Shown piece by piece: positions 1 through 64,000 of a stretch of 64,000 nt of DNA. How positions within the stretch are numbered: position 1 is the first letter of the stretch; each line of letters starts with the position of its first letter. A program made the translations under genes and the position numbers. The notes beneath the pieces were generated by a model. The model saw only the letters and a list, made by a program, of their open reading frames with translations, did no database searches and was not told where the DNA came from. This DNA comes from a phage. Where the stretch lies: assembly GCA_012401045.1 (NCBI GenBank), contig GCA_012401045.1_4704.1. One strand, given 5' to 3'.

Positions 1-387
1 ACGGGTTATGTTTTGCCCGCGAGGAACGCCAGCTAACACGGATAGGAAATGTACGATCCGGTTATTGGTTGCGAACTGCATGTAATCATCGTAGTACTTA
101 AGGTCTTTCATCGCAGACTCTACCGTCATACGACGACCAGGTGACACATACTCAGAATAAGAATAAGCTGCGATCGTGCGGCGGTCTTCAGTGAGGTAAG
201 TATTCCCTTCGGGATGATAACTCTCGACTGTTCCGTCTTCATAGGTGACGGTCACAACAGGTGCACCGTACTCGTCGCGACCGAAATCAATTTTACATTT
301 ATCCGAAAGCGGTAGAACCGTGCAAGGTTTTGCACTGTTCTCATCAGGGAGATCGTAACCACTCATCATTTTCAAGAACATAGACAT
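1..387 (-). CDS. hypothetical protein, 3' end truncated by window edge
   Basis: Minus-strand ATG at 385-387 (MSMFLKMMSGYDLPDE...) stays open to position 1; not in ORF track because no stop lies inside the window. Confidence 0.4.
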   Translation of the reverse strand, partial: MSMFLKMMSGYDLPDENSAKPCTVLPLSDKCKIDFGRDEYGAPVVTVTYEDGTVESYHPEGNTYLTEDRRTIAAYSYSEYVSPGRRMTVESAMKDLKYYDDYMQFATNNRIVHFLSVLAGVPRGQNITR

Positions 388-439
388 AATAGAACCTCAT
401 GATAATAGATAATAGAAATGATAGATAGTACAACAAATT

Positions 440-461
440 GAGGGGTATTATCCCACCCCTC
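440..461 (-). terminator. intergenic hairpin GAGGGG/CCCCTC
   Basis: Inverted repeat between the stop of ORF 472..1005 and the start of the partial gene at 387. Confidence 0.3.
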
Positions 462-471
462 GTAGGGATTA

Positions 472-1005
472 CTACTTAACGATCGCGATGATTTTGCCAC
501 CCGCACCGGCGTAATATGCCGTTAACTTACCAGTAAACAACTCTTGTAAAAGACGATTTACGTTACTAACAAAATTAGGATTGTCCGATTTTACAAACTC
601 GATGTGTCGCGTTTGTTTTACATCACGATCGATTAAGCGTATTTCCAATAACGCACAAATAAGGCTATCGTCAAGTTCACCATTTGCATCCAGCACATTC
701 CCATACGTCGTAGCACGGGCGTCTGCATACATACGGTCAACATCATCCTTCCCAAAACCACAGGAATAGGCATACGTTGCGATGGTATTACCATTATCCA
801 TCACATAAACGTTACCGCCTGGGTAATCGATAAATCGTTGGGATTTATCGCCATGAGCGACGAACTCCAACGTCGGTTTACCCATCGAATTACGGTTGAA
901 TTCAATTGTGGTCAAGCGATCTGGCACCACATGCAACGTGAACGGTTTCGCATTGTTACGATCGCTAGTATCGCAGTTGCCCATTACTTTTACGATAACA
1001 CTCAT
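472..1005 (-). CDS. hypothetical protein (177 aa)
   Basis: ORF track; compact minus-strand gene array. Confidence 0.5.
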   Translation of the reverse strand: MSVIVKVMGNCDTSDRNNAKPFTLHVVPDRLTTIEFNRNSMGKPTLEFVAHGDKSQRFIDYPGGNVYVMDNGNTIATYAYSCGFGKDDVDRMYADARATTYGNVLDANGELDDSLICALLEIRLIDRDVKQTRHIEFVKSDNPNFVSNVNRLLQELFTGKLTAYYAGAGGKIIAIVK

Positions 1006-1079
1006 GTTTTATTCCTTAGTAGTCCTAGTAGTAGTATTGAGGAATTTCACCTCATTAGATAGTCTATTTTGGTAATGTT

Positions 1080-1379
1080 TTACTGAAACAAGACATTAAA
1101 TTCGACAAGATACCCATCGGATCTATCGCCCCGATAACGGTTGCAGAAAACACCGAATTTCATCAAGAACGCACATAACTCTTCGGCTTTGTACAGCGGA
1201 ATACGATTTTCGTCGAGCAGAGGGCACTTATGGCTAACCCGCTCCGACGAATCAACGCAACACAAATAAAGAAGGAACCGAACGATAGCCCGGTTCTTAG
1301 TGAAGCTCTCGAATTCACCTGCGGTTCTGAACTCATCGAGGAGCTTTGTCGTTTTCTTCAATCGTTCACGATCAAGCAT
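1080..1379 (-). CDS. hypothetical protein (99 aa)
   Basis: ORF track; preceded on the minus strand by hairpin then TTATG. Confidence 0.45.
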   Translation of the reverse strand: MLDRERLKKTTKLLDEFRTAGEFESFTKNRAIVRFLLYLCCVDSSERVSHKCPLLDENRIPLYKAEELCAFLMKFGVFCNRYRGDRSDGYLVEFNVLFQ

Positions 1380-1401
1380 GTTAACCTCAATACGAACATA
1401 A

Positions 1402-1433
1402 CCCTCCTCCTTCCCTTACGGGTTGGAGGAGGG
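1402..1433 (-). terminator. CCCTCCTCC/GGAGGAGGG hairpin followed by TTATG on the coding strand
   Basis: 9-bp inverted repeat, member of the recurrent intergenic hairpin family. Confidence 0.4.
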
Positions 1434-1442
1434 AATATGCTG

Positions 1443-1757
1443 TTATTCTGTTTTCGGTGTTGAACCGTTCTTCTTGAAGTCGGATTCGTATTTCACGTTA
1501 GAATCGAGAACCTCACGAACGGTTTTATCCGTACAACCACGAGCGATGTATGCATTAAGATCATCACGTAATTTACGCATCGTTGTTTTATCCACATCAG
1601 AAACATCTGACTTGGTAAGACGGAATGCGATTGCATCGCGAATTTTATTCAACGTTGCTGGGTTATTACGCTGTTCTGCAAATACCGCTTTGATGAACTT
1701 ATCGCTATCTTTCGAAGCAATAGCAGCATCAAGAATCTCAATATGCTTTTCAGACAT
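1443..1757 (-). CDS. hypothetical protein (104 aa)
   Basis: ORF track. Confidence 0.5.
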   Translation of the reverse strand: MSEKHIEILDAAIASKDSDKFIKAVFAEQRNNPATLNKIRDAIAFRLTKSDVSDVDKTTMRKLRDDLNAYIARGCTDKTVREVLDSNVKYESDFKKNGSTPKTE

Positions 1758-1808
1758 CTTCTTTCCTTTAATAAACGATCATCGTCATATTCATTGCGCG
1801 TGACGTCG

Positions 1809-3062
1809 TCACTTCAGAAGCTTAGACGCCGCCATGCTTCGCGCCTTCGCAACGTCATACGCATCCATGATTGCGTCACCGATAGCGGTATGACGGATCA
1901 ACGGAATACCCATATCTGGATACTCTTTGGTACCTAAGATGGATACCGGTTTGTCTTGATATGCGGCAATCATCGAACGGATATCCTGAACCTGGTTATA
2001 ACGACAAACTGGCTTAAAGCCTGCTTTACGGAACCAATGCTCTAATTGAGGCCAATCTGTTTCACCGCGAGCAAGATAATAGAAGGCATCCTTACCGTAA
2101 TATTCGGTCATTTCATCACGGATATTGTTAACAAACGCATTCACTGTGGTAATGGCTTCTTTATAGTCCATCACTCCGTCATGCTGAAAACAATAGTCGC
2201 GCGCTTCCTTCGGTGCTTTGGTTTGCCACCATTCTACCGTGGACTTACTAATATCACCACCATCAGCGATTTGACCATAAACGTCAGGGAAGATATCTAT
2301 ACGTGGGCCGTTAATAACAGATTCTGGATTAGCTAGATCAAAGAACAAGATGCCGATTTCCAGCAGTACCCCGTTCTTTTCCAGACTGAGATTCTCCACA
2401 TCCAGGCAAAACGCAGGTTTCTCTACCGCTGAAAAATCAAAATATCCTTCGAAACGTGGCGTTGGTTCAGCAGCGAGAAACGTCTCATGGACGAACTGAG
2501 AGAATGTCTTATTCTCTGCTACTAAGTCAATGCCCAATTTACTTAGCAGTGGTATAAGCGCACGGTCGTTCTGCTCGATTATCACCAACTCTTGGTTTTT
2601 GATATAACGACCAATTGAGTAAAAAAGATGAACGATATCTAACGGTTTATACGGAGCCCCAAATGTTGTTCCCTGGAACGACTGAGCTAGCGCCTTATGC
2701 GTTTCTTCGCGATGATTCATCAGTTGGATAATAGCGCAGCGCAGATAATGCCGTAATGTTATCTCGTGAAGATGCGACGTATCTTCCTGAAATAACGTCA
2801 TGAAACCGTGATACGTATAATACTCTCCTCTTTTAATTTCTTCGAGGAGTTCTTTGTCCCCATTTATTTCCTCTGGTGTTATCGGTTCGATTTGATCGTG
2901 GATAATGTTGAGCAGGTCACTGCCGTGTACCTTAAACAGTTTTTCAACGTCAAGATTAGGTAAAGTCGCAATCGCCGCGTACATTAATGTTTCTGCGGGA
3001 TTAAGTTCTTTATTGTCAATTGTGATGGTTAAAGCCATTTTGTTATACCTCATCGAAATCAA
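1809..3062 (-). CDS. protein with C-terminal DEDDh (DnaQ-like) 3'-5' exonuclease domain
   Basis: Exo I-like FCLDVE and Exo III-like HTAIGDAIMDAYDV motifs in the C-terminal half; N-terminal half has no recognised motif. Confidence 0.5.
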   Translation of the reverse strand: MISMRYNKMALTITIDNKELNPAETLMYAAIATLPNLDVEKLFKVHGSDLLNIIHDQIEPITPEEINGDKELLEEIKRGEYYTYHGFMTLFQEDTSHLHEITLRHYLRCAIIQLMNHREETHKALAQSFQGTTFGAPYKPLDIVHLFYSIGRYIKNQELVIIEQNDRALIPLLSKLGIDLVAENKTFSQFVHETFLAAEPTPRFEGYFDFSAVEKPAFCLDVENLSLEKNGVLLEIGILFFDLANPESVINGPRIDIFPDVYGQIADGGDISKSTVEWWQTKAPKEARDYCFQHDGVMDYKEAITTVNAFVNNIRDEMTEYYGKDAFYYLARGETDWPQLEHWFRKAGFKPVCRYNQVQDIRSMIAAYQDKPVSILGTKEYPDMGIPLIRHTAIGDAIMDAYDVAKARSMAASKLLK

Positions 3063-3082
3063 ATTAGTTCAGTTCTGGTTTA

Positions 3083-3418
3083 TCATTCCGGTCTATCAGC
3101 AGCCAGACCAAGTCCAGTCAGCATCACGTAGTCGTACCAAGCTTTTACTTTTGCTTTCGCCTCATCTAAACTATCTGCGTTGATGTGCGAAAACTCATCG
3201 TTGACTGGGAAAGGTAAATCGCAGTCGTAGCTTGTATAGTCTTTCCAACCTTTCCATTCGATAGTTAGAGAACCAAAAACGGTCTCAGCAACAACGTGGT
3301 TATAGCGACATTCTTCACATGGCGAGCGCTCTTCCGACCAAACAAGCTCATGCTGCGCTAAAAGTTGTTGTACGACCGATAACGGTTGCTCTTCATTAAG
3401 TTCGATGCTGTCTATCAT
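3083..3418 (-). CDS. hypothetical protein (111 aa)
   Basis: ORF track; 4-nt overlap with upstream gene. Confidence 0.45.
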   Translation of the reverse strand: MIDSIELNEEQPLSVVQQLLAQHELVWSEERSPCEECRYNHVVAETVFGSLTIEWKGWKDYTSYDCDLPFPVNDEFSHINADSLDEAKAKVKAWYDYVMLTGLGLAADRPE

Positions 3419-4011
3419 CGTATACCCTCCTTTTCCTTATCGTAATCGCTGCAAATATTGACAAACGCAGTATTATCAGACAGCGTGGCGACCATCTGAC
3501 GGATTGCGTCCAACGGTTCAAGTTTAGGATTGATTGATTCACCGGTCAACGCGCTTATTGCTCGTGTGATCTCAACCAAATCAACGTTCGGGTCGTTATC
3601 ATCGATGACGAGCAGACTCTTCGCTGGTTTCTGACGACGTTTGATGATCAACAAATACGTGATGAGATTCTCACGCCATGCGTCAGAATCCAGATTGCGT
3701 ATCAGGGTTAACGCACGACGTTCTTCCGCCCACGATGGTTTCTCACGGATAACAGGCATGTAAGATAACTGCTCAGCAAGTCCTTTCAAACTGACACGGT
3801 TGGTACCACCAGGATGCTCACTAATCCGCAACATCTCGGTTAACAGACGGACATAGGCGGCTGTTGTCGAAACACCCCTCAACGGCAGGAACACATTATG
3901 TCCTGGGACACCATCGTGACTCAGCGGTGCGATATACGCCATGAATCGCCGAATATCATCATCGGTCTGTTCCCCAGCAACGAACTTAAACGCTTCACGT
4001 AAAACGCTCAC
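3415..4011 (-). CDS. hypothetical protein (198 aa)
   Basis: ORF track. Confidence 0.5.
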   Translation of the reverse strand: MSVLREAFKFVAGEQTDDDIRRFMAYIAPLSHDGVPGHNVFLPLRGVSTTAAYVRLLTEMLRISEHPGGTNRVSLKGLAEQLSYMPVIREKPSWAEERRALTLIRNLDSDAWRENLITYLLIIKRRQKPAKSLLVIDDNDPNVDLVEITRAISALTGESINPKLEPLDAIRQMVATLSDNTAFVNICSDYDKEKEGIR

Positions 4012-4297
4012 TATGAAGTCTCCTTAATGTTTCTTGCATACGTAGTCTCTTCGGCAGAAATAGACGTTTGTATAGATCAATTAACAGATAACGCATAACA
4101 GAAGCGACCACCAGGTATTCACCTTCAGCTTCCGAATAACGTATCATGTTAATTGGGTAATTCAAATAAGAATAAGAAAAGAGATCATCGTTGGTAAGGT
4201 GATGATCTTCAAGATACTGACGAAACAATTTTGCTAAGGCATCGTACTCCATTCCGTAGTAACACAACGACACCTGTCTTGCAGATAGTCGTTTCAT
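3995..4297 (-). CDS. hypothetical protein (100 aa)
   Basis: ORF track. Confidence 0.4.
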   Translation of the reverse strand: MKRLSARQVSLCYYGMEYDALAKLFRQYLEDHHLTNDDLFSYSYLNYPINMIRYSEAEGEYLVVASVMRYLLIDLYKRLFLPKRLRMQETLRRLHSERFT

Positions 4298-5136
4298 GCT
4301 GGGTTACCTTTTAGTTTTCCACGTATCATGTCGACAACGCGTGAGGGATCAGAAATAACATTGGCGATAAGATGATCGATAGGTAGGTCGAGAATGATAT
4401 TCTTCAGCTGGAAAGCCGTATCTTTACGACGCACGCCGTAGAACACGCCATCTTTAAACACAACCTCGTACGAGATGGGGAGCTGGCTAATAACCGTGTT
4501 AGCGTAATCACCCAACCACATCGACCCCGCCATCAGATGCGCACAAACCGCATGACTAATACGCACATCTTTGTTCTTCCGGTTAACGTCTTTGGTTTTC
4601 GACATGGTAACCAGAAGCTCACCGATCTTACTCAGCATATCGTCGTATACCCCAAAGAACTTAATCAGTTGTCGGGCACCTAACGATATATATGTTTCTC
4701 GTGGTAAGACACAACACACCTGCGGTAACGTTCCAACCCCATAGACACAACTGTGTGGTGATAATGGAAGCAAATCAGCAACCGCGTTCTTGATGTTGTT
4801 ATACTCAACGATATCGTTGAACGGTGAAAGACCTTTCGTAATCGGTTTATCAATCGCCACATCGAACTCCGCGAACGTCCATGCTGATTTACGTGGTTCC
4901 CCTTTCTGGTACGGTGGAGCCAGTACCGCGACAACACGAAGTCGATGTTCATGGGTATCACGTAGCTTAAGTTGGATACCCTCACCGTCACCCTCACGCA
5001 CAAGTGAGTAGCGGCTTGCGCAGTCATCACATACCACCGTTGGTTCGTGTTGACCGTATGCTGCAAGCATCGGTTTACTAAGATCTTTATCACAGTGTTT
5101 ACAGCGATGATCCTGTTCCTGATAACTAATTTTCAC
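4294..5136 (-). CDS. hypothetical Zn-ribbon protein (280 aa)
   Basis: N-terminal CKHCDK...CDDC cysteine pairs. Confidence 0.5.
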   Translation of the reverse strand: MKISYQEQDHRCKHCDKDLSKPMLAAYGQHEPTVVCDDCASRYSLVREGDGEGIQLKLRDTHEHRLRVVAVLAPPYQKGEPRKSAWTFAEFDVAIDKPITKGLSPFNDIVEYNNIKNAVADLLPLSPHSCVYGVGTLPQVCCVLPRETYISLGARQLIKFFGVYDDMLSKIGELLVTMSKTKDVNRKNKDVRISHAVCAHLMAGSMWLGDYANTVISQLPISYEVVFKDGVFYGVRRKDTAFQLKNIILDLPIDHLIANVISDPSRVVDMIRGKLKGNPA

Positions 5137-5151
5137 ACCGAGACCCCTTTG

Positions 5152-6108
5152 TTAATGCAAGACACGATCTGCTGGAATTATCGTGGCATTGCTGTCGGAC
5201 AGATTCGTCGCTTTACGATCAGGACTGAATCGACGAGCGTTCTCTTCATGGTAGTTGACGGGGTTATCCTGTTTTAACAGTTCCATTGCCTCATCAAACG
5301 TTAGTTCCCGAAATCCTCTTGGGTAGAGGAACAAGGGTTCATCAACATCCAGCCCTTTAACAAACCCGTGCGACAACCAGACGCTACCATCAGCACTGTA
5401 AAGAACCGGCTCAACATCATAATCCAAGACGTATTGATACCAATAATTAAACAGTTGAGCAATCCACCGATTACGTAATAAGTAATCGATCATAACCGCA
5501 CTACGCACGCTGTGACACCAGCCGATCTTACCATCAACTTTCTGCAACAACGTACCCTCATTTGCTTGATGGATAACCGCATTAAATAACCACGCAAGAT
5601 CGGTTGCGAAAAGTGCTGCTTCTTGAATATCGCTAACGTAACGCACGGGTATCGTCAGATGCGTGCGGTAATGCGACATCGCCTCTTCGTAGTTGTCTCC
5701 TTCGATGCAGAGAGTCCCGTTTGGTGACAGATGTCCCTGATTCAACGACTGACCGATATAAAGATCAGCGATCGCGTTAATATGTTCGACGGTACCCAAG
5801 GTTAACTCAGACATAAAACAATCGACATCAACAGCCATCGATGTACTGGAAACAAACGGATTGGCTGGGCGAGTTGTATTAGAGAAAATAATCGACCAAA
5901 TCGCTTCGTGTTTTTCATCCGATGGCAAAAACGAAATATGGCGTTCTGCGCTATTATCGACAACAAATACCTTTACGGTTTTCAAACAGCTAGTACAAAC
6001 ATAGCACGTGTTCGGCAACGGCATATCCGAAAACATATCGTAACGAATCGATGCCAGCGAAATGTCATGTCCGCAATGAGGGCATGTCGTATCAATAAGC
6101 GTTTTCAT
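5152..6108 (-). CDS. hypothetical Zn-ribbon protein (318 aa)
   Basis: N-terminal CPHCGHD...CYVCTSC. Confidence 0.5.
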   Translation of the reverse strand: MKTLIDTTCPHCGHDISLASIRYDMFSDMPLPNTCYVCTSCLKTVKVFVVDNSAERHISFLPSDEKHEAIWSIIFSNTTRPANPFVSSTSMAVDVDCFMSELTLGTVEHINAIADLYIGQSLNQGHLSPNGTLCIEGDNYEEAMSHYRTHLTIPVRYVSDIQEAALFATDLAWLFNAVIHQANEGTLLQKVDGKIGWCHSVRSAVMIDYLLRNRWIAQLFNYWYQYVLDYDVEPVLYSADGSVWLSHGFVKGLDVDEPLFLYPRGFRELTFDEAMELLKQDNPVNYHEENARRFSPDRKATNLSDSNATIIPADRVLH

Positions 6109-6374
6109 TATTGAATTCCTTTTGATAAGAATAACTGAATATCGGTAAACTGTTCTTCAGGAACATCGTCAGCAGCCGTTAGAACCTTAGGGCCGTGTTC
6201 ATTGAGGTAAGCTTCCCGTAGACGATGATGACGTCGATTGGCTTCCTGGAACTCGGTGTCCGTCATGTAAACCAGCGTAAACTTCGAACGTTTATTCGGA
6301 TTATATCTCTTATTACGTTTCTTTGGTTTCTTCGCCATAATAGCCTCGTGAAGGTGGATGGGTGTACCATCCAC
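6108..6374 (-). CDS. small basic protein
   Basis: MAKKPKKRNKRYNPNKRSK lysine/arginine-rich N-terminus; true start may be the internal Met. Confidence 0.4.
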   Translation of the reverse strand: MDGTPIHLHEAIMAKKPKKRNKRYNPNKRSKFTLVYMTDTEFQEANRRHHRLREAYLNEHGPKVLTAADDVPEEQFTDIQLFLSKGIQ

Positions 6375-6385
6375 CTTCCTCTATG

Positions 6386-6907
6386 TTAAAGTGCGTTCAA
6401 TTCTTCAGGTGTACGTACAGTACGCGTGTTAGGATCAACCATTGCTGGCACACCCGCTGGACATTTACGGACATCGATCCGCATTTCCGGCTCGATCGGA
6501 CGAACACGATACGTTTTACCGTCGTCGGTTAACACCGAAATGGTCAACGCTTGATTCAACTCACTAACGAAGTTCACCAAACGCTGTTGTCCGCCCTTCG
6601 ACCAGAAGTTAAGATCGGTTTCTCCATTGAAATAACTGATTCCATCAGCGGTTCCAATCGTGATTTTAACGATACCCGGATAGTCACGAAGAAGAGGTGC
6701 CTGATAACCTTCATCTTCCGTATCCAGTTTTACCCACGCGCCTCCCGTAGACAAGCAGTTAACTTCCAGGGCGGTTGGTGCACTGACTTCTGCTGATGAC
6801 CAGGTATACATCGTGCCTAGTTTAGCGTGTCCGGTTTCCAGTTCGCTATAATCCCAAGCATGTGCTGATGCCGTAATAAAGAAAGCCGCAAGAAATAACT
6901 TTTTCAT
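6386..6907 (-). CDS. secreted protein with Sec-type signal peptide
   Basis: MKKLFLAAFFITASAHA then W: n-region, hydrophobic core, AxA cleavage site. Confidence 0.55.
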   Translation of the reverse strand: MKKLFLAAFFITASAHAWDYSELETGHAKLGTMYTWSSAEVSAPTALEVNCLSTGGAWVKLDTEDEGYQAPLLRDYPGIVKITIGTADGISYFNGETDLNFWSKGGQQRLVNFVSELNQALTISVLTDDGKTYRVRPIEPEMRIDVRKCPAGVPAMVDPNTRTVRTPEELNAL

Positions 6908-6961
6908 TCTTTCGATTCCTATTAAAAGTGACCGATTTCTGTGGTCGAGATTGCTAATAAA

Positions 6962-7423
6962 TTAATTCCGGTTTTGTTTCCGTATTGCACGGTTACGTTT
7001 ACGTTCTTGGTCTTTGACTGCACCAAGAAACTTCTTTAATTCTGATGGTTCGAGTGTACCCTCACGTACCACACCGTTTTGTTCGATATGGTACGACCAA
7101 TAACCAACTTCAGCCGTTAAGGATAACGTTGTCGGTTGCTCATCAGGTAACGATCGGGGTGAAAAAATAAAGAGTAATTCAAAAGGCGTTTCTCGGCTGA
7201 TGGTGGGACGGATACTCACATCGAGTCCCTCCCATCGCTGAGGTTTAAATATTCCTCCGGCGGCGATGATTGTCTCCGAGCGCTGGTCTACAAGCTCAGC
7301 TAATTCACGATCATCATTGAAATAAATATCGTGAAGGATATCCGTATCGATAAAAAACCCGCGATCCGAATCGTGACGAACAATGGAATTCTTCATTCTA
7401 ACGCCTTTATTGTTTGTTTTCAT
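6962..7423 (-). CDS. hypothetical protein with basic C-terminal tail
   Basis: ORF track; C-terminus KDQERKRNRAIRKQNRN. Confidence 0.45.
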   Translation of the reverse strand: MKTNNKGVRMKNSIVRHDSDRGFFIDTDILHDIYFNDDRELAELVDQRSETIIAAGGIFKPQRWEGLDVSIRPTISRETPFELLFIFSPRSLPDEQPTTLSLTAEVGYWSYHIEQNGVVREGTLEPSELKKFLGAVKDQERKRNRAIRKQNRN

Positions 7424-7470
7424 GTCCTATACGAACATGAAAAACCGTTAATTTTTACCGTAGTCGCGTG

Positions 7471-7746
7471 TTAAAAATCCACCCCGCGACCCGTCATCGA
7501 CGAAGGAACCGCGCGATAATAGAAGTAGATGTAATGGTCGCGATGGCTAAAACAGTTTTTGCAAGCATAGAACTCTCCAGATCCAATGAATGATTTAATA
7601 CGTGTAACTTGAGGGTGTCGTGCGAGTAACGCCCGTAGGACGATTTCCATTTGGTGTGCGCTCAAACCGGGTCGAGCTGCGACATGATAATGAAGCTCCG
7701 TAAGAAATCGTTTCCAGGGATCAGTTTGTGTCGATGATCGAGACAT
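7471..7746 (-). CDS. hypothetical protein (91 aa)
   Basis: ORF track; AAGGAG upstream of ATG at 7746. Confidence 0.45.
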   Translation of the reverse strand: MSRSSTQTDPWKRFLTELHYHVAARPGLSAHQMEIVLRALLARHPQVTRIKSFIGSGEFYACKNCFSHRDHYIYFYYRAVPSSMTGRGVDF

Positions 7747-7784
7747 CTTTATCTCCTTAACAGGTGCTGGTAACGCAGCATAAA

Positions 7785-7802
7785 CCCTCCCCGAAGGGAG
7801 GG
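7785..7802 (-). terminator. CCCTCCC-loop-GGGAGGG hairpin followed by TTTATG
   Basis: Lies between the stop of 7813..8370 and the start of 7471..7746. Confidence 0.4.
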
Positions 7803-7812
7803 CGATTAACGA

Positions 7813-8370
7813 TTACTCCATCCATACTTCTTCGTCGTAATGATTTTCTATCGCATTACGCCAAAAACGCACGGTGTCCAAACTAATCGGTGCATAAAAA
7901 TGCTGATCAACGCCGACATTAAGTCCGTTGGCCTTCGCTAACATACAGCGATGAATATGACCGAATAAATTAAAGTAGCCTGGGTTTCTTTCGCTGGGCT
8001 TATGGCAGAGCCAGTAGGATTCGTCATTGCTAATCGGTAGCACCAACGGATGTTCATAAACCGCAGCAAACCCCATACCGAGCAGTTTATCACGCCAAGC
8101 TTCGAAGCTTAACCCTGTTGCTCTGCATGCGTCTTCGTCCCAATTCCCCAATACCAATTGAACCTGGATATCAGAACGAATGGCTTCCACGAACTCGAAC
8201 TTACCCCAATCACCTAAATGCCATAACACACTGTTCTTTGGAAGCTTATTGATGGCTTTCAGCATATGCTGGTTCATATCGGCGACGCTTGCGAACGGAC
8301 GGCGTGAATACGTCCATGTACGCTCGCTATCAAAATGGGTATCCGATATAAAGAAGATGGGTGAGGTCAT
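7813..8370 (-). CDS. calcineurin-like metallophosphoesterase
   Basis: Ordered motifs ISDTHF, HLGDWG, GNWDED, GHIH. Confidence 0.6.
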   Translation of the reverse strand: MTSPIFFISDTHFDSERTWTYSRRPFASVADMNQHMLKAINKLPKNSVLWHLGDWGKFEFVEAIRSDIQVQLVLGNWDEDACRATGLSFEAWRDKLLGMGFAAVYEHPLVLPISNDESYWLCHKPSERNPGYFNLFGHIHRCMLAKANGLNVGVDQHFYAPISLDTVRFWRNAIENHYDEEVWME

Positions 8371-8849
8371 TGATCTAATTGCTCCAGAAACGCACGACCC
8401 GATTTACTTGCTTTTAAATGCTGTTCTGCGGAAGTAAGCAGAAGATCGGTTGGTGTGAACGCAGCGCTACCTTTCCATGCTGTTTTCAGTTTACCCTTTT
8501 CGATACTGAACTGAATCAGTTGTTGGGTACCGAAGTTAAGCGTGTTCGTCGCGGCGCTAAATACACCACCCATCATGCTGTAACCAAAGACTTTCACATT
8601 TTCCGTGTAGAAGTCATTGTCGATCAGTTTGTTCTGGAGCTCGAGTTGGTCGGACGGCAGCAATCCCCCATCAAAGACACTTAAAATACCAGCCAGGCGA
8701 TACATACTCACCTTTCCTGAAACGCCCACAACGTAATTGCCGTACAGGGTTTCTTCCAGTTTAGCAACAACGGTGCGATCGTCGGAGGTTTTCATCGAAA
8801 CCTCAATACCATCACCAATTTCTGTTAACGTTAAATCAACGATACTCAT
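8367..8849 (-). CDS. hypothetical protein (160 aa)
   Basis: ORF track; 4-nt overlap with downstream gene. Confidence 0.45.
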   Translation of the reverse strand: MSIVDLTLTEIGDGIEVSMKTSDDRTVVAKLEETLYGNYVVGVSGKVSMYRLAGILSVFDGGLLPSDQLELQNKLIDNDFYTENVKVFGYSMMGGVFSAATNTLNFGTQQLIQFSIEKGKLKTAWKGSAAFTPTDLLLTSAEQHLKASKSGRAFLEQLDQ

Positions 8850-8871
8850 TCATTATTCTCCGCTTTCATGT

Positions 8872-9558
8872 TTAACACATGATTTCACCATGTTTCTTTT
8901 CGACATACGTATAAACATCATCCAAATAAGCAATGAGTTTATCACGATCCGCACAAAGCGATTTAATCGCCGCAATCTCTTTCATATAAAGCTGCTGACC
9001 TAACGCTGGATACGTAATCCAAGCGTAGCCGTCAGGCGCAAATTTAGAAATAAGATAATCGGCGGTTTCCTGTAATGCGAACTCTTTGCTCATCTGACCG
9101 TAACGATGTTCGATTGCGCGGATACCAAAACGTTCGCTATCAAGACGACCCATATCCGCCAGACGAAGCACCTGAGAAGCAACCGAGCTGCGTGGACCAG
9201 AGTACGAGGCACGATGTTCAGCAATAAGTACACGTATCTCTTCGATGTCTTCCGGTGTGAAAATATGCTGCTCGTTACGAAGCAGAATAACCGACGCACG
9301 AATACCCCCGATAAGGTGGTGGTAGGTTCTGTTTTCATGGCAAGCGATATCATGCATAAAAGCAGCTGTTAATAGACGGCGGCGTTCGGTAGGTCTAATA
9401 ATCCCAACCACATCAGCAAGTTCATTTGCCAGTTCAACAACAGCAAGCACATGTTCTTCTTGATGTGCAAGATCGTTCTTCCGAATATTTTCAATTACTT
9501 CAGCGCGTGTTTCCTGAGATAAGAAATTTAAACAATCCAACGAATATAAAGATTTCAT
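8872..9558 (-). CDS. putative HD-domain phosphohydrolase
   Basis: His then AAFMHDIA (HD dyad) then further His residues; motif-level only. Confidence 0.4.
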   Translation of the reverse strand: MKSLYSLDCLNFLSQETRAEVIENIRKNDLAHQEEHVLAVVELANELADVVGIIRPTERRRLLTAAFMHDIACHENRTYHHLIGGIRASVILLRNEQHIFTPEDIEEIRVLIAEHRASYSGPRSSVASQVLRLADMGRLDSERFGIRAIEHRYGQMSKEFALQETADYLISKFAPDGYAWITYPALGQQLYMKEIAAIKSLCADRDKLIAYLDDVYTYVEKKHGEIMC

Positions 9559-9600
9559 CGCACGTACCTCTTTGAATCTATTAATAAATTTTCTTTACTC

Positions 9601-9623
9601 ACGTAAGTAATATAGCCGTGAAA
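9601..9623 (-). promoter_or_regulatory. candidate phage early promoter, TATATTAC core on the minus strand
   Basis: One of four near-identical copies of a 23-nt motif, about 50 nt upstream of the ATG at 9558. Confidence 0.45.
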
Positions 9624-9702
9624 GGATTTGTGTTGGCCCGTTTCGATGCCCATCGTATTTTATGGATTGTCGAATGACGTCATTTTAAGGGACATCCCCG
9701 GC

Positions 9703-9731
9703 CTCCTCCCCAGGAAAGGTGTGGGGAGGAG
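9703..9731 (+). terminator. CTCCTCCCC/GGGGAGGAG hairpin followed by TTTTTA
   Basis: 9-bp perfect inverted repeat in a divergent intergenic region; overlaps the GTG start proposed by the ORF track. Confidence 0.35.
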
Positions 9732-9766
9732 TTTTTATCATACATTCTATTAAATCGAGCGCGATT

Positions 9767-11848
9767 ATGTTGGATAGAATCAATCGTCTAATGAACCGAA
9801 TAACGGTTAAAAATCAGAGTAACAATACCGTGCATATCGGGGGTATCGATGCCTGGCGTCTTTCAGATGACATTCAGCGAATATGGGGTACCTCCCGATT
9901 TACGAAACATATGTTTCGTAATTTCTCTTCTAGTGGACTCAGCCTCCACAACTTTTACCTCCCCGATTTCGTTTATATTCTCGAGACGATCATCGAAGCA
10001 AAGAATACCCGCAGTAACAAACGCATGCTGAAACACCTTATTGAGGTACTGCTACAGGAAACCTGGTTGCAAAATACCACAATCGAGCAACCTGCAATCC
10101 TCGATAAAGCACGCATGAACAAAATGCTAACGCTCTCTTTGTTCGATTATCAAGATGAGTTTATCGACATCTATAACCGTAACGTACCTAAATATCGACT
10201 GAAAGGATACGTGTGCGCGATGGGTGCCGGTGCGGGTAAAACGATCACCGCGTTGGCATTAAGCGCCGCAATGAACGTCGATGTATTTGTGGTCTGCTGT
10301 CCTAAGAACACGATGCGTTCAGCATGGCAATCCGATGTAAACAAAGCCATCGTTGACCCTGCAACAGAAACCGCGTTCTGGTCAGATACGATGCCACCAT
10401 CACAGCTGCAGAAAAGCGATAAGTACTATTTTCTGCATTACGAATCGATGGGTTTATTAAACGATGTAATGATCAAGCATAAACGCACCGCGAAGCGCGT
10501 GTTGATCGTGGTTGACGAAAGCCATAACTTCAACGACAAGAACAGCCAACGTTCCCAACGACTGGTTGATCTCGTACAGACGATGCGTCAGACCATGAAT
10601 GCGGATGTGCATGTCTTGTTTATGTCAGGTACGCCCGTTAAACAGATGGGTTCTGAGATGATCCCATGTTTAGGTTGTATCGACCCGATGTTCCAAGGAC
10701 AGGTGGTTGATAGCTTCAAAGCAATTTACGGTTTAACCAGCAGTCGCGCTAACGATATCCTCAGACATCGTCTTGGGTTCATGATGCATGTCGTACCTAA
10801 AGAAGCTTATCGTAAAACCCGGCCGGAAGTTCAGGATGTTTACGTGAAGCTCCCTAACGGTAGCGATTATACCATCTCAAGTATCCGCGACGACATGGCG
10901 ATATTTGTACGCGATCGGGCGAAGTATTACAAGGATAACTGGGGGCATTACAGAAAGATTTTTGATGACGCCTTGGACTACTATCGTAAGACTATTCGTA
11001 CCGACGGAGAACGTAAAGAGCTATCTCGATACGAATCGATTGTTGCTCGTTTCCAGAAAGGTTACGATCCCGTCAGAGACAAAGAAGATGCGATGTTCTG
11101 CAACACGTTTGAAAAACGTTCCATCATGCCGGTTCTTCCTTCTGATTTAAGAGTTGCTTTCAAAGACGCTAAGAGTGTCATCAAGTACGTTGGGTTGAAA
11201 ATTCAGGGTGAAGCGTTGGCACGTGTTCTAGGTGCAGCCCGCATTCAGTGTCATGTCGACATGGTGGAGTACATCGACTTCGAAGGGTACATCAACAACG
11301 CTGAAGCCAAAGTGTTGATCTTCACGTCGTACGTTCAGGTGGTTGAGCGCGTCGACAACCTGCTTCGCGATGCGGGTTTCTTACCTGAACCCATTTACGG
11401 GAAGACCAACAAAAACATCAACCAGATACTTGCTCGCTTACGGGACGATCCTGACAGCGGTCCCGCTATCGCAACATTTGATAGTTTAGCTGAAGGGGTT
11501 CCAATGTTGATGTGTAACGTGGGTCTCTTCTTGAACAATCCGTGGCGCTCATCCGATGAAATCCAGGCCATCAGCCGTCTCGACCGTGTAGGGCAAACAC
11601 AACCCGTTCGGATTTATCGTTTCATGTTAGATACAGGAAGCGAGGGTAACGTTTCTACACGCAGCCACGAAATCATGGAGTTAAGCCGACAGCTTGTTGA
11701 AGAAATCACGGGTGTCAAATACGTGGTGAACAAGCAAGACGATGTTAACTTGCAAGAAACGCTGGCGATGGAAGGATACGATCAATACGTTACCGTAAAC
11801 ACCACGGAATACGATATTAAACCACGACCTGCGTTCTTGGAATGGTGA
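9767..11848 (+). CDS. SNF2-family (SF2) helicase/ATPase
   Basis: DYQ, GAGAGKT Walker A, VVDESH, SGTP, and QAISRLDRVGQ motif VI; start moved from GTG 9719 to in-frame ATG 9767. Confidence 0.6.
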   Translation: MLDRINRLMNRITVKNQSNNTVHIGGIDAWRLSDDIQRIWGTSRFTKHMFRNFSSSGLSLHNFYLPDFVYILETIIEAKNTRSNKRMLKHLIEVLLQETWLQNTTIEQPAILDKARMNKMLTLSLFDYQDEFIDIYNRNVPKYRLKGYVCAMGAGAGKTITALALSAAMNVDVFVVCCPKNTMRSAWQSDVNKAIVDPATETAFWSDTMPPSQLQKSDKYYFLHYESMGLLNDVMIKHKRTAKRVLIVVDESHNFNDKNSQRSQRLVDLVQTMRQTMNADVHVLFMSGTPVKQMGSEMIPCLGCIDPMFQGQVVDSFKAIYGLTSSRANDILRHRLGFMMHVVPKEAYRKTRPEVQDVYVKLPNGSDYTISSIRDDMAIFVRDRAKYYKDNWGHYRKIFDDALDYYRKTIRTDGERKELSRYESIVARFQKGYDPVRDKEDAMFCNTFEKRSIMPVLPSDLRVAFKDAKSVIKYVGLKIQGEALARVLGAARIQCHVDMVEYIDFEGYINNAEAKVLIFTSYVQVVERVDNLLRDAGFLPEPIYGKTNKNINQILARLRDDPDSGPAIATFDSLAEGVPMLMCNVGLFLNNPWRSSDEIQAISRLDRVGQTQPVRIYRFMLDTGSEGNVSTRSHEIMELSRQLVEEITGVKYVVNKQDDVNLQETLAMEGYDQYVTVNTTEYDIKPRPAFLEW

Positions 11849-11947
11849 TTAAGAAGCTCTGCCTGACATCAGGCAGAGCTTTATGCTGTATTTGTTGCAA
11901 GATCGTATGACGTATATGCGTTGTACTTATTTAATAAGGCAGAATAA

Positions 11948-13402
11948 ATGAAACTTAAACAAAGCTGGAAAGACGAACTTCTCGCGTTAGTAAACAGCAA
12001 AAACAGTTTACAACTGACATTAGACGATGTAAAATTTGAACTAACGGCACCGGTAAGCGAAGTGCCTGGAACGGTCGTTGTTACAATCAAACCGAACGAT
12101 AATAGTCGCTACTTTAACGAGCAGTCTCTGACCTACATCCGTCGAGACATCGCTAAAAACTTCACTGGGATCCCGTTACGGGTCATCGTTAAAAAAGATA
12201 CCGCTGTAAGGGATATCATCAATACGATTGCTGAACGTTACGGATTGGTATTTGACACAGCCGTCGACTTCCTCGAATCCGAGCTGAATAAACAAATTAC
12301 GTTCGCAGACACCGGTATTAAAGACATTACGGTTCCGGTTGCAAACACGTCTTATGTTTGGGCGGGTAATCTTCAGTTCAATATTGCTAACGATACGTTA
12401 AGCTTGATTACTATCATCAAGAAAACCGATCTTACGAATCTGGTTTATCTGGATGGTGTTGAAGCTGACACATCTGGTTCGTTACTATTAGCAACCGCAG
12501 CACTTGTTAACGAACACGTAAATGAACCGATGGTTGAAAACGAAGATATCGTTAATGAATTTATTAACGTTCTTAATACTCTAGCCAAATATGGTGACAT
12601 AACCGGCGATGAATTAGATGCCGCCTTACAAGCGTACGATGAAGCAGAAAACAGGAATAAAACCACGGTAATAACTCTTGGTGATATCCAGTGTGTTGCA
12701 ACAGAAAAAGACGATTGGGAAATTGGACGTTTACGCGGTCAGATGGTTCTCGCGCTCAAATCCGATAAATACCCGGAGCCCGATAACACGTTCAGGTTGT
12801 TTACGAATGGTGGTGACGTATCGCTAACGTTAAACACAATGAAAGATATAAGTATCGATTGGGGTGATGGGAATAAAGTAACGTTGGATGCTGAAGAAAG
12901 ATACGCGCACCACACATACGCCGACAATAACCAGTACCAAATCGAAATTGTGTCTCGTACGGACCCAGATGTGCTGCGACCAAATTATATTTCTGGGAGT
13001 GAGATAACCGAAGTAATTCACTGGGCTACTACTTCAACAATAGCTCTGAATTTTGTTGGATGCGATAATTTAGCGACTGTTCCAGATGAGATCCCAACTT
13101 CGTGGACAACGTTGGACAGCATGTTTGAAAGTTGTACGAATTTGAATGATCCGTCTATCTCTAACTGGAATACAAGTAACATCACATCAATGAATGGTAT
13201 GTTCGGCGGATGCACTAAATTTAACCAACCTTTAGCTGCCTGGGATGTCAGCTCAGTAACTGACATTGGTGGTATGTTTAACGGATGCAACAGTTTTAAC
13301 CAAGATTTAAGTGGGTGGCGATTACCGTCAGGAGTAACCCACGACAATTACGATAGTGGTGCTTTCTCGTGGCAGACGGAACATAAACCGACGTTCCAGT
13401 AA
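11948..13402 (+). CDS. protein with C-terminal BspA-type repeats
   Basis: Repeats of the form MFxxCxxFNQxLxxWxVSxVTxMxxMF in the last ~100 residues. Confidence 0.5.
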   Translation: MKLKQSWKDELLALVNSKNSLQLTLDDVKFELTAPVSEVPGTVVVTIKPNDNSRYFNEQSLTYIRRDIAKNFTGIPLRVIVKKDTAVRDIINTIAERYGLVFDTAVDFLESELNKQITFADTGIKDITVPVANTSYVWAGNLQFNIANDTLSLITIIKKTDLTNLVYLDGVEADTSGSLLLATAALVNEHVNEPMVENEDIVNEFINVLNTLAKYGDITGDELDAALQAYDEAENRNKTTVITLGDIQCVATEKDDWEIGRLRGQMVLALKSDKYPEPDNTFRLFTNGGDVSLTLNTMKDISIDWGDGNKVTLDAEERYAHHTYADNNQYQIEIVSRTDPDVLRPNYISGSEITEVIHWATTSTIALNFVGCDNLATVPDEIPTSWTTLDSMFESCTNLNDPSISNWNTSNITSMNGMFGGCTKFNQPLAAWDVSSVTDIGGMFNGCNSFNQDLSGWRLPSGVTHDNYDSGAFSWQTEHKPTFQ

Positions 13403-13422
13403 AAAAAAAATAGTTAGCCTAT

Positions 13423-13455
13423 CTTCCTCCCTACCCATAACGGGCGGGGAGGAAG
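13423..13455 (+). terminator. intrinsic terminator-like hairpin followed by TTTTATGG
   Basis: CTTCCTCCC/GGGAGGAAG 9-bp stem 20 nt after the stop of 11948..13402, in a convergent gap. Confidence 0.45.
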
Positions 13456-13473
13456 GTTTTATGGCGTTATGAC

Positions 13474-13812
13474 TTAGAACCAGAGTTCTTTCATGAAGTA
13501 GGCTTCCGTATCGTAGATAAGCCACTCATCAGGGATTTCTAAAGGATCGTCTTCGGTTAAGGTGAGCATGTGCAGGGCGAACGCACGCTTAATATCTTCC
13601 AACAGCTTATCATCACCGTAACCTTCGGGTAGTTTACGGTCAGCCAGCTGAGTTTGTTTATAGACATCGCGGAACGCTTCAGGATTATGTTTATCCATCG
13701 GGAATTGTTCAGCAGCCTGAACCATCGAAAGCGTCCAGCTTACAACATTGTAACGCTCACCGTTAATTTCACTGAACTGATCATCGATTAAACAGATTTG
13801 TTGTATATTCAT
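13474..13812 (-). CDS. hypothetical protein (112 aa)
   Basis: ORF track. Confidence 0.45.
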   Translation of the reverse strand: MNIQQICLIDDQFSEINGERYNVVSWTLSMVQAAEQFPMDKHNPEAFRDVYKQTQLADRKLPEGYGDDKLLEDIKRAFALHMLTLTEDDPLEIPDEWLIYDTEAYFMKELWF

Positions 13813-14702
13813 TCATTTTCTCCATTCTTATCTTGGTCGCAATCACACTCTTCGACGTCTTTCTTACTTAAACGTAAGACACCGAGTGCGGCATGCTTGA
13901 GTTCTTGCAACGCGCTTTTCAGCTGACCTTCTTCATCGAAATCAAAATACTTCTCGTTGTAGCTTAATGCCGGAATCATATTTACGAGAGGTTCGATGGC
14001 GGGCATCAGCATTTCAATGACGACCTTAGGATCGACAAAGCGTTCAAACCCTTCAGGAAGTTTGCTCGCCACAACCTTATCGTTCTTGATGTAGAATTTG
14101 TTCTTGAATAGATCGTCAAGAATAGCATTCTCTTCATCCGTACGTTTTGCGTGAGGACGATCGATCATCTGCACAAACACACCGCTCAACGCTTCAGGCA
14201 AAGTCGGATTTTCACGAAGATAAGTTCCGGCCGGAATTTCAATATCGATCTTCGCCCACTCAACAACCTGGTGGTCTCGCGTATAGATGACGTCAACTTC
14301 CCATGCCAGACCGTCCGGACTTTCCACGGTGTAACGTGTTTTCGCTTGACCTTCCGGAGCCATACGCTCGATCGCGTCAAACATCTCGACTGGAATTTCG
14401 ACCTCGCTTTCCGTTGCATCACCTGGACCACGATACACCTTCGTGGTCATGATGTATTTCGGTTCTTCGTTATCGATCTGTATCGCACGTGCTCGTACTT
14501 GACCTTTCACACCACCAACGGCCGTGTTATCAAACAACCATTGATGCTGCACCATATGTTCGATTTTTGATGCGACTTGACGAAGACGTTCAACACCGTC
14601 TTCAGCCAGTTTACCAAAGAAGACCAGCTCACGTTCCTGCTGTGTCTCACCACTTAACATCATTAAATTGGCGATTTGTTTCACGCCTCTTACGTGTGAC
14701 AT
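13809..14702 (-). CDS. hypothetical acidic protein (297 aa)
   Basis: ORF track. Confidence 0.45.
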   Translation of the reverse strand: MSHVRGVKQIANLMMLSGETQQERELVFFGKLAEDGVERLRQVASKIEHMVQHQWLFDNTAVGGVKGQVRARAIQIDNEEPKYIMTTKVYRGPGDATESEVEIPVEMFDAIERMAPEGQAKTRYTVESPDGLAWEVDVIYTRDHQVVEWAKIDIEIPAGTYLRENPTLPEALSGVFVQMIDRPHAKRTDEENAILDDLFKNKFYIKNDKVVASKLPEGFERFVDPKVVIEMLMPAIEPLVNMIPALSYNEKYFDFDEEGQLKSALQELKHAALGVLRLSKKDVEECDCDQDKNGENE

Positions 14703-14770
14703 ACATGCTCCGGTTATAAGGGCCTGCTTCGAGACCCTTCATTGATTTTTGATTCCACCAAACGCTATCG

Positions 14771-17032
14771 TTACAATTCAAAATCTTCATCGATAACACG
14801 CTGGGTAAGCACTTTGTCGCTGAAGAACTCCACCTTGCGCTGATGGTATTTACGGTGCGCTTCGATAGAAGTACATACCAGATACCAGAACGTTGGCGTC
14901 ATTCCTTCAAACTTTCCTTTCAGCTGACGCAGTCGCCCCAACACCTGAATGTTACCGGTTCGTGACCCCATCGCTAATGTCATGAACGTCATCACCAAGT
15001 CAGGAAGGTCGATACCTGTACCTGCCGATTTCACCGTTGTAACGCTAATATCGTTATCCAGCAAGACCATGAAATCTTCTTCAGCGGTATAAGGACCGAT
15101 CTCTAACTCAGGGATACGTTCACTGAGATAATGCGACAACGACTTACACATATCGACGGTTGCACAATACACCAGCATCTTCATACCTTCCTGATACTGG
15201 TTCATGAAACCCTTGATAATAACGGTATAGATGAAGTTAAAATACGCGAGTTTGAGTTGCTTGTTCTTCATGATAGACTGTTCGAATATCGTGTGTGAAT
15301 AAGCTCCACCAAACCCTTTGTATCTGACTTTATCTGTACTGCGTAGTCGGTACGTTACCGCATTTACCGCAATGTATTTCTTGTATTCGCCTTTCGCATA
15401 ACGAGCTTCTTTCGGATACATCAAATACAGCATCTGTTCGATAAACGGATCATCGGATACCGCTGTTGCCGACAGATAAATGATTTCCGGAATATTGGCG
15501 TAACACTTGACCTTAAACAAGAAATGCAATGCTTCGTGACACTCGTCATGAATCAGCAAACCTATGCCGGTCTTTTCCCAAAACTCAGCGGGATGAAAGG
15601 CATATGGCGCAACGCAGTTATTCTTCTCGTAGTCCGCAATATAACGTTGGAACATGTTCAAGGAGAACAATGCGATTTTAAAGTCGAGTTCACCTTGTTC
15701 AACCAAGGTTTGAAACTCCAACATACTGTAACGAGGAATGTCGGGATGCGGTGGATCCTCCTTAGCGTTCCCGCGTATCTCGATAACGTCCCCTGGTTCC
15801 ATCCCGAAGAAGTTCAGCAGTGAGCTTCGCCAACCTGGCATATACCGTGGAGAAAGTATAATGCCTGTGCGCACACCCCGTCTGAACACGATTTCCTGCG
15901 ACATCGCGGTGTTATGCGTGACGATGTGGTCTTTAATAACATAAAGGCTTTCGTCATTGTCCACCGTGATGCAACGTGCTTTCGCTTTCACTGTCGGTAC
16001 GATGCTATCAATCGCTAAACCAGGAAGCCGGTTAACGGGGAGATCGTCTGGAACCTCAATGTCGTCAGGAATAAGCTTACGCAAATCGGAATGATAAATT
16101 AATGTCTCCATCGTGTAACTATCGATGGGGCATTTATACGCGATTCCTCCTAACTGATAAGCCAACTCCCAAACCTTGGCCGTTATCTGCGAATCGACGG
16201 TTCTGACCGCAAGGTGAGCTTGCCCGTTTCTGATTCTCAGTTCACAGCGACCTTTGATTACCGCCTTAAATTCCTCGATACCGACGAGTTCTTTCGGTTC
16301 GTAAAGTCGGATTCTTATTGGACGAGATCGAGCAGGTCTGTCGTAAAGACATTCCATGATTTCGTCCGTGCTGAGAACCTTATCGGGGTCAGTACACCGC
16401 CAGAGATGATCGCCACACGCTTCAACCATCCTACCGTCTTCAAAGAAGATAGCATGAAGCTGAATATCGTCATGATCAAATATAGCGGTTACGTTCGTCG
16501 GTAACCCATCCGCACCAACAACCTGATCCCCTACCTGAAGCTCACCAATCGGCTTCCAACCTCCTGGAACCTTCACGGGTGTGGTAAGCCGTACCGCTTT
16601 CCCTGACCCCGTTTGAGCGGTGTTTAGGCTCATTCTGAAGGGGGTATCCTTACCCCCGTCCATGTACTCCAACCATTCTTGCTGATCTTCACGCCATGGA
16701 AACTTCCATTTCTTTACGAACTCCACTTCTTTACCTGGTACCGGATCGTGATAGACGATTTCCAACCACTCTTTTCGTATCCCTCGGGAAAAGATAAAAT
16801 CCAAAAACGATTTCAACTGTTCACGGAGTAAGTATACCTCGCTATAATCGCTTCTTGCCGCGGCATACGTGTTTATGGTATCGGTAACCATTCTCCGTGT
16901 ACGAGGGTCACGCCGTTTCCTCAGATGCAAACAACGGTCTCGAAGGTAATGGCCGATAAGATGGGCAAATCGAAGTCCGTATCCGCTCAGCCTCATGCCA
17001 TGCGAGAAGACGTCGATACGAGCTAACTTCAT
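14771..17032 (-). CDS. SF2 DExH-box helicase whose P-loop is interrupted by an intein
   Basis: AQTGSGK then intein then T (restores Walker A); LIHDECHE Walker B; QVLGRLRQ motif VI; start ATG overlaps the TGA of the upstream gene. Confidence 0.6.
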   Translation of the reverse strand: MKLARIDVFSHGMRLSGYGLRFAHLIGHYLRDRCLHLRKRRDPRTRRMVTDTINTYAAARSDYSEVYLLREQLKSFLDFIFSRGIRKEWLEIVYHDPVPGKEVEFVKKWKFPWREDQQEWLEYMDGGKDTPFRMSLNTAQTGSGKAVRLTTPVKVPGGWKPIGELQVGDQVVGADGLPTNVTAIFDHDDIQLHAIFFEDGRMVEACGDHLWRCTDPDKVLSTDEIMECLYDRPARSRPIRIRLYEPKELVGIEEFKAVIKGRCELRIRNGQAHLAVRTVDSQITAKVWELAYQLGGIAYKCPIDSYTMETLIYHSDLRKLIPDDIEVPDDLPVNRLPGLAIDSIVPTVKAKARCITVDNDESLYVIKDHIVTHNTAMSQEIVFRRGVRTGIILSPRYMPGWRSSLLNFFGMEPGDVIEIRGNAKEDPPHPDIPRYSMLEFQTLVEQGELDFKIALFSLNMFQRYIADYEKNNCVAPYAFHPAEFWEKTGIGLLIHDECHEALHFLFKVKCYANIPEIIYLSATAVSDDPFIEQMLYLMYPKEARYAKGEYKKYIAVNAVTYRLRSTDKVRYKGFGGAYSHTIFEQSIMKNKQLKLAYFNFIYTVIIKGFMNQYQEGMKMLVYCATVDMCKSLSHYLSERIPELEIGPYTAEEDFMVLLDNDISVTTVKSAGTGIDLPDLVMTFMTLAMGSRTGNIQVLGRLRQLKGKFEGMTPTFWYLVCTSIEAHRKYHQRKVEFFSDKVLTQRVIDEDFEL
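15911..16597 (-). mobile_element. intein, 229 aa, class-3-like (Ala1, Trp/Cys/Thr triplet)
   Basis: Hint blocks GWKPIGELQVGDQVVGADG, CITVDNDESLYVIKDHIVTHN then Thr; inserted between Lys and Thr of GSGKT. Confidence 0.6.
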
Positions 17033-19035
17033 AACGTGATTACATCCTCCGGTTTAGGTTCTTTACGCGGTAACAGCATGTAGTCGATCGGATGATCCGG
17101 CTTCATGGTTGGGATATAACTGTTCGGGTTTTGGAACGCATCCAGTTGCTCTTGGTGAGCGAACTTCATACTCAAGGAGCGCATGTTCATGTTCTTCTTG
17201 AAGGTACTGAAGTATCGTGTTGTTCCCTGTTTCGGCATGCGATAATCTTTCGTGTGTGGCGAACGAATCATGCTGGCGTAGAGAATAACATCGAGATGCG
17301 AAAGGTTCATTCGTAGGCGCTGGGCACACAGACGATGCCAATAATACAGCACGTTTGCAACTTCTTCCGGTGTTGCTTCGTCTTCCGAGAGGAATCCGGC
17401 ACTGAAAGAACCTTTCCCGAATTTGAATTCACGTTCGATTTCTTTTGCGTACTCCATCATGTTTTTGTGGATTAACGGCATCTGGAATAACATACGTGAA
17501 TTGTCCCAATGTTTCAAGTCGAAAATCACAATCCCGTCAGACGTCACTTCCCAGCTATGGCGTTTAAGATAACGGATAAACGCTTTACTCGGTACAACAG
17601 GACGGCCGCAGAAATCGAAATTGACTTTGAGCTTACGATAGCTTTCATCTTTCCTGTCGTAAATCTCCATATCGCAAAGCGTCATGTTAAACAGACGTTG
17701 CGGTATCAGCGAACCGATTTCTTCCGCTTCCGCTACGTCGTACAACATGTTTGCAAGACCTAACTTCATCTTAATCAACACGTGTTTACCTTTCAGCTCA
17801 CGTGCGAGTTTGATGTCGTTCATGTTCTGGCTATAGCGAAGGATATGTTGATATTCCGGTGGGATTGGTGCTGTGGATACCGTTGACGAACCATCGTGGT
17901 GTTTGGTAGAAAGAATGTTCTGCGTTACCTGTTGCGAACAGGTACGCGCTGCACCATCGCCGACATTATCAGTCAATGCGAAGTTATGGCTTAATTCACC
18001 ATAACACGTCGTACATACCCCAGCAGGATCGGGATGATGACAATAGTTAACGGAGCGCATGCGCACCGTCGTGCCGATCAATTCTTTCATGTGTGGTTGT
18101 ATCGCTACCAACGAACCGTCATCACGAATAATGAATCGACCATGGAAGCCACGCAGGTCGGTCTCATCACGGATTGGCATCGGGATGGTCTCTTTACTAC
18201 CACAATCACCAGGATGAAGTCGTTGTACAACCGCTGTCGCTATCTGAAGTTCACGACCGAAATATTCAGACTTTTTAATCTGCTCTTTGTTGAACAGCAA
18301 CGATTTCGCCGCAGAACGACTTTCTTTCAAGCTGTCGGGAAGAGAGATCAAACCAGCTGCGTACGACCGCATTACTGGATCACGGAATATCTCGGAGTTA
18401 ATATCAGTCAAGAATCCACGCATCCCAATACACTGTAGCACCTGCCCAATCGAAACGTGTTCGGTTCTTACCGCACGTGCAATAGGGTTTGCATGTAACG
18501 TTTTATCGGTGCTCAGTACCTTGGTCAGTTTCTTGTATGCGCTTTCGATACCTTCACGGGTGGGTTCCGCTTCGGCGATGATTTTCTTAACTTCGGGGTG
18601 TACAGTAATCTGATAAAAATCATCCGCGCAAATCGTTGTTACGTATTCCTCCAACGCATACGTAAAGAAGTTATACACATTGTTAAACATATCGAACAAT
18701 GCTTTCCAGAGAACCTCACGATTCTCTTGTGGGTAAGCATACATGCATTGACGATACGCGGCGCTTTGCAACGCAACCGATGAACCCGCTGTGAACTTGC
18801 GTTTATCAACCAGGTTCTCTTTTGTCAGTGGTGTCTCAGGATACATGCGATGCACAGACCAGTGCATGTAACTAAAGAAAATGCGTCGCGCACGCAATTC
18901 ATGAACGCCATCGTCCATCTCGATATATACACGGTCATTAGGCTGTGCCCACTCGAACACCTCATCAACCGGCCAATGCATAAGCTCGCGTGCCCTCACA
19001 CGACGTTTCGTGGTGGTCGTCTGTGTTATAGTCAT
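17029..19035 (-). CDS. multisubunit RNA polymerase beta-prime, C-terminal fragment
   Basis: CHHPDPAGVCTTCYGEL...GDGAARTCSQQVTQNIL aligns to E. coli beta-prime CDTDFGVCAHCYGRD...GEPGTQLTMRTFH; GMRG and PGDC match the bridge-helix region. Confidence 0.65.
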   Translation of the reverse strand: MTITQTTTTKRRVRARELMHWPVDEVFEWAQPNDRVYIEMDDGVHELRARRIFFSYMHWSVHRMYPETPLTKENLVDKRKFTAGSSVALQSAAYRQCMYAYPQENREVLWKALFDMFNNVYNFFTYALEEYVTTICADDFYQITVHPEVKKIIAEAEPTREGIESAYKKLTKVLSTDKTLHANPIARAVRTEHVSIGQVLQCIGMRGFLTDINSEIFRDPVMRSYAAGLISLPDSLKESRSAAKSLLFNKEQIKKSEYFGRELQIATAVVQRLHPGDCGSKETIPMPIRDETDLRGFHGRFIIRDDGSLVAIQPHMKELIGTTVRMRSVNYCHHPDPAGVCTTCYGELSHNFALTDNVGDGAARTCSQQVTQNILSTKHHDGSSTVSTAPIPPEYQHILRYSQNMNDIKLARELKGKHVLIKMKLGLANMLYDVAEAEEIGSLIPQRLFNMTLCDMEIYDRKDESYRKLKVNFDFCGRPVVPSKAFIRYLKRHSWEVTSDGIVIFDLKHWDNSRMLFQMPLIHKNMMEYAKEIEREFKFGKGSFSAGFLSEDEATPEEVANVLYYWHRLCAQRLRMNLSHLDVILYASMIRSPHTKDYRMPKQGTTRYFSTFKKNMNMRSLSMKFAHQEQLDAFQNPNSYIPTMKPDHPIDYMLLPRKEPKPEDVITL

Positions 19036-19180
19036 TATTGCTTTCCGATTTAAATGGTTTTATCATACGGTTTACCAAATCCGTTGGACTTTACTATCGT
19101 TGTGATAGCATCGGGAATCCCTTCCCTTAGGTTATGTAGGTGTTAATATATCTCCACTGCTGACCTTTATGTCGGCAGCA

Positions 19181-19666
19181 CTATCCAGCTTTCTGTTGTA
19201 AAGCGTATGGATCCATAGCGTCTGACATATCCGCAAAAACGGTGAGAATAAACCCCTTTATCTGTCTCACCTCGGTTACACGAAGCCCTTTATCATTGCG
19301 ATATACGTTTTCTTCACCGACTAACTTTGGTCGAATAACATAAACTCCATCAACAAGCGGGAATGTCGGATACGGATAAATACCAATACGAATGATGTTT
19401 GGGTGATCGCCTAGAAGGTCACGTCCAAACTTATCGACTCGACCATAAATCGCCCCATCCGCACCTTCCACTTCAATGAGATCATTTCGAATATCCTGAA
19501 ATAGTTGCTCTAACGTGTCGGCGGGATACGTATATGCGATGCCTAACGCAGGATCCTCGATCGTTTTGACACTGAAACCGTTAAGCCAAACAATCCGTTC
19601 ATCCGCCCATGTTTCTTCATATACCGTTAATCCATCGCCGTATATGTTGGCGTGTGCTATCTCCAT
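19181..19666 (-). CDS. hypothetical protein (161 aa)
   Basis: ORF track. Confidence 0.45.
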   Translation of the reverse strand: MEIAHANIYGDGLTVYEETWADERIVWLNGFSVKTIEDPALGIAYTYPADTLEQLFQDIRNDLIEVEGADGAIYGRVDKFGRDLLGDHPNIIRIGIYPYPTFPLVDGVYVIRPKLVGEENVYRNDKGLRVTEVRQIKGFILTVFADMSDAMDPYALQQKAG

Positions 19667-19779
19667 AATCTCATTTCCTCTTCTACGTAGAAATAGATGA
19701 CATGTTGGATATACGTTGCCTTTGCATATATTGCTTTATTTCCGTCAGAAATAACGGAAAATAAAACAACGACATAGTT

Positions 19780-19809
19780 CCCTCCCACCTCCACGTGGGA
19801 GAGGGAGGG
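19780..19809 (-). terminator. CCCTCCC...GGGAGGG hairpin with internal CCACGTGG palindrome
   Basis: Intergenic inverted repeat between 19823..20185 and 19181..19666. Confidence 0.35.
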
Positions 19810-19822
19810 CTATTCGTGTTTA

Positions 19823-20185
19823 TTACTCTATGCTATCTTCGTCCGTATCTTCCTCTTCAGAACCATCGAACGTTTTCTGCACCGCTGTGGTATCCCAGTT
19901 AGCTGCGTAATCAGCCATCGCTTCGCGCAGCGCTTCTTCACCAGCATCACCAGCCAGGTCAAGTACAACTAAACCCTGTGCGACGTTTTGAGCAACGGTA
20001 TCGATAACGGTTGCATCTTCTTCAAAACTACGTACCGGTTCAATGGTACCTACATCAACAGCGTAGTTCGTGGTTGCTGTAAGCACGGCGACTTGTAGCG
20101 CATTGCTATCTTCATCATGCAGTGCTGCTTCAATACCGATTGGACGAGCCAGTTCTTGCAGTGTTAATTTGCGAATTAAGTTCAT
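19823..20185 (-). CDS. small acidic protein, paralog family member
   Basis: Shares LxLQELxR and GLxxLxLxGxxG patterns with 20218..20565 and 20683..21093. Confidence 0.45.
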   Translation of the reverse strand: MNLIRKLTLQELARPIGIEAALHDEDSNALQVAVLTATTNYAVDVGTIEPVRSFEEDATVIDTVAQNVAQGLVVLDLAGDAGEEALREAMADYAANWDTTAVQKTFDGSEEEDTDEDSIE

Positions 20186-20217
20186 TATGTTTTCCTCAGG
20201 TGAATGTTAGCAATCGT

Positions 20218-20565
20218 TTAAAACTTTAAAACTTTTTCGATACGATGGTTGACAAGTTCATTGAACGACTCTTCAACTTGTTCAATGATTTCATCAACGT
20301 CGATATCTAATTGTTGGGGTTGGATAACATGCTCTTTCATGGTTTCCAGCCAGTATTCGGCTTTAACCATGACGTTAGCGACGTGTTCGACCTGGCTGCG
20401 TATGTCGACGATCTGGCAGTCAGGATTGTTAATGTCGATGATGTGTCCGTGGTGGTTGATAAAACCTAGCTTGTTTGATGCCCTTACTGCATCACGAGTC
20501 AGTTCTTGCAAAATTAAATTATTGACGTAGTTCACTGCTACGGAACGATTTTCATTATCACTCAT
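20218..20565 (-). CDS. small acidic protein, paralog family member
   Basis: ORF track; N-terminal NNLILQELTRDA resembles neighbours. Confidence 0.45.
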   Translation of the reverse strand: MSDNENRSVAVNYVNNLILQELTRDAVRASNKLGFINHHGHIIDINNPDCQIVDIRSQVEHVANVMVKAEYWLETMKEHVIQPQQLDIDVDEIIEQVEESFNELVNHRIEKVLKF

Positions 20566-20642
20566 ACCAGGGATCCTTTTAAGTCTTCACATTCTAGTGT
20601 TAAGCAGTTAAAATAAACCGTTCCTTTAATCAGCATAAACAT

Positions 20643-20671
20643 CCTCCTCCCACCACATGGGCAGGAGGAGG
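20643..20671 (-). terminator. CCTCCTCC/GGAGGAGG hairpin followed by TGTTTATG
   Basis: 8-bp inverted repeat between 20683..21093 and 20218..20565. Confidence 0.4.
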
Positions 20672-20682
20672 CGTAATATGCA

Positions 20683-21093
20683 TCAGAAAGGAGGACGATC
20701 TTTAAATTCTAACAACGTGTCTTCGAAGCAAGCGATGAGTTCAGACTGCAATTCGGTACGGCCTTGTTCACCGAAGAGTTCCAGCAACATTAACCCCCGA
20801 GCGGTCTTCGTAGCAACCTCTTCGCAGATGCGGAGATCGTGAACTTCATTATCGTTGACATCTTTGCGTAACTGCGCTGCGATAGGCTTAAGATTGCCGT
20901 TTTCATCGTGTTCGTCACGAAATGCATCATAAGCCGCATCGATGTTCGCGATCCGTGTCAATCCTTCAGAATCCCGCCAGTCTCGATATAATCCAAGCAG
21001 GCGATTATGATTCTTCGTTTTGATGTTCGGTGCTGGAAGGTTGCGCAACAGATGTGGTGTAATCATTGCTATCACGCTATCCGAATGATCCAT
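20683..21093 (-). CDS. small acidic protein, paralog family member
   Basis: ARGLMLLELFGEQGRTELQSEL parallels AQGLVVLDLAGDAGEEALREAM in 19823..20185. Confidence 0.45.
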   Translation of the reverse strand: MDHSDSVIAMITPHLLRNLPAPNIKTKNHNRLLGLYRDWRDSEGLTRIANIDAAYDAFRDEHDENGNLKPIAAQLRKDVNDNEVHDLRICEEVATKTARGLMLLELFGEQGRTELQSELIACFEDTLLEFKDRPPF

Positions 21094-21104
21094 CGTATAC
21101 CTCG

Positions 21105-23273
21105 TTAGCTTTCGCAGTCATCTGCGTCGATGATTTGTCCGCCAGCAACGTTCAGTTGATGATACAGAATCCTCAACGCACGGTTGCCACCAATGGGATA
21201 CTTCTCGAAGTTGGTTGCGATAGGAATCGCTGACGGCTTATCGGTCGCATAGATGCTTTCAGTGATGCTATCCACCTGTTTTGGATTGTTCGCATAATCC
21301 ATAAAGACGCTTGCGAACCATCCGCCAGCAAAGGCGGTCACTTCGCGATGTTCAGATTCACCACAGTAACGAGTCGGTTGCTCTTTACCCGGAGAACTGT
21401 ATTTATCGCTATTACTGAGCTTCGACGGTAATCCATGCGCCTGCAATTTAGGGATACCCACAGCTGACCAATCGTTCGCCGTCTTCTCCAACATCATGAT
21501 GTACGTGTCACCGATCGCAATATCGTTCTTGGTTGTCCGCCACTGCCCAGAACGTCCACGATACCGTACAGGACCTTTCTTCAACGGGAACTCACGAATC
21601 AGATTCTCCATACGTTCTGAACCTGCTGCGATACTGTCCGTCGGGATATAAACTTCCGTACCATGGCGTTGTACGTACCGTAAATGATCCCATTTATCCT
21701 CATCCGTGATACAGTATTTTTCAACAACCTGTTCCACGAATTCAGGACTGACGATATAGTAGTAGCGCATCAGTGTGTTCCAAGCGGTCTCCAGATCGCC
21801 TGCATCCATCACCGGTTTCAGTTCACGCATGATCTGATCACCAACACCGTTGATGTACGGTGCGTTAACACGACTTAAACTCATCCTTTTGATTACCGTG
21901 CTATCGTCGAACATAAAGTCCGCAACGTTACCCCATTGGTCAACCGGCATTTCATCGTCTTCCATGATGTCGGTTACAACGAATTTATCACCCGCCATAC
22001 CGGTGAATTTAAACCCGATACCTGGGACAACGTCATACGTGTATGTGATGGTCACACGCCAATCATCGAGATTCTCTTTGCGGTAATCGCGGGTTGGTAA
22101 CACATGACGTAGCTGTCCGTTGGGATTGCGGATATCAATACCATGTTCAGCATCAGCCAGGTTCAACCACCACATCACCGTTTGATGATGACGTATCGGC
22201 GTACCAACGCGTTCACGTTCGTACTTACGAACAGCATCCTGAATTCGGGTGTAAAGCAAACCGATTGCGTTCTCGTATTTCAGGAATTGACGATACGGAG
22301 GACGCATCTTCTCTTCCATCATAATCGCACGCTCGCGGGCTTGACGTCCAGAACGACGATGTCGGTCGCTGACAACATCGATATCCGTTACACGCGCATT
22401 CGGTTCCGCGTAAGTGAGATCATCGTAAACATAATCCACACGCTGAAGGTTACACGTCATCATGTCAACAACGCTGAGGATAGGATCGATTTCGCGTGTT
22501 GCTGCAAGTAACCCATCCTTACGAATACGCTCACCGTTCTCGGGTATTGCTTGATATACCTCATCATCACCGTAGAGATTGATTGGGTATCGTGATTTAC
22601 CTGATGTGATCGTTCGCTTCTCAATGCCGGTACTGGTGAAATGCTTCAATACACCACGACGGGCAACACCACCATCCTCGATACACTGATAGAAGCTACC
22701 GAAACACACTTTGCAATCGCGACCGTAACCCCACTCGCGCGTTTCTTGATTGATCGCTGGGCTTTCCATCAAACGAGAATATCGCGGTACGATCTGGCCT
22801 CGACGAAGGGAATGGAACAAGTTGGTTGGTCGAAAACGGAAACCGTACTGCTGATGCATGATGTGATGCTCAGGCACTTCAAGCAAGCGTAGCTCGTGGC
22901 GGTTACCATCCTCTTGGTTTTCGTACAGCACGTAATGCATCGTGTTTGTTTTGATGCTGTTTGCTGTATGCCCCGGTTGGAAACGTGGGATGATATCTAT
23001 GATGCGAGATTCGACTGGAAACTCTACTGACCACGTGTTCTGTCCGTACTGGTATTCGATCCCCGTCGTCAGTCGGGACGGTTTCGCATCTTTGATAACC
23101 AACGCTTGGCTAAGATGTCCACCAAACATCGCAGCGCGCTGTGCTGAGTTATAATGCAGTAGCCCGTTAAGTCCAGTCCCTACGCCAGTATACTCCTGTT
23201 TAATGGGAATGATTTTACCTTCAGCGATTGCCTGCTTCACAGATTCATAAAGAGGTTTTTCTTTATAATGCAT
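21105..23273 (-). CDS. possible RNA polymerase beta-like subunit (C-terminal module)
   Basis: GMAGDKF and RYCGESEHREVTAFAGGW loosely resemble beta GDK and GGQRFGEMEVWALEAYGA; start placed at ATG 23273 (AGGAAG 4 nt upstream) instead of track start 23438. Confidence 0.35.
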   Translation of the reverse strand: MHYKEKPLYESVKQAIAEGKIIPIKQEYTGVGTGLNGLLHYNSAQRAAMFGGHLSQALVIKDAKPSRLTTGIEYQYGQNTWSVEFPVESRIIDIIPRFQPGHTANSIKTNTMHYVLYENQEDGNRHELRLLEVPEHHIMHQQYGFRFRPTNLFHSLRRGQIVPRYSRLMESPAINQETREWGYGRDCKVCFGSFYQCIEDGGVARRGVLKHFTSTGIEKRTITSGKSRYPINLYGDDEVYQAIPENGERIRKDGLLAATREIDPILSVVDMMTCNLQRVDYVYDDLTYAEPNARVTDIDVVSDRHRRSGRQARERAIMMEEKMRPPYRQFLKYENAIGLLYTRIQDAVRKYERERVGTPIRHHQTVMWWLNLADAEHGIDIRNPNGQLRHVLPTRDYRKENLDDWRVTITYTYDVVPGIGFKFTGMAGDKFVVTDIMEDDEMPVDQWGNVADFMFDDSTVIKRMSLSRVNAPYINGVGDQIMRELKPVMDAGDLETAWNTLMRYYYIVSPEFVEQVVEKYCITDEDKWDHLRYVQRHGTEVYIPTDSIAAGSERMENLIREFPLKKGPVRYRGRSGQWRTTKNDIAIGDTYIMMLEKTANDWSAVGIPKLQAHGLPSKLSNSDKYSSPGKEQPTRYCGESEHREVTAFAGGWFASVFMDYANNPKQVDSITESIYATDKPSAIPIATNFEKYPIGGNRALRILYHQLNVAGGQIIDADDCES

Positions 23274-23304
23274 AGGACTTCCTATTATCGAATTGAGGTA
23301 CGTC

Positions 23305-23658
23305 ATGTCTAACACGCCCCTGAACGACTTTCTTAAGACAAACCCCGATGACCTCATCCACGATCTTGATTTCAGGAACGTTGTTGAGATGCATCTGGAA
23401 TATTTCAAAAATGCCGGACTGGTCTCTACGATAGACATACCACCCGAACGCGCCTACGAATTCGATGGTAACTTTTATGGATTGTGTCGTGTTCTGCTCG
23501 GTGAGGGCAGTGAACCAATGCACTGGATAACCATGAGACTCAATGGTTATCGCGACCCTACGGAATACACCGCCGATGTTCTAACCATGAAGATTGTCGA
23601 TACAAGCGCAATCAACACATTAAAACAACAGTACCGCACAATCCACTACAGCGCTTAA
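23305..23658 (+). CDS. hypothetical protein (117 aa)
   Basis: In-frame ATG at 23305 with GAGGT upstream; divergent from 21105..23273 with a 31-bp gap. Confidence 0.45.
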   Translation: MSNTPLNDFLKTNPDDLIHDLDFRNVVEMHLEYFKNAGLVSTIDIPPERAYEFDGNFYGLCRVLLGEGSEPMHWITMRLNGYRDPTEYTADVLTMKIVDTSAINTLKQQYRTIHYSA

Positions 23659-23663
23659 GATAA

Positions 23664-23692
23664 CCCTCCCACAGCGTAAAGCGTAGGGAGGG
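23664..23692 (+). terminator. CCCTCCC...GGGAGGG hairpin followed by CATTTATG
   Basis: Directly after the stop of 23305..23658 in a convergent gap. Confidence 0.45.
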
Positions 23693-23723
23693 CATTTATG
23701 CCGTCGTTCGATGACTTAATACA

Positions 23724-25004
23724 TCAGAAACGATTCACAGTACGTCCTGTCCACGCGCTCAGGATGTTGTTACGTTCCATCTCAGCACGACGACGTAAAC
23801 CGTTTGGCGACTGCGGTGCTGGCGGCATCCCCCAGCCAGCAGGTTGCATGCCCATGCCTGGCCAAGCAGCATTATTGAACATCGTACCGTTACGTTCCGC
23901 AACACGGTTCATCAACGCATCAAACGTGCTATTACCTGCCGGTTGGTTACCGCCGCTTTCCCACTGATTAGGTTGGACAGGTGCGGTTTTACCTAACAGG
24001 TTATCGATCACACTGCCTGTTGAAGCAGGACGCGGTTGCATACCTTCATGTGCGGCTGCCGATGGATTTGGCTTAACCGTCGGCTGCGGACGACTGTTCA
24101 GCGTTACACCCATGTTGTATTTCGCTGGCGGAATCTGACCACGATGTTGATTGATCGGTTCAAAATCCTCAACCCAGGTAACATCACAGTAGCCGTTCTC
24201 TTTACCGTCGTACTTATCACCAAACAGTTTGATGAGATTGTTCAGCGGTTCCATCAGCTTAGCGAAGCTGTGGATAAGACAATCGAAATACGGAGCATGA
24301 GGATCGCTTGACCCAGCGTTGTACGTTTCACTTACCTCACCCGCGTGCGGGATAACGTACTCAACCAGGTTTCTCAGCATGTTAAGATCTTTCTTGGAAA
24401 TCTCAACACCACACCAATACGTTTTCTTATCTTTCGTGCTGATGTGTTCTTCTTCCATGAACGGGAAAGTAACGACCGCAACACGGGTCATCTTCTTACC
24501 CATGTAGGTTGCGCCGGTACGACGAAGATAAATTTTGGACAGCGTATACGGTGTGTCGCGTTTCAGCCAAACGGTGACCAGTTTACCCAGGGTCGTTAAT
24601 GTTTTATCGCTGGCGTCCGCAAGGATGTTGAAGAACTCTTTTTGCTTCGGTCCGAAACGTTTTGCTTCTTTAGGATTGATTGCGGTTTCAACCATCCAAA
24701 TCAGCATGGAGCATAGCGTGGCGTTAAAACGAACAACCATCGCACGACGCAGGAACTGAAGTACTTCCGATTCGCCGTTCATCACGTCTTCACTTAGCGG
24801 ATGGAACAGCACACGTTCAGCCAGCTGATTTCCGGTACGGACTTCGGAAACCGGCATCAGCAACGGCATGCTTTCCACGGTAGCGGCAACTGCAACAACT
24901 TTACCATCCCCATCCGTAAAACGATATTCTAATTCGTGGGCGTCATTCTCAAAATAGTTAACGCTCTGTAGTGCTTTGCGATAAGCTTCGATAAGCTTCG
25001 ACAT
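23724..25004 (-). CDS. hypothetical protein with Gln/Pro/Gly/Met-rich low-complexity C-terminus
   Basis: ORF track. Confidence 0.5.
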   Translation of the reverse strand: MSKLIEAYRKALQSVNYFENDAHELEYRFTDGDGKVVAVAATVESMPLLMPVSEVRTGNQLAERVLFHPLSEDVMNGESEVLQFLRRAMVVRFNATLCSMLIWMVETAINPKEAKRFGPKQKEFFNILADASDKTLTTLGKLVTVWLKRDTPYTLSKIYLRRTGATYMGKKMTRVAVVTFPFMEEEHISTKDKKTYWCGVEISKKDLNMLRNLVEYVIPHAGEVSETYNAGSSDPHAPYFDCLIHSFAKLMEPLNNLIKLFGDKYDGKENGYCDVTWVEDFEPINQHRGQIPPAKYNMGVTLNSRPQPTVKPNPSAAAHEGMQPRPASTGSVIDNLLGKTAPVQPNQWESGGNQPAGNSTFDALMNRVAERNGTMFNNAAWPGMGMQPAGWGMPPAPQSPNGLRRRAEMERNNILSAWTGRTVNRF

Positions 25005-25031
25005 ATTGTATTTCCTTTTCTTTACGTCAAC

Positions 25032-25053
25032 GGTCCCCCTACAACAGGGGACC
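25032..25053 (-). terminator. GGTCCCC/GGGGACC hairpin
   Basis: 7-bp inverted repeat between 25060..26646 and 23724..25004. Confidence 0.35.
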
Positions 25054-25059
25054 TATGGA

Positions 25060-26646
25060 TTAGAAGTTGCCTTTGGTAGTTACCGCATCCACCAGGTTAA
25101 ACAAATCAACGCTCAGCTTATACACCTCCTGCTGGCTACGGTTGAGCAGCGGGCTGTATGCAGATGGGTTGATGTTCGGCATGGTGTACGGAATCGGTGC
25201 AGAACCGTCAACGCTGATCTTGAACTGGCTGTCCAGGAACAGGTTAATCGCGCCGCTCACCATAACCGCATTCGGGTTGTTGCCCAACATGGAGGGTAGG
25301 ATATTGGTAATCATGTCAGAACGCATTTGTTCAGCAGCACGGTTACAATCGTATCCTTTAATGAACGGCACAGCGTCGGTAACCGCAACCGCCCACTGAC
25401 CAGGCATGATACCGAGTTCTGGGTGACCATGGTTGTCAGCAATGAAACGGAACGATTCCAACATGCGGTATGTCATCGCAGCAGGCATCATTGCAGCAAG
25501 CGATGAACAATACAGCGTTGGATAATCGATCACATCCCAGCTCTGGCTATCGGTCGGCATCCAACCAAACTCGGTGGTTGCTGATGTACCACGACGAGCT
25601 TCCACATACGGGAATAACGTTAAGACATCACGGATATGTTCACCGAACATCCGTTTCATGTCAGCCCAACTCAGGCTACCGCTGAAAGCGAATCCTTCAT
25701 CACGCATAATCGCACCGAATACCGGATGCGCAACCAGAGGTTCTTCACGAACAGCTTGAGCGGCTTCCACGTAAATATCCTCGTTCTCTGCGCTACCTGG
25801 ATGAGACCCGCTTTCGTACGTCTGACGAATAGCACCAACATTATCGAAGGCTTTTCTTAGATAAATGGTTGGGATGTTCGTATCGGCACTAGCGGGTTTG
25901 ATTTTCTCTGTTGCGAAACACATTGCCGCTTCCACACCACGGAAAACCGGTTCCGGTTGCGGTGGGTAGGATGTACGATGAACCACATCAGCGTAGGCGG
26001 GATCGAACTGTTGCATCACGTTCTGCATGGCTGGGTCCATGAACTGGTTATCAAAACCACCATTGCCTACCCAACGTGCTGTTGATGCATAGGTCAGCGT
26101 ATCCTGAACACGAGTACTGAACTGAACATCACGATTAACAGGGTCGTATGCGCCGGTCAACAGGTTCGTTGCGTCCATCGGGGTTGCACGAACGATTTGC
26201 TTACCGAACATATCCGTTGTGGTTGTTTCGGTTACCTGGATTACGTTCGTGAAGAAGAACACCAGTTCATTCGGCAGATCGATAGCACGCGTTGTAAACG
26301 CATCGAGGCTTACAGAATGGTCGGTGTATCCAGAAATGTAATGGACACGCTTGGTTCCTGGTGCGAGGGCCAAGGATTCTTCTACCGCCATCATGAAATG
26401 GAAACGGCGTGTGCCCCAACCATTCGCAATCTCCGAAACCCCCTCAGGTTCTGCAGACTGCTGCAACAAACCGGTTGCAAGCTTATTGATTGCTGATGGT
26501 GTTGTTGCCGTACCGAACCGCGTCGTGTTAATGAAGTCTTCGATGCTACGCATGCTATCTGCGTGGAATCGTAGTGGACGACGTTGTACGTTGTTGTACG
26601 GTGCGGTTTCAACCATCAGTATTTCACGAACATTCATCGGGATCAT
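25060..26646 (-). CDS. hypothetical protein (528 aa), possibly structural
   Basis: ORF track; no recognisable motif. Confidence 0.5.
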   Translation of the reverse strand: MIPMNVREILMVETAPYNNVQRRPLRFHADSMRSIEDFINTTRFGTATTPSAINKLATGLLQQSAEPEGVSEIANGWGTRRFHFMMAVEESLALAPGTKRVHYISGYTDHSVSLDAFTTRAIDLPNELVFFFTNVIQVTETTTTDMFGKQIVRATPMDATNLLTGAYDPVNRDVQFSTRVQDTLTYASTARWVGNGGFDNQFMDPAMQNVMQQFDPAYADVVHRTSYPPQPEPVFRGVEAAMCFATEKIKPASADTNIPTIYLRKAFDNVGAIRQTYESGSHPGSAENEDIYVEAAQAVREEPLVAHPVFGAIMRDEGFAFSGSLSWADMKRMFGEHIRDVLTLFPYVEARRGTSATTEFGWMPTDSQSWDVIDYPTLYCSSLAAMMPAAMTYRMLESFRFIADNHGHPELGIMPGQWAVAVTDAVPFIKGYDCNRAAEQMRSDMITNILPSMLGNNPNAVMVSGAINLFLDSQFKISVDGSAPIPYTMPNINPSAYSPLLNRSQQEVYKLSVDLFNLVDAVTTKGNF

Positions 26647-28235
26647 TTTATTTTTTTTCCTCTTAAATTTACTACGTGTTCATTTAATCGAACAACTAAT
26701 TGCACAAGCTGCTGACGGATATCTGCTGGACAAAGCATCAATCCTTTACGGTCAGCTGGGACTTTCTCAAGGATTTCCGGGCCTGCTGCTGAAACATCCC
26801 AGTCCCATTCACAAAACGCATCGGCCACCATGTTAATACCGACAACCGGTAAAGTTGTACGTTCATCTTCATACATGGCGTGTGGATACAATTTATTGAC
26901 AGTAATGATCTCCTGTGGTTTTAATTGGTGGATAATCTGATAAACATCGTCGCGTTTGACCTGGATACCTACGGTCAGCGCGGCCAGTTGAGGAAAACCC
27001 CAATGGTCTAACAAACAAGCTGCGATCGCTAACGCTTTTGCCTGATGCACGGCTTCAATCGGTGCCAGACTTCTCGCCGGAAGATGGCTATCAAGCAACC
27101 ATTGCGCCAGTGCTCGGCATCCGCGGTTGATTGGTTTTAACTCAACGGTGTCATCGTGTTTAGCGTACGTGTATCCGTCGTAACGTTTTGCGATACGCGC
27201 ATACATGTCTTCAACTTTACCGTAAGGTGCCGTTTCGTCGACGTCGTGCAACACACGTTCCATCTGGGTAAGATACGCAATGTCGAGAATGAGTACACGT
27301 GGTGAACGTTTATCTTTCACCATCAACGCATCAATCACGCCTTGACTGTCTTCATCTTGCGCATTCCCTCGCGGCGTTTTCTCGCGAATCGGTCCGCTGA
27401 AACGTCGTTCCGTACAAAGGTTATTCACATAGCTGAAGATCAGTGTTACTAGATGCGTACAACTCACTAACACCCCATCTTTAACGACAGGCTGTACAGC
27501 TTGGTCCAAGTCGCGTACGGCGAGACGGCGGACGATGGCTTGTGAACGCAACCAGCCGGGCACTTTCTCCGTCGACATGTAATCCACGGTCATCGACAGC
27601 GTGATCTTTTTATCACCCGTCTGTGCGCGGATATAGTCTTCCAGTCGGTCGTAAGCGGCGATATCATGAATGCGTGTTTTATACATCAACGACATAGCCA
27701 CTTCTTCTTTACGAACCGTTCCGTACGTTTTCCCTGCGTCAATCAGAAACTCTGCCCAAATCGGCACCATCAGACGGACGTAGATCGCTAACGCCGTTAA
27801 CTCAACGTAATCATTTCGTAAATAGGTTTTCTCAGGTATGTCATCCTCACCTAATGTTGTTTTCATGTCCGGTGGTAATTTTACCCAACCTGGGGTATTA
27901 CACAATGCCAGAATCTCTTCGTACACAACCGGTTTGTAAATTTCACCAACAGCGCGACTCAACTCCTCCATTTGTTGTTGTGGAGCAATGTAGTTATCCA
28001 TCGCTTCACGTGCTTTAACGAACCCTTCGAAGATGTCGTCAATTCGACGTGGGTTCTTTTGTTCTATCCAGGCGAGATACTTGTTAATCTCCCGCATCTG
28101 ATTGCTAGCCATATCCCCATCAATCTTGATGTAACCCTGACCTGAAAATTCCACAGTACGTCCATCACGGTGTTTGATGAGATAGTGATCCAGCTTTTCT
28201 TTTCCTTGCGTCGTAATGACGGGCACTATGTGCAT
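26643..28235 (-). CDS. hypothetical protein (about 530 aa)
   Basis: Start moved to ATG 28235 (MHIVPVITT, GAGG upstream), which sits about 60 nt below the promoter-like motif; track start was 28370. Confidence 0.5.
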   Translation of the reverse strand: MHIVPVITTQGKEKLDHYLIKHRDGRTVEFSGQGYIKIDGDMASNQMREINKYLAWIEQKNPRRIDDIFEGFVKAREAMDNYIAPQQQMEELSRAVGEIYKPVVYEEILALCNTPGWVKLPPDMKTTLGEDDIPEKTYLRNDYVELTALAIYVRLMVPIWAEFLIDAGKTYGTVRKEEVAMSLMYKTRIHDIAAYDRLEDYIRAQTGDKKITLSMTVDYMSTEKVPGWLRSQAIVRRLAVRDLDQAVQPVVKDGVLVSCTHLVTLIFSYVNNLCTERRFSGPIREKTPRGNAQDEDSQGVIDALMVKDKRSPRVLILDIAYLTQMERVLHDVDETAPYGKVEDMYARIAKRYDGYTYAKHDDTVELKPINRGCRALAQWLLDSHLPARSLAPIEAVHQAKALAIAACLLDHWGFPQLAALTVGIQVKRDDVYQIIHQLKPQEIITVNKLYPHAMYEDERTTLPVVGINMVADAFCEWDWDVSAAGPEILEKVPADRKGLMLCPADIRQQLVQLVVRLNEHVVNLRGKKIK

Positions 28236-28285
28236 AACAACCTCTTTTCGCGGTTCCCTGTTAAAACGTCTTCTGTGACGTCTAC

Positions 28286-28310
28286 CACAAAGGTAATATA
28301 AGCGTGAATA
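28286..28310 (-). promoter_or_regulatory. candidate phage early promoter, TATATTAC core on the minus strand
   Basis: CACAAAGGTAATATAAGCGTGAATA on plus strand; second copy of the conserved motif. Confidence 0.45.
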
Positions 28311-28439
28311 ATTTTGGATTCCGGCTGAGTTATCGCTCAGCATGCAAGGCATCCCGCCGAAGCGAGACACCTTGCACTAACGGAAAATATTCGCGTTACC
28401 TTCTGAATCGAAGACTCAGAATGCGATGCTAAAGCATGA

Positions 28440-29231
28440 TTAGAACGCTAAGCCATCAAAGGCTACGGACGGATCATCGTCGTCATTTGCGCTTGGCGCA
28501 TCCCAACGGGTATCAGGGGCCGCTGAAGCCGAACTTGATGCGTTAGAGTTACCGTTGTACTGGCCGTTACCAGCATTACGGTTACCGCCGCCGTTGTTAT
28601 TGTTACGGTTATAGCTATTGTTGCCACCATTACTTACGCTACGGCTTTCACCGTCTAAATTGGTTGCGAGGATGCTCGGCAACACTGCGCGATGAATACG
28701 TACAAATTCCAACGCACAAAGCGGAGAAACAACCCCGATCTGTAAAGGTTGCCCAGACTCATCAACCAGAGCGTGGAAACGCGGTGGCTTGAATACGAAT
28801 TGGATGTTCGGTTTTTGGTACGCGGTTACAGCGATATATACCGAACCATCATCGTTCTTACCAACCCATGTTGTACTTTCGGTAATCTGTTTCTTCTTAC
28901 CTGGATTATTGCGATCGTCGATAACCTTTTCGTTCTTCATCGCAAAACGTTGGCCTGGCTTACCCTTAGCAACCTGCTCGAGGATCGCAAGCAGGTTATA
29001 GAACGCGTATGAACTCATGCGTGCCCAAATGCTTTCGGCGCGACCCTGCTGGTCTTTACGACCTGTATAAACCGTGATGCGCGGTTGATTCTTAGCAACG
29101 CTAATTTTCAATGAGGGGATTGAATTACCGCCCTCAACCTTTTCGTCCGCCCACAGTTTCCAGTTGTTGTCGTCATACGCTGTAGGAATAATGTTTCCTT
29201 GTGGTTTACTGCCCGAATTCCAATTGCTCAT
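28440..29231 (-). CDS. possible ssDNA-binding protein
   Basis: Asn/Gly-rich linker then acidic C-terminal tip DDDDPSVAFDGLAF, the architecture of SSB tails; the folded domain is unrecognised. Confidence 0.35.
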   Translation of the reverse strand: MSNWNSGSKPQGNIIPTAYDDNNWKLWADEKVEGGNSIPSLKISVAKNQPRITVYTGRKDQQGRAESIWARMSSYAFYNLLAILEQVAKGKPGQRFAMKNEKVIDDRNNPGKKKQITESTTWVGKNDDGSVYIAVTAYQKPNIQFVFKPPRFHALVDESGQPLQIGVVSPLCALEFVRIHRAVLPSILATNLDGESRSVSNGGNNSYNRNNNNGGGNRNAGNGQYNGNSNASSSASAAPDTRWDAPSANDDDDPSVAFDGLAF

Positions 29232-29304
29232 TTTCAGCCTCGTTACGTAGTGTGAATCAATTTCTGGTTCAGATGATAGTTAATATTAGTTAAAAATTAC
29301 AGCC

Positions 29305-30138
29305 TCAGCGGAACATGTCCAACAGAAAACGTTTTGCAAAGGGGTCACGTAACTGGTTGACACCAAAGCGTGTACGGTCTTCCGTTGTTAATGGATTCCA
29401 CTGACTCTGTTTCGCAAGATCTAACAGCATCCTTTTTATTTTCACCGGCCCGCTATTGAACTGTACGGCTTGGTCACCGAACGTTCCCAATGTCATCTTT
29501 GTAAATGGAAGATTCGCAACCTCTGGACGATCCCCACCAGTAAGTTTAGTCGACCACTGATGTTTTCGTTTCAAGGTTCCGGTATGGCTCTCCACCAAAA
29601 TAAGTTCACCAAAACCGGTTCTTGCCAACAAGTCAGAAACATAGTGCGTGGTGATATACGATGTCTTGGTTATCGTGGGTAATTTACAATCCATCGATTC
29701 GATATTAGGGAGTCGATCTACAGACGCCATCAACCCACGATAAAGTGTAGCGAGTCCTTTTTGTTTTTCGGTGTGTGGCTCCTTATGTAAAGCGTGCGGA
29801 TAAACACGCTTTATTGATGCGTAGGTTGGCGCATATATCCGCAAACGAATATGGGGAACGAGTTCATTCACCAACTGCCTTAGCTGCAGTAACTCGTTTT
29901 GAAAATCCCCTGTTATCATCGATAACGGTAATTTATGTTGTTCAACGTCTTCAAAGCTTTCAACAAAATTGCGTGCTAAAGTGCGCAGGTTGAACAACCA
30001 ATCCATCGGTGTTTCTGGCTGTTGCTGTACTGCTGATAGTGTTGCTGACGTCCCTACCGATAAAGGATAATCACCTAACGTGCGGGCGTACATATTGCTC
30101 ATACCCCACAACTCCTTCTTATCATGGCAACGTATCAA
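29305..30138 (-). CDS. hypothetical protein (277 aa)
   Basis: ORF track. Confidence 0.45.
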   Translation of the reverse strand: MIRCHDKKELWGMSNMYARTLGDYPLSVGTSATLSAVQQQPETPMDWLFNLRTLARNFVESFEDVEQHKLPLSMITGDFQNELLQLRQLVNELVPHIRLRIYAPTYASIKRVYPHALHKEPHTEKQKGLATLYRGLMASVDRLPNIESMDCKLPTITKTSYITTHYVSDLLARTGFGELILVESHTGTLKRKHQWSTKLTGGDRPEVANLPFTKMTLGTFGDQAVQFNSGPVKIKRMLLDLAKQSQWNPLTTEDRTRFGVNQLRDPFAKRFLLDMFR

Positions 30139-31264
30139 GCCAAGCAGAAACCTTTAAGGCATCAACGTTCGGGTATTTATTACGAATGCGTTCGACCAAC
30201 AAACGCTTAACGTTGTCCTTTGTCAAGTCTCCACCTTTCTCGATAACGTTATTGACAAAACTGTTCTTTAATAGCGACTGGTTGTTCTTGGCGTCCGTTT
30301 TAATTGACCAAACGAAGCCTGGATACAAAGAAGGGATAGAACGAAACGTTTTCGCCGCATCGTCTTCCTTATCGCAGCGTATTCGGATATGATCACCCTT
30401 CTTCAATGGAGCCAATTCCCGTTCCAACACACGGACAATTTCATCTCCAACAAGACCATGCAGTTTTATCGTCTTGTAGACATCTGCTTTCTTGTTTTCA
30501 ACAAATTCCCACTGGTCGTTAAACGTTTCCGTTAACATATAACGGAGATACCCTTTTGGACCTTCTTCACCGTGCGCCAAGCGACCGAACGAACCGCCAA
30601 CCATGATACGTCCTTTCTGGGATTGTAAGTGAATATGTCCACTCACGATCCATCCCTGGGTCTTCTCCACCATTGCGTTATACGCATCGCTGCTATGAAC
30701 ACATGTCGCTTTTAACGCTTCTGGTGGAAGCTGATATTCGAACGCGCCATGCATCAGAATGAAGTCAGGCGATCCCTTCTCATCAATAAGTCGGTTCACA
30801 GCCGACAACGTCACATCCGGATCGTGGCTGTAGTTATCTGGAAGATAAAGTACTTTTAAACCAAAGTCTTCATCAACCATGCAGAGATCATCGTAATAAC
30901 GAACTTTCGCTCCTATTTCCATGACCTCGTTCTGTTCAACGAACCACTGACTTTGCTTCTGGTCGTGTAAGTTGGTACCCTCAAGAAAGATCAACGTAAT
31001 ATCGTGTTTTCTTGCATACCGTAACAACCAGGTACCCCAGGCACGAACAGCAACCACGTCACTCGTTACAAATGTCGTAATGCGATCGAAGACATCGCCA
31101 CTGAACGTAATCACATCAAGCAGCGCAGGATCTTCTTTTGTAATGTAATAACGCAGCTGGCTAATCAGGTTTACTGTCGGTGTTTGACGATGGATAAAGT
31201 GAATATCCGACAAGTTGATTCCACGTAATACCCCAGGCGTTTTATTTCGACTGAAGTCGCGCAT
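30122..31264 (-). CDS. Mre11/SbcD-like calcineurin-fold nuclease or phosphoesterase
   Basis: Ordered motifs LSDIHF, SGDVFDR, EGTNLHD, MHGAFE, SGHIH. Confidence 0.55.
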   Translation of the reverse strand: MRDFSRNKTPGVLRGINLSDIHFIHRQTPTVNLISQLRYYITKEDPALLDVITFSGDVFDRITTFVTSDVVAVRAWGTWLLRYARKHDITLIFLEGTNLHDQKQSQWFVEQNEVMEIGAKVRYYDDLCMVDEDFGLKVLYLPDNYSHDPDVTLSAVNRLIDEKGSPDFILMHGAFEYQLPPEALKATCVHSSDAYNAMVEKTQGWIVSGHIHLQSQKGRIMVGGSFGRLAHGEEGPKGYLRYMLTETFNDQWEFVENKKADVYKTIKLHGLVGDEIVRVLERELAPLKKGDHIRIRCDKEDDAAKTFRSIPSLYPGFVWSIKTDAKNNQSLLKNSFVNNVIEKGGDLTKDNVKRLLVERIRNKYPNVDALKVSAWLDTLP

Positions 31265-32046
31265 CAGAATTCCTCTAAGTTGCTGCTGCTAATAGTCCCC
31301 GTCGTAGACGGCATGTTTCTACTACCCACCGACGCAGTTGTTGAAGAAGTTCTGGTCAGATTCAATCCGTTTAATAACCCACGCTCTTTTACCGTACGAC
31401 GTGAACCATCACGAACGTCGTAAAGGGGTACGTTATAATGGTCAAAAATCCGAAGCCATTGCACGTAATCAGCAACAACGTGGTCTTTGCTTTCATTCGG
31501 GGCAAAGCGATCAAGCTGATGGTCGACGTAAGCTTTAGCGCTTTCAGGATTGAAGTTATACTGTCGACGTGCTTTGTCCACCATCGCGAGGAAACATGTG
31601 TTGGGGTCACGATTGATGTATGAACGCGTCCGGATAAAGATAGCCGGTACCGTAAACAGAACCTTGTCGTTATTCCCATCAGCAACGATGTTAACCGCAC
31701 GATGCGGTTGGCCTGCTATCTTACACCAATCGTGAACAATGGTGCTATTACTCAGCATCTCCGCGTATTCAGGATCCTGGGAAAACATTCCTGCGAACGG
31801 ATACAAGAAATGTTTAACGAACAGCGATTCAGGCAGGATGTTGGGACGCGTCATCTCCTGTAAACCTTTTCGTAGAAGCTCGCTATTGTCTACCAGCTCC
31901 TGCCACATGTCCGGTCGTGTTTTCGGGATGGACGGATCCTGAGCGCGGCGAATGCGCTCTTCCTCATTTACAACCACTACCCCAGCCGGATACCCCAATA
32001 AATCCGTTCCTTCGCTAACGTTGCTGTTAGTTTGGCGCGCCTTCAT
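31264..32046 (-). CDS. hypothetical protein (260 aa)
   Basis: ORF track. Confidence 0.45.
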   Translation of the reverse strand: MKARQTNSNVSEGTDLLGYPAGVVVVNEEERIRRAQDPSIPKTRPDMWQELVDNSELLRKGLQEMTRPNILPESLFVKHFLYPFAGMFSQDPEYAEMLSNSTIVHDWCKIAGQPHRAVNIVADGNNDKVLFTVPAIFIRTRSYINRDPNTCFLAMVDKARRQYNFNPESAKAYVDHQLDRFAPNESKDHVVADYVQWLRIFDHYNVPLYDVRDGSRRTVKERGLLNGLNLTRTSSTTASVGSRNMPSTTGTISSSNLEEF

Positions 32047-32434
32047 TTACTTCCTCCTGCCACTTGATAAAATTACCACGCTCGGATCGCAGAACACCAC
32101 CCAGATCGTACGATATACCTTTCTCTGTGACAATCCCCCCAATCTGGAGATCAACACGTTCCGTCGTCGGATCGATATACTTGACACGGACTTTCAATTC
32201 CACGCGATCGTAATAACGCATTAAATAATCATACAACATCCGGTACGTCGCATCTTCCAATTTGGGTGCGCTATACTGCGACGTTGCAATGAGGTACGGT
32301 AGTGAAACGATGGAACCTTGATAGCAATACGACTGGGAATAATTCGATATTGCGAAATTGGTCATTAACCCATCCAGCTTTTTACCCGACGCGGTTAAAA
32401 AGCTCGACAGTCCCGGTAACGGATTCGATGCCAT
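32027..32434 (-). CDS. hypothetical protein (135 aa)
   Basis: ORF track. Confidence 0.4.
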   Translation of the reverse strand: MASNPLPGLSSFLTASGKKLDGLMTNFAISNYSQSYCYQGSIVSLPYLIATSQYSAPKLEDATYRMLYDYLMRYYDRVELKVRVKYIDPTTERVDLQIGGIVTEKGISYDLGGVLRSERGNFIKWQEEVNEGAPN

Positions 32435-32447
32435 GAGGAACTCCTCT

Positions 32448-32897
32448 TTAAGCGTAATTCATTCCAACCAATCTATCGTAGTTAGGCATATGCCCTAACT
32501 CCAGTTCGACGGGCATGGATACATTGGTGCGTGGTGCGTAAAATGTTCGCGTATGCATATCGATATACCCACAGTCCAAATAAACAATATCGGACAACTC
32601 CGTCGGATGTTTAGGTGCGGGAATCTTTAGTCGATTATAACACTCAAGCTGCCACCAGGCATGAAAAAAGTTATTGTAGGCGTACGATTTACTGTTGGCA
32701 ATTTTAAGACCGTAGATCACCCATAACGCCGCCATGAAGTTGGTCGCATTAATTCGCATCGGTTGTTCATTATTGAGCATGTACGTGTAGGTAAACAACG
32801 GTGTGTTACCATCACCGAAACGTCCGACCAAGGTATTGTTCGTGTGTTCGACCTCAAAGGAAAAATGCTGGCTGCTATTGCCATCAAAATGGATCAT
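32448..32897 (-). CDS. hypothetical protein (149 aa)
   Basis: ORF track. Confidence 0.45.
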   Translation of the reverse strand: MIHFDGNSSQHFSFEVEHTNNTLVGRFGDGNTPLFTYTYMLNNEQPMRINATNFMAALWVIYGLKIANSKSYAYNNFFHAWWQLECYNRLKIPAPKHPTELSDIVYLDCGYIDMHTRTFYAPRTNVSMPVELELGHMPNYDRLVGMNYA

Positions 32898-33015
32898 TCC
32901 GTTCTCCTCAAGCTTTTCATTTCATAGAGTGGTGGAAATTCGTAGAAAGTTACAAAAATAAAAAAGAATGGGCAGCCCCTCCCCACCCGAAGGTAGGGAG
33001 AGACCGCAAATATAC

Positions 33016-33480
33016 TTAAACCAAAGCTGCGATAACGTCGTTAACATTACGGCCTCGCAACTCTGCCGCTAAACGAATAACTTCATCCAGGGAACGGTTT
33101 GTACGAATCTTGGCCACTTTCCAATTTTCAGGATACTGTTCGAAGTTAAGCAACCAAGTCATTACCTTTGCTTGTTCCATACCGTTGAGTTTGATTGTCG
33201 TGCGCGGATTGGCTTTGAACCACTTCTTGCTCAGCTGCGCCATACGGCGAACAGGGTAAGCGTAAGCGCGAGTCCAGTCTTTGGACAGATTGTCGAGTAA
33301 TTCACAGTAGCTGCTGTCGTAGTCTTTATTGATACGACGTAATAACCAGTTGGCGGTCATCTGATAAAGTTTATCATCTTCACGTAACCGCATACCTGCT
33401 ACTGCTAAATAAATGATAAGACCTGCGCCCAGGATGAGAGACAGGATAAACAGAATTTGGGTTTCTTGTGCTAAAGTCAT
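33016..33480 (-). CDS. hypothetical membrane-anchored protein
   Basis: N-terminal hydrophobic helix ILFILSLILGAGLIIYLAVAG. Confidence 0.45.
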   Translation of the reverse strand: MTLAQETQILFILSLILGAGLIIYLAVAGMRLREDDKLYQMTANWLLRRINKDYDSSYCELLDNLSKDWTRAYAYPVRRMAQLSKKWFKANPRTTIKLNGMEQAKVMTWLLNFEQYPENWKVAKIRTNRSLDEVIRLAAELRGRNVNDVIAALV

Positions 33481-33566
33481 TTTACTATCCTCGGATTTCG
33501 TTAGGATTTAATTTCCAATATAAGGGCAATGTGATATGCCTTATACAGTCGATTGATGTTGTACAT

Positions 33567-33590
33567 CACTTAAGTAATATAGCCGTGAAA
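33567..33590 (-). promoter_or_regulatory. candidate phage early promoter, TATATTAC core on the minus strand
   Basis: CACTTAAGTAATATAGCCGTGAAA on plus strand; about 95 nt upstream of the ATG at 33480. Confidence 0.45.
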
Positions 33591-33599
33591 AATGTTGGA

Positions 33600-34436
33600 T
33601 TAACGTGTTCTCCTATCACGATGCGTATACGACTGAAGACCGATGTCCATATGCGGTAACGTCAGCGTCTGCCAGATCTGTCGTGCGTAACGATCGAGCG
33701 TATGATCATCAGTAACACAATCGACGGGTTCGATGAGGTGAGTCGTATACTGGCTTTTCTCAGAGAAAGGTTCGATGTTAGCTGTATCGCCTAATCCGCT
33801 TTTCACCGTGAAGACAAGACGTGTGACGATCATCGCCTTATGCTGCTGTTCATTATAACGAAGGCTGCGGTATACGGCATAGCTTCCTCCTTTTAGGCTT
33901 CGGGTATAACGAAGGTCGGAGGTCGTCTCGGAAATCTGATACAGCATCCAGTCCAACGTATCACGCCAGTACGCATCATCCACATCAGGAACCGTAATAC
34001 CGTACCGCGTAGGCAGCAATTCTAAAAGCAATTTATAAAGTCCGCGACGTAAGCCATGCTCTTCTGTTTCCGATAAACCGTTTCCAACATAACGTGAAAT
34101 ACGCGTACGTAAATACGTACGGATGAACATATTCGCCATCAGTGTTTTCACTCTGCTACTGGTATCCTCAAAGCGATCAACGCTGAAACTCGTTTCAATC
34201 AGCCGTCCATTAAAATACAATGCAGCAACATACATCGCGTTATTACTATCACGTTCAATGTTTAAACGACCGCAGATATTAGCCGCATCGTTCATGGTAA
34301 ATTCTAATTTATCGTGTTCGATACGATAGATAATATCCTCTTGGGTTGCCAGGCTCGCAATGCGACGGTAGCCCGGAGAAGTACGTTTTACACTCATAAT
34401 TGTCCTCGTTTTCAATTTTAAGATTGCATGCGGCAT
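33600..34436 (-). CDS. hypothetical protein (278 aa)
   Basis: ORF track; GAGGA upstream of ATG. Confidence 0.45.
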   Translation of the reverse strand: MPHAILKLKTRTIMSVKRTSPGYRRIASLATQEDIIYRIEHDKLEFTMNDAANICGRLNIERDSNNAMYVAALYFNGRLIETSFSVDRFEDTSSRVKTLMANMFIRTYLRTRISRYVGNGLSETEEHGLRRGLYKLLLELLPTRYGITVPDVDDAYWRDTLDWMLYQISETTSDLRYTRSLKGGSYAVYRSLRYNEQQHKAMIVTRLVFTVKSGLGDTANIEPFSEKSQYTTHLIEPVDCVTDDHTLDRYARQIWQTLTLPHMDIGLQSYTHRDRRTR

Positions 34437-34439
34437 AAA

Positions 34440-34464
34440 CCCTCCCCGCCTTATGCAGGGAGGG
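34440..34464 (-). terminator. CCCTCCCC...GGGAGGG hairpin followed by TTTATG
   Basis: Between the stop of 34480..35118 and the start of 33600..34436. Confidence 0.4.
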
Positions 34465-34479
34465 TAGCCATTAAATGGA

Positions 34480-35118
34480 TTAACCTAATTTACCACCGGC
34501 GATGTTGGTGAAATCTTCGCCATCAGGAACTTGCAGTAGGATACGTGCCATGTCCCAGTTGGTTAATGTAATTGCTTTATCATCGATACTCAGTTCTGGT
34601 AGGTCGAGTTCATGATCATCAAACTCGTAGGAAATACTCCACGTTTCATCTGTTTTAGGATCGGTTATCAACACACCGTCTGTTACACGCATGTAGTCCG
34701 GGTGCAGTTCATTACTGAATGTGCTGAACGGATCGGTGTAACATTCAGCATATCCCTCGATCTGCTGACGCTGTGCCTTCGTACGTAATTCAGGGCACGC
34801 CATGATCAGTTGTCGAGATATACCGTTTGCGGCACGGAAGTCTTCCACGGTGTTACATGGCATAACCACATCGTCATGGAAGATGTTCTCCGATTGTCTC
34901 AACAGCGTCTTACGGAGTTCAGCATAGTTTATCTGATTGAATGCGTCGAACGTTGCTAACGATTCAGCGTAAAAATGCTTTACGTGTTCGCTTGCGCCGC
35001 CGAGGCTATTCATCAACTTGTGACCGTACTCCATGAAGCTTTTATCGAGACCGGAGGACATTTCTCCGAACCTCAGTGCACGATAACTGTCTCGTCCACC
35101 TGTAAATATTTGCGCCAT
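34480..35118 (-). CDS. hypothetical protein (212 aa)
   Basis: ORF track; AGGAGG 9 nt upstream of ATG 35118. Confidence 0.45.
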   Translation of the reverse strand: MAQIFTGGRDSYRALRFGEMSSGLDKSFMEYGHKLMNSLGGASEHVKHFYAESLATFDAFNQINYAELRKTLLRQSENIFHDDVVMPCNTVEDFRAANGISRQLIMACPELRTKAQRQQIEGYAECYTDPFSTFSNELHPDYMRVTDGVLITDPKTDETWSISYEFDDHELDLPELSIDDKAITLTNWDMARILLQVPDGEDFTNIAGGKLG

Positions 35119-35133
35119 TACAGGCGTCCTCCT

Positions 35134-35370
35134 TTAGCAATGGTTGTTAGTTGCTTCTATTTCATCAAGATACGGTTCTACGTCATCGCCCTCCACGAAT
35201 TCGTTGAACCAACAGTCAATGGTAGAAATAACCGGCGACTGGTGTTCACATTTCTTAGATACCTTAAAAGGTACGTTATTATCCATCATACCGAGTTCGG
35301 GTCGAAAACGCCCGAAATGTTTCGCAGTCCAAATGTCTGGGACGATATGGTTGTTCATCGTAGTGTTCAG
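35134..35370 (-). CDS. RNA polymerase beta-prime N-terminal subunit, distal exon or separately translated piece
   Basis: TTMNNHIVPD...ELGMMDNNVP aligns to E. coli beta-prime QMAVHVPL...ALMMSTNNIL, the segment that follows DFDGD; 5' boundary uncertain (35367, 35370 or 35379). Confidence 0.45.
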   Translation of the reverse strand: MNTTMNNHIVPDIWTAKHFGRFRPELGMMDNNVPFKVSKKCEHQSPVISTIDCWFNEFVEGDDVEPYLDEIEATNNHC

Positions 35371-35713
35371 CATGAGTCGCTACCTCATACCCGCAGCTTT
35401 ACCTGCAGCTTCCGGTGTTACCGGAATGTCCAGAATATATCTTATCCATATTCCAAATGGAACGTAGGACTTCCGCGCTGGATCTCGCTTGAGACCACGT
35501 ATTCGTTGAACGTTCTCCTGAACGGAGCTTCGCTGCTGATCGAACATTGTCACGTACGGTAGGCATCCCCGAAGGGATTGTCATTGAAGCCGCGTACATC
35601 CGCTACCTTGTTTCTACCTTATCGGTTCCTCTTACGAGGCGTAGCAGCCTTAGCCCTTCCCAGCAATTCACGGAATCCAAGCTCTTCCTTTCGGAAGGCA
35701 GGGCCTATGATTA
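35371..35713 (-). ncRNA. second group I-like intron or degenerate intron spacer
   Basis: Minus-strand Q-like ATCAGCAGCGAAGC (35527-35540), R-like GTTCAACGAATACG (35498-35511), S-like AAGATATATTC (35433-35443); GNRA and UUCG-capped hairpins; no P1 guide found. Confidence 0.4.
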
Positions 35714-35726
35714 AGCGTCACCGTCG
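35714..35726 (-). CDS. 13-nt micro-exon CGACGGTGACGCT supplying the DGD of the catalytic motif
   Basis: Joined to exon 1 it reads NADF-DGD-A; its first four bases are complementary to the GUCG that sits directly 5' of the intron-1 guide sequence. Confidence 0.45.
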
Positions 35727-36103
35727 CTGTTTATCGACTATATCTTCATCCTCGTTGCGAGGAGTCTCCCGTTTTGGTCTGTGTTTAACAGAGCCTACTC
35801 TACTCGACATCGCGTCTTTCGATAGTCTGTGAGCACACATCTTAACAAACATTCGTGGATTCCTAAACAGGTGAATGTTCTTGTTGAGATGCTTCGCTGC
35901 GGATTATTCCCGTCCTACCTCTTTTACCGTACCCAGTTCATTACGCTGGCCCTCATCTATGTCACCACGATGAGTTGGTGTGTAGTCCGATTACAGAAAC
36001 TTCCCGTCAATTAGAGAGCTTTAACTACGTTCCTGTTACCAGAAACCCGACTCCGACGGCATCAATAAATCAACATAAGTTATTGATTTAATTGAAAAAA
36101 CTG
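35727..36103 (-). ncRNA. group I self-splicing intron, 377 nt, no internal ORF
   Basis: Minus-strand P AATTGACGGGAAG (36000-36012), Q AATCCGCAGC (35896-35905), R CACAGACTA (35823-35831), S AAGATATAGTC (35736-35746); guide GAGUCGG (36047-36053) pairs exon end CCGACUU with terminal U-G; ends in G at 35727. Confidence 0.7.
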
Positions 36104-37359
36104 AAGTCGGCATTATAACCTTTGAGGATCATCACGCTTAACCCGATGGTGTTATCCTGCGGATCGCGTTTAACCTTGGTGATTTCAAGACATTGGTTAC
36201 TGCTTCGGTCAAGTGATGGGTTTCGAACAAAGCCGCACACAATCCCATCGAACGGTGTATCAGCAATAAGCTCATCGTGCAGCTCGCTCATCATCGGATG
36301 ATAATTACGGACATGTTCCGCAACGAACGCACGCGCTGCTCTCGGTGAATAACCACGATGGAATAACTTGGATTGGATATGTTCTTTATTGGTTAAAGTA
36401 AATGGTGCGTATGGGAAATGCAGATGATAATAACGATGGTTCGCTGTTATCGAACTGATTACGGTACGCGTGGTGAATGGATGTAATGTACCTAATATGT
36501 TTTTACGTGTAATACCTTTCTTCTTACCGATGAACTCATCGAAAATCGCCGCGTGGTATTGCAGTAGCTTCAATTGCACTTTCGCCATCCAGTTTTCTTT
36601 CTTTCTGGCGCTCAAAGGTGTTGTTGGATGATAGATACTGTTCAACGTACCGATAGCATCGATCGCACCTTCCATTTTGCTATCCGCATAACGACCGGTT
36701 GGCGTATTCTCGATAACGAACATCATGGCCGCAGGAAAGCTGATATACTGACTGAAGAACTTATCACGATGGATACGGATGAATTCTCGTAGCGTGTCAA
36801 CTTTCTCCGTGTTCTTCGGTCCACGTAACGTCGGTCCTTTATACAAGATCTCCATGATGCGATCGAAGTTCTGTATAAAACTATTTACACCGCGACGTAT
36901 CCCGAATACATCGAATTGCTGCTCCAGATAGTTCTTGAGTTCGATGGGTCGTTTTACATTTGGACGGTAACTGGCATCAATGAGCCACGTCATCGTTTCA
37001 AAGCTTTTGATATTCAACTCGCTTGCCAGCACGAGATGGACCAACGGGTTAATGAACGCATCGATTCCTTCAGGAACACGCGCCCAAACCGTCGAACGAA
37101 TCTCCTGTTCTGCCGGGTAGGTCACAACCGTTTTACAGTTTGGACACACCGTGCCGAGTAGCTCACCACGATTGTAGAAACCACAACCACACTGTGGTGT
37201 GATATCCAGCGTATCGCTGGAGTAAACACGGGTGATAAAACTGTTTAATTTCTTCTTCTCTTCGACGACTTTTGTATCGTAATCATTCAACAAAATCGGC
37301 GTAAAAGGAAGTTCTGCGAGCTGTCTATCGAAACTCACGATATCGAGCATGATGGCCAT
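36104..37359 (-). CDS. RNA polymerase beta-prime N-terminal subunit, exon 1
   Basis: N-terminal Zn ribbon QCGCG...CPNC; ends GYNADF matching E. coli AYNADFDGD; unspliced frame gives NADFSFFN then stop at 36088. Confidence 0.7.
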
Positions 37360-37401
37360 GGGGTATCTCCTACAAATGAAAAAGAACGTTAGGACGTATA
37401 A

Positions 37402-37425
37402 GGGAGGGAGGTTGCCCTCCCTCCC
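37402..37425 (-). terminator. GGGAGGGAGG-TTGC-CCTCCCTCCC hairpin followed by TTATACG on the coding strand
   Basis: 10-bp perfect inverted repeat between the 631-aa gene and the beta-prime gene. Confidence 0.4.
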
Positions 37426-37451
37426 GTCAGATTACATCGAACGTTCTTCCA

Positions 37452-39347
37452 TTAGAACAGATTGAATGCCCCACCCATGTTGTTAACGCCAACATTCGGA
37501 CGATCGCTACGTGCGTAGATGTTACCGGAGATGTTACCCAGACCACGAGCACGTGCTGCCATGTTACCACGAACAGCGGTACCTGCCAGATGCTGGATGT
37601 TCTCAGGACGGATGGTGAAGCCAGCATCAGCAGCGGCTTCGATCAGCGCCTGCAGTGCTAACGGATCGAAGTCGTAACGCATTGCCCAGCCGGTTTGTTC
37701 CCAGCTACCAGACAGAACACGATCGATGATTTCGTGACGAGCGACAACACGCTGAGACATCGTCATATCGGTACGGTCGAAGCTGTCTTCCCAAGCTTCT
37801 ACGGTATCCGGGTTAGTGATGTTCATCATGTACAGATCGTCCATATCACGAATATCGTGACGGTGACCATCCTGGTGGTTGTAGTGACCCAGCGGGATAC
37901 GGTTACCGGTAGCGTAGACCAGCGGTTGGCCGTATTGATATTTCTTGCTGAAGCAACCCAGGGTAACATCATCGAACGCACGGAAGAGGGCTTTGTAACC
38001 TTCGGAGATTTCACGGACTTCACCTTCAACTTTGCCCGTATAGATCTTCTCAGCCGCCGGGATCATACGCAGCAGCCAGCTGTACTCACCTTCTTCCGGT
38101 ACGTCGATAGAAATCAGCAGAGACGGATACAGTACCTGTTGCAGGAACTTGTAAATCTGCTCGTTGGTTTGAGTAGACAGATCCAGCGGTGCGGTAACTT
38201 CCGGATCCAGTACCATCGCCAGAGCACCCGGGTTATGCGGACCAATACCACGGGCAGCGTTGCTGATTAAAGACTGTGCCCACGCCATACCGCTGTTCAG
38301 CGTAGCGATGGTGCCAATCAGACCCAACACGAAAGTGTTCGGTGTGAACGCATCCAGCTCCAGCGGGTAAGCGCTGGTCATCACGTAACGCGGCTGGTAT
38401 TGTACAGTCGGCGGTACCGGATAACCGTTAACCAGAACAGGGCCTTGGTTGAAGGTCGGGTTCTGCGGGCTGTAAGTCAGGTCAATGTAACCGGTGGTGG
38501 CGACCAGACGCTGTTGACTATCGTAATCGCTCATCGCTTGACGGATGCGGTTAGAGATAGTTACAGTGATGTCAGAACGCACAGGGTTACCAACAATATC
38601 GCTGTCCTGCATACCGCTGGTGTTGTACTGAACGCTGCTGATTGGCTGATCGCTTGCCATCATGCCCAGGTTGAACTGCGGCAGACCCAGTTTATCACCG
38701 AGACGGATTTCGATCGCGGTTTGGATTGCGTTATCTGCAGCAGACAGCAGGGTGGTTGCCAGATGCGCAGATTCAGCGGTGATTTCATTGGTCACCACAG
38801 CCAGACCAGCGATACGAACAGTACCGTTAGACTTACCGCCAATAGCTGAGTACATTGCCGCCATGACTTCGTTGATGAACGTACCGTTCAGGTTATCAAC
38901 CCAGGTACGCGGTACCAGAATGTTACCATGCGGACCTTGTTCTTCACGACGCGGCAGCGGAGCCAGACCAGCAACCAGCGGAAGCACATAACCAAAGAAG
39001 TGGTTATGGTCACCAACTTTTGCACCACTCATAACGACCAGGGTCGGATACGGTACGCTGTACTGGTTCGGGTCAACCGCAACAAAGATGAAGTCGTTTT
39101 TGAACTGGGTATCTTCCAGATATTTCTCCATCAGACGACGGAGATTCAGTACCTGCTCGGAGCCAGTATTACGGCTAATACGACGGCTCAGTGTACGGTT
39201 GATCGTACGCATCGTATGAGTTACTTTAGGCTGGCCAGCAAAATCTGCAGCGGTTTCCAGCGCCTCATCAGCACGTTGTGCGGTGCGGGTTTCAGCTGCA
39301 CGAATTTCTACATTATCGTTACCGTTATTACGTACGTCTAAGCCCAT
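37452..39347 (-). CDS. candidate chimallin (phage nucleus shell protein), 631 aa
   Basis: Size matches chimallin; sits immediately upstream of the beta-prime N-terminal gene as phiKZ gp54 does; early-promoter-like motif upstream; not confirmed by sequence similarity. Confidence 0.45.
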   Translation of the reverse strand: MGLDVRNNGNDNVEIRAAETRTAQRADEALETAADFAGQPKVTHTMRTINRTLSRRISRNTGSEQVLNLRRLMEKYLEDTQFKNDFIFVAVDPNQYSVPYPTLVVMSGAKVGDHNHFFGYVLPLVAGLAPLPRREEQGPHGNILVPRTWVDNLNGTFINEVMAAMYSAIGGKSNGTVRIAGLAVVTNEITAESAHLATTLLSAADNAIQTAIEIRLGDKLGLPQFNLGMMASDQPISSVQYNTSGMQDSDIVGNPVRSDITVTISNRIRQAMSDYDSQQRLVATTGYIDLTYSPQNPTFNQGPVLVNGYPVPPTVQYQPRYVMTSAYPLELDAFTPNTFVLGLIGTIATLNSGMAWAQSLISNAARGIGPHNPGALAMVLDPEVTAPLDLSTQTNEQIYKFLQQVLYPSLLISIDVPEEGEYSWLLRMIPAAEKIYTGKVEGEVREISEGYKALFRAFDDVTLGCFSKKYQYGQPLVYATGNRIPLGHYNHQDGHRHDIRDMDDLYMMNITNPDTVEAWEDSFDRTDMTMSQRVVARHEIIDRVLSGSWEQTGWAMRYDFDPLALQALIEAAADAGFTIRPENIQHLAGTAVRGNMAARARGLGNISGNIYARSDRPNVGVNNMGGAFNLF

Positions 39348-39412
39348 TTGGGATTCCTCTTTTCTTAAACTTTATTAAATGACGTCATTGAATCAGCTTC
39401 TACTCGCTCATT

Positions 39413-39436
39413 CACCTAGGTAATATAACCCTGAAA
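39413..39436 (-). promoter_or_regulatory. candidate phage early promoter, TATATTAC core on the minus strand
   Basis: CACCTAGGTAATATAACCCTGAAA on plus strand; about 75 nt upstream of the ATG at 39347. Confidence 0.45.
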
Positions 39437-39601
39437 TTTTTTTCAATATTGGTGTAACCACATTGAACGATATAAACCCCTAGGCGAACGCTGCCGAGAA
39501 GCAACATTCTTTCTACATATAATCAGGATATGTCTGTAAACTTTTACTTCTCTTATTGAGAGTAAAGTCATATCCGTTTACTACCTTCTTACGGAGTTCG
39601 T

Positions 39602-40696
39602 ATGTTTCGTGTTTTAAATAACCTCCCGCGAACATCATCGGGTGTGCAGCCCGTCCCTCAGAAAGACTATCTAATACGCGAAGTTCAAAGAAACCTACAG
39701 ACAATCCAGAACCACTATCAAGGTTTTACCTTCGCGGTTCAGAGCGATCACATCCTTGCGTTACTGCTCGCACAGCTCCCTATGAGATACGACATCTCAG
39801 TACAAACTTACTACGATATGATTCTCGATCTTACTCCAGAATTGGGTAATCGTGTTAAGTTGACAACATCAAGATACGCGGGTAAGTTATTCGACGGTGC
39901 TTTCTATCCGGGATTGCACGAAGCTATTATCGCAACCGGTGAAAGTCGTCTTATTTCACGTGACGTTCTTGACAACTGGCGTAATTGGTCGCCGGTTAGA
40001 ATCGTGACACACCCATACGCAAATCTTCGTTACATTCCTCTTCACCGAAAGCAGGTTGAAGAAGGACGAGGTTTTGCGGTCATTATGGTTGATGTACCTT
40101 TATTAGCACTACAGTATCGAATGTGGTCTTTGGTCATGGGTCATAACGTCGACGGTAAATGGGTGGTTAAAGAACCGGTTACAAGCTTCCTTGCGAGTTT
40201 TCCGTTGGTCAACGCATTATATTCACACAACGATGTTGTTATACGCAATCGTTGTTTGTGGGTATCTCCGGCTAAGAATCCACTCAAATCACCAATTTAC
40301 GTTAACGACCTTGATAACGTATTCAGCCAAGTCGTTCTGTCCGTACAGCATCATTTATTACGAAGAAGACGAAGCTACACCGATATGCTTAAACAGATAC
40401 CGAGTTTATACGGGGATCAGTACCAAGCAACCCGAATGGGTTACACCGTCGATCTTCGACAAACCCGATGGGCAAGGGATCTGGGCTGTCTGTCGTTATG
40501 GCAACAACTCGTCACACTACAAAACGTATCTGAAAGCGTCGGGTTCAGCAGCCAGATCGATAACGACCTGTACCGTGCTGCCGACCGTAGTCTAAAAGAA
40601 GGTAACTGGGAGTCCTCTCCGTTACCTGGCGATTTAAGACGTGAAGTTATCGCACAGGTTGCCGACCTCTTAAAAATTCTTCCCGCTGGTGCATAA
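39602..40696 (+). CDS. hypothetical protein (364 aa)
   Basis: ORF track; one of the few plus-strand genes. Confidence 0.5.
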   Translation: MFRVLNNLPRTSSGVQPVPQKDYLIREVQRNLQTIQNHYQGFTFAVQSDHILALLLAQLPMRYDISVQTYYDMILDLTPELGNRVKLTTSRYAGKLFDGAFYPGLHEAIIATGESRLISRDVLDNWRNWSPVRIVTHPYANLRYIPLHRKQVEEGRGFAVIMVDVPLLALQYRMWSLVMGHNVDGKWVVKEPVTSFLASFPLVNALYSHNDVVIRNRCLWVSPAKNPLKSPIYVNDLDNVFSQVVLSVQHHLLRRRRSYTDMLKQIPSLYGDQYQATRMGYTVDLRQTRWARDLGCLSLWQQLVTLQNVSESVGFSSQIDNDLYRAADRSLKEGNWESSPLPGDLRREVIAQVADLLKILPAGA

Positions 40697-40699
40697 TAA

Positions 40700-40757
40700 C
40701 CTCCCTCCTCCCTTGCATCCTCCCAACCCGTAAGGGAAGGGAGGATGGGGTGGTGGG
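40700..40757 (+). terminator. extended pyrimidine/purine hairpin followed by TTATG, likely bidirectional
   Basis: CATCCTCCC/GGGAGGATG core with outer CCTCC/GGTGG pairing in the convergent gap between 39602..40696 and 40763..42916. Confidence 0.45.
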
Positions 40758-40762
40758 TTATG

Positions 40763-42916
40763 TTACTCTGCGGTTTCTTGCTTCGGTAAATAACTTGCTG
40801 CGATGTCTTGGGCTAACAATGTATTGTTTTTATTCGAGATGAAAATACCATAACTTTCCATTAACGCGTAATACGAACGCACGAGCGTAGAGATCAATCG
40901 ACGAATATCCATACCTTGAATAAAGATATCAGGAAGCCCGGAGGCTTCGATCACCGGTAATGGTATCGTTAAGTTGCTTATCGTTTTCTTATCGTTACGT
41001 ACAATCCAATCACGGAAACGTTGTTGTAACCCTTTATCCTCCCAGGAATCAATCCAATCGTTAAGAAGCGTTTTGTTCTTCGTCGCCAACGGCACACGAA
41101 CCCCAACATAGGGTGGTTCAGGGCAATGGCCGTACGATTGAGCAAACACCTCTTCCCACATATCGTAAGACTGTTTCGTTACTGCAACATGCGGTTTCAC
41201 TTTAACACGCGTTAAGAAATCAGGATCACCACGTTTCATAGACTCAACGATTTCGTTTTCTAACGAGATAATATCGTCAAGAACCAATCGAATGCTGATC
41301 TTCTCGTTACGTAACAGCTTATCCATGATACCACACATCATGCGTTCAACACGTTTGACGATCATTTTTGGTGCTGACGCATCACGCATAACCGGACCTT
41401 TCAATTCCAGCTTCGGTGGATTGATAGGAACCCCCTCACGCATGGTCATGTAACCGTAATAGTTTTTACCCATCGAGGTTAACGACAGAATCAAGAACAT
41501 ATATTCGTTCTTCATTTCCATCACGTACATATGCTCTTTCGCCACACCGATATTACCAGAACACATCGCCATCAGATGAACCGTAATCTGCGTAACCAGA
41601 TAGATAAGCGTGTTTGCTAAGCGCGTCGAAACTGGATTGATCTCCATATTTCCAAATCGCCACTGAACCCACTCCTGGCAGGTAAACACCGTCGAGTCGG
41701 TATCAGACAACACACCCACTTCACGGATTGCTGATGGGAAAGCATAAACACCAGCCGGTTGGTTCTCGGTACGCCAGAACGCCATAATCAAATCAGCATA
41801 GCTTTGAATACGCTGTAGCATTAATTTTGTCGTTGCTGCAGTAAGACGATAACCAAGCTCATTTCCTTTTTCTAGCGCTACGTAAATCGCTTCCCCATTC
41901 AAGAACTCCGTACATTGTGCTGTAATCCAAGCGACCGTGTTGTTATCCATGGAAGCAATAATGGCTTTAGCCTCTTCCATCGTTTCAACAGGTTCGGATG
42001 CCAGCTCGCATAACGAATCAAGAAAATCTCGAACAAATTCAGGATTAAGCTCACGTAACGAGTACAGGTTATTGCTGTACATGTAGCAGGCACGTTCCAA
42101 CGGTGTTAAACCAGTAATTAACTCCCGGATAGTCAGTTCTTTCTCTGGGTCGAAAGTATATCGATGCAAGCATTTCGATACGTTAGCCCAAACCTCTTCC
42201 GGCGTAGGGTAATGTAGTTTGTATTTTACCATTACCTGTTCAATGGCTTTACGATCGCTGTTGCGGACAATACTCACGATGTTTTCAATTGCGATATCAC
42301 AATCGTAATAATGGAAATTGCCCGCAAGGAAGCGTTCGTTGTTCGCATTGGCTGAACCTGAAGCACAGCGACACGTTGTCGTTAAACTTGGATGCGCAAT
42401 TGGATTATAAAAAGGGTTAAACTTGGACGCCTGGGTTCCTGACAAACTGTTGTTATCTAACTTGGTGTTGGTTTGTCGTTTATCGTGTAACTCAGCTTCA
42501 TCTTTACGTCCGTGTGCTTGCGCTATCGACATTTGTTTCTTTTGTTTCTTACGCAACTTACCGTTTTCAACCGCAAAGTCGCTTAGCACACTGGAACGTG
42601 TTTCACGTGGATAACAGTTAGCCCACACCGGCGTGATAATTAAATTATTTTCTTTAATATCATTGAAGTATTGGCTGAACTTGATGACTTCTTTTTCTCG
42701 ATTTCCTTCGGTGCGCTGTGTTAATACAAGGCAGTCGGGATCAACCATCCCGTATTTTCCACCAGGACGAACCGTATCAAGGACAAACTGCAACGCTTCC
42801 TGCTGTGATATCCCACGCATGCGCATTAAGAACAGGGTATAATCCTGTACCGCTTCTTTGGTCATATCCAACGTACGGCCATATCCGTTTTCATCGTAAA
42901 AGAACGGATTTTCCAT
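40763..42916 (-). CDS. large hypothetical protein (717 aa), possible polymerase-like enzyme
   Basis: GGAGGA upstream of ATG 42916; single LSDTDS motif resembling a polymerase Mg-binding motif, other polymerase motifs not found. Confidence 0.45.
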   Translation of the reverse strand: MENPFFYDENGYGRTLDMTKEAVQDYTLFLMRMRGISQQEALQFVLDTVRPGGKYGMVDPDCLVLTQRTEGNREKEVIKFSQYFNDIKENNLIITPVWANCYPRETRSSVLSDFAVENGKLRKKQKKQMSIAQAHGRKDEAELHDKRQTNTKLDNNSLSGTQASKFNPFYNPIAHPSLTTTCRCASGSANANNERFLAGNFHYYDCDIAIENIVSIVRNSDRKAIEQVMVKYKLHYPTPEEVWANVSKCLHRYTFDPEKELTIRELITGLTPLERACYMYSNNLYSLRELNPEFVRDFLDSLCELASEPVETMEEAKAIIASMDNNTVAWITAQCTEFLNGEAIYVALEKGNELGYRLTAATTKLMLQRIQSYADLIMAFWRTENQPAGVYAFPSAIREVGVLSDTDSTVFTCQEWVQWRFGNMEINPVSTRLANTLIYLVTQITVHLMAMCSGNIGVAKEHMYVMEMKNEYMFLILSLTSMGKNYYGYMTMREGVPINPPKLELKGPVMRDASAPKMIVKRVERMMCGIMDKLLRNEKISIRLVLDDIISLENEIVESMKRGDPDFLTRVKVKPHVAVTKQSYDMWEEVFAQSYGHCPEPPYVGVRVPLATKNKTLLNDWIDSWEDKGLQQRFRDWIVRNDKKTISNLTIPLPVIEASGLPDIFIQGMDIRRLISTLVRSYYALMESYGIFISNKNNTLLAQDIAASYLPKQETAE

Positions 42917-42980
42917 AAATCCTCCAAAAGTTATTTAGTCTGTCTACATCATCTCGTATATCTGTTAAAAAAGAAGGACG

Positions 42981-43019
42981 GCATAAAAAAGAACCGATCC
43001 AGCCGAAGCCAGATCGGTT
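42981..43019 (-). terminator. rho-independent terminator
   Basis: AACCGATC/GATCGGTT 8-bp stem followed on the minus strand by TTTTTTATGCC. Confidence 0.55.
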
Positions 43020-43214
43020 AAAAAGGATAATAACTGACAGAAAGATATCGATGATGTTCGTGAAACAAGATCTTCTCTCGTGTACAATGATGCTAGATCA
43101 GAGGGAGGTTGTAACACGAGAGGTGGTCCGCCAAAGAAGGAATAAAAACACGAACCTATCTTATTTCACTGATGGCACTAACCACTCAAAATATATAGTA
43201 CCGTATGTAAAAGT

Positions 43215-43628
43215 TTACTGATTAATCAAGTCGTTAGCAACAATCTTGGTGTAACCTGCCTGATTAAGAATTTGATTAATTTTCGTCACGTCGGTCGCAT
43301 CCTCAATAACGATGCTGGGTTTATAGATCAGCGTCTTGGTAACGACGATTGTACTCTCCTTAATCCAAGGAATCCCTAGAATCACATACTCACCATCGGC
43401 TGTAATGACCTCGACGTAATTGTATTTCGTCGGATCGTTCGGTACACTAGACGGGAGCCGGGAATAAATCTGTTGGTGAATGGCGTCTACATCACGGCCG
43501 TTACGCACAGCCGTACGATAGTTGTACACGGCACTAATTTCTACTCCGTTGAAGTTAACCCCAAGTTCTGGGGCGTACACATCAAAACTCACAACAGAGC
43601 CAATCTTTTCTAAATCAGAAGCTGGCAT
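43215..43628 (-). CDS. hypothetical protein (137 aa)
   Basis: ORF track. Confidence 0.45.
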   Translation of the reverse strand: MPASDLEKIGSVVSFDVYAPELGVNFNGVEISAVYNYRTAVRNGRDVDAIHQQIYSRLPSSVPNDPTKYNYVEVITADGEYVILGIPWIKESTIVVTKTLIYKPSIVIEDATDVTKINQILNQAGYTKIVANDLINQ

Positions 43629-43639
43629 AATAGCATCCT

Positions 43640-44161
43640 TTATTTAAAAATGTATTCATATCCGAAAGTCGTCGCTGACCAGACCCGGATAGATGATAGT
43701 GTTCCGCCACGATAAAACGTTTTTGTGAATTCCATATCCTGGACAACACGATAATAAACACGTCCGATAATACGCACGATAAGGTTTCGTGATAACGATC
43801 TCTCCTCGCAGTATTCATCGATAAAGTCATCGTCGATATCCGATAAGACAACATCCGCAATTTCTTGCAGTAGATTCCTCATCAGCATCTGCCTTCCTTC
43901 GGTACCCCACCCAGACAAACAGTAATCGTCTTCTGCCTGACTATAGATGTCGTTAACCGCCTGTTCGAGCAGTTGCTCAAGATAGTAGTCATCGCGTTTT
44001 ATAACGTGGCGACGGCGCTCAGTGGCGTATTTTTCCATCCTGTGTTTCTCTTGTTCGGCGTATGTATTAACGACGCCACAGTCTTTTCTGGATCGTCCCA
44101 CAATGCACGACGAAAACTGGATACTACCATAACGGTAGGATAGATTTGTACAACCTCCCAT
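43640..44161 (-). CDS. hypothetical protein; start uncertain
   Basis: ORF track; overlaps 43999..44487, real start may be internal Met near 44038. Confidence 0.4.
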   Translation of the reverse strand: MGGCTNLSYRYGSIQFSSCIVGRSRKDCGVVNTYAEQEKHRMEKYATERRRHVIKRDDYYLEQLLEQAVNDIYSQAEDDYCLSGWGTEGRQMLMRNLLQEIADVVLSDIDDDFIDEYCEERSLSRNLIVRIIGRVYYRVVQDMEFTKTFYRGGTLSSIRVWSATTFGYEYIFK

Positions 44162-44487
44162 CCGTAACGATGTGCGTTAGTCGTACGTCCGACATTGAAC
44201 AGACATAGCTGATTTAAGAAACAGAGCTGCATCTTCGTAAACAACACCATGTCTTCACGTTTAACGTATCCGAGGATATATGCATTCTCGAACGCCTCGC
44301 GTGACAAGACGGGACGATTAAGATACCGTAACGCTAATACCAACAACGTTGTTATGCGCAACGGATCTTCTGGGTCATTCATGGTGCTCAGCTCTGCTTG
44401 TAACCAGTCAGGGATAGTAACCGTCAGACGATAGGTATCTGTTCCACGATCAACCACATTCAATGTTGAAAAAGGCAACATATCCAT
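43999..44487 (-). CDS. hypothetical protein (162 aa)
   Basis: ORF track. Confidence 0.4.
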   Translation of the reverse strand: MDMLPFSTLNVVDRGTDTYRLTVTIPDWLQAELSTMNDPEDPLRITTLLVLALRYLNRPVLSREAFENAYILGYVKREDMVLFTKMQLCFLNQLCLFNVGRTTNAHRYGWEVVQIYPTVMVVSSFRRALWDDPEKTVASLIHTPNKRNTGWKNTPLSAVATL

Positions 44488-45025
44488 GAATTCCTTCTAG
44501 CTCGAGGTTGTTCTCGCCGGTCTTCGGTAATAACCCACTGGCCGTTAACATCTGTGTCATCGAGTAGTCAAAGCACGGGAATATCAGGTTAACGGTTTCC
44601 TGGATCGCGTCAACATAACTATAAATGGCTTCATAATACTCACCGTCATGATCTACGCTAACCAGTTCCTGACACAGTTCTTCGCTTATCATTTCATATA
44701 CCGGCGGATACCACGATTGAAATGGTCGCTGCATACGTAACGACCAATACTCGTACGTCGTATACTGAAGCACGTCGTAAGCCGATACGTTAATGCGGTC
44801 GAAGAAAGCATACTTGTCCATATGCTGATACAACATCGCCAGCACGGTTTCCAAGCACACCGATATCCGCACGCCGTCATCTTTCCCGTTAAGAAAATTA
44901 GGTTTCTGCCGATAACGCACAAATGCCGACGGCTTTGATTGCATTATTCCACCACCAACCATAACGTCATACTCGTATCTAACGTAAAATTGAAATGCCA
45001 CCAATCTTCTACACGTGGAATCCAC
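44450..45025 (-). CDS. hypothetical protein; GTG start in track, real start uncertain
   Basis: ORF track. Confidence 0.4.
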   Translation of the reverse strand: MDSTCRRLVAFQFYVRYEYDVMVGGGIMQSKPSAFVRYRQKPNFLNGKDDGVRISVCLETVLAMLYQHMDKYAFFDRINVSAYDVLQYTTYEYWSLRMQRPFQSWYPPVYEMISEELCQELVSVDHDGEYYEAIYSYVDAIQETVNLIFPCFDYSMTQMLTASGLLPKTGENNLELEGIHGYVAFFNIECG

Positions 45026-45627
45026 GTACGAAGGATTTGGTTAACTTCGCTTCGCATCACCGATAAACGACAACGAAAATCGAACTTCTCATCGTGGCCG
45101 TAGTCTTCATGCATGAAAACTTCATCCAAAACGAACTCAAGTTGCATGTCGACATCACGGCCAGAGATATTCCGTTTGTACAGATACAGTTCAATCGTGT
45201 CGTAAAGCAACGTGTGAATATCATAATTTCCGTTCGGTGAGAAATAAGGTAATCGCTCATCGAGCATCGTAAACAGATATTCGCTGTAGTTTAATAACGG
45301 GATGATGTACCGACGCCCTGTCTGTGGTGTGCGAATATGTATCGAAACCTGACTTGGGCGCGGAATAACCGACGGCTTAGAATCGTCTCTCTGAAATTGC
45401 TCTAAAGATCGCAACAAAGGTGGCCGCATTGTAACTCTCCAACGCCCAATTGTAAGGCCCTTCCAACATGTGTTCCCATACGTGAATAAACTCACTACCG
45501 AAGACAGGCTCCAGCGCCATGGTGAGATTCGTAAGTTCTGACGCAGCCGCATGGTAAGCATCAACATGTCTTTCCATTGACGGATCGTCTTCATTGAAAA
45601 TACGTTCTGTGTCGCCAGCCCGCTCAA
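44944..45627 (-). CDS. hypothetical protein; probably starts at internal Met near 45294
   Basis: First ~110 residues are Arg/Trp-rich and overlap the better-looking end of 45377..46006. Confidence 0.35.
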   Translation of the reverse strand: MSGLATQNVFSMKTIRQWKDMLMLTMRLRQNLRISPWRWSLSSVVSLFTYGNTCWKGLTIGRWRVTMRPPLLRSLEQFQRDDSKPSVIPRPSQVSIHIRTPQTGRRYIIPLLNYSEYLFTMLDERLPYFSPNGNYDIHTLLYDTIELYLYKRNISGRDVDMQLEFVLDEVFMHEDYGHDEKFDFRCRLSVMRSEVNQILRTWIPRVEDWWHFNFTLDTSMTLWLVVE

Positions 45628-46006
45628 TAAGTTCGGTAATGAGATCTGTCCATGTCTCGTGACACGTCATCATTTCCTGTTCTCGACTTAGTATGCCGAT
45701 GTCTGCGTGGACGCTGGACTCGAACCGGTCTAAAAGGACCCGAAGAACGTGCACCTTGTCGATGTATTTCACCGTTATCCAGGAAAGCGGTTGCCACCGA
45801 CTCAGCATCCATCCGGTACTCGGGAACCCCAAACTCATATAGTACGGGTTGCACCGGACCGAAGACGGAGCGACGTTGTTTAAATCGCTCCTTAAGGGCA
45901 AGGCCTTGTTTAATATAAACGGGTTCATTGGCGAGTTGTTCCGCTTTTCGTTTTGCGTGAGCCAATCGAAGTTCTTCCAATTGCCCAAGCCATTCAAATT
46001 GTTCAT
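45377..46006 (-). CDS. hypothetical protein; N-terminal extent uncertain
   Basis: C-terminal ~125 residues look protein-like; N-terminus overlaps 45624..46601 in another frame. Confidence 0.4.
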   Translation of the reverse strand: MNNLNGLGNWKNFDWLTQNEKRNNSPMNPFILNKALPLRSDLNNVAPSSVRCNPYYMSLGFPSTGWMLSRWQPLSWITVKYIDKVHVLRVLLDRFESSVHADIGILSREQEMMTCHETWTDLITELIERAGDTERIFNEDDPSMERHVDAYHAAASELTNLTMALEPVFGSEFIHVWEHMLEGPYNWALESYNAATFVAIFRAISERRF

Positions 46007-46601
46007 CTGTTAGCTCCTGGGGACGTTCAACAATCGCGCCAGACGGGCAGATATTGATCGTAATGTTAATTGACGGCATCGCCATCACTCGAGGATTACT
46101 ATTACGTACGCGGACAACATGTTCGGTTGCTGATTTACGATCGACGCAATACTCTGTTTCTTGGAACTCAAATGCTTTTAACGGCGTTGGTTTTGTTTGA
46201 CGTTTAGGAACGCGGCCAAGATCAACAATATAGGCATAATCGCACACACGTTCTATTCCGTAAATACGGTTATCCGACCAGTTCTTACCAAACAGCTTGT
46301 TGTGATGATAAGACAAATATTCGGTTACCATACCCTGGACAACATCGAAATCTTCTCGAAATTCAGGTTGGTACCAAATCGGGCCGAGAATATCTGCGAA
46401 CGATTCATGACGATATCGAGGATCATGTCGAGTCCAGGTCATTCTCTGGTTAAGATCGAAATCCACCAACAACTCGGTTAATTGCAATTTTTCCTTCGGA
46501 GAAAGCTGGCGTTGATGATGCAAACTCAGACAATCGATAAGCGGTAATGAAACCCACGATGCTAATGTGTACAAATCGATCCTGGCTAATCTCTTGGTCA
46601 T
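45624..46601 (-). CDS. hypothetical protein; C-terminal extent uncertain
   Basis: Last ~45 residues are Arg-rich and overlap the next ORF. Confidence 0.4.
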   Translation of the reverse strand: MTKRLARIDLYTLASWVSLPLIDCLSLHHQRQLSPKEKLQLTELLVDFDLNQRMTWTRHDPRYRHESFADILGPIWYQPEFREDFDVVQGMVTEYLSYHHNKLFGKNWSDNRIYGIERVCDYAYIVDLGRVPKRQTKPTPLKAFEFQETEYCVDRKSATEHVVRVRNSNPRVMAMPSINITINICPSGAIVERPQELTDEQFEWLGQLEELRLAHAKRKAEQLANEPVYIKQGLALKERFKQRRSVFGPVQPVLYEFGVPEYRMDAESVATAFLDNGEIHRQGARSSGPFRPVRVQRPRRHRHTKSRTGNDDVSRDMDRSHYRTY

Positions 46602-46692
46602 ACTCTTTTCCTAAGTCCCCATTGTTTATACACACGATATCTGGGAATAGTTAAAATATACGGCGTAAAACGAAGCAGGAGAGTTTCTGACG

Positions 46693-47013
46693 TCATTTTC
46701 TCCCTCTTCGAATACTACCGATACCTCTTTCGTCTAAGACGTCCCAGGCACGCTTTATTTCATCCTCCGTTGCTCTGGTATCTGGAGGGACAACCATAAC
46801 ACAGTCGTGGAACGGCCAATGTGTAGGTCTGGGGTTAGCGAACAAATCATCCCATTCAAATGTCCATTCTTTCTTTGAGCGATTGTAGTAGAGTGTAAGG
46901 TACGTGTTGGTATACGCCGGATAACCGCGCATAACTTCAATATCCTTACGATCTTGCCGTTCCTGATTCCAATCGTTAAACCGCTTTCTTATTTTCTCCC
47001 ACCACTTTCCCAT
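46693..47013 (-). CDS. hypothetical protein (106 aa)
   Basis: ORF track. Confidence 0.45.
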   Translation of the reverse strand: MGKWWEKIRKRFNDWNQERQDRKDIEVMRGYPAYTNTYLTLYYNRSKKEWTFEWDDLFANPRPTHWPFHDCVMVVPPDTRATEDEIKRAWDVLDERGIGSIRRGRK

Positions 47014-47066
47014 GCTTTCTCCTACACGGCATAAAAGCCTGCCCCGAAGGACAGGCTCGATAGAAC

Positions 47067-47267
47067 TTAACGACCATCCAATTTCAATGAAGGATGGTTG
47101 ACGATATGTGCGTGTTTTGCTGGGTCATATAGCTGATATGGAAAATAGCCATGCCATTGACGGCCTTGGCATTTCGTACACAGGAACTGACCAACACCTT
47201 GTCGATTCTCGTAAGCGAGTTCGGTACTATCAACATGACCGCAACGTTCGCAGATAAACAGCGACAT
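47067..47267 (-). CDS. small Zn-ribbon protein
   Basis: CERCGH...CTKCQG cysteine pairs. Confidence 0.4.
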   Translation of the reverse strand: MSLFICERCGHVDSTELAYENRQGVGQFLCTKCQGRQWHGYFPYQLYDPAKHAHIVNHPSLKLDGR

Positions 47268-47304
47268 AGCGCATCCCCATTCACTTGAACCTTTTGGTTC
47301 GGCA

Positions 47305-48285
47305 TTAGAAAAGCAAGAAACCGCTATTCTTCGCTTCCGCTACAGTTTCGTCACCAACTTTCGGTGCCTGTTGACGCGCGTTACGATGTTCGATGTAACG
47401 TTTCGCTTCGTCAGCGATTTGTTTGATAATACCCCCTAAACGATCGGTACTTAAAACAAACGACGTCGCTTCACGAATTGGGCTGCTTTCAGGCACAAAA
47501 CCATCGCAGCTGTAAATAGCGCTAACGCCCATGACTTTTGTCGCGTCTTTCGGATAAAGCGTACAGAAAGCAATCGGGCTATCGTTCTCTTTCGTCCAAT
47601 CGTATCCCATGAACGTATTCAGTTCGGTGATCGTTGGTTCCAAACCGGTAACACGTGGATGGTTTAAGAAGTTTTCCAGGTCGGCGCTGTCAAGACGACG
47701 GTTCTCGCCAGAAAACAGAACACAAAGCTGGCTAATAACAACCTGCACGTCCAGGTTGACATCCTGCTCCGATTTCCCATTTTCGCCATTCATGTGATAG
47801 CTAACAATCACTGGACGTTTCAACCCTTCTGCAGCCGCCATCAGTCCTTTGAAGGTGCGATCGGCGTTGATCGTTTGACGCTCATCATCGAACGAGGCAA
47901 CGATGCAACACACCACACGTTCACCACGTTCCAGCAGGTTAGCAACCAACGCAGGACCTGCAACAGAACCTGAACCACCGCTCAGACTAAAGACCACGAT
48001 ATTAAATTTACCTGGCGTATGCTTATTCAGAATACCCGGGATTTGTGAACAGATCAGTTCAGCGTTCTCATCACGCTTCTTACCAGAACCGTCTAACTCA
48101 CGACCGGCTGCATCTTTAAAGATGTAAATATGATCGTCACCCAGTGTGCTATCGCGTAGGTTAGCGCGGCTGGTATCGACATACGTCATGCTGTGTAATC
48201 CTTTCGCGACTTCGCCTTCAAATGCTGAGCCGATTTCGCCACCACAACCACCGACAGCCCAAATATGTACTTGGTTCTCTTGCAT
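47305..48285 (-). CDS. phuZ: PhuZ-type phage tubulin/FtsZ-family GTPase
   Basis: N-terminal IWAVGGCGGEIG and tubulin signature SLSGGSGSVAGP, matching the PhuZ YSLGGGSGSVLGP region; AGGAG upstream of ATG. Confidence 0.7.
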   Translation of the reverse strand: MQENQVHIWAVGGCGGEIGSAFEGEVAKGLHSMTYVDTSRANLRDSTLGDDHIYIFKDAAGRELDGSGKKRDENAELICSQIPGILNKHTPGKFNIVVFSLSGGSGSVAGPALVANLLERGERVVCCIVASFDDERQTINADRTFKGLMAAAEGLKRPVIVSYHMNGENGKSEQDVNLDVQVVISQLCVLFSGENRRLDSADLENFLNHPRVTGLEPTITELNTFMGYDWTKENDSPIAFCTLYPKDATKVMGVSAIYSCDGFVPESSPIREATSFVLSTDRLGGIIKQIADEAKRYIEHRNARQQAPKVGDETVAEAKNSGFLLF

Positions 48286-48349
48286 GTGAACTCCTAACTT
48301 AATATGTATTTAACGTACAATGAATCTTTCTTTGCTAAAGGGGTGACCC

Positions 48350-49192
48350 ATGGGTGCTATTGACTACAGTGTAGATCGTATCTGTCGTACAATACCGGCA
48401 GATATCCTACAGTATTGCTATATCGATCGTTACGACTGGCGTAATCGCTATCCTCGTTCCGTAGAAGACATCATTACCGATTGGGTAATCCGTAAACGGG
48501 TTATCGGCGACATCGATATCTACGGGGGACTACAAACCGTTATTCCCCTTGATGATGCAGGTGTCACAATCGAAGAAGTCACCATTAACTGTTATGTTTT
48601 CCACATTCCGTTGGAAGCCACACAGGGACGTTATATCACGTCCGCATTATCCATTATTTCAGGGAGCGTGAACAACTACGGAATAAACTATAACGGGCAA
48701 TGGGGCGCTTTCAACCAAACCCAATTTCAACGTCAGCTTTGTGGGTGGAACCCCGCAAGCAACACGTTACAGCAAGGGATGAACGCGTTCGGTCCCATGA
48801 ACGTTCTTAGTACAGCCAACGTTGATATCATCGCCCCTAACACCATCATGGTGAACAACGTCACGCCTGTACAATTTCCCCTGAGCCTACGCTGTTTCCT
48901 TGCCCACGATCCGGAACTTACCAACCTCAGCATGGAGGTTTGGAACGACTTCTACAAACTCTGTTTATACGCCACGCAAAGTGACATCTACAACAGAACC
49001 GTTATCCGTCTCGATAGAGGTGTTACAGCACAAGGACAAGAAGTCGGTGCATTCAAGGAATACATCGATCGCTTTGCTGATGCTGAAAACACATATCAGG
49101 AATTCCTGAACGAAACGTGGGCAGGCGTTGCTGCCTGGAACGATCCGCAAACTAAACGTCGCGCCATTCGACTACAAACCGGTTACTTCTGA
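48350..49192 (+). CDS. hypothetical protein (280 aa)
   Basis: ORF track; divergent from phuZ. Confidence 0.5.
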   Translation: MGAIDYSVDRICRTIPADILQYCYIDRYDWRNRYPRSVEDIITDWVIRKRVIGDIDIYGGLQTVIPLDDAGVTIEEVTINCYVFHIPLEATQGRYITSALSIISGSVNNYGINYNGQWGAFNQTQFQRQLCGWNPASNTLQQGMNAFGPMNVLSTANVDIIAPNTIMVNNVTPVQFPLSLRCFLAHDPELTNLSMEVWNDFYKLCLYATQSDIYNRTVIRLDRGVTAQGQEVGAFKEYIDRFADAENTYQEFLNETWAGVAAWNDPQTKRRAIRLQTGYF

Positions 49193-49800
49193 TTAACGAC
49201 AGCTTCCTCCCTCGGTGTTTTCGAGGGAGGTATTTGCCGTTTAAACACTTTCAGCACGTTCGCAAATTCAGCGGCAATAATACAGGCCGAGGTTGATAGC
49301 TTATTACTGAAAATGAGATCGTCCGGTAAACAATCGAACTGAATACCGTATTGCGTCTTTGTCTCATCAACGATCAATGACGGTGTCGATCTTGTCTTCG
49401 CGATGTCGGTGATATACAAACGTAGAAATAATTCACCGTCTTCGCTATCCATAAAACGATAGGCGTTACCAGAAAACGCAACACATGGCGTAACGATAAA
49501 TTGAACACGATCGTCGGTCGGATGGATATTTAACCAACGTTCGATATCATTACTACTCACATTTCGCATATTTACTACGGTAAAAGCAAATAGCGTATCG
49601 TGATGTTTGGAATAATGCAGCACGTACGCCGCACCTTTCTTTTTGTGAATCCCTTCAATGTATTCTATTGTCGTATAGCCGGATTTATATAGCTTTACTT
49701 GCGGTTTATCACTCATCATAACAACCCTTCCCGTTTCATCGCGGCACGCATACTTGCGTAAAGCGCATTCTTCATTGCACCCGGACGCAACGGATAACAA
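49183..49800 (-). CDS. hypothetical protein (205 aa)
   Basis: ORF track; C-terminal codons run through a CCTCCCTCG/CGAGGGAGG hairpin at 49206-49230. Confidence 0.45.
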   Translation of the reverse strand: MLSVASGCNEECALRKYACRDETGRVVMMSDKPQVKLYKSGYTTIEYIEGIHKKKGAAYVLHYSKHHDTLFAFTVVNMRNVSSNDIERWLNIHPTDDRVQFIVTPCVAFSGNAYRFMDSEDGELFLRLYITDIAKTRSTPSLIVDETKTQYGIQFDCLPDDLIFSNKLSTSACIIAAEFANVLKVFKRQIPPSKTPREEAVVNQK

Positions 49801-50015
49801 ATCTCATATCGACGTCCTTGTTTTACAGCAATTTTCCTTCCATTCAGAAACAACGTGCCATTATCCAGCAACAACTCACCTTGTAGTACCATGAGTCCTG
49901 CTTTAACATGACGTCCTTCTTCTTTCGTTAAGACCTTATAGCCGTGTTTATCCAATAACCACAATTCGTAGATACCATGCGCAGCCTTCGGCATTACTTT
50001 CTTCTTCGTCGTCAT
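49716..50015 (-). CDS. hypothetical protein (99 aa)
   Basis: ORF track. Confidence 0.4.
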   Translation of the reverse strand: MTTKKKVMPKAAHGIYELWLLDKHGYKVLTKEEGRHVKAGLMVLQGELLLDNGTLFLNGRKIAVKQGRRYEICYPLRPGAMKNALYASMRAAMKREGLL

Positions 50016-50027
50016 GGAAGATCCTCC

Positions 50028-50402
50028 TTAAACTCCTTGTCGGATCATCACCAACCGGAGCATGTTGTATTCCAATGTAGCGCTTTCTAATTCGAATTCA
50101 TATCGATACCAGAAATTCGGCTCTAATTGACCTACAACACATTTACGAACATCTGTCTGCACCTTCCTCGACAACACCTGTAACAGTTGTGTTATCTCCG
50201 GCTTGAAGTAATGCGCCAAACCTAACTGATCAGAATAAAACAGGCCACAATCAAAGATGGCCTGTAAAATAACATATTCAACCATCAGGTGACGCGCATC
50301 GGGGTCAGGGAATGGCGAACGTAAAGCGAGATCTAACACATCGACGATTGGGCCGACATAAATGGCGGCACGGTACTCACGAATAACACTGATGTTATCC
50401 AT
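50028..50402 (-). CDS. hypothetical protein (124 aa)
   Basis: ORF track. Confidence 0.45.
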   Translation of the reverse strand: MDNISVIREYRAAIYVGPIVDVLDLALRSPFPDPDARHLMVEYVILQAIFDCGLFYSDQLGLAHYFKPEITQLLQVLSRKVQTDVRKCVVGQLEPNFWYRYEFELESATLEYNMLRLVMIRQGV

Positions 50403-50415
50403 GATAACCTATTCG

Positions 50416-51240
50416 TTAACTGTCGCTTTCTGACGTATCGACGTAGTTGAAAATACGATCCCGTAAACACTCGTAACGAGGCAACGCGCTAAGAATGATC
50501 ATCTTCAACTGCATCGCGATCGATACACGTTCTTCATCCGATGCATCGTCTCCCCATTTACCCGGCTTAACCTGAATGGGTTCGTGCGGATCCTGCGGGA
50601 ATATAAAGCTTAACAACAGATAATCCGTGCGGAACTCCCACACTTCTCGACCGTCGTTATCGGTTTCCTTACGCAACGTGAAGAGTTGACGTTCGGTGGT
50701 TGGATCCAACATCAGCGGTCGGCCACGAACAATCTCCAGTTTACGTGGGCTGACGAACGTCGTACGTTCAGGAAGGTATTTTTCAACATCATCCGTATCC
50801 AACAAGAACAAAATGATGTCGTCGAAATACTTCGGTGCGTACGTGTGTATCGGTTCACCGTCGCTATACGAAGAGATCTCTTGAAGTATTGGTGTCTTAC
50901 ACGAAAAGTTCTGGCATGAGCCGCGGGTGATCGGTAAGGTGGTCCATTGATGTTCTGTAGACAATTCAACAGGCACTAACGGATAGTCATCAATGAAAAC
51001 CACACACGTTGTACTAATGGGTATTCTTCCATCATTACCGGGTTCAAAAACCAAACGTATCTTACCGGTAATCAACGCCATCTCATCTGGCATTAAATGG
51101 CTTGCTGAACGGGCAAGTCTGAAACCGGCCGCCTGTTTATAAGGTTCGGGTTTATAGCCACGGACAATAAGAGAGACATCCGCAAGTTCAACGCTCACGA
51201 ACGCATCTTTGGTGTCTTCATTGTTCGTCGTTAACGTCAT
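50416..51240 (-). CDS. hypothetical protein (274 aa)
   Basis: ORF track. Confidence 0.5.
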   Translation of the reverse strand: MTLTTNNEDTKDAFVSVELADVSLIVRGYKPEPYKQAAGFRLARSASHLMPDEMALITGKIRLVFEPGNDGRIPISTTCVVFIDDYPLVPVELSTEHQWTTLPITRGSCQNFSCKTPILQEISSYSDGEPIHTYAPKYFDDIILFLLDTDDVEKYLPERTTFVSPRKLEIVRGRPLMLDPTTERQLFTLRKETDNDGREVWEFRTDYLLLSFIFPQDPHEPIQVKPGKWGDDASDEERVSIAMQLKMIILSALPRYECLRDRIFNYVDTSESDS

Positions 51241-52255
51241 TGTTCATTTTCTCCATTGCAACGAATCGTTCAAGCTCGCGTAATAAACGCTCTTTTAACG
51301 CAGGATCAACTTCCGGAGCATGTTTATCGCGATACCATTCGGTCCCGTTGTATTGCAGGCTAACATGCCATGTTCCTAACGGGCTTTCCTCTGCAGCGGC
51401 GATGAAATTCTTAACGCCGGTTTTGGTAGGATACTCCATGATAGGAATAGCCTGCTTCAGATCCATTACGGTAAGATCCTGGAAGTTATAATCCAGGAGC
51501 GTTAATGCACGTTTGTCGCGTAACAGTAACCCGCAATCCAAGATAGTGAAATCGATACCCCAAAATTGTAGCTTACCGCCCGTACTGATAGGAATATGAC
51601 CGCGATAAACCGCGAGATAAATCTCACCTTTATCGGTTTCTTTATTGTATCCTGCGATGAATGCTGCGGTAATTAACGGCTGATCGCCTTTCGCAAAGAA
51701 AACAGGATGCGTACGATAAAGCCAATCATTACGGATTAAATCGGATACCTGACCTAAACGTGCCGTGGGCACCATTGTCGATCCTAAGTCACTATTACTA
51801 ACTTCGAATTGGTAATATTCAAACAGAACACCGTCGACTTCTTCTTTAGCGTATGGTTCACGATCCGGATTAGCGAGTATATAACGCAACTTATTATCGA
51901 TTTCGGCTACGCGTTCCTCATGGGTATCCATAAGGCTAGTGACGACGAAAGCAGCCAGATTACGTACGCTAAGGAACACGTCGTCTTTCTCCTGGTCGCT
52001 TAGTCCTTCTTCATCTGCTAGCGTTGTCCAATGCAGTGGTCCCTCCACCATTTTCAACCATTTGTCTTCACGCTCTGGGTAAACAAAGGGCTTGTGTACA
52101 GGAACGCTGGTATGCTGCACACGCAATAGTAACGAACAAGGGGATTGCATTATCGACTCCCATGGCACTATACCACTCGTGACAGCGATGACGTGACGAT
52201 TAAGAACAAGAGAAGCTGAATAAGTAATGTTATCTAATCCTGGTAATTGATCCAT
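51218..52255 (-). CDS. hypothetical protein (345 aa)
   Basis: ORF track; preceded by a 308-bp AT-rich intergenic region. Confidence 0.5.
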   Translation of the reverse strand: MDQLPGLDNITYSASLVLNRHVIAVTSGIVPWESIMQSPCSLLLRVQHTSVPVHKPFVYPEREDKWLKMVEGPLHWTTLADEEGLSDQEKDDVFLSVRNLAAFVVTSLMDTHEERVAEIDNKLRYILANPDREPYAKEEVDGVLFEYYQFEVSNSDLGSTMVPTARLGQVSDLIRNDWLYRTHPVFFAKGDQPLITAAFIAGYNKETDKGEIYLAVYRGHIPISTGGKLQFWGIDFTILDCGLLLRDKRALTLLDYNFQDLTVMDLKQAIPIMEYPTKTGVKNFIAAAEESPLGTWHVSLQYNGTEWYRDKHAPEVDPALKERLLRELERFVAMEKMNNDVNDEQ

Positions 52256-52510
52256 GATAGAAATCCTTAGTATGTTTGATATGTTGTTTAATTAACATAT
52301 TAAGTTTAAAAGAGGTTATGTTTTACGTATTGTTAATAACGTATTCTTATCTCTATTAAGTTATGTTCTATCTAAAGATAGTAAACAGATATAATGCTCC
52401 CCACCTCCCCATTCTCCCAAGTAATACTGGCCTACCGGCTCTCTCCTTTTTAAGGGAGAGAGTAAGCATTCAGTATTGCTCAAATGAATAAGCAAAACAG
52501 TATAAACTTA

Positions 52511-52534
52511 CCGTCTCGAGTTATCTCGAGACGG
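52511..52534 (-). terminator. rho-independent terminator
   Basis: Perfect 10-bp inverted repeat CCGTCTCGAG-TTAT-CTCGAGACGG about 30 nt after the stop of 52564..52917, followed on the minus strand by a U-rich run. Confidence 0.5.
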
Positions 52535-52563
52535 CGTAGTAGTATCTGTTTATCTCTTTTATG

Positions 52564-52917
52564 CTAACAGCCTATTTCTGCATGAACCTTTAACGATTCG
52601 AATACATCTTGCTTCTTTATCATCGTCTTGTATAAACGTGATTGAGCAATGATCTTTATCCATTGTTGTGGATCGCGTAAATTCACATTTTCAAAACGGG
52701 GTGGGGTATTATCTCCGTCGAGTCGGATATACCCTAAGAGCAATCCTTCATGGTCTCCTCGACGGATTTCGATATGCGGTTTGAGGAAGACATGATTGTC
52801 TGGTGGATACCAGCTTACGGTGTAGTAATGGTTTCCTGAAACAACGAATTCGTGAACGGCTTTTGTCTCATCGTCAATGACCGCATTTACGCTGGGAATC
52901 ATTAATTTTTGAAGCAT
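52564..52917 (-). CDS. hypothetical protein (117 aa)
   Basis: ORF track. Confidence 0.45.
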   Translation of the reverse strand: MLQKLMIPSVNAVIDDETKAVHEFVVSGNHYYTVSWYPPDNHVFLKPHIEIRRGDHEGLLLGYIRLDGDNTPPRFENVNLRDPQQWIKIIAQSRLYKTMIKKQDVFESLKVHAEIGC

Positions 52918-53501
52918 GGGACATAAACCTCCATCAACATCGCATAAAGCGCACCAAGCCCATGCAGGACTTGGTTAGGTGCAAAGGTCGGAGTGTAGCA
53001 TACTTGTTCGGTTGGTGCTTGTTGACGTAAGTCTAACGGATCTCCGTTGATAAGCATCTGCAGGAGATCAGCATCATCTTGCAATGTGTCTTCATCGATA
53101 TACGCATCAACACAAAGCAGTCGGTGTAACTGTTCTGGTTTAATTGAAATACCTACAACCATGCAGTTGTTGTAGGTGGCGTTGTCCAGAAAGAAGTGAA
53201 TGACGCCCGCTTGAGGATCGCCACCGTAGTGGAGCCAACGCGTAAAACCAGCCGACATCATCCATAGCGGGTTGTGTTGTAACGCACTGACGACGCGGGT
53301 CTCGAAATCCAAACCAAACTTCTGGAAGATTGCGCCCATCTGGAAACGATCTTCATCGAGACGGTAACGGAATATACAGGCATCCGATCCCGTTGAGTTA
53401 TCATACACCGAAAGATACCCACGATGGATTTCCACGGTAACATTGTTGTCGTCAAGCGTGGCGCTCGCAACGCCGTTAGAAAAGGTTGGAACAAAGCTCA
53501 T
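52902..53501 (-). CDS. hypothetical protein (199 aa)
   Basis: ORF track. Confidence 0.45.
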   Translation of the reverse strand: MSFVPTFSNGVASATLDDNNVTVEIHRGYLSVYDNSTGSDACIFRYRLDEDRFQMGAIFQKFGLDFETRVVSALQHNPLWMMSAGFTRWLHYGGDPQAGVIHFFLDNATYNNCMVVGISIKPEQLHRLLCVDAYIDEDTLQDDADLLQMLINGDPLDLRQQAPTEQVCYTPTFAPNQVLHGLGALYAMLMEVYVPCFKN

Positions 53502-54049
53502 CTTGTAATCCTTAATTTACCTGAATGAATTATCGTTGATGGGTCCACGACGCGACCGTATTTCGCGTTACGTAATACACGATGCCCAAAGAAGTCAGCG
53601 GTTTCCAAAACAACCGTGTAACAACCCAGCTGATGTTGATGTCCCCAAAACCGTTCAATGGGAATCCAGCAGGGCGACATGCCTTTGTGTCGCCAATCCG
53701 TAACACAGCCGAATTCAGCAAACTGTTCAGTAAACCACTCGTCAATGTCGGTATCCGTAAAGAGAAACACGTGGTTTTTAACCAGATAAGCGAACCCAGG
53801 ATAAAAAAGCTGAGGGTCATCTGGGTCACGGAGATAAACACGAAGTTTGTCTAGCGTACCCTCGACAACGATTGTATCGGGTAATCCTGGCGGCGTGAAC
53901 CGAAGTTGGAAGTTATCCTCGTTTGCCGAGGCGTTAACCAAATACCCCAGTTGAAGGGGTCGATGCAATTCGAAAAGGTTAAACGTTAATGCATATTCGA
54001 TATACTCTAATCCTATATTCATGTCTGACCTATGTGGTATGGACGGCAT
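53498..54049 (-). CDS. hypothetical protein (183 aa)
   Basis: ORF track; 4-nt overlap with downstream gene. Confidence 0.45.
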   Translation of the reverse strand: MPSIPHRSDMNIGLEYIEYALTFNLFELHRPLQLGYLVNASANEDNFQLRFTPPGLPDTIVVEGTLDKLRVYLRDPDDPQLFYPGFAYLVKNHVFLFTDTDIDEWFTEQFAEFGCVTDWRHKGMSPCWIPIERFWGHQHQLGCYTVVLETADFFGHRVLRNAKYGRVVDPSTIIHSGKLRITR

Positions 54050-54154
54050 TGCATTGCCTTCCGCGAGTGTAATCAGGAAGGTAATGTAGGTTTATTTTAA
54101 TCTCCATTTCGCGATGATATGACAGTCTTTATTACGTTTACCATCTGAGGGAGC

Positions 54155-55399
54155 ATGCTCATGTCTTCTATTTTACAGGTGTTTAATGCGCATGCGGAAG
54201 GCATTGACATCGACGAGTATTTTGTTAATCAGGTTATCCGTTACGCGACACGCTTCCGTACGCAAGACCAAGAACACATGCGTTTTTTCGGTGGGGTTCT
54301 GTTAGGTGTACAGAAAATCCGATTCACAACAAGACATAACGATACATGGTTTTCAGACGTCTTGATGATGGATGAAGAAAGCTTACGACGCGATTTGAGT
54401 AAACTACCCTTCTACAATACGCAGACCAACCGTGTTGCCTCAAACGCCTTTAACCTAAGTTGCTGTTGGTTGCTTTATGCGATCTTCCACAGCAAACAAA
54501 TCAAAAAAGAAAAGGTTCGTGAAGCCGGGATGCTTGCAGCAATGCAAGTCCTCCATTATAAATTCATTTGCGGTCTGGTAGCACGACGTTATCCTTATAA
54601 CGCCGATCCGGCTATCGCCATTAAGGCGTACGATGAGTTAACCCTCAAATCAGGCATCAAGCGCATGAATAGCTGGAATGAGTACATCGACGAACGCTGT
54701 AACGCCATCATTGCGCGCAATAGCACGCATTTCAGTCGCTGGTCAACCCTGGAACCAGATAGTGTCGCCGAACGTTTTGTGCGTGATGTGAATACCGGAA
54801 TCCGTAAGGTTATCAACCGTATCACCGATACGTACTATGCGATGTATGAAGAGGGTAAGAAGATAGGCACGTCCTCTCAAACTGTAGAATTAGACGACGG
54901 CCTCGCTGTTCGCGATATCAAACGCAACGAAACCACTTATCGTCAATATCTGTTCGAAATCGCTTATGACCGAACAAGTTTCGTTAAACGTGAACTCATG
55001 GTCGTCATCCTCGACGTGCATCATACTACCAATCTTTTATCCCTTGAGCGAGCGTTAAGCTATATCAGCGCTAACGTAGAACGACCGACAAGAGACGGAA
55101 AACAGGTCTCTCAGATGTTGCGGCTTGTAATGGAGCATGCTATCGAGTATATCATCTTGAATAAGGTCGATATGCGCGATCTTACGTTCTTATTCTACAT
55201 GCGTAACGTGTACACGTCCAACCGTACCAGCAACCCGAAACTGTTAGAACTGCGTAAACTTGGCTCTGAAGTCATTAAGAAAGCAACCAACGCGAGAAAC
55301 GACGCTGAAGCTGCAGCGACACGTACCGGTGTCTTTCTGTATATCCTGCTTCGTGTGTTTAGCCGTAACTATTACGTTCGACGTGCGATGTCACGTTAA
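54155..55399 (+). CDS. hypothetical protein (414 aa)
   Basis: ORF track. Confidence 0.5.
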   Translation: MLMSSILQVFNAHAEGIDIDEYFVNQVIRYATRFRTQDQEHMRFFGGVLLGVQKIRFTTRHNDTWFSDVLMMDEESLRRDLSKLPFYNTQTNRVASNAFNLSCCWLLYAIFHSKQIKKEKVREAGMLAAMQVLHYKFICGLVARRYPYNADPAIAIKAYDELTLKSGIKRMNSWNEYIDERCNAIIARNSTHFSRWSTLEPDSVAERFVRDVNTGIRKVINRITDTYYAMYEEGKKIGTSSQTVELDDGLAVRDIKRNETTYRQYLFEIAYDRTSFVKRELMVVILDVHHTTNLLSLERALSYISANVERPTRDGKQVSQMLRLVMEHAIEYIILNKVDMRDLTFLFYMRNVYTSNRTSNPKLLELRKLGSEVIKKATNARNDAEAAATRTGVFLYILLRVFSRNYYVRRAMSR

Positions 55400-55551
55400 C
55401 AATGTAACGGTAAAACTTTACTGACGTTGGTTATTATTTGAAGCATAGGGCTTCACCCAGGAGTACCATCCCTTTAAGTCGTTTATCCTCTCCTGGTTAA
55501 CTGTCGTTCTCTCACAGTGCTCGACAGACCAAAAATGCTCAGGCCTCATAG

Positions 55552-55580
55552 CCTCCTCTGGGAATGGAACCCAGAGGAGG
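55552..55580 (+). terminator. CCTCCTCTGG/CCAGAGGAGG hairpin followed by ACTATG
   Basis: 10-bp perfect inverted repeat about 150 nt after the stop of 54155..55399. Confidence 0.35.
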
Positions 55581-55592
55581 ACTATGTTTGCC

Positions 55593-55901
55593 TTAAAATT
55601 CAACGCGACCTTTTGTCGTAAACAATACACCTCTTTGCCAACAGAAAAGATCCTCCGATTGAGCGCAAACACGAATACCCGCATCGAATAGATGTTTTGT
55701 TCTAGCGCTTAAACAATCAGGATCTTCTACATACAACAGAAGACGTTGGCATTTATTTTGAATGCGTTCGACAAGGATGTTCTTATCGCTTAAAATAAAA
55801 TGCGCGTTATCTGTTAAGTTATCGTCGGTTTCCAGCTGCTTGACAAGTTTGATTAAAATACGTAATTGCTCAAGTGTGTCATGATCAAGTGAATCACCCA
55901 T
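55593..55901 (-). CDS. hypothetical protein (about 102 aa)
   Basis: Start placed at ATG 55901 (GAGGT upstream) rather than the TTG at 55913. Confidence 0.4.
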   Translation of the reverse strand: MGDSLDHDTLEQLRILIKLVKQLETDDNLTDNAHFILSDKNILVERIQNKCQRLLLYVEDPDCLSARTKHLFDAGIRVCAQSEDLFCWQRGVLFTTKGRVEF

Positions 55902-55986
55902 GGCGTACCTCAACGTTATACGTCGTTTGTATTATAATACGCTATCGTCTCCCCGCCAGTATTAACGGGGAGTCTGCAGACTACTC

Positions 55987-58218
55987 TTAGAAAAAACCGC
56001 CCGGGCGGTATTGACCCATCGTCATCCACGCATTACGAGAAATATTCCGTTCATTCGAAGAGCGGCTTATTTGACGATAAGTATTCGCTCGTTCCTCCCT
56101 TGCTTTCGTGATCATCGCATCAATAGAAACAGCCGCTGAATCCTCCCCACGTATTTTTCCTTTATACGTAAGAAGCTCTGCCTCCAATCGATCCAAGATA
56201 AGGCCGTTGGTTTCGGTCTTAAGCAACTCATAGATTTCAGCAACGCGTTGACGTAGCTTCGCCTGCTGTTGGTTAAGATACGCTTCATACGGATCGATTT
56301 CACCCGTTACAGATGCTGGTAAACGACTCATGACTTTAAGTGGATCGATACCGTAATGGATCTGTTTCTTAGCACGCTTGATGAACCACATCGCTAACAT
56401 CCATGCGAACGTCATGTCATCGTGCATTCCATCCTGGTGATCGACACGCCCATCTTTGATAACCAATCCGAGGATCTCGGAACACAGCATCTTGTCACGT
56501 AACTGCCCGCGGGTTTCTACAATACCTTCCATCAAGATGTCGGAATACAACTCCATACGTTTGCGCGCATCCGTTGTGAAGCCTAAATGCCGTTTACGTT
56601 GAGCATACCAACTTTCATCACGCATGCTCAATGGTAATTTCAGGTCTTCGAACATCGCTGGATTATCAGCATGCCTGTCTACAATCGTGTTGTATACGCG
56701 TTTGAACACGTCGATGCCCGCTTGCCGCAAGAACTCTTCAATTGCGTCTAACAGCATGATTGCACTGCTTTTACGTTCAGGAATCAACGTAACGTTCTTA
56801 AAACGCATCATGAAGTTGGCCATCCAACGAGCAAAAGAAAGCAGACTCAGTTTATTAAAACGTCCTGTCGCAACAACTTCTGCTGTTTCTACATCCACCA
56901 TCACCAAACCGATAGCGTCACGACCTATTGCATCGCTGGTGTCTAAACCAGCAACCACCTTATTGTTCTGCATGTATGTCTCGATTTTACCTCGAGGTAT
57001 ATACCAGTTAATGCAGTAGCCTTCAGGTGAGATCTCGATATGGTCGATTTCACGTTGTCCCGCCATGATCATCTCAACCATCTCAGCGGTTAACGGGCTT
57101 TCTGCTGAACCGTTGGTCCAGATGTTCATGTAGTCGCGGTCTTTCTGAAGTTTATCACCTTCCGTTTCGTTCATGGTTTTTGCTAACCATTCATCACTGA
57201 AGCCCAGCTGAGCGTGGTTCCATTGTGCCCCGATCCTGACGGTTGCTTTGCTGAGCTCGCACGGCACGTTGTTCAATACCGTCTGATGCAGATGCTTTTC
57301 ATTACGGCAGTCAAAGAAACTTTCAGAGAACGGCGCTGAACGCATGAAAACTTCATAAGCCCATTTGCCTTCGCGTTTATCCAATTCACCTGCTGTTGTC
57401 GTATAGATGATACTCGTCAGGTCGCCGTTGCTTAATGCTTCATCGCGTGCCGCACCCATCGCACCGATACCAGCAGGAACAATGATTTCGATGTATTTCG
57501 TAAACGCGGTTTCGTCGCTATGAAATAGCGGGGTTGTTAGACCACGGCCGATGTTTGTTGCTTGTTTCTTATCCGAACGTGGAATCTTTACCGATAACTT
57601 GTTCTTGAAACGTGTGTAGGTTACGTTCTCTTTGTTCGATGAATCACGGCTATCCAGCGTCCAGAGATACGCAGGCAGCAGATCACGTATACTACGCACA
57701 TCTTCTACTGTTTTCGTACGGGCATCACCGTCTTTTGTTAACTGAATAACCTCGGTGTTTCGACTACGAACATAGGTTAGATAGCAGAACAATCCTAACA
57801 TGGTCATGGATTTACCCGTCTGACGTATCTGTATCTGATACCAGTTCGTTCGGGTAAATATTCCCCAGAGCATCGGAATGTTACCGCGGTTAGCACGGAA
57901 TGAAATTTTGTTATCACCCGCTTTAGCCGGAACACGCATCACTTCACGGAAGAAGTACCATGGATTAAGATAGCATTCCGCACTGATCATCTGAATCTGT
58001 TCTGACGTCAAATTCGGTGCGTGGGGATCAACACCAATCAATCTTGGGTTTAATAACGCCATGAAAAACGCAGAGTTCCGGACACCGAATTCACGACGAT
58101 ATAAGATCGCTAAATCACGCCAACTTGTGTTTGTTGTTTCCCAGTGTGGAACAGCCTGAGGAAAATAATCCCAATCTTCCTCAAACAAGATGATTTTCTT
58201 CGGATCGACAATCGACAT
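55987..58218 (-). CDS. terL: terminase large subunit (T4 gp17-like ATPase-nuclease)
   Basis: Deviant Walker A IRQTGKS (T4 SRQLGKT type), Walker B-like LFHSDE, coupling motif TTTAG, nuclease acidic residues in GLDTSD and DGMHDD; GAGGAG upstream of ATG. Confidence 0.8.
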   Translation of the reverse strand: MSIVDPKKIILFEEDWDYFPQAVPHWETTNTSWRDLAILYRREFGVRNSAFFMALLNPRLIGVDPHAPNLTSEQIQMISAECYLNPWYFFREVMRVPAKAGDNKISFRANRGNIPMLWGIFTRTNWYQIQIRQTGKSMTMLGLFCYLTYVRSRNTEVIQLTKDGDARTKTVEDVRSIRDLLPAYLWTLDSRDSSNKENVTYTRFKNKLSVKIPRSDKKQATNIGRGLTTPLFHSDETAFTKYIEIIVPAGIGAMGAARDEALSNGDLTSIIYTTTAGELDKREGKWAYEVFMRSAPFSESFFDCRNEKHLHQTVLNNVPCELSKATVRIGAQWNHAQLGFSDEWLAKTMNETEGDKLQKDRDYMNIWTNGSAESPLTAEMVEMIMAGQREIDHIEISPEGYCINWYIPRGKIETYMQNNKVVAGLDTSDAIGRDAIGLVMVDVETAEVVATGRFNKLSLLSFARWMANFMMRFKNVTLIPERKSSAIMLLDAIEEFLRQAGIDVFKRVYNTIVDRHADNPAMFEDLKLPLSMRDESWYAQRKRHLGFTTDARKRMELYSDILMEGIVETRGQLRDKMLCSEILGLVIKDGRVDHQDGMHDDMTFAWMLAMWFIKRAKKQIHYGIDPLKVMSRLPASVTGEIDPYEAYLNQQQAKLRQRVAEIYELLKTETNGLILDRLEAELLTYKGKIRGEDSAAVSIDAMITKAREERANTYRQISRSSNERNISRNAWMTMGQYRPGGFF
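55990..56009 (-). terminator. rho-independent terminator overlapping the last codons of the terminase gene
   Basis: ACCGCCCGGGCGGT palindrome followed on the minus strand by TTTTTT and then the TAA stop. Confidence 0.5.
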
Positions 58219-58229
58219 ATAAACTCCTC

Positions 58230-58258
58230 CGATGGAGGGTGCCGAGCACCCTCCATCG
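58230..58258 (-). terminator. 12-bp perfect hairpin immediately upstream of the terminase ribosome-binding site
   Basis: CGATGGAGGGTG-CCGAG-CACCCTCCATCG; on the minus strand followed by GAGGAGTTTATATG, the terminase SD and start. Confidence 0.45.
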
Positions 58259-58268
58259 TTGTATTACC

Positions 58269-60008
58269 TTATGCGACTTTACTAATAACGACTGCTGTGA
58301 TACCGAGATGTAGGTCGACGCCATTCTGTACTTTAATCCAGCGGATATACAGGTTAGCGTTATCCTGTCCCGTACCACCTGGGACGTTATTGTTCCTATT
58401 CCATTGCGAGATTTCGAAACGTTTCTGCACGTTAGGACCAACCATGATTTCAAAGTGGGTCGGTTCTGGTGCTTTCGATTCCGTTTTCTCAAGATAGAGC
58501 GGATGTGTCGCGTAGTAAAGTTGGTTCAACCATTCACCCAGATCTGAGTGTTTGTTCGTCAAGTCAACATACGCGTTACCAGCAACATCGTAAGTAAACA
58601 ACGCTTTCGTGTTACGACCGTACACATCCGTTGTCGTCGGCGTTGTTTGCGAGCTGAACGTTACTGTCCAGTAATCACCGGATGTTGCCGAACCTGCTTG
58701 CAATAGCGTCATTCGAATAGTCTGCGTATGACGTACGCGTTTGTAAACGGTAGGATCGACTTCATCTAACCAGATGTTGTACGCAAATTCCTGAGGTTGT
58801 CCGTATTTCTTCGGATTAAACTCAGGGCTGTTCAGTGCCAATTGTACTTTATCGGTTACGTTGTAGTAACGTTCACGGTCGACGTTGTACAACCAGAACA
58901 CCAGCTCGTATCCCACAGCATCAGATACCCATTGCGGATAGCAGAACAGTTTAACACTGTAAGCCCCTTTCGCTTCTTTAGAAACGACGGTATAAGGCAC
59001 ACTGATGTGTTTCACCGCTCCTGGTAACGCGTAGGATGTGTCCTCATCGTCGTCCAGGTAGTAGTGTAACGCCAGCGGATGTTTGCTGTTGATGACCTGG
59101 GACGTGAAGACGTTAAGGCCGTCCAACACAACCTTGTTACCAGTAACCGGCCAATGTTTAATGGAACCATCACTGTAAGTGACTTCAGCCTGAAGGTCGA
59201 CGGAATCCAGGTTGACGTTGATCGGTAACTCAAGCAGTTTGGTATCGCTGCTGCTCAGCCACGTTGATTTCAGTCGTACCCCGTCTTCCAGAATATATTT
59301 AATACCCTGGTCTGGGGTGCGTACATAGTCAGTGATACGAACGATCATGCGTTTCATGGATAGCGGCTGCGGACCGTCACCATAACCTACTACCATCACC
59401 TGCTCAAAATCTTCGACAGGCTTAATGCAGTAACCTTCACGAGGTGCCCAGATAGCTTTATTCGTTCCGTCTTTGTAAGCGATAAGCTGACACGGAATGA
59501 AATCGCTGATCTTATTCCCGCTGTTGTCATACATCGCACTGATGATTTCGCCTTTGGCGCTGATATCAGAACCGCGGAACACTGCGATACGTCGAATATC
59601 CGAGCCATGCAGATGGAAACGACGATCGATGTTCATTGTAGCAGGGATCGTGTTCGTATTAATCAATACACGCCATGTATCGTACGACCACGTCGGGTCA
59701 ATACCTTCAAAGGTTGTCGTCCCATCGCCCTGACCATCGAACGGAGCAGACAGCTGACCGATAAGTTTAAGGGTACTTAGTTTTGTGCGATCGTCTACGG
59801 CGATAACACGGTACACCGCATTCGTATCCCAGTCTTCAACTTTATCGTCCACGTTGGGGACGTAAAGTTTCCAGTCTTCTTCAACGCCATTATAGATCTC
59901 TTTATACGCATAGGTGGTATAGCGTCTGTCGAGATCCTGAATAGCGAGTTTATCCGGATGCTGTTGTGCATAAAGCACCGGATTGGTAATCTCTCTTCCC
60001 ATTATCAC
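58269..60008 (-). CDS. hypothetical protein (579 aa), possibly virion-associated
   Basis: ORF track; location upstream of terminase. Confidence 0.5.
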   Translation of the reverse strand: MIMGREITNPVLYAQQHPDKLAIQDLDRRYTTYAYKEIYNGVEEDWKLYVPNVDDKVEDWDTNAVYRVIAVDDRTKLSTLKLIGQLSAPFDGQGDGTTTFEGIDPTWSYDTWRVLINTNTIPATMNIDRRFHLHGSDIRRIAVFRGSDISAKGEIISAMYDNSGNKISDFIPCQLIAYKDGTNKAIWAPREGYCIKPVEDFEQVMVVGYGDGPQPLSMKRMIVRITDYVRTPDQGIKYILEDGVRLKSTWLSSSDTKLLELPINVNLDSVDLQAEVTYSDGSIKHWPVTGNKVVLDGLNVFTSQVINSKHPLALHYYLDDDEDTSYALPGAVKHISVPYTVVSKEAKGAYSVKLFCYPQWVSDAVGYELVFWLYNVDRERYYNVTDKVQLALNSPEFNPKKYGQPQEFAYNIWLDEVDPTVYKRVRHTQTIRMTLLQAGSATSGDYWTVTFSSQTTPTTTDVYGRNTKALFTYDVAGNAYVDLTNKHSDLGEWLNQLYYATHPLYLEKTESKAPEPTHFEIMVGPNVQKRFEISQWNRNNNVPGGTGQDNANLYIRWIKVQNGVDLHLGITAVVISKVA

Positions 60009-62599
60009 TCACCTTTGATTGTGTAAAACTTCGTGAAGTCCACGCGATCTTTCAAGAACTCACGACTGACGCGTTCTAAGAACCGCAGTTGTTTAACCGT
60101 AACTTCAAGCGGCGTCCAACTGTCGTGTGGATGAATAGAGACCATCCGCCAATCGTAATTACGTAACGCAGGATCGTAGTCATAGAACCATTTATACGGC
60201 TCCATGAAATCCATCAACTTAACGTCCTGCATATCAGGATCGGGATCGATAACACCGTTGATAAGATCGTACGTTACCGCCATCAGCGTTGGACTGATCA
60301 GCTGATATTTGTTTTCGATTGTGACCGGCGTATCGTACTTCACGCGAGGGAAATACAACGACATATAGTCTTCAACGCGTTTGTCGGTTTCAAGACTCTT
60401 ATCGCGTAGGTAATACGTGTCTGTATTAACCAGACCACGGATGGGGGCAATAACACGGTAGATCGCATAAGGCACCCCATCGTTGACTTTGATGTCGGCA
60501 GGGTATTGCGTGTCCTCTGCGGTAACCACTTCGCTACGATCGTAAATACGTCCACCAACCACAATACGAACAACATGGTCGTCACGAACATTAAACACGT
60601 CGTCGTAAGAAAGCTGATTATGCATCGTCCAACCGGTATCGTAAACGGTTTCACCGGTTAAGTCCGTACGTGGAAAACCAGTACATCTCACGGTAACCGT
60701 GTGCGTGTTCCCTTCACTGAAATACCGTTTCGCGTTGATCATGATCGTTGGCCATTTTACGATATAATCGATATCGCGTACCAAGCTGTAGCTTTTGGTT
60801 GCTCGCTCGTCACCTAACCATACTTCGATTTGACCAGGTTCGAAAGGCAGCGGATATTCAACATCAATACCCGTCGTAACATCCAACCATACGGTGTGGT
60901 TACGATGTTGTATTGTGGTCTTATACGCTAAGAAGTAGGTGTCGAACAATACTAAACCGGTTTGCTTTCTTCCATCCAACGACCATTTTATTACCCCGTT
61001 CTCTTCCGTTACCACAGAAGCATCGTCGGTAACATCCTTCCATGTGTTCGCGACAGGTTGTCCGTTACGAAGATTTACGCTATAACAGCGGTAACTCGCC
61101 CATTCACGGATTGGGACGTCGGCAACACCCATCACGTAATCAAGCGTTCTCCCACCAACACCCGATCGACCCTCAACATAGGACGTGGTTTCATATTGCG
61201 GATAAAAATGTCGGCCTGCCGGATGTTGCGTGATACCCAATAATAGACCGTCACTGTCGTACTCAAAGAACGTCGCATTTGCACGTAAACCCCATGGTAC
61301 TTCAGCGGTAGGGGTACCCATATCGTCAGTAACGCGTTGTGGACTATCTGCAACCAGTTTTGCCATCGCGTTATACCCGTAAGCGGAGGTCACCATGTCG
61401 ATCGTGATATTGCTTTCCTTATTACGCATGATGCGTGTATAATCACTGGCTTCAAGCGTGCGTGCAAAGAACTCGGGTATATTAGCGTTCTGTTCTAACA
61501 TCGCACCGACGATGATGTCGTCTGGAAGTTTATACAATTCGTGGATGCGGTTATGTTCAAAGGTTAACTGCGTTTTCAAACCGCTATCACGGACAACCAC
61601 TTCCAGGGTTAAATCACGAAGCGATTCTGCTCCATCAACCCGTTCAACGAAGTAGCTGACATAATCAACAGGAATCCCGTAATCACGATGTGTGAGCATG
61701 CGGATACTATTTTCCTGGTTGGTGTGGTAATAACGTCCTTTTCCGTTAGGCCCTTTCACGTAGATATCAACGTCATCACGATACCGGATTTTAGTATCCG
61801 CTTCATCTTTCGGCGGATGAATAAGATACTTCACTTTTTTGTCCAGATCGCTGTTGTACGTTTTAAGATCTTCTACACGGAAGCTGTACCGATGAACAAC
61901 GGTACCATCATAGACGACCTGAATGCTATCACCGATCTTAAAACTTGACGGTGGAATGTCTTCAACCGCTTCACCATTGATACTGCAGTGCGTCCAGCCG
62001 ATACCGGTTTCCTGAATCTTTTTACGCCAGGCGTATAGCTGACGCTGCCACTGTAGAACCTGTGTCGAGCTGGTTACAATCCCCCCAAGGACATGCACTT
62101 CACGCCCCGTCGGTTTCGTGTATGACGGATAGCCTTCTGCGAAGTCGGCGTTGAGATAGGTGCGCCAGTAATAATCACCAACGCCAAGGTCAGCGATATT
62201 CGGTTGGTCGAGCACACAGACCAGCATCGTTTCGTTTTCCAGATTACCCGTCCACGTTAATGTCAACGGGAATTCTTTACCGTCCTCGGTATAGATATTG
62301 TAATACGATCCCTTCACCTCACAGAACTTGCTGAGTTCTCGCCACCACAACCGACCCGCCCCGACATTAAAATCCTCCCCCATATGTCGTCCAATAACAA
62401 ACACATGGAACGTATTGGTATCATCAGGAAGATTGAATGTACGATGCCAAGCCGTAAAGTTTTTTACTGCGCCGGTCTTTCCGGTAATACGACGCATCTT
62501 GATACGATGCTGGTTGTCCATTAATGGACGGCAGTTCACATTCAGCGCAGCATGATTTATCAAGTATTGCGCTGTAGGATTAGAAGCGTTCAACACCAC
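60005..62599 (-). CDS. large hypothetical protein (864 aa), possibly virion-associated
   Basis: ORF track; 4-nt overlap with downstream gene. Confidence 0.5.
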   Translation of the reverse strand: MVLNASNPTAQYLINHAALNVNCRPLMDNQHRIKMRRITGKTGAVKNFTAWHRTFNLPDDTNTFHVFVIGRHMGEDFNVGAGRLWWRELSKFCEVKGSYYNIYTEDGKEFPLTLTWTGNLENETMLVCVLDQPNIADLGVGDYYWRTYLNADFAEGYPSYTKPTGREVHVLGGIVTSSTQVLQWQRQLYAWRKKIQETGIGWTHCSINGEAVEDIPPSSFKIGDSIQVVYDGTVVHRYSFRVEDLKTYNSDLDKKVKYLIHPPKDEADTKIRYRDDVDIYVKGPNGKGRYYHTNQENSIRMLTHRDYGIPVDYVSYFVERVDGAESLRDLTLEVVVRDSGLKTQLTFEHNRIHELYKLPDDIIVGAMLEQNANIPEFFARTLEASDYTRIMRNKESNITIDMVTSAYGYNAMAKLVADSPQRVTDDMGTPTAEVPWGLRANATFFEYDSDGLLLGITQHPAGRHFYPQYETTSYVEGRSGVGGRTLDYVMGVADVPIREWASYRCYSVNLRNGQPVANTWKDVTDDASVVTEENGVIKWSLDGRKQTGLVLFDTYFLAYKTTIQHRNHTVWLDVTTGIDVEYPLPFEPGQIEVWLGDERATKSYSLVRDIDYIVKWPTIMINAKRYFSEGNTHTVTVRCTGFPRTDLTGETVYDTGWTMHNQLSYDDVFNVRDDHVVRIVVGGRIYDRSEVVTAEDTQYPADIKVNDGVPYAIYRVIAPIRGLVNTDTYYLRDKSLETDKRVEDYMSLYFPRVKYDTPVTIENKYQLISPTLMAVTYDLINGVIDPDPDMQDVKLMDFMEPYKWFYDYDPALRNYDWRMVSIHPHDSWTPLEVTVKQLRFLERVSREFLKDRVDFTKFYTIKGE

Positions 62600-63527
62600 G
62601 GCATGCCTCCAGGAGGTATTTCATGTTGGCTTGGAAATCATTGACGTCACGCGCCATACGACGCTGATCCGCCATGAGACGAGCCAACACGGTATCACGG
62701 TAACCACGATCGTGGTCAGCAGCAGAGCATAAAAGAATAAATGTTGGTGGATGCTCTAAAGCAATCCCAGCAACTTCTTTACTATAACCCCCAACCCAGC
62801 TGTAAGCGGTGATTTCAAACAACAACGCTTGGGTTAACGTGTTCAAACGGGGACTAATATTACTTTCTTTTAATGCTGTTACGAAAGCTGCCATGTTAGG
62901 GATATAACCCAGGTTTTCGGTTACGATACCGATGCTCGCAAAATCGTAACGAAGCGTTGTCTGGATGGTGCGCACCATAGTTAGTCTTTCATTATTTGTA
63001 AGGCTATCTTTAAACAGGCAAAGATAATACCATGCTGTTATGATGGCAACATCACGACGTTGTTGAAGGTCCAGCCCTAAACGTTGTGTGATTTGTCCGC
63101 TAATCCAATCACAAAAGACACGCATCGGGATAGGGCCAAGACGTTCAAAAGGACGTGTGCCCAAGGATTCCCATCCTACCTGAAGATACGCACGTGATTG
63201 AAGAAAGTTATATTCACGTTCGTTAACAACGGTAGTACGCGATCCTGGGCGTGAAGTATCTGTTGGGGTGCGCGCGTAAGCGCGTTGGTCGATAACAACG
63301 CGCTGTCCGTCCATCACTGTTTTAATGACCAACGGATGACCAAAAGAAGGGATATCGTCCAACGTATTTTTGTTGCCGATGACTTCGAGAACGGGAGTGT
63401 TTACGCCACTTTCTTCACCGGGTGCACTTAACAATCCGCCGACGTAAGCAACTTCGATAGCGGTTCGGATACGGTCAATGCCTTTTAGTTTTGTTCCAAC
63501 AGTTGTGTCGTAAGGAGAGATGAACAT
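62580..63527 (-). CDS. hypothetical protein (315 aa)
   Basis: ORF track. Confidence 0.5.
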   Translation of the reverse strand: MFISPYDTTVGTKLKGIDRIRTAIEVAYVGGLLSAPGEESGVNTPVLEVIGNKNTLDDIPSFGHPLVIKTVMDGQRVVIDQRAYARTPTDTSRPGSRTTVVNEREYNFLQSRAYLQVGWESLGTRPFERLGPIPMRVFCDWISGQITQRLGLDLQQRRDVAIITAWYYLCLFKDSLTNNERLTMVRTIQTTLRYDFASIGIVTENLGYIPNMAAFVTALKESNISPRLNTLTQALLFEITAYSWVGGYSKEVAGIALEHPPTFILLCSAADHDRGYRDTVLARLMADQRRMARDVNDFQANMKYLLEACRGVERF

Positions 63528-63670
63528 ATGTAATTCCTTTATTACGGCATATAAGAAAACGGGTTAAGCACACAGATTTACGCATAATTGTAATATTTTA
63601 CGTTATGCCTATGACATTGTGTCACGTGTGCAATTATGTCATACAATTTCCTTAAATTAAGGAGAGTTCC

Positions 63671-64000
63671 ATGAGGCTTAAGAATAGCACGCCTCGCGCG
63701 ATTTTTACGGGCTTTAAAGAGGGTCTTACCACGGATCCGGTTACAGCCCCAGAGATCACGCCCATTCACCTCCCGTATGTTTTCATTCAGGGTGGTCGTG
63801 GTAAAGAGGACACCTTGCTGTTAACAGGGGACGCCCTGTCTACAGTCTACGGTGAAGATATGCTGAACTACCGCAGTAAGTACGCTTCTCCAGCAACACT
63901 GATTGCTCGCCAGGCGGCTTCTACAGGTAGCGCGATCTTCACAAAACGTTTGGTTGCGCCGGATGCAACGGCAGCACGCATCCGTATCGGTGTTGAAGTG
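63671..64000 (+). CDS. hypothetical protein, 3' end truncated by window edge
   Basis: AAGGAGAG 5 nt upstream of ATG 63671 (MRLKNSTPRAIFTGF...); frame open to the window end. Confidence 0.45.
   Translation, partial: MRLKNSTPRAIFTGFKEGLTTDPVTAPEITPIHLPYVFIQGGRGKEDTLLLTGDALSTVYGEDMLNYRSKYASPATLIARQAASTGSAIFTKRLVAPDATAARIRIGVEV

Follow-up and report, generated by a model that had tools for sequence, protein, structure and literature searches.

The CCCTCCC/GGGAGGG hairpins that recur along this 64,000-nt stretch of phage DNA (the window), many of them followed by TTATG, are very probably factor-independent (intrinsic) terminators that belong to the conserved phiKZ type and serve the multisubunit RNA polymerases encoded by a Goslar-like chimallivirus; for the Goslar-like phage, this assignment draws on homology and position. 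The window shares ~95% identity with Escherichia phage Goslar (Chimalliviridae) and encodes homologues of phiKZ-type RNA polymerase subunits. The terminator signal is already known, having been experimentally mapped in the Pseudomonas phage phiKZ, and the Goslar-like E. coli giant phage provides a new example of it.

Census, stability and conservation of the hairpins

A sequence-only reading had listed 14 inverted repeats with a polypyrimidine arm and a matching polypurine arm, and all 14 were found at the coordinates given. We identified 10 further hairpins of the same kind (11854–11881, 25032–25053, 28342–28377, 32972–33007, 42992–43019, 47035–47058, 52439–52462, 52511–52534, 54049–54089 and 55949–55972), which brings the total to 24 hairpin loci (Table 1). 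The described arms hold for most of the listed repeats, with the order reversed (purine-rich arm first) at 440–461, 37402–37425 and 58230–58258, and the intergenic location likewise holds for most, the exception being 49206–49230, which lies inside a gene on the opposite strand. Among loci with arms at least 80% of one base class, 12 are pyrimidine-first and 2 purine-first (two-sided binomial p~0.013). The stems at 11854, 42992 and 47035 are not of the pyrimidine/purine type, yet they are followed by the tail TATGCTG or TTATGCCGT.

Folded as RNA, each of the 14 listed repeats forms one stable hairpin (−13.2 to −35.6 kcal/mol). The fold-energy and coding-versus-intergenic comparisons proposed with the earlier reading both came out in its favour: against dinucleotide shuffles the z scores run from −2.3 to −7.0, with 10 of the 14 equalled by 0 of 200 shuffles, and the density of hairpins of −20 kcal/mol or below is ~62 times higher in intergenic than in coding DNA. 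Perfect inverted repeats with a C-rich pyrimidine-first arm and a stem of at least 7 number 10 in the window (mean 0.3, maximum 2, in 60 dinucleotide shuffles), and 9 of these 10 fall within the 8% of the window that is intergenic. A generic hairpin-plus-T-run scan showed no enrichment (23 vs. 17.5 ± 4.8), and over 1–20 kb it recovered only two family members.

The transcribed strand folds more stably in 13 cases and less stably in 3 (Wilcoxon p=0.0025), a difference that arises from G-U pairs. Among three Goslar-like genomes, substitutions are fewest in stems (1.5%), with 3.4% in flanks and 10.1% in loops; differences in pairing comprise a single compensatory change, one insertion that is paired, and switches between G-U and G-C or A-U.

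Table 1. Hairpin elements of the window, with tails and comparison to related genomes
Element	Position	Strand	Features
Putative terminator hairpin after gp144	440..461	-	Purine arm first, GAGGGGUG...UACCCCUC; tail AATTTGTTG, without TATG; 10 nt past stop; orthologous site a putative terminator in the Goslar record, with a paired G/C insertion there (stem +1 bp)
Canonical member	1393..1433	-	CCCTCCTCC...GGAGGAGGG (1402-1433) + tail TTATGTTCG; -24.2 kcal/mol; 9 nt past gp146 stop; + strand tail AATATGCTG scores too
Canonical member	7776..7802	-	CCCTCCC-TTCG-GGGAGGG + TTTATGCTG; top match of phiKZ-trained matrix, 20.9 bits; stem and loop (7785-7802) identical to phiKZ terminator T057
Hairpin upstream of gp160	9703..9739	+	CTCCTCCCCA...TGGGGAGGAG + TTTTTATC; divergent intergenic region, 35 nt before gp160; probably terminator or attenuator in 5' untranslated region (precedent: phiKZ terminator T102); marked terminator in Goslar; TATG at 9661, ~40 nt upstream
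Putative terminator after gp160	11854..11888	+	Stem AAGCTCTGCCTG...; tail TATGCTG; 16.2 bits; annotated terminator in Goslar, which has CATG in place of TATG
Canonical member, convergent gp161/gp162 junction	13423..13466	+	Tail GTTTTATGGCG; hairpin and TTTATG kept relative to Goslar, both flanks diverged
Canonical member after gp168	19770..19809	-	Tail AACTATGTCG; 19.2 bits; a single loop base is the only difference in Goslar and the IMG/VR genome
Canonical member after gp170	20631..20671	-	Tail ATGTTTATGCTG; transcribed strand 4.7 kcal/mol more stable
Canonical member, convergent gp172/gp173 junction	23664..23704	+	+ tail CATTTATGCCGT; - tail TTATC; looks bidirectional from tails on both strands
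Terminator-like hairpin after gp174	25032..25053	-	GGUCCCCU...GGGGGACC; tail GTTGACG, without TATG
16-bp hairpin 62 nt after gp176	28342..28377	-	Transcribed strand 9.9 kcal/mol more stable; early-promoter-like TATATTAC ~42 nt downstream (at 28293)
Putative terminator after gp182	32955..33007	-	16-bp pyrimidine-to-purine stem, then T-rich tract CCATTCTTTTTTATTTTTG; transcribed strand 16.7 kcal/mol more stable; C-G pair replaced by U-A in IMG/VR genome (one compensatory change)
Canonical member after gp184	34431..34464	-	Tail TTTATGCCG, its ATG the annotated gp183 start; 20.2 bits
Purine-first hairpin after gp189	37395..37425	-	GGGAGGGAGG-GCAA-CCUCCCUCCC; tail TTATACG
Composite 58-nt hairpin, convergent gp190/gp191 junction	40700..40766	+	+ tail TTATGTTAC; - tail TTATTATG; -35.6 kcal/mol
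Putative terminator in long gp192/gp191 spacer	42978..43019	-	Stem not pyrimidine/purine; tail CTTTTTTATGCCGT; annotated terminator in Goslar
Putative terminator after gp200	47026..47058	-	GAGCCUGUCC-UUCG-GGGCAGGCUU; tail TTATGCCGT; 14.0 bits; annotated terminator in Goslar
Canonical stem, 13 nt past gp202 stop	49206..49240	+	Within 3' end of opposite-strand gp203; tail TATTTGCCGT
Two hairpins after gp208	52439..52534	-	52511-52534, tail TAAGTTTATACTG; 52439-52462, CUCUCUCC...GGAGAGAG, without TAT tail
Hairpin + GTTTATTTT	54049..54098	+	Divergent region, 71 nt before gp211; + strand 7.7 kcal/mol more stable; probably terminator in 5' untranslated region
Putative bidirectional terminator, convergent gp211/gp212 junction	55547..55586	.	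CATAG-hairpin-CTATG, giving each strand a TATG past the stem
Terminator-like hairpin after gp213	55949..55972	-	CUCCCCG...CGGGGAG; tail ACGATAGCG, without TATG
13-bp hairpin after gp214	58230..58258	-	Followed by GGAGGAG ribosome-binding site and gp213 start; z -6.97
Palindrome core at 1402-1433	1402..1433		Inverted relative to Goslar

Placement and tail

Most of the hairpins had been described as sitting between a stop and the next start, and 18 of 25 strand-specific cases indeed begin 5–26 nt past a same-strand stop codon. Downstream genes mostly begin 21–255 nt beyond the hairpin, with GGAG-type ribosome-binding sites of their own outside it. At the four convergent junctions (13423, 23664, 40700 and 55552) there is no same-strand gene downstream; all four carry a TATG tail, and at all four TAT-type tails are found on both strands.

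The tail consensus of the window hairpins is TTTATG(C/T)(C/T)GT. A TATG-type sequence following the stems was borne out at 13 of 24 loci, where one strand or both have TATG no more than 10 nt from the stem (~0.7 expected, as estimated from TATG frequency across the whole window); it is absent at ~11 of 24 loci, and the family is therefore heterogeneous. TTATGYYG occurs at 15 sites, 8 of them intergenic and 7 directly after a strong hairpin, one of the latter (34431–34438) overlapping the gp183 start codon and hence scored as coding. As a U-tract, the tail is poor by bacterial standards. The TTATGCCG tail was found again in three other chimalliviruses, in which the stems are not pyrimidine/purine. 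Of all tetranucleotides, TATG is also the one most depleted from genes in the window, and its avoidance inside genes recurs in other chimalliviruses, which fits its being read by a phage polymerase.

Match to mapped terminators

The phiKZ terminator motif is BCCYCCCCHWWDGGGRRGGBYTTATKYYGT (61 terminators; Putzeys et al. 2024, microLife, PMC10914365), and ‘motif A’ of 201phi2-1 (n=59 terminators) closely resembles it (PMC11512511). A 19-nt matrix built from 18 mapped phiKZ terminators alone gave 9 matches of at least 14 bits in the window vs. 0.52 in shuffles, and 8 of these 9 are window hairpins. In phiKZ itself, a hairpin-plus-TAT scan of 100–150 kb matched the mapped ends T046, T049–T052, T054, T057, T059, T060, T063, T064 and T065, nanopore 3′ ends in this phage being accurate to a few nt but by themselves unable to tell termination from trimming to a protective hairpin. 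Post-stop placement, stability of the transcribed strand, and the match in sequence and architecture to mapped phiKZ terminators thus uphold the earlier suggestion of intrinsic terminators with a short U-tract.

Alternative readings

The post-hairpin TATG could also serve the non-virion polymerase as a late promoter, with every element closing one transcript and opening the following one. The phiKZ late promoter element is indeed 5′-TATG-3′ with G as +1 (Yakunina et al. 2015, PMC4666361; structure PMC12809450), and the non-virion polymerase requires it to initiate, its β-like subunit binding TATG on the non-template strand (PMC4666361, PMC12809450). The tails share these identical four bases in the same orientation to genes; nine TATG-tailed hairpins precede a same-strand gene start by 3–113 nt (eight of these genes, at 21–113 nt, with their own ribosome-binding site), and the strong avoidance of TATG in genes is as for a functional signal. 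In phiKZ, transcription from P049 and P075 begins a few nt beyond a terminator hairpin, at a second TATG, and early promoters frequently lie 10–45 nt past terminators, as in the window at 28293. However, of 119 mapped start sites examined in phiKZ (P008–P126), not one uses a terminator's own TTATG, late start sites there being mostly without a preceding hairpin, and the TATG tails at the four convergent junctions have no same-strand gene to drive, so a strict terminator-promoter cassette finds no support. Moreover, the tail is conserved past the +1 G (YYGT), a stretch not conserved in phiKZ late promoters, the 3′ ends mapped in phiKZ fall on this G or after it, initiation at G would delete the gp183 start codon, and Goslar carries CATG at the 11854 site. 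We consider a promoter role for these TATGs unlikely, although individual sites may have one.

Terminators in appearance only, the hairpins might instead block 3′-to-5′ exonucleases or mark cleavage. Protection of mRNAs by stable 3′ hairpins is known in bacteria and phages, the U-tract is weak, and the ambiguity of nanopore 3′ ends applies here directly. Exonuclease blocking, however, would not need a conserved TTATGYYGT tail downstream of the stem, and the closely similar 201phi2-1 terminators lowered downstream expression when placed between two reporters in vivo (PMC11512511), a read-out as expected for termination from a design that on its own is compatible with cleavage or differential RNA stability. 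In that Pseudomonas chlororaphis assay, six of eight terminators equalled or bettered the lambda T0 control (PMC11512511). Protection and termination are mutually compatible, and we hold it quite improbable that the hairpins serve in 3′-end protection or processing in place of termination.

Translational control, with the purine 3′ arm serving the following gene as Shine-Dalgarno and masked by the pyrimidine arm so that the hairpins mainly govern ribosome access, has very little chance of being the general explanation. GGGAGGG and GGAGGAGG match a Shine-Dalgarno core perfectly, CCUCC resembles the 16S rRNA anti-Shine-Dalgarno, and gp183 (start 34436) fits, as the sole gene to use the ATG of TTTATG and one whose only candidate ribosome-binding site is the 3′ arm, lying 3 nt before the annotated ATG. 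All other genes, however, start 11–255 nt downstream with a GGAG-type site outside the hairpin, so the proposed likeness of the purine arms to Shine-Dalgarno sequences translates into a plausible role at gp183 only; the same hairpins also occur at convergent junctions and closely past stops, the 11854, 42992 and 47035 elements keep the tail without such arms, and the phiKZ counterparts coincide with transcript 3′ ends. Finally, a DNA-level element unrelated to transcription (a cruciform, a protein-binding site or a REP/MITE-type dispersed mobile palindrome) is scarcely credible, for although the repeats lie scattered between genes and are palindromic, and the inverted core at 1402–1433 is a DNA-level event, the fold differs between strands owing to G-U pairs and favours the transcribed one, the copies have no common sequence beyond arms and tail, with varying stem length and loop, and their spacing to stop codons is tight.

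Proposed mechanism

For termination, we propose that the polymerase transcribes past the stop codon, mostly reaching a hairpin 5–26 nt on, and that the nascent RNA would then form a G+C-rich hairpin of 7–16 bp, its 5′ arm nearly all C/U and its 3′ arm nearly all G/A; such folding is supported by stability, strand asymmetry, and conserved stems with variable loops. The polymerase would now stand on a weak U/A-rich hybrid from TTTATG(C/T)(C/T) and release the transcript there, by extension from phiKZ, where nanopore-mapped 3′ ends lie in the tail (e.g. ...GGGCUUUAUGUU before G at T057). With palindromic flanks (CATAA...TTATG), one hairpin could halt transcription from both sides at convergent genes, and the copies just before gp160 and gp211 would probably stop transcription early, within 5′ untranslated regions. 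As its start codon lies within the tail, gp183 would be translatable only from read-through RNA, which implies that termination is leaky at some sites. Conservation of A, G and YYGT in the tail suggests that a putative sequence-specific pause may add to the effect of the weak hybrid; given the poor U-tract and a generic scan that misses most members, efficient termination may need a putative feature of the phage enzyme.

Comparison with known systems

Bacterial intrinsic (Rho-independent) terminators likewise combine a G+C-rich hairpin with a downstream U-rich segment that pairs weakly, release being expected 7–9 nt past the stem, and likewise need no accessory factors, to judge by the six 201phi2-1 terminators that performed at least as well as lambda T0 in an assay that presumably uses the host polymerase. 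The present hairpins differ in that the U-tract is short and broken by a conserved A and G (UUUAUGYY), few are found by a generic hairpin-plus-T-run scan, arm composition is strongly asymmetric, and the tail is conserved in sequence, beyond mere U-richness.

Relative to phiKZ and 201phi2-1, where the terminators are experimentally mapped, the window, with terminators predicted from sequence, has longer and more variable loops and stems (up to 58 nt, 40700–40757), and about half of its hairpin loci are without a TATG tail. The RNA polymerase proteins of the Goslar-like phage and phiKZ are only ~30% identical, and its host is E. coli and its G+C content 46%, vs. 38% in phiKZ. Common to all three are a pyrimidine-first, C-rich 5′ arm with a G/A 3′ arm, short and often UUCG-like loops, a TTATG(Y)(Y)GT tail immediately after the stem, post-stop placement, bidirectional CATAA...TTATG copies at convergent genes, copies in 5′ untranslated regions, and a genome that codes for phiKZ-type virion and non-virion RNA polymerases.

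Results

Over an 8-kb stretch sampled at 7000-15000, the window is 95.5% identical to Escherichia phage vB_EcoM_Goslar (MK327938.1), a Goslarvirus and nucleus-forming jumbo phage, and an IMG/VR scan for relatives returned only Goslar and one more, distinct Goslar-like genome (IMGVR_UViG_3300011560_000001; 237,533 bp; 94-95% identical to the window), neither of which the window matches exactly. The next relatives in the phage collection stand at ~30% protein identity, and since intermediate relatives were found in neither source, covariation among orthologous hairpins is restricted to three close genomes. Placing Goslar proteins gp143-gp216 on the window by tblastn gave ~72 genes, almost all on the minus strand, with a coding share of 92% and ~5.2 kb (8%) intergenic; ARAGORN found no tRNAs in the window.

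A family of intergenic hairpins

All 14 inverted repeats listed in a sequence-only reading are present, and each forms one stable RNA hairpin (-13.2 to -35.6 kcal/mol; z = -2.3 to -7.0 against dinucleotide shuffles). In the members starting at 440, 37402 and 58230 a purine-rich arm leads. That reading had placed the repeats between genes, which holds except for 49206-49230, which lies inside the end of opposite-strand gp203 and begins 13 nt past the gp202 stop. Pyrimidine-first loci outnumber purine-first loci 12 to 2, and this excess is a real asymmetry because the reverse complement of an inverted repeat retains its arm order. The window has 10 perfect inverted repeats whose 5' arm is a C-rich pyrimidine stretch (shuffle mean 0.3, maximum 2), nine of them within the intergenic 8%, and hairpins of -20 kcal/mol or below, far from being equally frequent in coding sequence, are ~62 times denser in intergenic DNA. 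A scan of both strands added ten more terminator-like hairpins, and an Rfam scan at gathering thresholds assigned no family to any hairpin. Aligned, the 14 members have a mean column identity of 47%, with nothing in common beyond arm cores and a TTATG tail and with unrelated flanks, which argues against dispersed mobile palindromes (REP or MITE-like).

In 18 of 25 strand-specific cases the hairpin begins 5-26 nt past a same-strand stop codon; two hairpins, at 9703-9731 and 54049-54089, stand a short distance ahead of plus-strand genes in divergent regions. The TATG that had been noticed after the stems is there, within 10 nt, at 13 of 24 loci. The post-stem sequence aligns to TTTATG(C/T)(C/T)GT, more than to TTATG alone, and reads TTATGCCG in five members and TTATGCTG in three. 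TTATGYYG occurs 15 times in the window, eight times between genes and seven times directly after a strong hairpin, and three tail-bearing members have stems of other than pyrimidine/purine composition. One hairpin stands at each of the four convergent junctions, with TAT-type tails on both strands (table).

Positions of selected features in the window
Feature	Position	Strand	Remark
CATAG-hairpin-CTATG	55547-55586	both	example of a convergent-junction hairpin
TATATTAC copy	9607-9614	-	upstream of gp159 (four copies: 48-93 nt upstream)
TATATTAC copy	28293-28300	-	upstream of gp175
TATATTAC copy	33574-33581	-	upstream of gp182
TATATTAC copy	39420-39427	-	upstream of gp189
Hairpin and tail at the gp183 start	34431-34464	-	tail ATG is the annotated start
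gp161	11948-13402	+	
gp164, helicase-like gene	14771-17032	-	753 aa in window vs 524 aa in Goslar
gp164 in-frame insert	about 15913-16592		~229 aa
Group I intron match	35727-36094	-	49.3 bits, E = 2e-11
Second, weaker group I intron match	35411-35724	-	
Region of both intron matches	35374-36094	-	~1065 bp of Goslar absent

Evidence at the RNA level

In unidirectional contexts the transcribed strand folds more stably in 13 cases and less stably in 3 (Wilcoxon p = 0.0025), since G-U pairs on that strand are A-C mismatches on the opposite one. Substitutions among the three Goslar-like genomes amount to 1.5% in stems, 3.4% in flanks and 10.1% in loops, and the changes include one compensatory C-G to U-A pair at 32972-33007, a single paired insertion of G/C at 440-461, and interchanges of G-U with G-C or A-U. 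At 13423-13455 hairpin and TTTATG are intact, with both flanks diverged from Goslar. These observations favour an RNA rather than a DNA element.

The hairpin at 1402-1433 presents a separate curiosity: its inner 14 nt (AACCCGTAAGGGAA, minus strand) are the exact reverse complement of Goslar TTCCCTTACGGGTT and its outer arms are identical, so that the hairpin core is flipped between the window phage and Goslar.

Several genes also differ from their Goslar counterparts (table). The protein encoded by gp161 retains 61% identity, against 95-99% for its neighbours, and the gene is a hot spot of local divergence or replacement flanked by conserved putative terminators. The last residues of the gp164 insert, ...IVTHN, with T next, are reminiscent of an intein C-terminal motif. 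Two group I intron matches, the stronger just below the Rfam threshold of 50 bits, lie in a region where the window does not have ~1065 bp that in Goslar carry a NUMOD1/HNH homing endonuclease gene (gp186).

Correspondence with mapped phiKZ terminators

Transcript ends of phiKZ have been mapped by ONT-cappable-seq (Putzeys et al. 2024, PMC10914365); we took mapped ends and start-site sequences from the bioRxiv supplement. Scanned for hairpins followed by TAT, phiKZ 100-150 kb gives hits at the mapped ends T046, T049-T052, T054, T057, T059, T060, T063, T064 and T065. The sequence of T057, downstream of the major capsid gene, is GGCCCTCCC-TTCG-GGGAGGGC-TTTATGTTG, and its mapped 3' end is ...GGGCUUUAUGUU, with G as the next base; the window hairpin at 7785-7802 is identical to it in stem and loop. 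A covariance model was dropped, as MAFFT set the stems in differing registers in the window set and the phiKZ set alike, and was replaced by an ungapped matrix, anchored on TAT, that covers 3' arm and tail. Built from nothing but 18 mapped phiKZ terminators, this 19-nt matrix scored 9 window sites at 14 bits or more, where shuffles give 0.52; eight of the sites are family hairpins, and three outscore the best of 50 shuffles. The suggestion that the hairpins are intrinsic terminators is thus supported by their position, their conservation at the RNA level and their formal match to mapped phiKZ terminators.

Hairpins with a bacterial-type U-tract (five or more T among the first 8 bases past the stem) were not enriched in a generic scan of 1-20 kb (23 sites vs 17.5 ± 4.8 in shuffles), which recovered only 440-461 and 7785-7802 of the family; a T-rich tract does follow 32972-33007. 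The Goslar record marks five putative terminators in the region, two among the 14 hairpins first listed and three others. The poor yield of T-run searches accounts for the family having so far gone unannotated.

Promoter and ribosome-binding readings

The matches of gp165 extend to polymerase subunit genes of phiKZ and ~300 other jumbo phages (roughly 30% identity); the Goslar annotation notes call gp165, gp171 and gp188 weakly similar to RNA polymerase subunits, and Pfam returned no matches for these or for gp164. By sequence similarity, the phage genome encodes phiKZ-like multisubunit virion and non-virion RNA polymerases. As a side observation, sigma-70-type promoter-like sites in 1-20000 number 26, fewer than the 38.1 ± 6.0 in shuffles, a deficit that fits a phage not dependent on the host polymerase.

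TATG is the late-promoter element of phiKZ: transcription starts at its G, and initiation requires it, although it does not suffice (PMC4666361). The non-template strand is where the beta-like subunit GP123 binds it (PMC12809450). The motif is present at window hairpins, which had also been suggested to be terminator-promoter cassettes with TATG as a late-promoter start. As a general explanation this is not supported: among 119 mapped phiKZ start sites (P008-P126, compared as 50-nt upstream sequences), none uses the terminator's own TTATG; tails occur at convergent junctions; conservation continues past the G; and the start codon of gp183 lies within a tail. The late starts P049 and P075 use a second TATG a few nt further on, and several phiKZ early promoters lie 10-45 nt downstream of a terminator. 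Promoters of phiKZ thus tend to follow terminators, and the tail TATG itself has no detectable start site there. Better promoter candidates than the tail TATGs are four window copies of TATATTAC, the core of phiKZ early promoters, all intergenic and on the coding strand (table). They share the context TTTCAC/GGG-YTATATTACYT, one lies ~42 nt beyond the 28342-28377 hairpin, and we regard them as candidate early promoters of the virion polymerase.

The resemblance of the purine arms to Shine-Dalgarno sequences, which would require them ~4-10 nt upstream of a start, does not hold in general: the sole candidate is gp183, whose annotated ATG, that of the tail TTTATG, comes 3 nt after a GGGAGGG arm and has no Shine-Dalgarno candidate but this 3' arm, and the other annotated starts lie 11-255 nt downstream, each with its own GGAG-type site. 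No other gene has its annotated start in a tail (table); gp183 presumably depends on read-through RNA and would also need the hairpin opened.

Tail and stem in other phages

We sampled 30 kb around the polymerase genes of each comparison phage. Pyrimidine-first hairpins with a TAT tail number 11 per 30-kb sample in the window, 14 in phiKZ, 1 in SEGD1 and 2 in the Vibrio phage, with none in the Ea35-70, RSF1 and AR9 samples; the counts of 0, 0, 1 and 2 in Ea35-70, RSF1, SEGD1 and the Vibrio phage led us to reject a stem universal across Chimalliviridae. In Ea35-70, RSF1 and the Vibrio phage, TTATGCCG(T) follows strong hairpins whose composition is different, and SEGD1 and AR9 have T-tracts after hairpins. 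As it is kept in three of four sampled chimalliviruses, the tail is, within these small samples, more widely conserved than the stem type. (In a test for hairpins upstream of the tail, a threshold of -11 kcal/mol let too much through, the background being 16-33%, and the output serves as examples only.)

None of the 256 tetranucleotides is as depleted as TATG on the sense strand of window genes (204 occurrences, with codon shuffles predicting 308; z = -7.0); its rank is 3rd in phiKZ, 7th in SEGD1, 11th in RSF1, 21st in Ea35-70, 46th in the Vibrio phage and 104th in AR9. An effect of the host or of the TA dinucleotide is not supported, since E. coli K-12 (ratio 0.96) and T4 (0.90) show no depletion and TACG is enriched. 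The avoidance acts through codon context: before G, the tyrosine codon TAT is disfavoured relative to TAC in the window (odds ratio 0.35, p = 1e-11), the odds ratio of NNT|ATG to NNC|ATG is 0.48, and T-ending codons are disfavoured before ATG in 6 of 6 chimalliviruses (odds ratios 0.27-0.58), an avoidance that AR9, T4 and E. coli K-12 do not share. These data show selection on TATG as a signal in chimalliviruses; the cost of a stray copy may lie in initiation, pausing or termination. Within Goslar, the TATG ratio is 0.83 at 132-156 kb and 0.64 at 156-199 kb, a difference that may follow gene class or the transcribing polymerase.

Discussion

Position, orientation, pairing in RNA and sequence identity with mapped phiKZ terminators are observed features of these hairpins, and the mechanism that we propose for them is as follows. 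The polymerase would transcribe the pyrimidine arm, which would be unable to pair with itself; the purine arm would be transcribed next and the hairpin would form, leaving the enzyme on a weak UUUAUGYY hybrid from which the RNA would be released. At T057 and T051 of phiKZ the transcript ends in a pyrimidine, the conserved G comes next and the last stem Gs are ~10 nt upstream; other phiKZ ends differ by a few nt, within the resolution of the method. The arrangement at T057 and T051 resembles the G-10/Y-1/G+1 consensus for elemental pausing by bacterial polymerases.

Persistence of the tail in further genera with different stems suggests that the phage polymerase reads it as sequence, and TATG avoidance in chimallivirus genes points the same way and bears on how a late-promoter element of 4 bases achieves specificity. 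A bolder idea, which we consider rather unlikely, is that TATG is a dual-use word for chimallivirus polymerases, whose promoter pocket might also read the terminator tail. In phiKZ this pocket belongs to the beta-like subunit of the non-virion polymerase, where it binds non-template TATG and sets the late start sites. Under dual use it would also capture the TATG exposed after the hairpin and make the enzyme pause during elongation, its RNA ending in a pyrimidine and G being the next nucleotide, so that a short, imperfect U-tract would terminate efficiently. Dual use would explain why the tail, rather than stem composition, is shared by the Goslar-like phage, phiKZ, Ea35-70, RSF1 and the Vibrio chimallivirus, why TATG heads the depleted sense-strand tetranucleotides of window genes, and why T-ending codons are avoided before Met in six chimalliviruses and not in AR9, T4 or E. 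coli. The literature that we searched holds no paper linking the terminator tail to the promoter pocket; the family-wide avoidance of TATG makes such a reading of the tail worth a bench test.

Standard T-run terminator predictors overlook most sites of the family. Recognizing the motif leads to a transcription-unit map for the E. coli model of nucleus-forming jumbo phages, and also yields compact terminator parts.

Among known systems, canonical bacterial intrinsic terminators differ from this family in their U-tract. The closest counterpart is the motif 5'-BCCYCCCCHWWDGGGRRGGBYTTATKYYGT-3', common to 61 predicted intrinsic terminators of phiKZ (PMC10914365), which has exactly the architecture seen in the window, including YYGT after TTATG. 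It is strongly resembled by 'motif A' of 201phi2-1 (n = 59), for which six of eight terminators in a Pseudomonas chlororaphis reporter assay performed at least as well as the lambda T0 control (PMC11512511). With 3' ends mapped in the tail, or measurable termination, in phiKZ and 201phi2-1, the window hairpins are by analogy putative terminators, and our results support assigning them to the known phiKZ-type terminators as a Goslar-lineage member with an E. coli host; one sequence-specific stop signal would then be shared by Pseudomonas and E. coli phages whose polymerases are only ~30% identical.

Follow-up and report, generated by a model that had tools for sequence, protein, structure and literature searches.

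Predicted phiKZ-type early promoters upstream of chimallin and other minus-strand genes in a Goslar-like jumbo phage

Early promoters of phiKZ and other jumbo phages

The early promoters of phage phiKZ have been the subject of several studies (Ceyssens et al. 2014; Wicke et al. 2021, PMC8244752; Putzeys et al. 2024, PMC10914365). The published consensus is tatattaaaaaaaatttaagatgTATATTACaaatgTG, ending in aaaaaaaatttaagatgTATATTACaaatgTG (PMC12676376, Table S1), and transcription is reported to begin 6 nt downstream of the element (PMC5312081). In the case of gp054, experiments have mapped a primary start site that carries the early motif (PMC8244752). The assignment of the phiKZ element to the virion RNA polymerase stems from the finding that early transcription is independent of the host polymerase and of new protein synthesis. 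Moreover, every jumbo phage encoding such polymerases is reported to carry a conserved AT-rich motif at approximately -10 upstream of its early operons, and this motif is assigned to the virion polymerase (PMC7598289).

The early promoters of phage 201phi2-1, of which only six have been mapped, are described as mirroring those of phiKZ, in that an AT-rich motif precedes the start by about 10 bp, with conservation at approximately -10, -20 and -30 (PMC11512511). In phage AR9, early promoters follow the pattern AAATATATATTAT-(6N)-G+1; transcription from them is early, requires no newly made protein and is attributed to a multisubunit polymerase that the phage injects (Lavysh et al. 2017, PMC5312081).

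The phage and its RNA polymerases

The window, meaning the whole 64-kb stretch of DNA that was analysed, shares 95-98% identity with Escherichia phage Goslar, a nucleus-forming jumbo phage, and its gene order is collinear with phiKZ gp039-gp073. The source is a Goslar-like nucleus-forming jumbo phage of the Chimalliviridae, with E. coli as its host. Among the ORFs of the window are homologues of phiKZ gp055 and gp071/073, whose phiKZ counterparts are listed among the non-virion polymerase subunits, and a third RNA polymerase beta-like ORF at 17029-19035 (PHROG 'RNA polymerase beta subunit', E = 3e-169). The virion RNA polymerase set is encoded outside the window and is annotated in Goslar as gp078, gp196, gp205 and gp207, with the gp196 subunit entering the cell along with the DNA. 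Taken together, the window ORFs, the Goslar annotation and the injection of gp196 indicate that the phage possesses a multisubunit virion polymerase and a second, non-virion set.

Four motif copies upstream of minus-strand genes

The earlier note had listed four copies of a promoter-like motif upstream of minus-strand genes, and all four are present on the minus strand at the coordinates it gave. Their layout is an A-tract, the box TTTCAcGgc, the core TAYATTAC, a five-nucleotide spacer (N5) and TG. In each copy the core is TATATTAC, identical to that of the published phiKZ consensus, and the T and G at +6 and +7 past the core are present at 4/4 sites. A/T-rich regions lie upstream at approximately -20 and -30, in an arrangement that agrees with the phiKZ aaaaaaaattt.

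The first site, P1 (9600..9636, minus strand), reads ccaacacaaatccTTTCACGGC-TATATTAC-ttacgTG, with its core at 9614-9607 and a predicted start G at 9600. It scores 42.8 bits in a matrix scan of the window in which the highest shuffled control reached 11.6 bits. The site lies in the divergent gap between a minus-strand gene at 8872-9558, where a Pfam match identifies an HD domain, and a plus-strand helicase gene at 9719-11848, and it heads a run of minus-strand genes reaching down to about 472. Its sequence is identical in Goslar and in the IMG/VR contig UViG_3300011560_000001.

P2 (28286..28322, minus strand; 41.5 bits) reads ggaatccaaaattATTCACGCT-TATATTAC-ctttgTG, with its core at 28300-28293 and a predicted start G at 28286. 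Its target is the homologue of phiKZ gp068 (Goslar gp175), a 530-aa ORF on the minus strand at 26643..28235. The earlier note had proposed that this gene starts at ATG 28235 and not at GTG 28370, and the sequence comparisons support the move: the equivalent ATG is the annotated start of Goslar gp175, AAGAGG precedes it, and the product aligns over its full length with phiKZ gp068 in blastp (E = 1e-32, 534 columns of 530 and 521 aa) and matches PHROG 3209 (E = 4e-68). With the start at ATG 28235, P2 falls outside the coding sequence.

P3 (33567..33603, minus strand) has the highest score, at 51.6 bits, and reads ttaatccaacattTTTCACGGC-TATATTAC-ttaagTG, with its core at 33581-33574 and a predicted start G at 33567. 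It precedes a small ORF at 33016-33480 (Goslar gp182); past the end of this ORF is a strong terminator-like hairpin (33007-32972). When the window is compared with Goslar and two IMG/VR relatives, the only P3 motif positions with substitutions are in the N5 spacer (ttaag, ttacg, ctagg); a few further changes fall in the flanks. Close relatives are 97-100% identical, however, and motif conservation among them alone is too little to show selection.

P4 (39413..39449, minus strand; 44.6 bits) reads atattgaaaaaaaTTTCAGGGT-TATATTAC-ctaggTG, with its core at 39427-39420 and a predicted start G at 39413. It lies in a divergent gap shared with a plus-strand gene at 39602-40696, the homologue of phiKZ gp052, and is upstream of the minus-strand gene at 37452..39347. 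The latter had been put forward as a candidate chimallin (ChmA, the nuclear shell protein) gene, an identification borne out by its match to Pfam PF25677 (E = 2.8e-27), by the PHROG 'nuclear shell protein' and by 99% identity to Goslar ChmA. The sequence after the gene can be read as a hairpin, GGGAGGGAGGG-caac-CTCCCTCCC, at about 37423-37400. In Goslar, a chmA start site has been mapped from RNA-seq reads at 5 minutes post infection.

For sites P1-P4, the distances from core to start codon are 49, 58, 94 and 73 nt, such that the 50-95 nt first given for the motif holds when measured from the core; counted from the motif's downstream edge, where transcription is predicted to start, the distances become 42, 51, 87 and 66 nt.

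The window also has two weaker, variant copies, absent from the earlier list, that score above the shuffled controls. The first (19124..19160, minus strand; 18.4 bits) has the variant core TACATAAC at 19138-19131 and lies 96 nt upstream of the beta-like ORF 17029-19035, with a poor upstream half and no TG. The second (54074..54110, minus strand; 16.9 bits) reads TACATTAC-cttccTG, with its core at 54088-54081; ORF 53498-54049, 32 nt downstream, heads a run of minus-strand genes, and a plus-strand gene at 54155-55399 lies opposite. Here the core and TG are retained, matching TAYATTAC-N5-TG, but the upstream half is not. Both are weak promoter candidates.

Motif statistics in the window and in the Goslar genome

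The bare 8-mer TATATTAC is not enriched in the 64-kb window, where it occurs four times against 2.15 expected, a count reached in 14 of 100 shuffles. All four occurrences are nevertheless on the minus strand and within the four motif copies, every one of which is intergenic and directed at the next minus-strand gene. Longer versions of the motif stand well apart from expectation in the window: a 19-mer with up to three mismatches has 3 matches against 0.01 expected, TAYATTAC-N5-TG has 5 against 0.26 (a number reached by none of 100 shuffles), and a degenerate 24-nt motif has 4 against 0.22. Chance alone is insufficient to explain the copies of the extended motif.

A genome-wide motif search had been suggested as a check, and the motif matrix finds 12 sites in the complete Goslar genome that score 25-45 bits, far above a shuffle maximum of at most 18.7. 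Every one lies on the minus strand, co-oriented with the next gene, and 11 are intergenic, with coding sequence making up 93% of the genome; the remaining one lies inside an annotated 62-aa ORF. Similarly, 8 of the 10 Goslar copies of TATATTAC are intergenic, the non-coding share of the genome being only 7%. The T and G past the core are found at 12/12 strong sites, and TTT(C/G)A is found at approximately -23 to -19 in 11/12, with A-rich sequence further upstream.

Comparison with phiKZ and more distant phages

In the phiKZ genome, the element is found upstream of gp036, gp041.3, gp054 (chimallin), gp058.1 and gp068. Within a 41-kb phiKZ segment, all seven copies of TATATTAC are on the coding strand, and five have the full motif upstream of genes. 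The statement in the earlier note that early phiKZ promoters have an element resembling TATATTAC is correct, both by the published consensus (PMC12676376, Table S1) and by the copies in the phiKZ genome; this type of signal is already known from phiKZ.

The likeness between the two phages extends beyond the 8-nt core. In both, an A-tract and then TTT lie upstream of the core, a conserved TG follows 5 nt past it, and the sites are co-oriented with their downstream genes. Two gene positions are also shared: the sequence upstream of phiKZ gp068, TATATTAC-taacaTG, is at a position equivalent to P2, and that upstream of gp054, gaaaaaaatttgagattTATATTACtaaatTG, is at a position equivalent to P4. In the case of chimallin, the predicted 5' UTR, counted from sequence, is 66 nt in both genomes. 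There are differences, however. Between the T-tract and the core, the 6-9 bases read aAGATn in phiKZ but CAcGgc in the window, and Goslar additionally has the core variant TACATTAC, at 4 of its 12 strong sites. Between 28 and 32 sites are reported per 280 kb in phiKZ, as compared to 12 strong sites per 237 kb in Goslar. In addition, the phiKZ sites are mapped, in a Pseudomonas phage, whereas those described here are predicted from sequence in a phage of E. coli. P3 (gp182) differs in gene position from the nearest phiKZ site (gp058.1), and for the gp182 and gp159 sites no counterpart was demonstrated at matching gene positions in relatives.

Beyond phiKZ, TATATTAC-N5-TG is found upstream of chimallin in Erwinia phage RAY, Ralstonia phage RSL2 and Klebsiella phage Eowyn, and PhiPA3 has TATATCAC, with a one-mismatch core, at this position. 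The chimallins of these phages are only about 22-24% identical to that of the window. The T and G at +6 and +7 past the core are shared by phiKZ, RAY, RSL2 and Eowyn. The motif and its statistics, the orientation of the sites, their identity to the phiKZ consensus and the equivalent gene positions in other phages are direct observations.

By description, the 201phi2-1 promoters are similar to the window motif. The AR9 promoters are alike in having an extended AT-rich element that contains TATATTA and is centred near -10, with a G, in the window the predicted start, 6-7 nt downstream; they differ in that the element ends in T, not C, and has a longer 5' side. AR9 has very distant proteins and uracil-containing DNA, and forms no nucleus.

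Which polymerase reads the motif?

The motifs of the window are probably phiKZ-type early promoters for an injected virion RNA polymerase, a reading to which we assign a probability of roughly 0.88. It is the best-supported reading, given the core, the A-tract and TTT, the N5-TG spacing and the two gene positions that the window has in common with phiKZ, and it is the one that the earlier note had advanced. Which polymerase reads the motif, where exactly transcription starts and how early it does so are, however, inferred by homology.

It is very unlikely that the motifs instead serve the phage's non-virion RNA polymerase as middle or late promoters. Some genes of 201phi2-1 and phiKZ do have promoters of more than one class, as evidenced by phiKZ gp054 with its early and middle start sites. 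However, phiKZ late promoters are defined solely by a TATG overlapping the start, and middle promoters by a weak motif, AT-rich or TACT, at around -22 to -24, neither of which resembles TAYATTAC at -14 to -7, whereas the window motif agrees with the phiKZ early consensus in core and layout. In addition, P2 lies upstream of the homologue of phiKZ gp068, reportedly a subunit of the non-virion polymerase itself, and this gene must be expressed before that polymerase exists.

Slightly less probable still is recognition by E. coli RNA polymerase as host sigma-70 promoters, with TATATT serving as a -10 hexamer that is read straight after injection. TATATT does agree with the sigma-70 -10 element, TATAAT, at five of six positions, and the two have in common an AT-rich, hexamer-like sequence near -10, a position upstream of genes and a multisubunit RNA polymerase. 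Yet the window sites have no -35-like hexamer at 16-18 bp and no sigma-70-like spacing, the conserved TTTCAcGgc box instead abutting the core, and the invariant AC after TATATT and the fixed N5-TG would have no role at a sigma-70 promoter. A sigma-70 consensus scan of 28100-40000 reported none of the three sites located there (P2-P4), and sigma-70-like sites are depleted in this interval (9 versus 19.5 expected). Furthermore, the same motif occurs in phages of Pseudomonas, Erwinia, Ralstonia and Klebsiella, and phiKZ development is independent of host RNA polymerase.

The least probable explanation is a protein-binding operator or a DNA or RNA hairpin, formed by a TTCAC...GTGAA dyad flanking the core, or a dispersed repeat with no role in initiation: two Goslar copies do have perfectly complementary TTCAC and GTGAA arms across a 15-nt spacer, and the gp182 site is 97.6% identical over 42 nt to the one at Goslar gp004, as expected of a duplicated element, but only 43 of 60 arm positions pair over the 12 Goslar sites, where one arm differs (TTGAC, TTGAG, TTCAG, AACAG), its partner never carries a compensating change, the dyad is missing from the phiKZ, RAY and RSL2 versions, a stem of 5 bp closing a 15-nt loop would be unstable, and the 12/12 orientation and the cross-genus conservation at equal gene positions are consistent with a promoter but not with a selfish repeat.

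Proposed early expression from the predicted promoters

To our knowledge, in vitro recognition of the motif by a purified virion polymerase is known for no chimallivirus. In Goslar, RNA-seq finds 175 of 249 genes expressed by 5 minutes; 12 promoters seem few for this number, so that early transcription must also draw on other signals or on long read-through.

If the motifs are indeed promoters for the virion polymerase, a multisubunit enzyme that travels in the capsid and enters the cell with the DNA would recognise the AT-rich TAYATTAC at approximately -14 to -7, aided by the TTTCA box at approximately -23 to -19 and the A-tract at approximately -30 to -24. Transcription would then begin at the conserved G seven bases past the core, at 9600, 28286, 33567 and 39413 on the minus strand. 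The outcome would be host-independent expression, within minutes of infection, of a set comprising chimallin, the phiKZ gp068 homologue and the genes that follow it, the HD-domain operon and the small gene driven by P3.

Motif copies in the window and the genes behind them

At 95-98% identity, the window is a close relative of Escherichia phage vB_EcoM_Goslar (NC_048170), a nucleus-forming jumbo phage, and corresponds to positions 133,180-197,551 of the Goslar record with a few insertions and deletions. The four motif copies described in the earlier note are all present on the minus strand, where each is intergenic and oriented to the next minus-strand start codon. The copy at 9623-9600 (TTTCACGGC-TATATTAC-TTACGTG) precedes the start codon at 9558 of an HD-domain gene, and that at 28310-28286 (TATTCACGCT-TATATTAC-CTTTGTG) precedes the start codon at 28235 of the phiKZ gp068 homologue. 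The remaining two lie at 33590-33567 (TTTCACGGC-TATATTAC-TTAAGTG; gp182, start codon at 33480) and 39436-39413 (TTTCAGGGT-TATATTAC-CTAGGTG; chimallin, the nuclear shell protein, start codon at 39347).

These are the only four TATATTAC octamers in the window, a number that is unremarkable for the bare octamer (2.15 expected, with four or more in 14 of 100 shuffles). The extended motif, in contrast, exceeds chance, as evidenced by a 19-mer with up to three mismatches (3 found versus 0.01 expected), TAYATTAC-N5-TG (5 versus 0.26), and a 24-nt degenerate pattern (4 versus 0.22). With a 12-site matrix, the four copies are strong matches of 41-52 bits against a shuffle maximum of 11.6 bits. Two intermediate matches also exceed that maximum, one at 19131 (minus strand, core TACATAAC) upstream of an RNA polymerase beta-like gene, and the other at 54081 (minus strand, core TACATTAC) at the head of a minus-strand gene run.

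The candidate chimallin gene proved to be one, as ORF 37452-39347 matches Pfam PF25677 (E = 2.8e-27) and is 99% identical to Goslar ChmA. Moving the start of 26643..28370 to the ATG at 28235 agrees with the Goslar gp175 annotation and gives a full-length alignment to phiKZ gp068, with an AAGAGG ribosome-binding site 7 nt upstream. Gene order in the window follows that of phiKZ gp039-gp073; the common genes include PhuZ, DNA polymerase, gp052 (on the opposite strand), chimallin, a gp055 homologue, gp059, gp062, gp064-gp070, and a fused gp071/073.

The window and Goslar differ locally. A segment of ~683 bp (15915-16597, inside minus-strand ORF 14771-17032) is absent from Goslar and sits at the junction of gp164 (helicase, 524 aa) and gp165, creating an ORF of 753 aa in the window; an inserted domain, an intein, or a deletion in Goslar could explain it, and the entire ORF has no Pfam match at E <= 0.01. 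Conversely, at 35728-35731 the window lacks a 1,065-bp segment (Goslar 168216-169282) carrying the HNH homing endonuclease gene gp186. In Goslar this gene adjoins an annotated group I intron, close to the RNA polymerase gene that follows chimallin. The close relatives differ here in whether a mobile gene is present, and an Rfam scan of window 35000-37500 at the gathering threshold returned no intron family. Lastly, megablast finds no Goslar counterpart for 12496-13369, the 3' part of a leucine-rich-repeat (BspA-like) gene (11948-13402), with flanks that are both 92-95% identical; by this comparison the region appears to be locally hypervariable.

Distribution of the motif in the Goslar genome

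The genome-wide search suggested in the earlier note was run on Goslar (247 annotated coding sequences, 92.9% coding). TATATTAC occurs ten times, on the minus strand only; the extended motif accompanies the eight intergenic copies and is missing from the two inside genes. A 32-nt position matrix made from the eight intergenic sites scores these at 34-45 bits and finds four additional sites with a TACATTAC core at 25-34 bits, against a top score of 18.7 bits in shuffled genomes. Every one of the 12 sites is on the minus strand and oriented with the next gene, and 11 are intergenic, the lone exception lying inside an annotated 62-aa ORF. Predicted leaders measure 25 to 205 nt, with 66 nt for chmA and 51 nt for gp175, and the predicted 5' ends are at Goslar record positions 2553, 15053, 43252, 49718, 86691, 113783, 142786, 160777, 166055, 172964, 201930, and 226681 (minus strand). 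The consensus consists of an A-rich stretch, TTTCAcGnc, TAtATTAC, and cTnnnTGA. The two cores appear to be interchangeable, because one TACATTAC site reads TATATTAC in its homologue in an IMG/VR relative.

The motif is long and occurs in few copies. In an unsupervised 8-mer enrichment of Goslar intergenic DNA, TATATTAC, with only eight intergenic copies, ranked below poly-A/T, purine-rich 8-mers, and TATGCCGT. Footprinting with Goslar and two IMG/VR contigs was uninformative at 97-100% identity, the sole result being that, within the gp182 motif, it is the N5 spacer that carries the substitutions.

Goslar 2548-2589, the promoter region in front of gp004, matches the gp182 promoter region (window 33567-33608) over 42 nt at 97.6% identity (ttaatccaacatttttcacggcTATATTACttaagtga), a likeness that reaches well past the core motif. 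Moreover, the spacer variants of the gp182 site in four close relatives (ttaag, ttacg, and ctagg) are the spacers of other promoter copies. Together, these likenesses suggest that promoter copies were duplicated, or that sequence was exchanged between them.

Conservation upstream of chimallin

The resemblance to phiKZ early promoters that the earlier note had pointed out holds, as the core and layout are also found upstream of phiKZ genes. The published phiKZ consensus early promoter is tatattaaaaaaaatttaagatgTATATTACaaatgTG (PMC12676376, Table S1). A 41-kb segment of phiKZ has seven TATATTAC copies, every one of them on the coding strand, and five have the full layout, upstream of gp036, gp041.3, gp054 (chimallin), gp058.1, and gp068. 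The chimallin sites are strikingly alike, reading gaaaaaaatttgagatt-TATATTAC-taaatTG in phiKZ and gaaaaaaatttcagggt-TATATTAC-ctaggTG in the window, and a primary start site carrying the early motif is reported for phiKZ gp054 (PMC8244752). Similarly, the window site with its core at 28293 and a phiKZ site occupy the same gene position, upstream of gp068 or its homologue (E = 1e-32).

Chimallin is also preceded by TATATTAC-N5-TG in Erwinia phage RAY, Ralstonia phage RSL2, and Klebsiella phage Eowyn, and the PhiPA3 counterpart is TATATCAC. The element is thus kept in at least five genera, with Pseudomonas, Escherichia, Erwinia, Ralstonia, and Klebsiella as hosts. Given that the chimallin proteins of those phages are only ~22-24% identical to that of the window, retention of a non-coding element at this position indicates function. 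We place at roughly even odds (about 0.5) the broader reading that TATATTAC-N5-TG, with its upstream A-tract and TTT, is an essentially invariant virion polymerase promoter throughout the family, the cross-genus comparison being confined to sites upstream of chimallin. A standard review describes these motifs as 'different from phage to phage'; the near-invariance across genera is noteworthy, and may already be familiar to specialists.

An exact-pattern scan of IMG/VR for AAAATTT-N6-TATATTAC-N5-TG returned 67 stretches, several in contigs >200 kb; most others are in short contigs and possibly due to chance, and the matches were not counted as evidence. One 42-kb contig, UViG_3300004369_000909, carries at 1377 (plus strand) the exact Goslar-specific upstream box, core, and N5-TG (ttttcacggcTATATTACtgattTG). 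It has no obvious kinship to Goslar, and may come from a more distant Goslar-like phage.

Which polymerase reads the motif

Motifs of this class have been assigned to the virion RNA polymerase, since early phiKZ and AR9 transcripts are independent of host polymerase and of new protein synthesis (PMC7598289). AR9 early promoters take the form AAATATATATTAT-(6N)-G+1, and phiKZ transcription is said to begin 6 nt past the element (PMC5312081). By this spacing rule, +1 would be the invariant G of TG, which would place the core at -14 to -7, TTTCA at -23 to -19, and the A-tract at -30 to -24. Goslar injects gp196, a subunit of its virion polymerase, together with the DNA. Of 249 Goslar genes, 175 are expressed at 5 minutes, and a chmA start site has been read from the data of that time point. 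We infer the same polymerase, start site, and timing for the four exact positions in the window.

The sites could instead serve the non-virion polymerase; however, the known middle and late signals of phiKZ are both unlike the window motif, and one site precedes the homologue of phiKZ gp068, a protein reported to serve as promoter-recognition subunit of that very enzyme. The TTCAC/GTGAA dyad might be read as a hairpin or operator, a possibility we reject because no change in one arm is matched by a compensating change in its partner among the 12 Goslar sites, and the dyad is absent from other genera. Host sigma-70 promoters are also rejected, as a consensus scan of 28100-40000 detected none of the three sites there, there is no -35 element, and sigma-70-like sites are depleted in the scanned region. 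Early promoters of the virion polymerase, as proposed in the earlier note, are very probably the correct interpretation, and the class is already known. No motif or promoter annotation for Goslar was found in the GenBank record or the literature searched, and the bare string TATATTAC retrieved unrelated papers only.

Other intergenic signals

A second intergenic motif consists of a GC-rich hairpin, then TTT, then TATGCCGT. In the window, TATGCCGT is found at 42978-42985, 47026-47033, and 63544-63551 (minus strand), and at 23697-23704 (plus strand); for instance, ggcttcggctggatcggttcttttt-TATGCCGT lies ~60 nt upstream of the DNA polymerase gene. Twelve of 21 Goslar copies are intergenic, most of these directly 3' of a stem-loop. 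Because the motif includes TATG, the phiKZ late-promoter core, it could be a terminator, a non-virion polymerase promoter, or both back to back.

The purine-rich 8-mers (AGGGAAGG, GGGAAGGG, GAGGAGGG, and GGGAGAGG) are 85-100% intergenic in Goslar and, in the copies inspected, form the stems of terminator-like hairpins. One such hairpin directly follows chimallin (37400-37423, GGGAGGGAGGG-caac-CTCCCTCCC), and another, with a 16-bp stem, follows ORF 33016-33480 (32972-33007). Should transcription end at these hairpins, chimallin and gp182 would each be transcribed early as a single gene. A separate start site has been reported for the RNA polymerase gene that immediately follows chimallin (Armbruster et al.). 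The 92-nt gap upstream of this gene (37360-37451) holds the post-chimallin hairpin and no TAYATTAC, so the gene must use another signal, or its 5' end must arise by RNA processing.

Implications

Goslar is one of the main models used to study the phage nucleus, as well as the early-infection vesicle around the injected genome. The sites provide a predicted, sequence-based map of the earliest transcription starts in a Goslar-type E. coli jumbo phage, with exact predicted positions that can be checked against existing 5-minute RNA-seq. The map reveals no new mechanism; it corrects the start of one gene (28235), offers compact promoter parts with which to engineer Goslar, and identifies chimallin and the phiKZ gp068 homologue as predicted direct early targets, as in phiKZ. 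Should the invariance extend across whole genomes in every genus, the part of the virion polymerase that recognises promoters would be among the most conserved features of the family. In that case, the early gene set of any chimallivirus would be predictable from sequence, and a single early promoter could serve phages of different hosts.

Follow-up and report, generated by a model that had tools for sequence, protein, structure and literature searches.

The window, meaning the whole 64,000-nt stretch of DNA that was analysed, carries on its plus strand a complete gene for a 484-aa protein. A first-pass annotation had reported this ORF and repeats at the C-terminus of its product; both were present, with family matches far above chance. 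It had also described the gene as one of the few on the plus strand, correctly so, as about four further non-overlapping plus-strand ORFs of at least 110 aa occur in the 64 kb window besides the upstream helicase. The features of the locus are as follows.

11948..13402, plus strand: complete gene, 484 aa, ATG start, with matches to PF25613 and PF03382; assigned as the ortholog of gp161 of phage Goslar
11948..12427, plus strand: globular N-terminal domain of the DUF7941 module, aa 1-160, folded in the AF2 model
12428..12496, plus strand: flexible linker of the DUF7941 module, aa 161-183, low pLDDT; conservation ends here
12497..12802, plus strand: middle domain, aa 184-285, modelled by AF2 as two helices and a small beta unit (pLDDT 58-87)
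12497..13369, plus strand: exchangeable cassette, aa 184-474, without a blastn match to Goslar
12803..13399, plus strand: predicted LRR solenoid domain, aa 286-484 (parts given in the text)
13106..13330, plus strand: canonical PARCEL/DUF285 repeats, aa 387-461, identified by PF03382, TIGR02167, a motif and a 75-nt DNA period
11856..11882 (~11856-11879), plus strand: terminator-like hairpin ending the SNF2-type helicase gene, read from the sequence and from the Goslar annotation
13401..13461, no strand assigned: A10 run, strong hairpin (13421-13457) and TTTT tract between convergent genes

The hairpin that had been noted at the end of the gene is real. Positions 13421-13457 fold with a dG of -29.3 kcal/mol (z -4.3), none of 200 shuffles folded equally well, and the structure is bordered by A10 upstream and TTTTAT downstream. 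Nine related loci were compared, eight of which aligned in this region, and the hairpin was kept in all eight, including the most divergent one. A simple terminator scan did not pick it up. We infer that the element at 13401..13461 probably acts as a terminator for both directions. The upstream hairpin consists of GCTCTGCCTG-ACAT-CAGGCAGAGC followed by TTT; the Goslar annotation has a terminator at the same place, and paired arm changes (T to C with A to G) in three related loci preserved the pairing. With a hairpin at either end, the gene forms a separate, isolated transcription unit. A sigma-70 scan upstream of the gene returned nothing meaningful, and the conserved ATCGTATGAC 5' of the start codon was rejected as a recurring promoter motif, with 79 matches in the window against 79 expected. 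We also rejected an antisense ORF over the repeats (13018-13347, 109 aa), which has a chance length (codon-permuted mean of 111 codons) and a position that is not conserved among orthologs.

Upstream of the gene is a SNF2-type helicase (9719-11848, plus strand) listed with a GTG start. Its alignment to Goslar gp160 begins at residue 17, and the GTG start is probably 16 codons too early, with an ATG at ~9767. The convergent neighbour downstream, on the minus strand at 13474-13812, encodes 112 aa and is the ortholog of Goslar gp162.

From its sequence, we assign the window to a Goslar-like chimallivirus, a nucleus-forming jumbo phage. Nucleotide identity to Goslar (NC_048170) was 91-98% over positions 2950-64000, about 96% overall, and the aligned region includes the stretch matching the Goslar nuclear shell protein and PhuZ genes. 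The gene is the positional ortholog of Goslar gp161 (YP_009820846.1, HOV27_gp161): it sits between the SNF2-type helicase gp160 and gp162, its flanks are 96% and 91% identical to Goslar in nucleotides, and the gene order is shared. Seven further loci from public assemblies had the same synteny, while a scan of IMG/VR gave two loci only, one of them Goslar itself. The surroundings are replication and transcription genes, not a tail module, and the neighbours of the homolog in Serratia phage PCH45 are all hypothetical proteins. Goslar gp161 has 483 aa and the same DUF7941 plus DUF285 architecture. No paralogs of the protein were found within the 64 kb window by tblastn; the remaining Goslar DUF7941 genes map outside the region corresponding to it.

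Two other departures from Goslar were seen in the window. An SF2 helicase (ORF 14771..17032, ortholog of Goslar gp164) contains a 229-aa insertion (aa 146-374; 15915-16597, minus strand) that is absent from Goslar and sits in the Walker A motif, GSGK|T. The insertion has Ala as its first residue and THN as its last three, the next residue being Thr; its sequence is Hint-like, and it is very probably a mini-intein. No Pfam family passed threshold within it, and its W, C and T positions resemble those of a class 3 intein. Five relatives have the same 753-aa form of the helicase; that of L014 measures 876 aa and gives a faint LAGLIDADG match. Identity to Goslar decays beside the insertion (88, 76 and 80%), as expected after homing. 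The second departure is found immediately 3' of the RNA polymerase beta-subunit ORF (36088..37359), where 35727-36094 (minus strand) gave a full-length group I intron match (RF00028, E 2.6e-11, 49.3 bits against a gathering score of 50). The same intron is present in Goslar, accompanied by an adjacent HNH endonuclease gene (gp186); the window lacks precisely this 1065-nt HNH stretch (junction 35728/35731). Another group I match, a weak one (35411-35724, 22.9 bits), adjoins the first.

The N-terminal region belongs to Pfam DUF7941 (PF25613; E 3.5e-25, 89.5 bits against a cutoff of 27, aa 4-189). The HMM score, the globular domain followed by a disordered linker and the chimallivirus genome all agree with membership of this family; AF2 folded aa 1-160 and gave pLDDT values <50 at aa 163-175. 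The region also matches phrog_1037, "virion structural protein", and its relatives carry the virion structural protein label in phage databases. PF25613 is likewise matched by the Goslar paralogs gp22, 23, 31, 33, 34 and 91, and an hhalign comparison of the module with gp22 gave 99.5% probability and 35% identity over aa 16-180. Both gp22 (296 aa) and gp23 (180 aa) share the homologous N-terminal domain and linker with our protein but are short proteins without a binding domain, their abundance being 5 to 20 times higher, and the C-terminal domain of gp22 could not be aligned with the middle domain here. No signal peptide or lipobox was visible at the N-terminus, and a PDB sequence search with the protein and a 60-sequence profile returned nothing relevant.

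The DUF7941 module is specific to chimalliviruses and resembles gp127 of the phiKZ outer baseplate. The first-pass annotation overlooked this module, on which the assignment of the protein to the particle rests, and its globular domain (aa 1-160) is the presumed anchor to a filament or to the baseplate. The likeness to gp127 (PDB 9XQD chain 0) is one of fold, with 19-22% identity and no match at the sequence level, and gp127 differs in having no LRR domain. It caps the gp139 band of the outer baseplate (PMC13250141), where it was placed by docking a predicted model into a ~4.4 A map.

Beyond the linker, the middle domain had no Pfam match (aa 184-286) and is the most divergent part of the protein, with ~30% aa identity to Goslar-type alleles. 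The C-terminal repeats that follow are those of the PARCEL/DUF285 family. The motif MFxxCxx[FL]N begins at residues 392, 418 and 443, giving a period of 26 and then 25 residues, and at the DNA level a direct repeat (13195/13270) has 75-nt spacing and 73% identity. Membership is indicated by the ~25-residue tandem repeat and by HMM scores, both for Pfam DUF285 (PF03382; E 1.2e-25, 90.1 bits against a cutoff of 25) and for NCBIfam TIGR02167 (E 1e-13, 50.7 bits against a cutoff of 30, in three stretches). The pattern of conserved hydrophobic and variable polar positions agrees with the published examples of the PARCEL logo. PARCELs, or palindromic amphipathic repeat coding elements, were described by Roske et al. 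in 2010 (PMC2996958), and PARCEL domains were noted in the jumbo phage pir03 in 2020 (PMC7765460). The repeat DNA here contained only weak inverted repeats, and dyad symmetry was not above chance in a comparison with trinucleotide shuffles that, with three repeats, has low power (best local score 8.5 against 9.6 +/- 1.8; the observed score was reached in 225 of 300 shuffles). PARCEL/DUF285 surface proteins such as Mycoplasma LppQ share the 25-26-residue repeat. In contrast to them, the phage protein has only three canonical repeats, fused to a phage anchoring module, and neither a visible signal peptide or lipobox nor dyad symmetry above chance.

Structure prediction, one of the checks that the first-pass annotation had proposed, gave an LRR solenoid for the C-terminal domain, composed of a beta-rich N-terminal cap with IDWGDGN, degenerate turns, the three canonical PARCEL repeats and a C-terminal cap. 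The name "BspA-type repeat protein" from that annotation therefore holds for the predicted fold, which is that of BspA-type LRRs, but not for the sequence family: the profile search found the PF03382 and TIGR02167 repeat families, while the BspA Pfam family LRR_5 (PF13306) stayed below its gathering score (12.6 bits against 27.7, E 0.13). Identity to the BspA-like Bacteroides ovatus protein BACOVA_04585 (PDB 4FS7), from which the phage protein is likewise set apart by the failed LRR_5 match, was 14%. TIGR02167 was formerly NCBI's "BspA family LRR" and is now named "PARCEL repeat-containing surface protein". We would accordingly relabel the protein as PARCEL/DUF285 repeats on a DUF7941 anchor, not as an LRR_5 BspA protein. 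Because LRR domains bind many kinds of ligand, the fold alone does not imply a target on the bacterial surface.

Comparison with Goslar divided the protein sharply in two. Protein identity to gp161 is 97% over aa 1-183 and breaks after aa 183 to only ~40% over aa 184-484; DNA identity breaks off at 12495 and returns at 13370, with no DNA-level alignment in between. Only two stretches of the window failed to align in the 61 kb compared, namely this 874-nt cassette replacement and the 683-nt insertion of the putative intein, and the cassette is the only one in which a stretch has been replaced by diverged sequence. The same division was seen across 57 sequences (55 ortholog clusters, the window and Goslar). 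Pairwise identity of the N-terminal module had a median of 96% and a minimum of 86%, against 73% and 36% for the remainder of the protein. The deepest division of the remainder is into two classes, an 80% level separates at least 12 types, and the window falls in the rarer class (5/57 sequences), with the Goslar type making up the other 52/57. Three predicted proteins of relatives, P0074 and P0083 (276 aa) and P0118 (271 aa), were partial, consisting either of the N-terminal part alone, to ~aa 276, or of the C-terminal part alone, from ~aa 153. These could be split or truncated genes, or artefacts of gene calling.

A segment-by-segment comparison of nine loci revealed a mosaic. In its backbone, made up of the left and right flanks plus the N-terminal module, the window is 93-97% identical to Goslar, L009, L011 and L014, whereas its cassette is 97% identical in nucleotides to that of L005 and 91% to that of L010, the backbones of which are only 91-94% identical to it. 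Four cassette types thus occur on five near-identical backbones, and the grouping by cassette conflicts with the grouping by backbone. Between the window and L005, dS was 0.25 in the N-terminal module and 0.066 in the cassette, and dN/dS was 0.07 and 0.32, respectively, the latter value being below 1. The N-terminal module of the window was also nearer to the Goslar-type ortholog P0011 (98.9%) than to P0001 (96.2%), which represents the type of the cassette donor. Taken together, the identity break, the mosaic grouping and the discordant dS values show a recent lateral exchange of codons 184-474, with joints in the conserved sequence coding for the N-terminus and in the terminator region, which is conserved too. 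The neighbouring gp162 was considered as a gene that might co-vary with the cassette and was rejected, since it is 94.6% identical to that of Goslar and so does not follow the cassette.

Searches with the cassette alone found close relatives in four Goslar-like ortholog clusters only, followed by generic DUF285 proteins of 30-40% identity from many bacterial and archaeal lineages. With its close relatives confined to Goslar-like phages, the cassette circulates within that phage group, and we rejected recent capture from bacteria on the same grounds. One cassette type (at least 80% identical) occurred in assemblies labelled E. coli, Shigella, Salmonella and Enterobacter. No link between cassette type and host genus label was seen among nine labelled sequences, and the occurrence of one type across four genera indicates that cassette type does not simply follow host genus.

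A conserved attachment part joined to a hypervariable, laterally exchanged distal part is a hallmark of receptor-binding proteins. In the gp37/38 fibres of T-even phages and the S-type fibres of P1, P2 and Mu, a conserved N-terminal attachment part carries a laterally exchanged C-terminal specificity part, and our protein shows the same evolutionary pattern. It differs from these modular tail fibres in having an LRR solenoid instead of a trimeric fibre, in its DUF7941 attachment and in the position of its gene outside the tail cluster. To existing knowledge of this protein the alignments add an allele that has diverged, and they show clearly that its C-terminal two thirds are laterally exchanged.

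A second locus showed a comparable arrangement. In the relative L004 (GCA_961210045.1), positions 6001-7755 encode a 584-aa DUF7941-PARCEL protein at the tail-fibre locus, where Goslar (L003 5602-9198) has the 1198-aa gp92. DUF7941 proteins that differ in their distal domains are thus exchanged at this locus too.

Proteins of this type are already annotated and were described in a preprint of April 2026 on the structure and proteome of the Goslar virion (bioRxiv, 10.64898/2026.04.21.720040), which defined ten DUF7941 proteins in Goslar, gp161 among them. Virion mass spectrometry, also proposed in the first-pass annotation, has thus been published for the ortholog with a positive outcome: gp161 was identified in CsCl-purified virions from 27 peptides (53.8% coverage) at ~111 copies per virion (range 74-174; Table S4, 10.64898/2026.04.21.720040). 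In the same table, gp162 has ~127 copies in the virion preparation, close to the 111 of gp161. The preparation also held chimallin (~126 copies), ChmC and PhuZ, and according to its authors it captured large non-virion assemblies (10.64898/2026.04.21.720040), so self-assembling DUF7941 filaments could co-purify without being attached to particles.

The preprint further reported that purified gp22 forms filaments and, from AF3 dimers, predicted head-to-tail oligomers (10.64898/2026.04.21.720040). Its authors proposed a DUF7941 "fibre cloud" for host recognition, anchored on the peripheral baseplate, in which gp86, gp92 and gp161 bear carbohydrate-binding, glycoside-hydrolase or LRR domains; their map of the Goslar baseplate showed no DUF7941 density (10.64898/2026.04.21.720040). 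The gp22 filaments and AF3 dimers, together with the fold match to gp127, constitute indirect evidence that our protein oligomerises and attaches to the baseplate.

Our analysis established the domain families and the folds, showed that the protein is orthologous to gp161 and revealed a mosaic gene with lateral exchange. Beyond this we favour, at moderate confidence, a reading in which the virion displays the protein as a binding protein whose specificity domain can be exchanged; this reading would add display to the outside, binding of a ligand and an influence on host range. The protein would travel with the particle of a Goslar-like chimallivirus, and its DUF7941 module (aa 1-183) would attach it to head-to-tail DUF7941 filaments or to the outer baseplate. 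The variable middle domain and LRR solenoid (aa 184-484) would then be displayed outward and bind a ligand, most probably one on the bacterial surface, so as to help adsorption or host recognition. A change of specificity would come from homologous recombination that swaps the C-terminal cassette as a whole, taking place in the conserved sequence coding for the N-terminus and in the conserved terminator region. The suggestion in the first-pass annotation of a virion-surface or host-recognition protein is favoured by the presence of gp161 in virions, the gp127-like N-terminus and the cassette; host binding itself is putative. We counted the 584-aa paralog beside the tail-fibre gene of a relative in favour of a displayed binding protein. 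Weighing against it are the cassette type shared by four genera, the Goslar baseplate map without DUF7941 density, the location among replication genes and a cassette dN/dS below 1.

The protein could instead be packaged and injected, with the LRR domain binding a host or defence protein in the cell and the cassette varying through an arms race. The LRR domains of bacterial type III effectors, which bind host proteins, provide the model. This would suit a gene that lies among early and middle-type replication genes and a cassette type that does not track host genus, and mass spectrometry cannot tell the inside of a particle from the outside; many abundant Goslar virion proteins are, moreover, injected (10.64898/2026.04.21.720040). 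We nevertheless regard injection as improbable, as the filament-forming gp22 and the baseplate-located phiKZ gp127 are homologues of the N-terminal module, this module is unrelated to the PF12699 inner-body family that the preprint linked to injection, and a paralog stands beside a tail-fibre gene.

Ig-like capsid decorations have been proposed to keep phage particles where hosts are found, and a displayed LRR domain might similarly bind mucus, animal tissue or environmental surfaces and take no part in choosing the bacterial host. PARCEL/DUF285 surface proteins do occur in many host-associated and environmental microbes (PMC2996958), the same cassette type accompanies four enterobacterial genera, and Goslar also has the conventional tail fibres gp90 and gp25. 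We think this role unlikely: the carbohydrate-binding and glycoside-hydrolase domains borne by the proposed fibre cloud are typical of bacterial surface recognition, and a cassette that turns over rapidly between very similar phages more usually points to host receptors. That the protein merely co-purified, as free filaments or with a role in the infected cell and not as a functional component of the particle, we consider quite unlikely, because the DUF7941 N-terminal domain of gp127 has been fitted into the phiKZ outer baseplate map, the fitted chain resembles the N-terminal domain of our protein and phage databases label its relatives virion structural proteins, even though chimallin, ChmC and PhuZ were present at similar estimated copy numbers in the same preparation, the Goslar baseplate map shows no DUF7941 density and the gene lies outside the structural modules.

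A more far-reaching form of the displayed binding protein, which we put forward tentatively and as somewhat less probable than not, is that DUF7941 filaments are a general scaffold on which chimalliviruses present interchangeable binding modules and that the PARCEL-LRR cassette is a true determinant of adsorption or host range, traded among Goslar-like phages by recombination at a fixed joint just after the linker.

Apart from the cassette exchange, the protein is the expected ortholog of one that is annotated and recently described. The exchange bears on the question of how nucleus-forming jumbo phages find their hosts, for which the DUF7941 fibre cloud was proposed only in 2026: a natural cassette swap on an almost isogenic backbone provides independent evolutionary support for a role in specificity. 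The protein could also serve as a tractable model for the large DUF285/PARCEL family. If the scaffold and host-range reading is true, the cassette would be the first LRR-type receptor-binding domain of a phage, and a molecular function would for the first time be defined for the widespread PARCEL/DUF285 repeat.

Follow-up and report, generated by a model that had tools for sequence, protein, structure and literature searches.

Genes for the non-virion RNA polymerase in a Goslar-like jumbo phage, and a catalytic-site partner gene apparently split by two group I introns 13 bases apart

The window analysed here, a 64,000-nucleotide stretch of phage DNA, contains on its minus strand a set of genes whose products are homologous to subunits of the non-virion RNA polymerase (nvRNAP) of phage phiKZ. 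The beta-prime C-terminal subunit (17029..19035; 668 aa) is a homolog of phiKZ gp74 and of gp165 of Escherichia phage Goslar, and the beta C-terminal subunit (21105..23273; 722 aa) is a homolog of phiKZ gp71-73 and Goslar gp171. An earlier note on this DNA had read the former as the C-terminal fragment of a split, phiKZ-type beta-prime and the latter as possibly beta-like; both ORFs are real at these positions of the minus strand, and both assignments are borne out. In particular, the beta-prime C-terminal product carries the GMRG of region F (residues 204-207), the bridge helix and trigger helix, zinc-site cysteines at positions 278, 332, 341 and 344, and the segment CHHPDPAGVCTTCYG (residues 332-346); this segment is the one noted before as CxxxxxGVCxxCYG, but the actual spacing is C-x6-GVC, not C-x5. 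The product matches the RNAP family profile PHROG 3015 (E 2.6e-169) and phiKZ gp74 in the solved enzyme (PDB 7OGP_D; E 3.4e-86), residues 11-654 aligning with 4-671, and the stop codon of its gene overlaps the start of a helicase gene (ATGA).

The product of 21105..23273 matches PHROG 3295, likewise an RNAP family profile (E 2e-180), and aligns over its full length with phiKZ gp71-73 (PDB 7OGP_C; E 1e-85). It includes GFKFTGMAGDKF (residues 420-431), which holds both lysines of the double-psi beta-barrel (DPBB), RYCGESEHREVTAFAGGW (residues 635-652) and a GE-x-E motif, and is a true beta fragment, the C-terminal half, with the second DPBB and its two DNA-contacting lysines. In tblastn, phiKZ gp71 and gp73 map to the contiguous stretches 23177..21990 and 21950..21141; the gene is uninterrupted here, whereas in phiKZ and PhiPA3 it contains an intron (phiKZ gp72). 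Although the ORF at its longest reaches 23438, the ATG at 23273 is preferred because it is preceded, 5 nt upstream, by the Shine-Dalgarno sequence AGGAAG, matches the Goslar annotation and avoids overlap with the plus-strand gene 23293..23658.

The comparison with phiKZ and AR9 polymerase subunits that the earlier note had proposed gave, in addition to the full-length phiKZ matches, weaker but significant matches to AR9 (E 1.3e-13, 3.4e-17 and 2.7e-8), and the similarity of both ORFs to RNA polymerase subunits is far beyond chance. Residues 193-386 of the beta-prime piece also align with residues 137-347 of the 1323-aa beta-prime chain 8GZG_Z. Direct similarity of the pieces to the cellular beta and beta-prime subunits is weak: the beta piece scores E 0.0065 against Escherichia coli beta. 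Pfam profiles yielded no family on the beta-prime C-terminal piece and only Rpb2_6 on the beta piece (E 0.0056, below the Pfam cut-off); a generic profile search, if made with Pfam alone, gives a false negative for these genes.

The fifth nvRNAP subunit, which is sigma-like and integral to the complex, is encoded at 26643..28235 (minus strand); its product is a homolog of phiKZ gp68 (PDB 7OGP_B; E 5.7e-28, with residues 68-563 aligning with 20-517) and the equivalent of Goslar gp175. Its start is likely the ATG at 28235, preceded by AAGAGG, with the longest ORF reaching 28370. Between the beta and beta-prime C-terminal genes lie, on the same strand (19181..21093), four ORFs of 115-161 aa and a tiny ORF annotated only in Goslar, where this group is listed as hypothetical gp166-170. 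No PHROG or Pfam family was found for any of these ORFs, and they are not polymerase parts; in phiKZ, by contrast, gp73 adjoins gp74 with no genes between. The helicase next to the beta-prime C-terminal gene carries a 229-aa intein that its Goslar counterpart, gp164, lacks.

The beta-prime N-terminal gene, which adjoins the chimallin gene and matches phiKZ gp55, had been taken for a single ORF at 35134..37359; it is not continuous. Exon 1 (36104..37359, minus strand), which matches phiKZ gp55/56.1 (PDB 7OGP_A; E 5e-62) as well as PHROG 2987, ends in GGT TAT AAT GCC GAC TT (G Y N A D plus two bases of the Phe codon), and the unspliced reading frame stops at 36088, within an intron that interrupts NADF/DGD (here and below, a slash marks a splice site). 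This 377-nt intron 1 (35727..36103) is followed by a 13-nt micro-exon 2, CGACGGTGACGCT (35714..35726), that completes the Phe codon and then encodes Asp-Gly-Asp-Ala of the catalytic NADFDGD, by the 355-nt intron 2 (35359..35713) and by exon 3 (35134..35358), which runs from MNNHIVPDIW to the stop codon and whose spliced translation aligns with the C-terminus of phiKZ gp55/56.1 (E 1.2e-18), all on the minus strand. Removal of 36103..35727 and 35713..35359 yields a coding sequence of 1494 nt (497 aa) with the in-frame NADFDGDAMNNHIVP, which rebuilds NADFDGD and matches phiKZ gp55/56.1; the predicted junctions are GACTT/CGACGGTGACGCT/ATGAAC and the predicted junction peptide is GYNADFDGDAMNNHIVPDIWTAK.

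Neither intron contains an ORF, and both score below the Rfam gathering cut-off of 50, intron 1 at 49.3 bits (RF00028; E 3.6e-11) and intron 2 at 20.9 bits (E 0.012). In intron 1, P1 pairs CCGACUU with GAGUCGG and P10 pairs CCGUCG with CGACGG, and other alleles show two compensatory exon/guide changes in P1. The P1 hairpin of intron 2 pairs GCU/UA with UAGGC, the pair at the splice site being U-G; the last base of each intron is G. In the covariation analysis of intron 2, 98.8% of cells are paired and both sides have changed in 23 of 67 pairs, a level reached by none of 500 shuffles. Intron 2 is a homolog of the phiKZ gp56 intron, with which it shares its 3' tail. Both intron sites are empty in three related contigs (L033, L038 and L039), and L022 lacks intron 1; the naturally empty sites show the predicted junction sequence, and in alleles without these introns the micro-exon bases directly abut those of the flanking exons. 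In some related contigs three introns are crowded into 28 nt, and among phages that are nearly identical the occupancy of four insertion sites varies.

We consider it almost certain, from these sequence features, that the beta-prime N-terminal gene consists of three exons interrupted by two group I introns. The gene could instead be a truncated pseudogene that ends at NADF, with 35134..35373 a separate small gene and the N- and C-terminal pieces giving no working enzyme: ORF 36088..37359 does stop within the catalytic motif, both Rfam scores fall short of the cut-off, and the Goslar RefSeq record leaves the three exons unjoined, annotates only one intron (the second being missed) and lists the 79-aa ORF 35134..35373, which begins inside intron 2, as the independent hypothetical protein gp185. 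This is very unlikely, given the restored match to phiKZ, the pairing of P1 and P10 with the exons and the P1 changes between alleles, the empty sites with the junctions as predicted, and the viability of Goslar as a phage; furthermore, the 23 compensatory pairs in intron 2 include some in the hairpin covering the very start of the supposed small ORF. Still less probable, indeed hardly credible, is a single intron of roughly 745 nt (or a twintron) in place of two independent introns around a real exon. The ribozyme cores are merely 13 nt apart, and so short an exon is unusual, but removing the whole interruption at once would take the DGD codons with it and leave the outer exons out of frame (1256 + 225 nt does not divide by 3), the micro-exon supplies precisely the missing residues, and the introns occur independently, intron 1 being absent from L022, L033 and L038, intron 2 from L033 and L038, and both from L039.

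The earlier note regarded it as undecidable whether the N- and C-terminal pieces belong to the same polymerase, virion or non-virion. Chimalliviruses encode both enzymes, the position of the beta-prime split is common to the two (PMC7598289), and motifs alone fail to separate them, so both ORFs might be subunits of a virion-packaged polymerase co-injected with the DNA, of the phiKZ gp80/gp149 type. The chance of this is minimal. Against gp74 the beta-prime C-terminal piece reaches 293 bits, compared with 5 bits against its virion paralog gp80, and gp80, the sole virion subunit tested, has no tblastn match anywhere in the window; in 311 phage records there is a single matching place each. The gp68-gp75 synteny is exact, and in Erwinia phage RAY the ortholog bears the annotation nvRNAP beta-prime subunit 2 and is located in the phage nucleus (10.1101/2023.02.24.529968). 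The virion assignment is already contradicted for the beta-prime C-terminal piece, which is the one the gp80 comparison covered. The phiKZ chain matches, the gp50-gp75 collinearity and the preference for gp74 over gp80 settle the question: the N- and C-terminal pieces belong to one enzyme, the nvRNAP, and on the same grounds four of its five subunits (beta-prime C-terminal, beta C-terminal, beta-prime N-terminal and the sigma-like fifth subunit) are assigned to the window; the gp123 homolog, which forms the beta N-terminal half, lies outside it.

There is little room for doubt that the window is a segment of the genome of a Goslar-like (Goslarvirus, Chimalliviridae) nucleus-forming E. coli jumbo phage, holding the conserved nvRNAP block. 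Its DNA identity to Goslar (NC_048170) is put at 95-98%, with a span of 91.6-98.2% over the 42 kb compared; the polymerase genes are the same and in identical order, and the protein identity is 99.4-100% for the four polymerase proteins (gp165, 666/668 residues; gp171, 722/722; gp175, 527/528; gp247, corresponding to the beta-prime N-terminal piece, 423/423). The Goslar RefSeq label for these genes is 'RNA polymerase beta subunit', and the two C-terminal genes are already known and annotated as parts of the phage's second RNA polymerase, the one that is not packaged. phiKZ gp50 to gp75 match the window collinearly in tblastn, from 42910 down to 14792, and the chmA-nvRNAP-ChmC block has already been described (10.1101/2023.09.22.559000). 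Compared with the phiKZ nvRNAP (gp55, gp68, gp71-73, gp74 and gp123; 7OGP), the window proteins are full-length homologs at only about 24-31% amino-acid identity, yet the catalytic, zinc-binding and DNA-contacting residues are conserved: the four zinc-site cysteines, GMRG, the DPBB lysines and DFDGD, whose roles in phiKZ are documented (PMC8287921, PMC4666361), are all present.

The sole unusual feature nearby is the catalytic-site partner gene, split by two predicted self-splicing introns with 13 bases between them. HNH-encoding group I introns occur in the RNAP genes of chimalliviruses, namely, phiKZ gp56, gp72 and gp179 and PhiPA3 gp210 (PMC11620839, PMC10914365). Splicing of the homologous predicted introns went undetected in the phiKZ long-read transcriptome (PMC10914365); the purified phiKZ enzyme contains the fused (spliced) products (PMC4666361), and the PDB chain names concur. 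The window introns share with these the self-splicing type and a position within the best-conserved coding parts of phage RNAP genes, but here two are stacked, both ORF-less, with three in other alleles. The phiKZ beta-prime N-terminal gene has a single HNH-bearing intron at AAT/GCT, as opposed to the two window introns at TT/C and GCT/ATG, and intron 1 lacks the 1066-nt stem-loop of its Goslar counterpart, in which a 14-bp stem immediately ahead of the 3' splice site holds the HNH endonuclease gp186. Staphylococcus phage Twort likewise has more than one self-splicing intron in a single gene, orf142, which reportedly contains three group I introns; in the present case, the internal exon is only 13 nt long and encodes active-site aspartates.

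Among more distant relatives, Bacillus phage AR9 has uracil in its DNA and differs in its promoter-specificity subunit. Its nvRNAP (PDB 7S00/7S01) shares the split beta/beta-prime architecture, but AR9 is much more distant from the window than phiKZ and lacks chimallin. The gamma/beta-prime split of cyanobacteria follows the DPBB domain and coincides in position with that of the phage enzyme (PMC7598289), although that enzyme is cellular, has alpha, omega and sigma subunits, and its beta is unsplit. The spliced product of 37359..35134 would supply the beta-prime N-terminal half, whose DFDGD loop binds Mg. By homology with phiKZ, the injected virion polymerase would transcribe the genes described here early. 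What is expected of assembly, timing, nuclear location and rifampicin resistance is carried over from phiKZ, PhiPA3 and RAY, at only about 30% identity. By that homology, the five polypeptides would then assemble without alpha or omega into a rifampicin-resistant enzyme, and this nvRNAP would work inside the chimallin-bounded phage nucleus, transcribing the middle and late genes.

The 668-aa ORF at 17029..19035 (minus strand, as are the genes around both polymerase ORFs), which the earlier note had read as the C-terminal piece of a split beta-prime subunit of the phiKZ type, shows end-to-end homology to phiKZ gp74, chain D of the solved phiKZ non-virion RNA polymerase (nvRNAP; PDB entry 7OGP; E 3.4e-86, residues 11-654 to 4-671), and matches PHROG 3015 over positions 3-652 of 653 (E 2.6e-169), so this reading is borne out. 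The weaker PDB matches of this protein, hereinafter beta'-C, were to the AR9 nvRNAP and to bacterial beta-prime (query residues 192-398 to approximately 733-958). All motifs quoted in the earlier note were found in the respective ORFs. In beta'-C, GMRG occupies residues 204-207 and precedes the bridge helix by approximately 25 residues, and CxxCYG belongs to the zinc site; the conserved segment, CHHPDPAGVCTTCYG (residues 332-346), is present as proposed, except that its spacing is C-x6-GVC rather than C-x5. The zinc-site cysteines 278, 332, 341 and 344 align with the phiKZ ligands C288, C341, C350 and C353 (PMC8287921), and the bridge-helix and trigger-helix segments are conserved. Thus, full-length homology, region F, the helices, the zinc site and the gene location all place beta'-C in the gp74 family.

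The beta'-C stop codon overlaps the start codon of the downstream gene (ATGA, 17029..17032), a superfamily 2 helicase homologous to phiKZ gp75 (14771..17032, minus strand); gp74 and gp75 of phiKZ overlap as well, and this shared arrangement suggests conserved translational coupling of the two genes. The helicase contains a precise, in-frame insertion of 229 aa (15911..16597) inside the Walker A motif (GSGK/T), which is missing in the Goslar counterpart, gp164. Its first residue is Ala, and its last residues, ...VTHN, precede a Thr, as in the layout of inteins; with a Cys present in its penultimate block (ARCITVDND) as well, the insertion looks, judged by its motifs, like a class-3-type intein. 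Residues 117-392 of the helicase also produced PHROG matches to terminase, primase and helicase-loader families, which probably reflect inteins in the matched families.

The second ORF, which had been flagged as beta-like on the strength of weak motifs, is similarly homologous to the spliced phiKZ gp71-73 (7OGP chain C; E 1e-85, residues 88-767 of the long ORF to 17-692) and to PHROG 3295 (E 2e-180), with AR9 as a weaker PDB match. The longest ORF, 21105..23438, comprises 777 aa counted from the first ATG; however, the ATG at 23273, which yields a protein of 722 aa (21105..23273, minus strand), is the likelier start given that the Shine-Dalgarno sequence AGGAAG lies 5 nt upstream, the same start is used in the Goslar annotation, and the overlap with the plus-strand gene 23293..23658 is avoided. 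Within this protein, beta-C, the segment GFKFTGMAGDKF (residues 420-431) aligns with afKmtdfhggKg of phiKZ, such that the lysines of the double-psi beta-barrel (DPBB), K422 and K430, correspond to K386 and K394; RYCGESEHREVTAFAGGW is found at residues 635-652. Full-length homology together with both DPBB lysines places beta-C in the gp71-73 family. The profile comparison with the phiKZ and AR9 subunits proposed earlier yielded significant matches to the former and weaker ones to the latter. Pfam, by contrast, is nearly blank: no family was recovered for beta'-C, and for beta-C there was only a weak match to Rpb2_6 (E 0.0056, 16.3 bits, below the cut-off of 23.4), comparable to the weak similarity to E. 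coli beta 1063-1241 (E 0.0065). Although a lack of profile similarity to RNA polymerases had been named as the outcome that would speak against the polymerase reading, we do not hold the Pfam result against it because the PHROG and PDB searches are decisive.

The beta-C gene is unbroken in the window, unlike the phiKZ and PhiPA3 genes, which contain an intron (10.1101/2023.09.22.559000). Furthermore, the beta-C and beta'-C genes are adjacent in phiKZ but are separated here by four to five small ORFs (19181..21093, minus strand), namely, four of 115-161 aa and a tiny one annotated in Goslar only; none of these belongs to a family in PHROGs or Pfam. Between two of them lies a GC-rich 12-bp hairpin (20643..20671) with a poor T tract.

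The earlier note left undecided whether the N-terminal and C-terminal pieces of beta-prime belong to the same polymerase, virion or non-virion. In phiKZ, the nvRNAP is a five-subunit, rifampicin-resistant complex that is absent from virions (PMC4666361); beta-prime is made up of gp55 and gp74, beta consists of gp123 (N-terminal half) and gp71-73 (C-terminal half), and the fifth, sigma-like subunit is gp68 (PMC4666361, PMC8287921). The beta'-N ORF, located beside the chimallin gene (37452..39347; Pfam Chimallin, E 2.8e-27), matches phiKZ gp55/56.1 (7OGP chain A; E 5e-62), and ORF 26643..28235 matches gp68 (7OGP chain B; E 5.7e-28). A tblastn comparison with phiKZ gp50 to gp82 gave collinear matches to gp50, 52, 54, 55, 56.1, 59, 62, 65, 66, 67, 68, 69, 70, 71, 73, 74 and 75; in particular, the block gp68-gp69-gp70-betaC-beta'C-helicase is conserved downstream of chimallin and beta'-N. 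For ORFs 23724..25004 and 25060..26646, no relatives were found in the PDB, and the only matches are to phiKZ gp70 and gp69, respectively. The affiliation with the virion enzyme is not supported: phiKZ gp80, the virion counterpart of beta'-C, had no tblastn match anywhere in the window, and in a direct phmmer comparison beta'-C scored 293.4 bits against gp74 and 5.2 bits against gp80, the one member compared of the virion set gp80, gp149, gp178 and gp180. In addition, the beta'-C ortholog of Erwinia phage RAY carries the annotation nvRNAP beta' subunit 2 and localises to the phage nucleus (10.1101/2023.02.24.529968). From homology and gene order, the question can be decided: the N-terminal and C-terminal pieces belong to one enzyme, the nvRNAP. 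Because of the 7OGP chain matches, the collinearity with phiKZ and the preference for gp74 over gp80, we conclude that the window encodes four nvRNAP subunits out of five and that the gp123-like beta-N is encoded elsewhere in the genome; no further RNA polymerase piece was found in the rest of the window, which contains DNA polymerase, PhuZ, terminase and structural genes. The large terminase subunit (55987..58218, minus strand, 743 aa) matches PHROG terminases over the first approximately 210 residues only (9-180, 25-212), the remainder having no listed family. The earlier placement of the start of the C piece at about the end of the N piece agrees with a beta-prime split after the DPBB domain, the point at which the cyanobacterial subunit is divided into gamma and beta-prime (PMC7598289).

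By analogy with phiKZ, the injected virion RNA polymerase would transcribe these early genes, and the five polypeptides would subsequently form an enzyme that lacks alpha and omega subunits. The DFDGD Mg2+ loop would be contributed by beta'-N, the second DPBB domain by beta-C, and the bridge and trigger elements along with the zinc site by beta'-C, while the gp68-like protein presumably replaces sigma and would be needed for the active centre and promoter binding (PMC8287921). Within the chimallin shell, the complete nvRNAP would be expected to transcribe the middle and late genes.

The polymerase genes themselves are already known, being annotated in a studied phage genus and having homologs with solved structures. 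The best tblastn match of beta'-C among the deposited phage genomes is Escherichia phage vB_EcoM_Goslar, with 99.7% identity, followed by chimalliviruses at approximately 30%. The window is collinear with Goslar (NC_048170), the nucleotide identity ranging from 91.6% to 98.2% across the 42 kb examined, and the four polymerase proteins are nearly or fully identical to their Goslar counterparts (gp165, 666/668; gp171, 722/722; gp175, 527/528; gp247, 423/423); gp165, gp171 and gp247 are already labelled "RNA polymerase beta subunit" in RefSeq, and the chmA-nvRNAP-ChmC block has been described, with Goslar gp176 as ChmC (10.1101/2023.09.22.559000). Given this annotation, and with the phiKZ homologs purified and solved by cryo-EM, the polymerase finding adds little that is new. 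In the literature searched, we found no RNA data for Goslar-like phages and no paper on the Goslar introns or on the Goslar polymerase subunits one by one. What the analysis chiefly adds is that every polymerase piece in the window can be firmly assigned to the non-virion enzyme, which is useful for chimallivirus annotation inasmuch as Pfam profiles nearly miss these proteins; its second contribution is to recognise the partner gene, beta'-N, as an apparent three-exon gene. The window differs from Goslar by the intein-like insertion, a missing intron ORF and one divergent stretch. The latter is found in a leucine-rich repeat (BspA-like) gene (11948..13402, plus strand), the C-terminal part of which (12495..13370) has no blastn match to Goslar despite flanks that are 92-95% identical; this difference may reflect the exchange of a receptor-binding or surface module.

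One point needs correction: the N-terminal piece of beta-prime, 35134..37359, is not a single ORF. The ORF, 36088..37359, ends in ...GYNADF-SFFN, with the stop within the catalytic motif. An Rfam search of the whole window at gathering thresholds yielded no families, and a tRNA scan found no tRNAs; only in a local Rfam scan by E-value did two group I intron matches surface, in tandem, one to RF00028 at 35727..36094 (49.3 bits, E 3.6e-11, 0.7 bit short of the gathering score) and the other at 35413..35723 (20.9 bits, E 0.012). In the resulting model, all on the minus strand, exon 1 (37359..36104, ending ...GAC TT) is followed by intron 1 (36103..35727, 377 nt), exon 2 (35726..35714, CGACGGTGACGCT, 13 nt), intron 2 (35713..35359, 355 nt) and exon 3 (35358..35134, starting ATG AAC AAC CAT). 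Removal of the introns restores the reading frame and gives ...GYNADFDGDAMNNHIVPD within a modelled coding sequence of 1494 nt and 497 aa (...GYNADFDGDAMNNHIVPDIW), with the predicted junctions ...GCCGACTT/CGACGGTGACGCT/ATGAACAAC and the predicted tryptic junction peptide GYNADFDGDAMNNHIVPDIWTAK; the phiKZ counterpart at the catalytic loop is NADFDGDQLNLTLMPD and that of E. coli is NADFDGDQMAVHVP.

Evidence was found for each intron. Intron 1 has a textbook internal guide sequence, in which GAGUCGG forms P1 with the exon 1 terminus, CCGACUU, placing a U-G pair at the splice site, and CCGUCG forms P10 with CGACGG, where exon 2 starts; its last base is G; two related Goslar-like contigs (L011 and L035), with exon CAGAUUU and guide GGAUCUG, show two compensatory changes in P1. 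In Goslar, the final G of intron 1 is directly preceded by a 14-bp stem whose loop encodes the HNH endonuclease gp186; the window has ACA instead of this stem-loop. In intron 2, GCU/UA pairs with UAGGC (P1), and the intron ends ...ACUACG. A group I structure drawn by hand (P1-P9.2, including P3 and P7) has 98.8% of cells paired across five homologs, and 23 of the 67 pairs are changed on both sides, a count reached in none of 500 shuffles and compared with 1-2 in slid controls, in an alignment of five sequences of which three are near-identical and one served for drawing the structure; alignment A1, with phiKZ and intron A (an additional intron of related contigs), was excluded from the pair counts as its central parts are misaligned. 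Thus, the interruptions of beta'-N show the group I core, the P1 and P10 pairings with U-G and terminal G, and restoration of the frame. Apparently, then, beta'-N is a three-exon gene in which, as recognised from the sequence, the catalytic loop would be rebuilt by the predicted removal of two introns.

An initial model of intron 2, with CGACGGTGAC as exon 2, exon 3 starting from CGACTCATG and the junction DGD/RLMLNTT, was rejected: homology of the 3' tail with the phiKZ gp56 intron extends as far as the terminal G (...ACTACG), the hairpin formed by AUGAG and CUCAU covaries, C would be the last exon base, and the alleles with an empty site read GACGC[A/G]ATGAAC. Goslar has only one intron annotated in RefSeq, and exon 3 is given there as a separate hypothetical gene, gp185; this 79-aa ORF starts inside the covarying hairpin of intron 2. 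When deposited phage genomes were searched at the DNA level for relatives of the introns, Goslar and PhiPA3 were the only hits, the latter with a match of 87 nt.

Close relatives differ strikingly at the beta'-N intron locus. In IMG/VR and among metagenome contigs, pattern scans identified eleven Goslar-like contigs, Goslar included, of which ten are readable here, so that, counting the window, 11 of 12 near-identical genomes and contigs can be read across the beta'-N loop. The eleven readable sequences carry one, two or three introns in mixed combinations, with or without HNH genes. Introns 1 and 2 are both ORF-less in the window, whereas in Goslar intron 1 harbors the HNH gene; intron A precedes introns 1 and 2 in five contigs (L011, L035, L036, L037 and L040; in L037 and L040 the layout was taken from motif positions and the sequence itself). 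Another additional intron, B, is combined with intron 2 in L022 and is the only one in L033 and L038, where sites 1 and 2 are empty; L039 has intron A alone, with a 323-aa HNH ORF, and empty sites B, 1 and 2. The loci span 300-1620 in L011 and 4180-5100 in L022, and the additional introns score 26-30 bits in Rfam. In the three-intron alleles, both internal exons are 13 nt long (ATAATGCAGATTT and CGACGG[T/G]GA[C/T]GCT). The empty sites match the predicted junctions exactly (for example, GACTTTGACGGCGACGCAATGAAC and ATAATGCTGATTTCGACGGGGACGCGATGAAC), and all nine fully parsed alleles yield the same peptide, GLSVMILKGYNADFDGDAMNNHIVPD. In L022 (4617-4640), the last exon base before the intron 2 homolog is C (GAT GCC/AGAGCC...), paired with G instead of forming U-G, and the first intron base is changed in compensation (U-A to A-U).

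The four insertion sites, T/AT, GCT/GAC, TT/C and GCN/ATG, all fall within the codons for KGYNADFDGDAM, and the intron of phiKZ beta'-N occupies a fifth, AAT/GCT. We consider it reasonably likely that the 30 nt encoding KGYNADFDGDAM, the Mg-binding loop of nvRNAP beta'-N, are an insertion hot spot for group I introns in Goslar-like phages. Introns A, B and 2 represent one family, each following GGGU or GCU and containing the matching guide sequence of 3-4 nt; the occupation of three sites by these paralogs suggests that reverse splicing or ectopic homing, directed by this very short guide (GCU or GGGU), spread them between neighbouring sites. We found no description of the stacked-intron arrangement in the literature searched, a non-exhaustive search, and claim no priority.

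This by-product of the analysis, namely, catalytic-loop codons with stacked introns of variable occupancy, is more interesting than the polymerase genes themselves. If the hot spot is real, the stacked introns could play a part when co-infecting phages compete, a role that has been shown for the gp210 intron of PhiPA3. The locus appears to be a natural system for the study of intron competition for one conserved target and of splicing accuracy across micro-exons, and would also bear on whether, as proposed (PMC7598289), intron mobility helped to split the RNA polymerase genes of jumbo phages.
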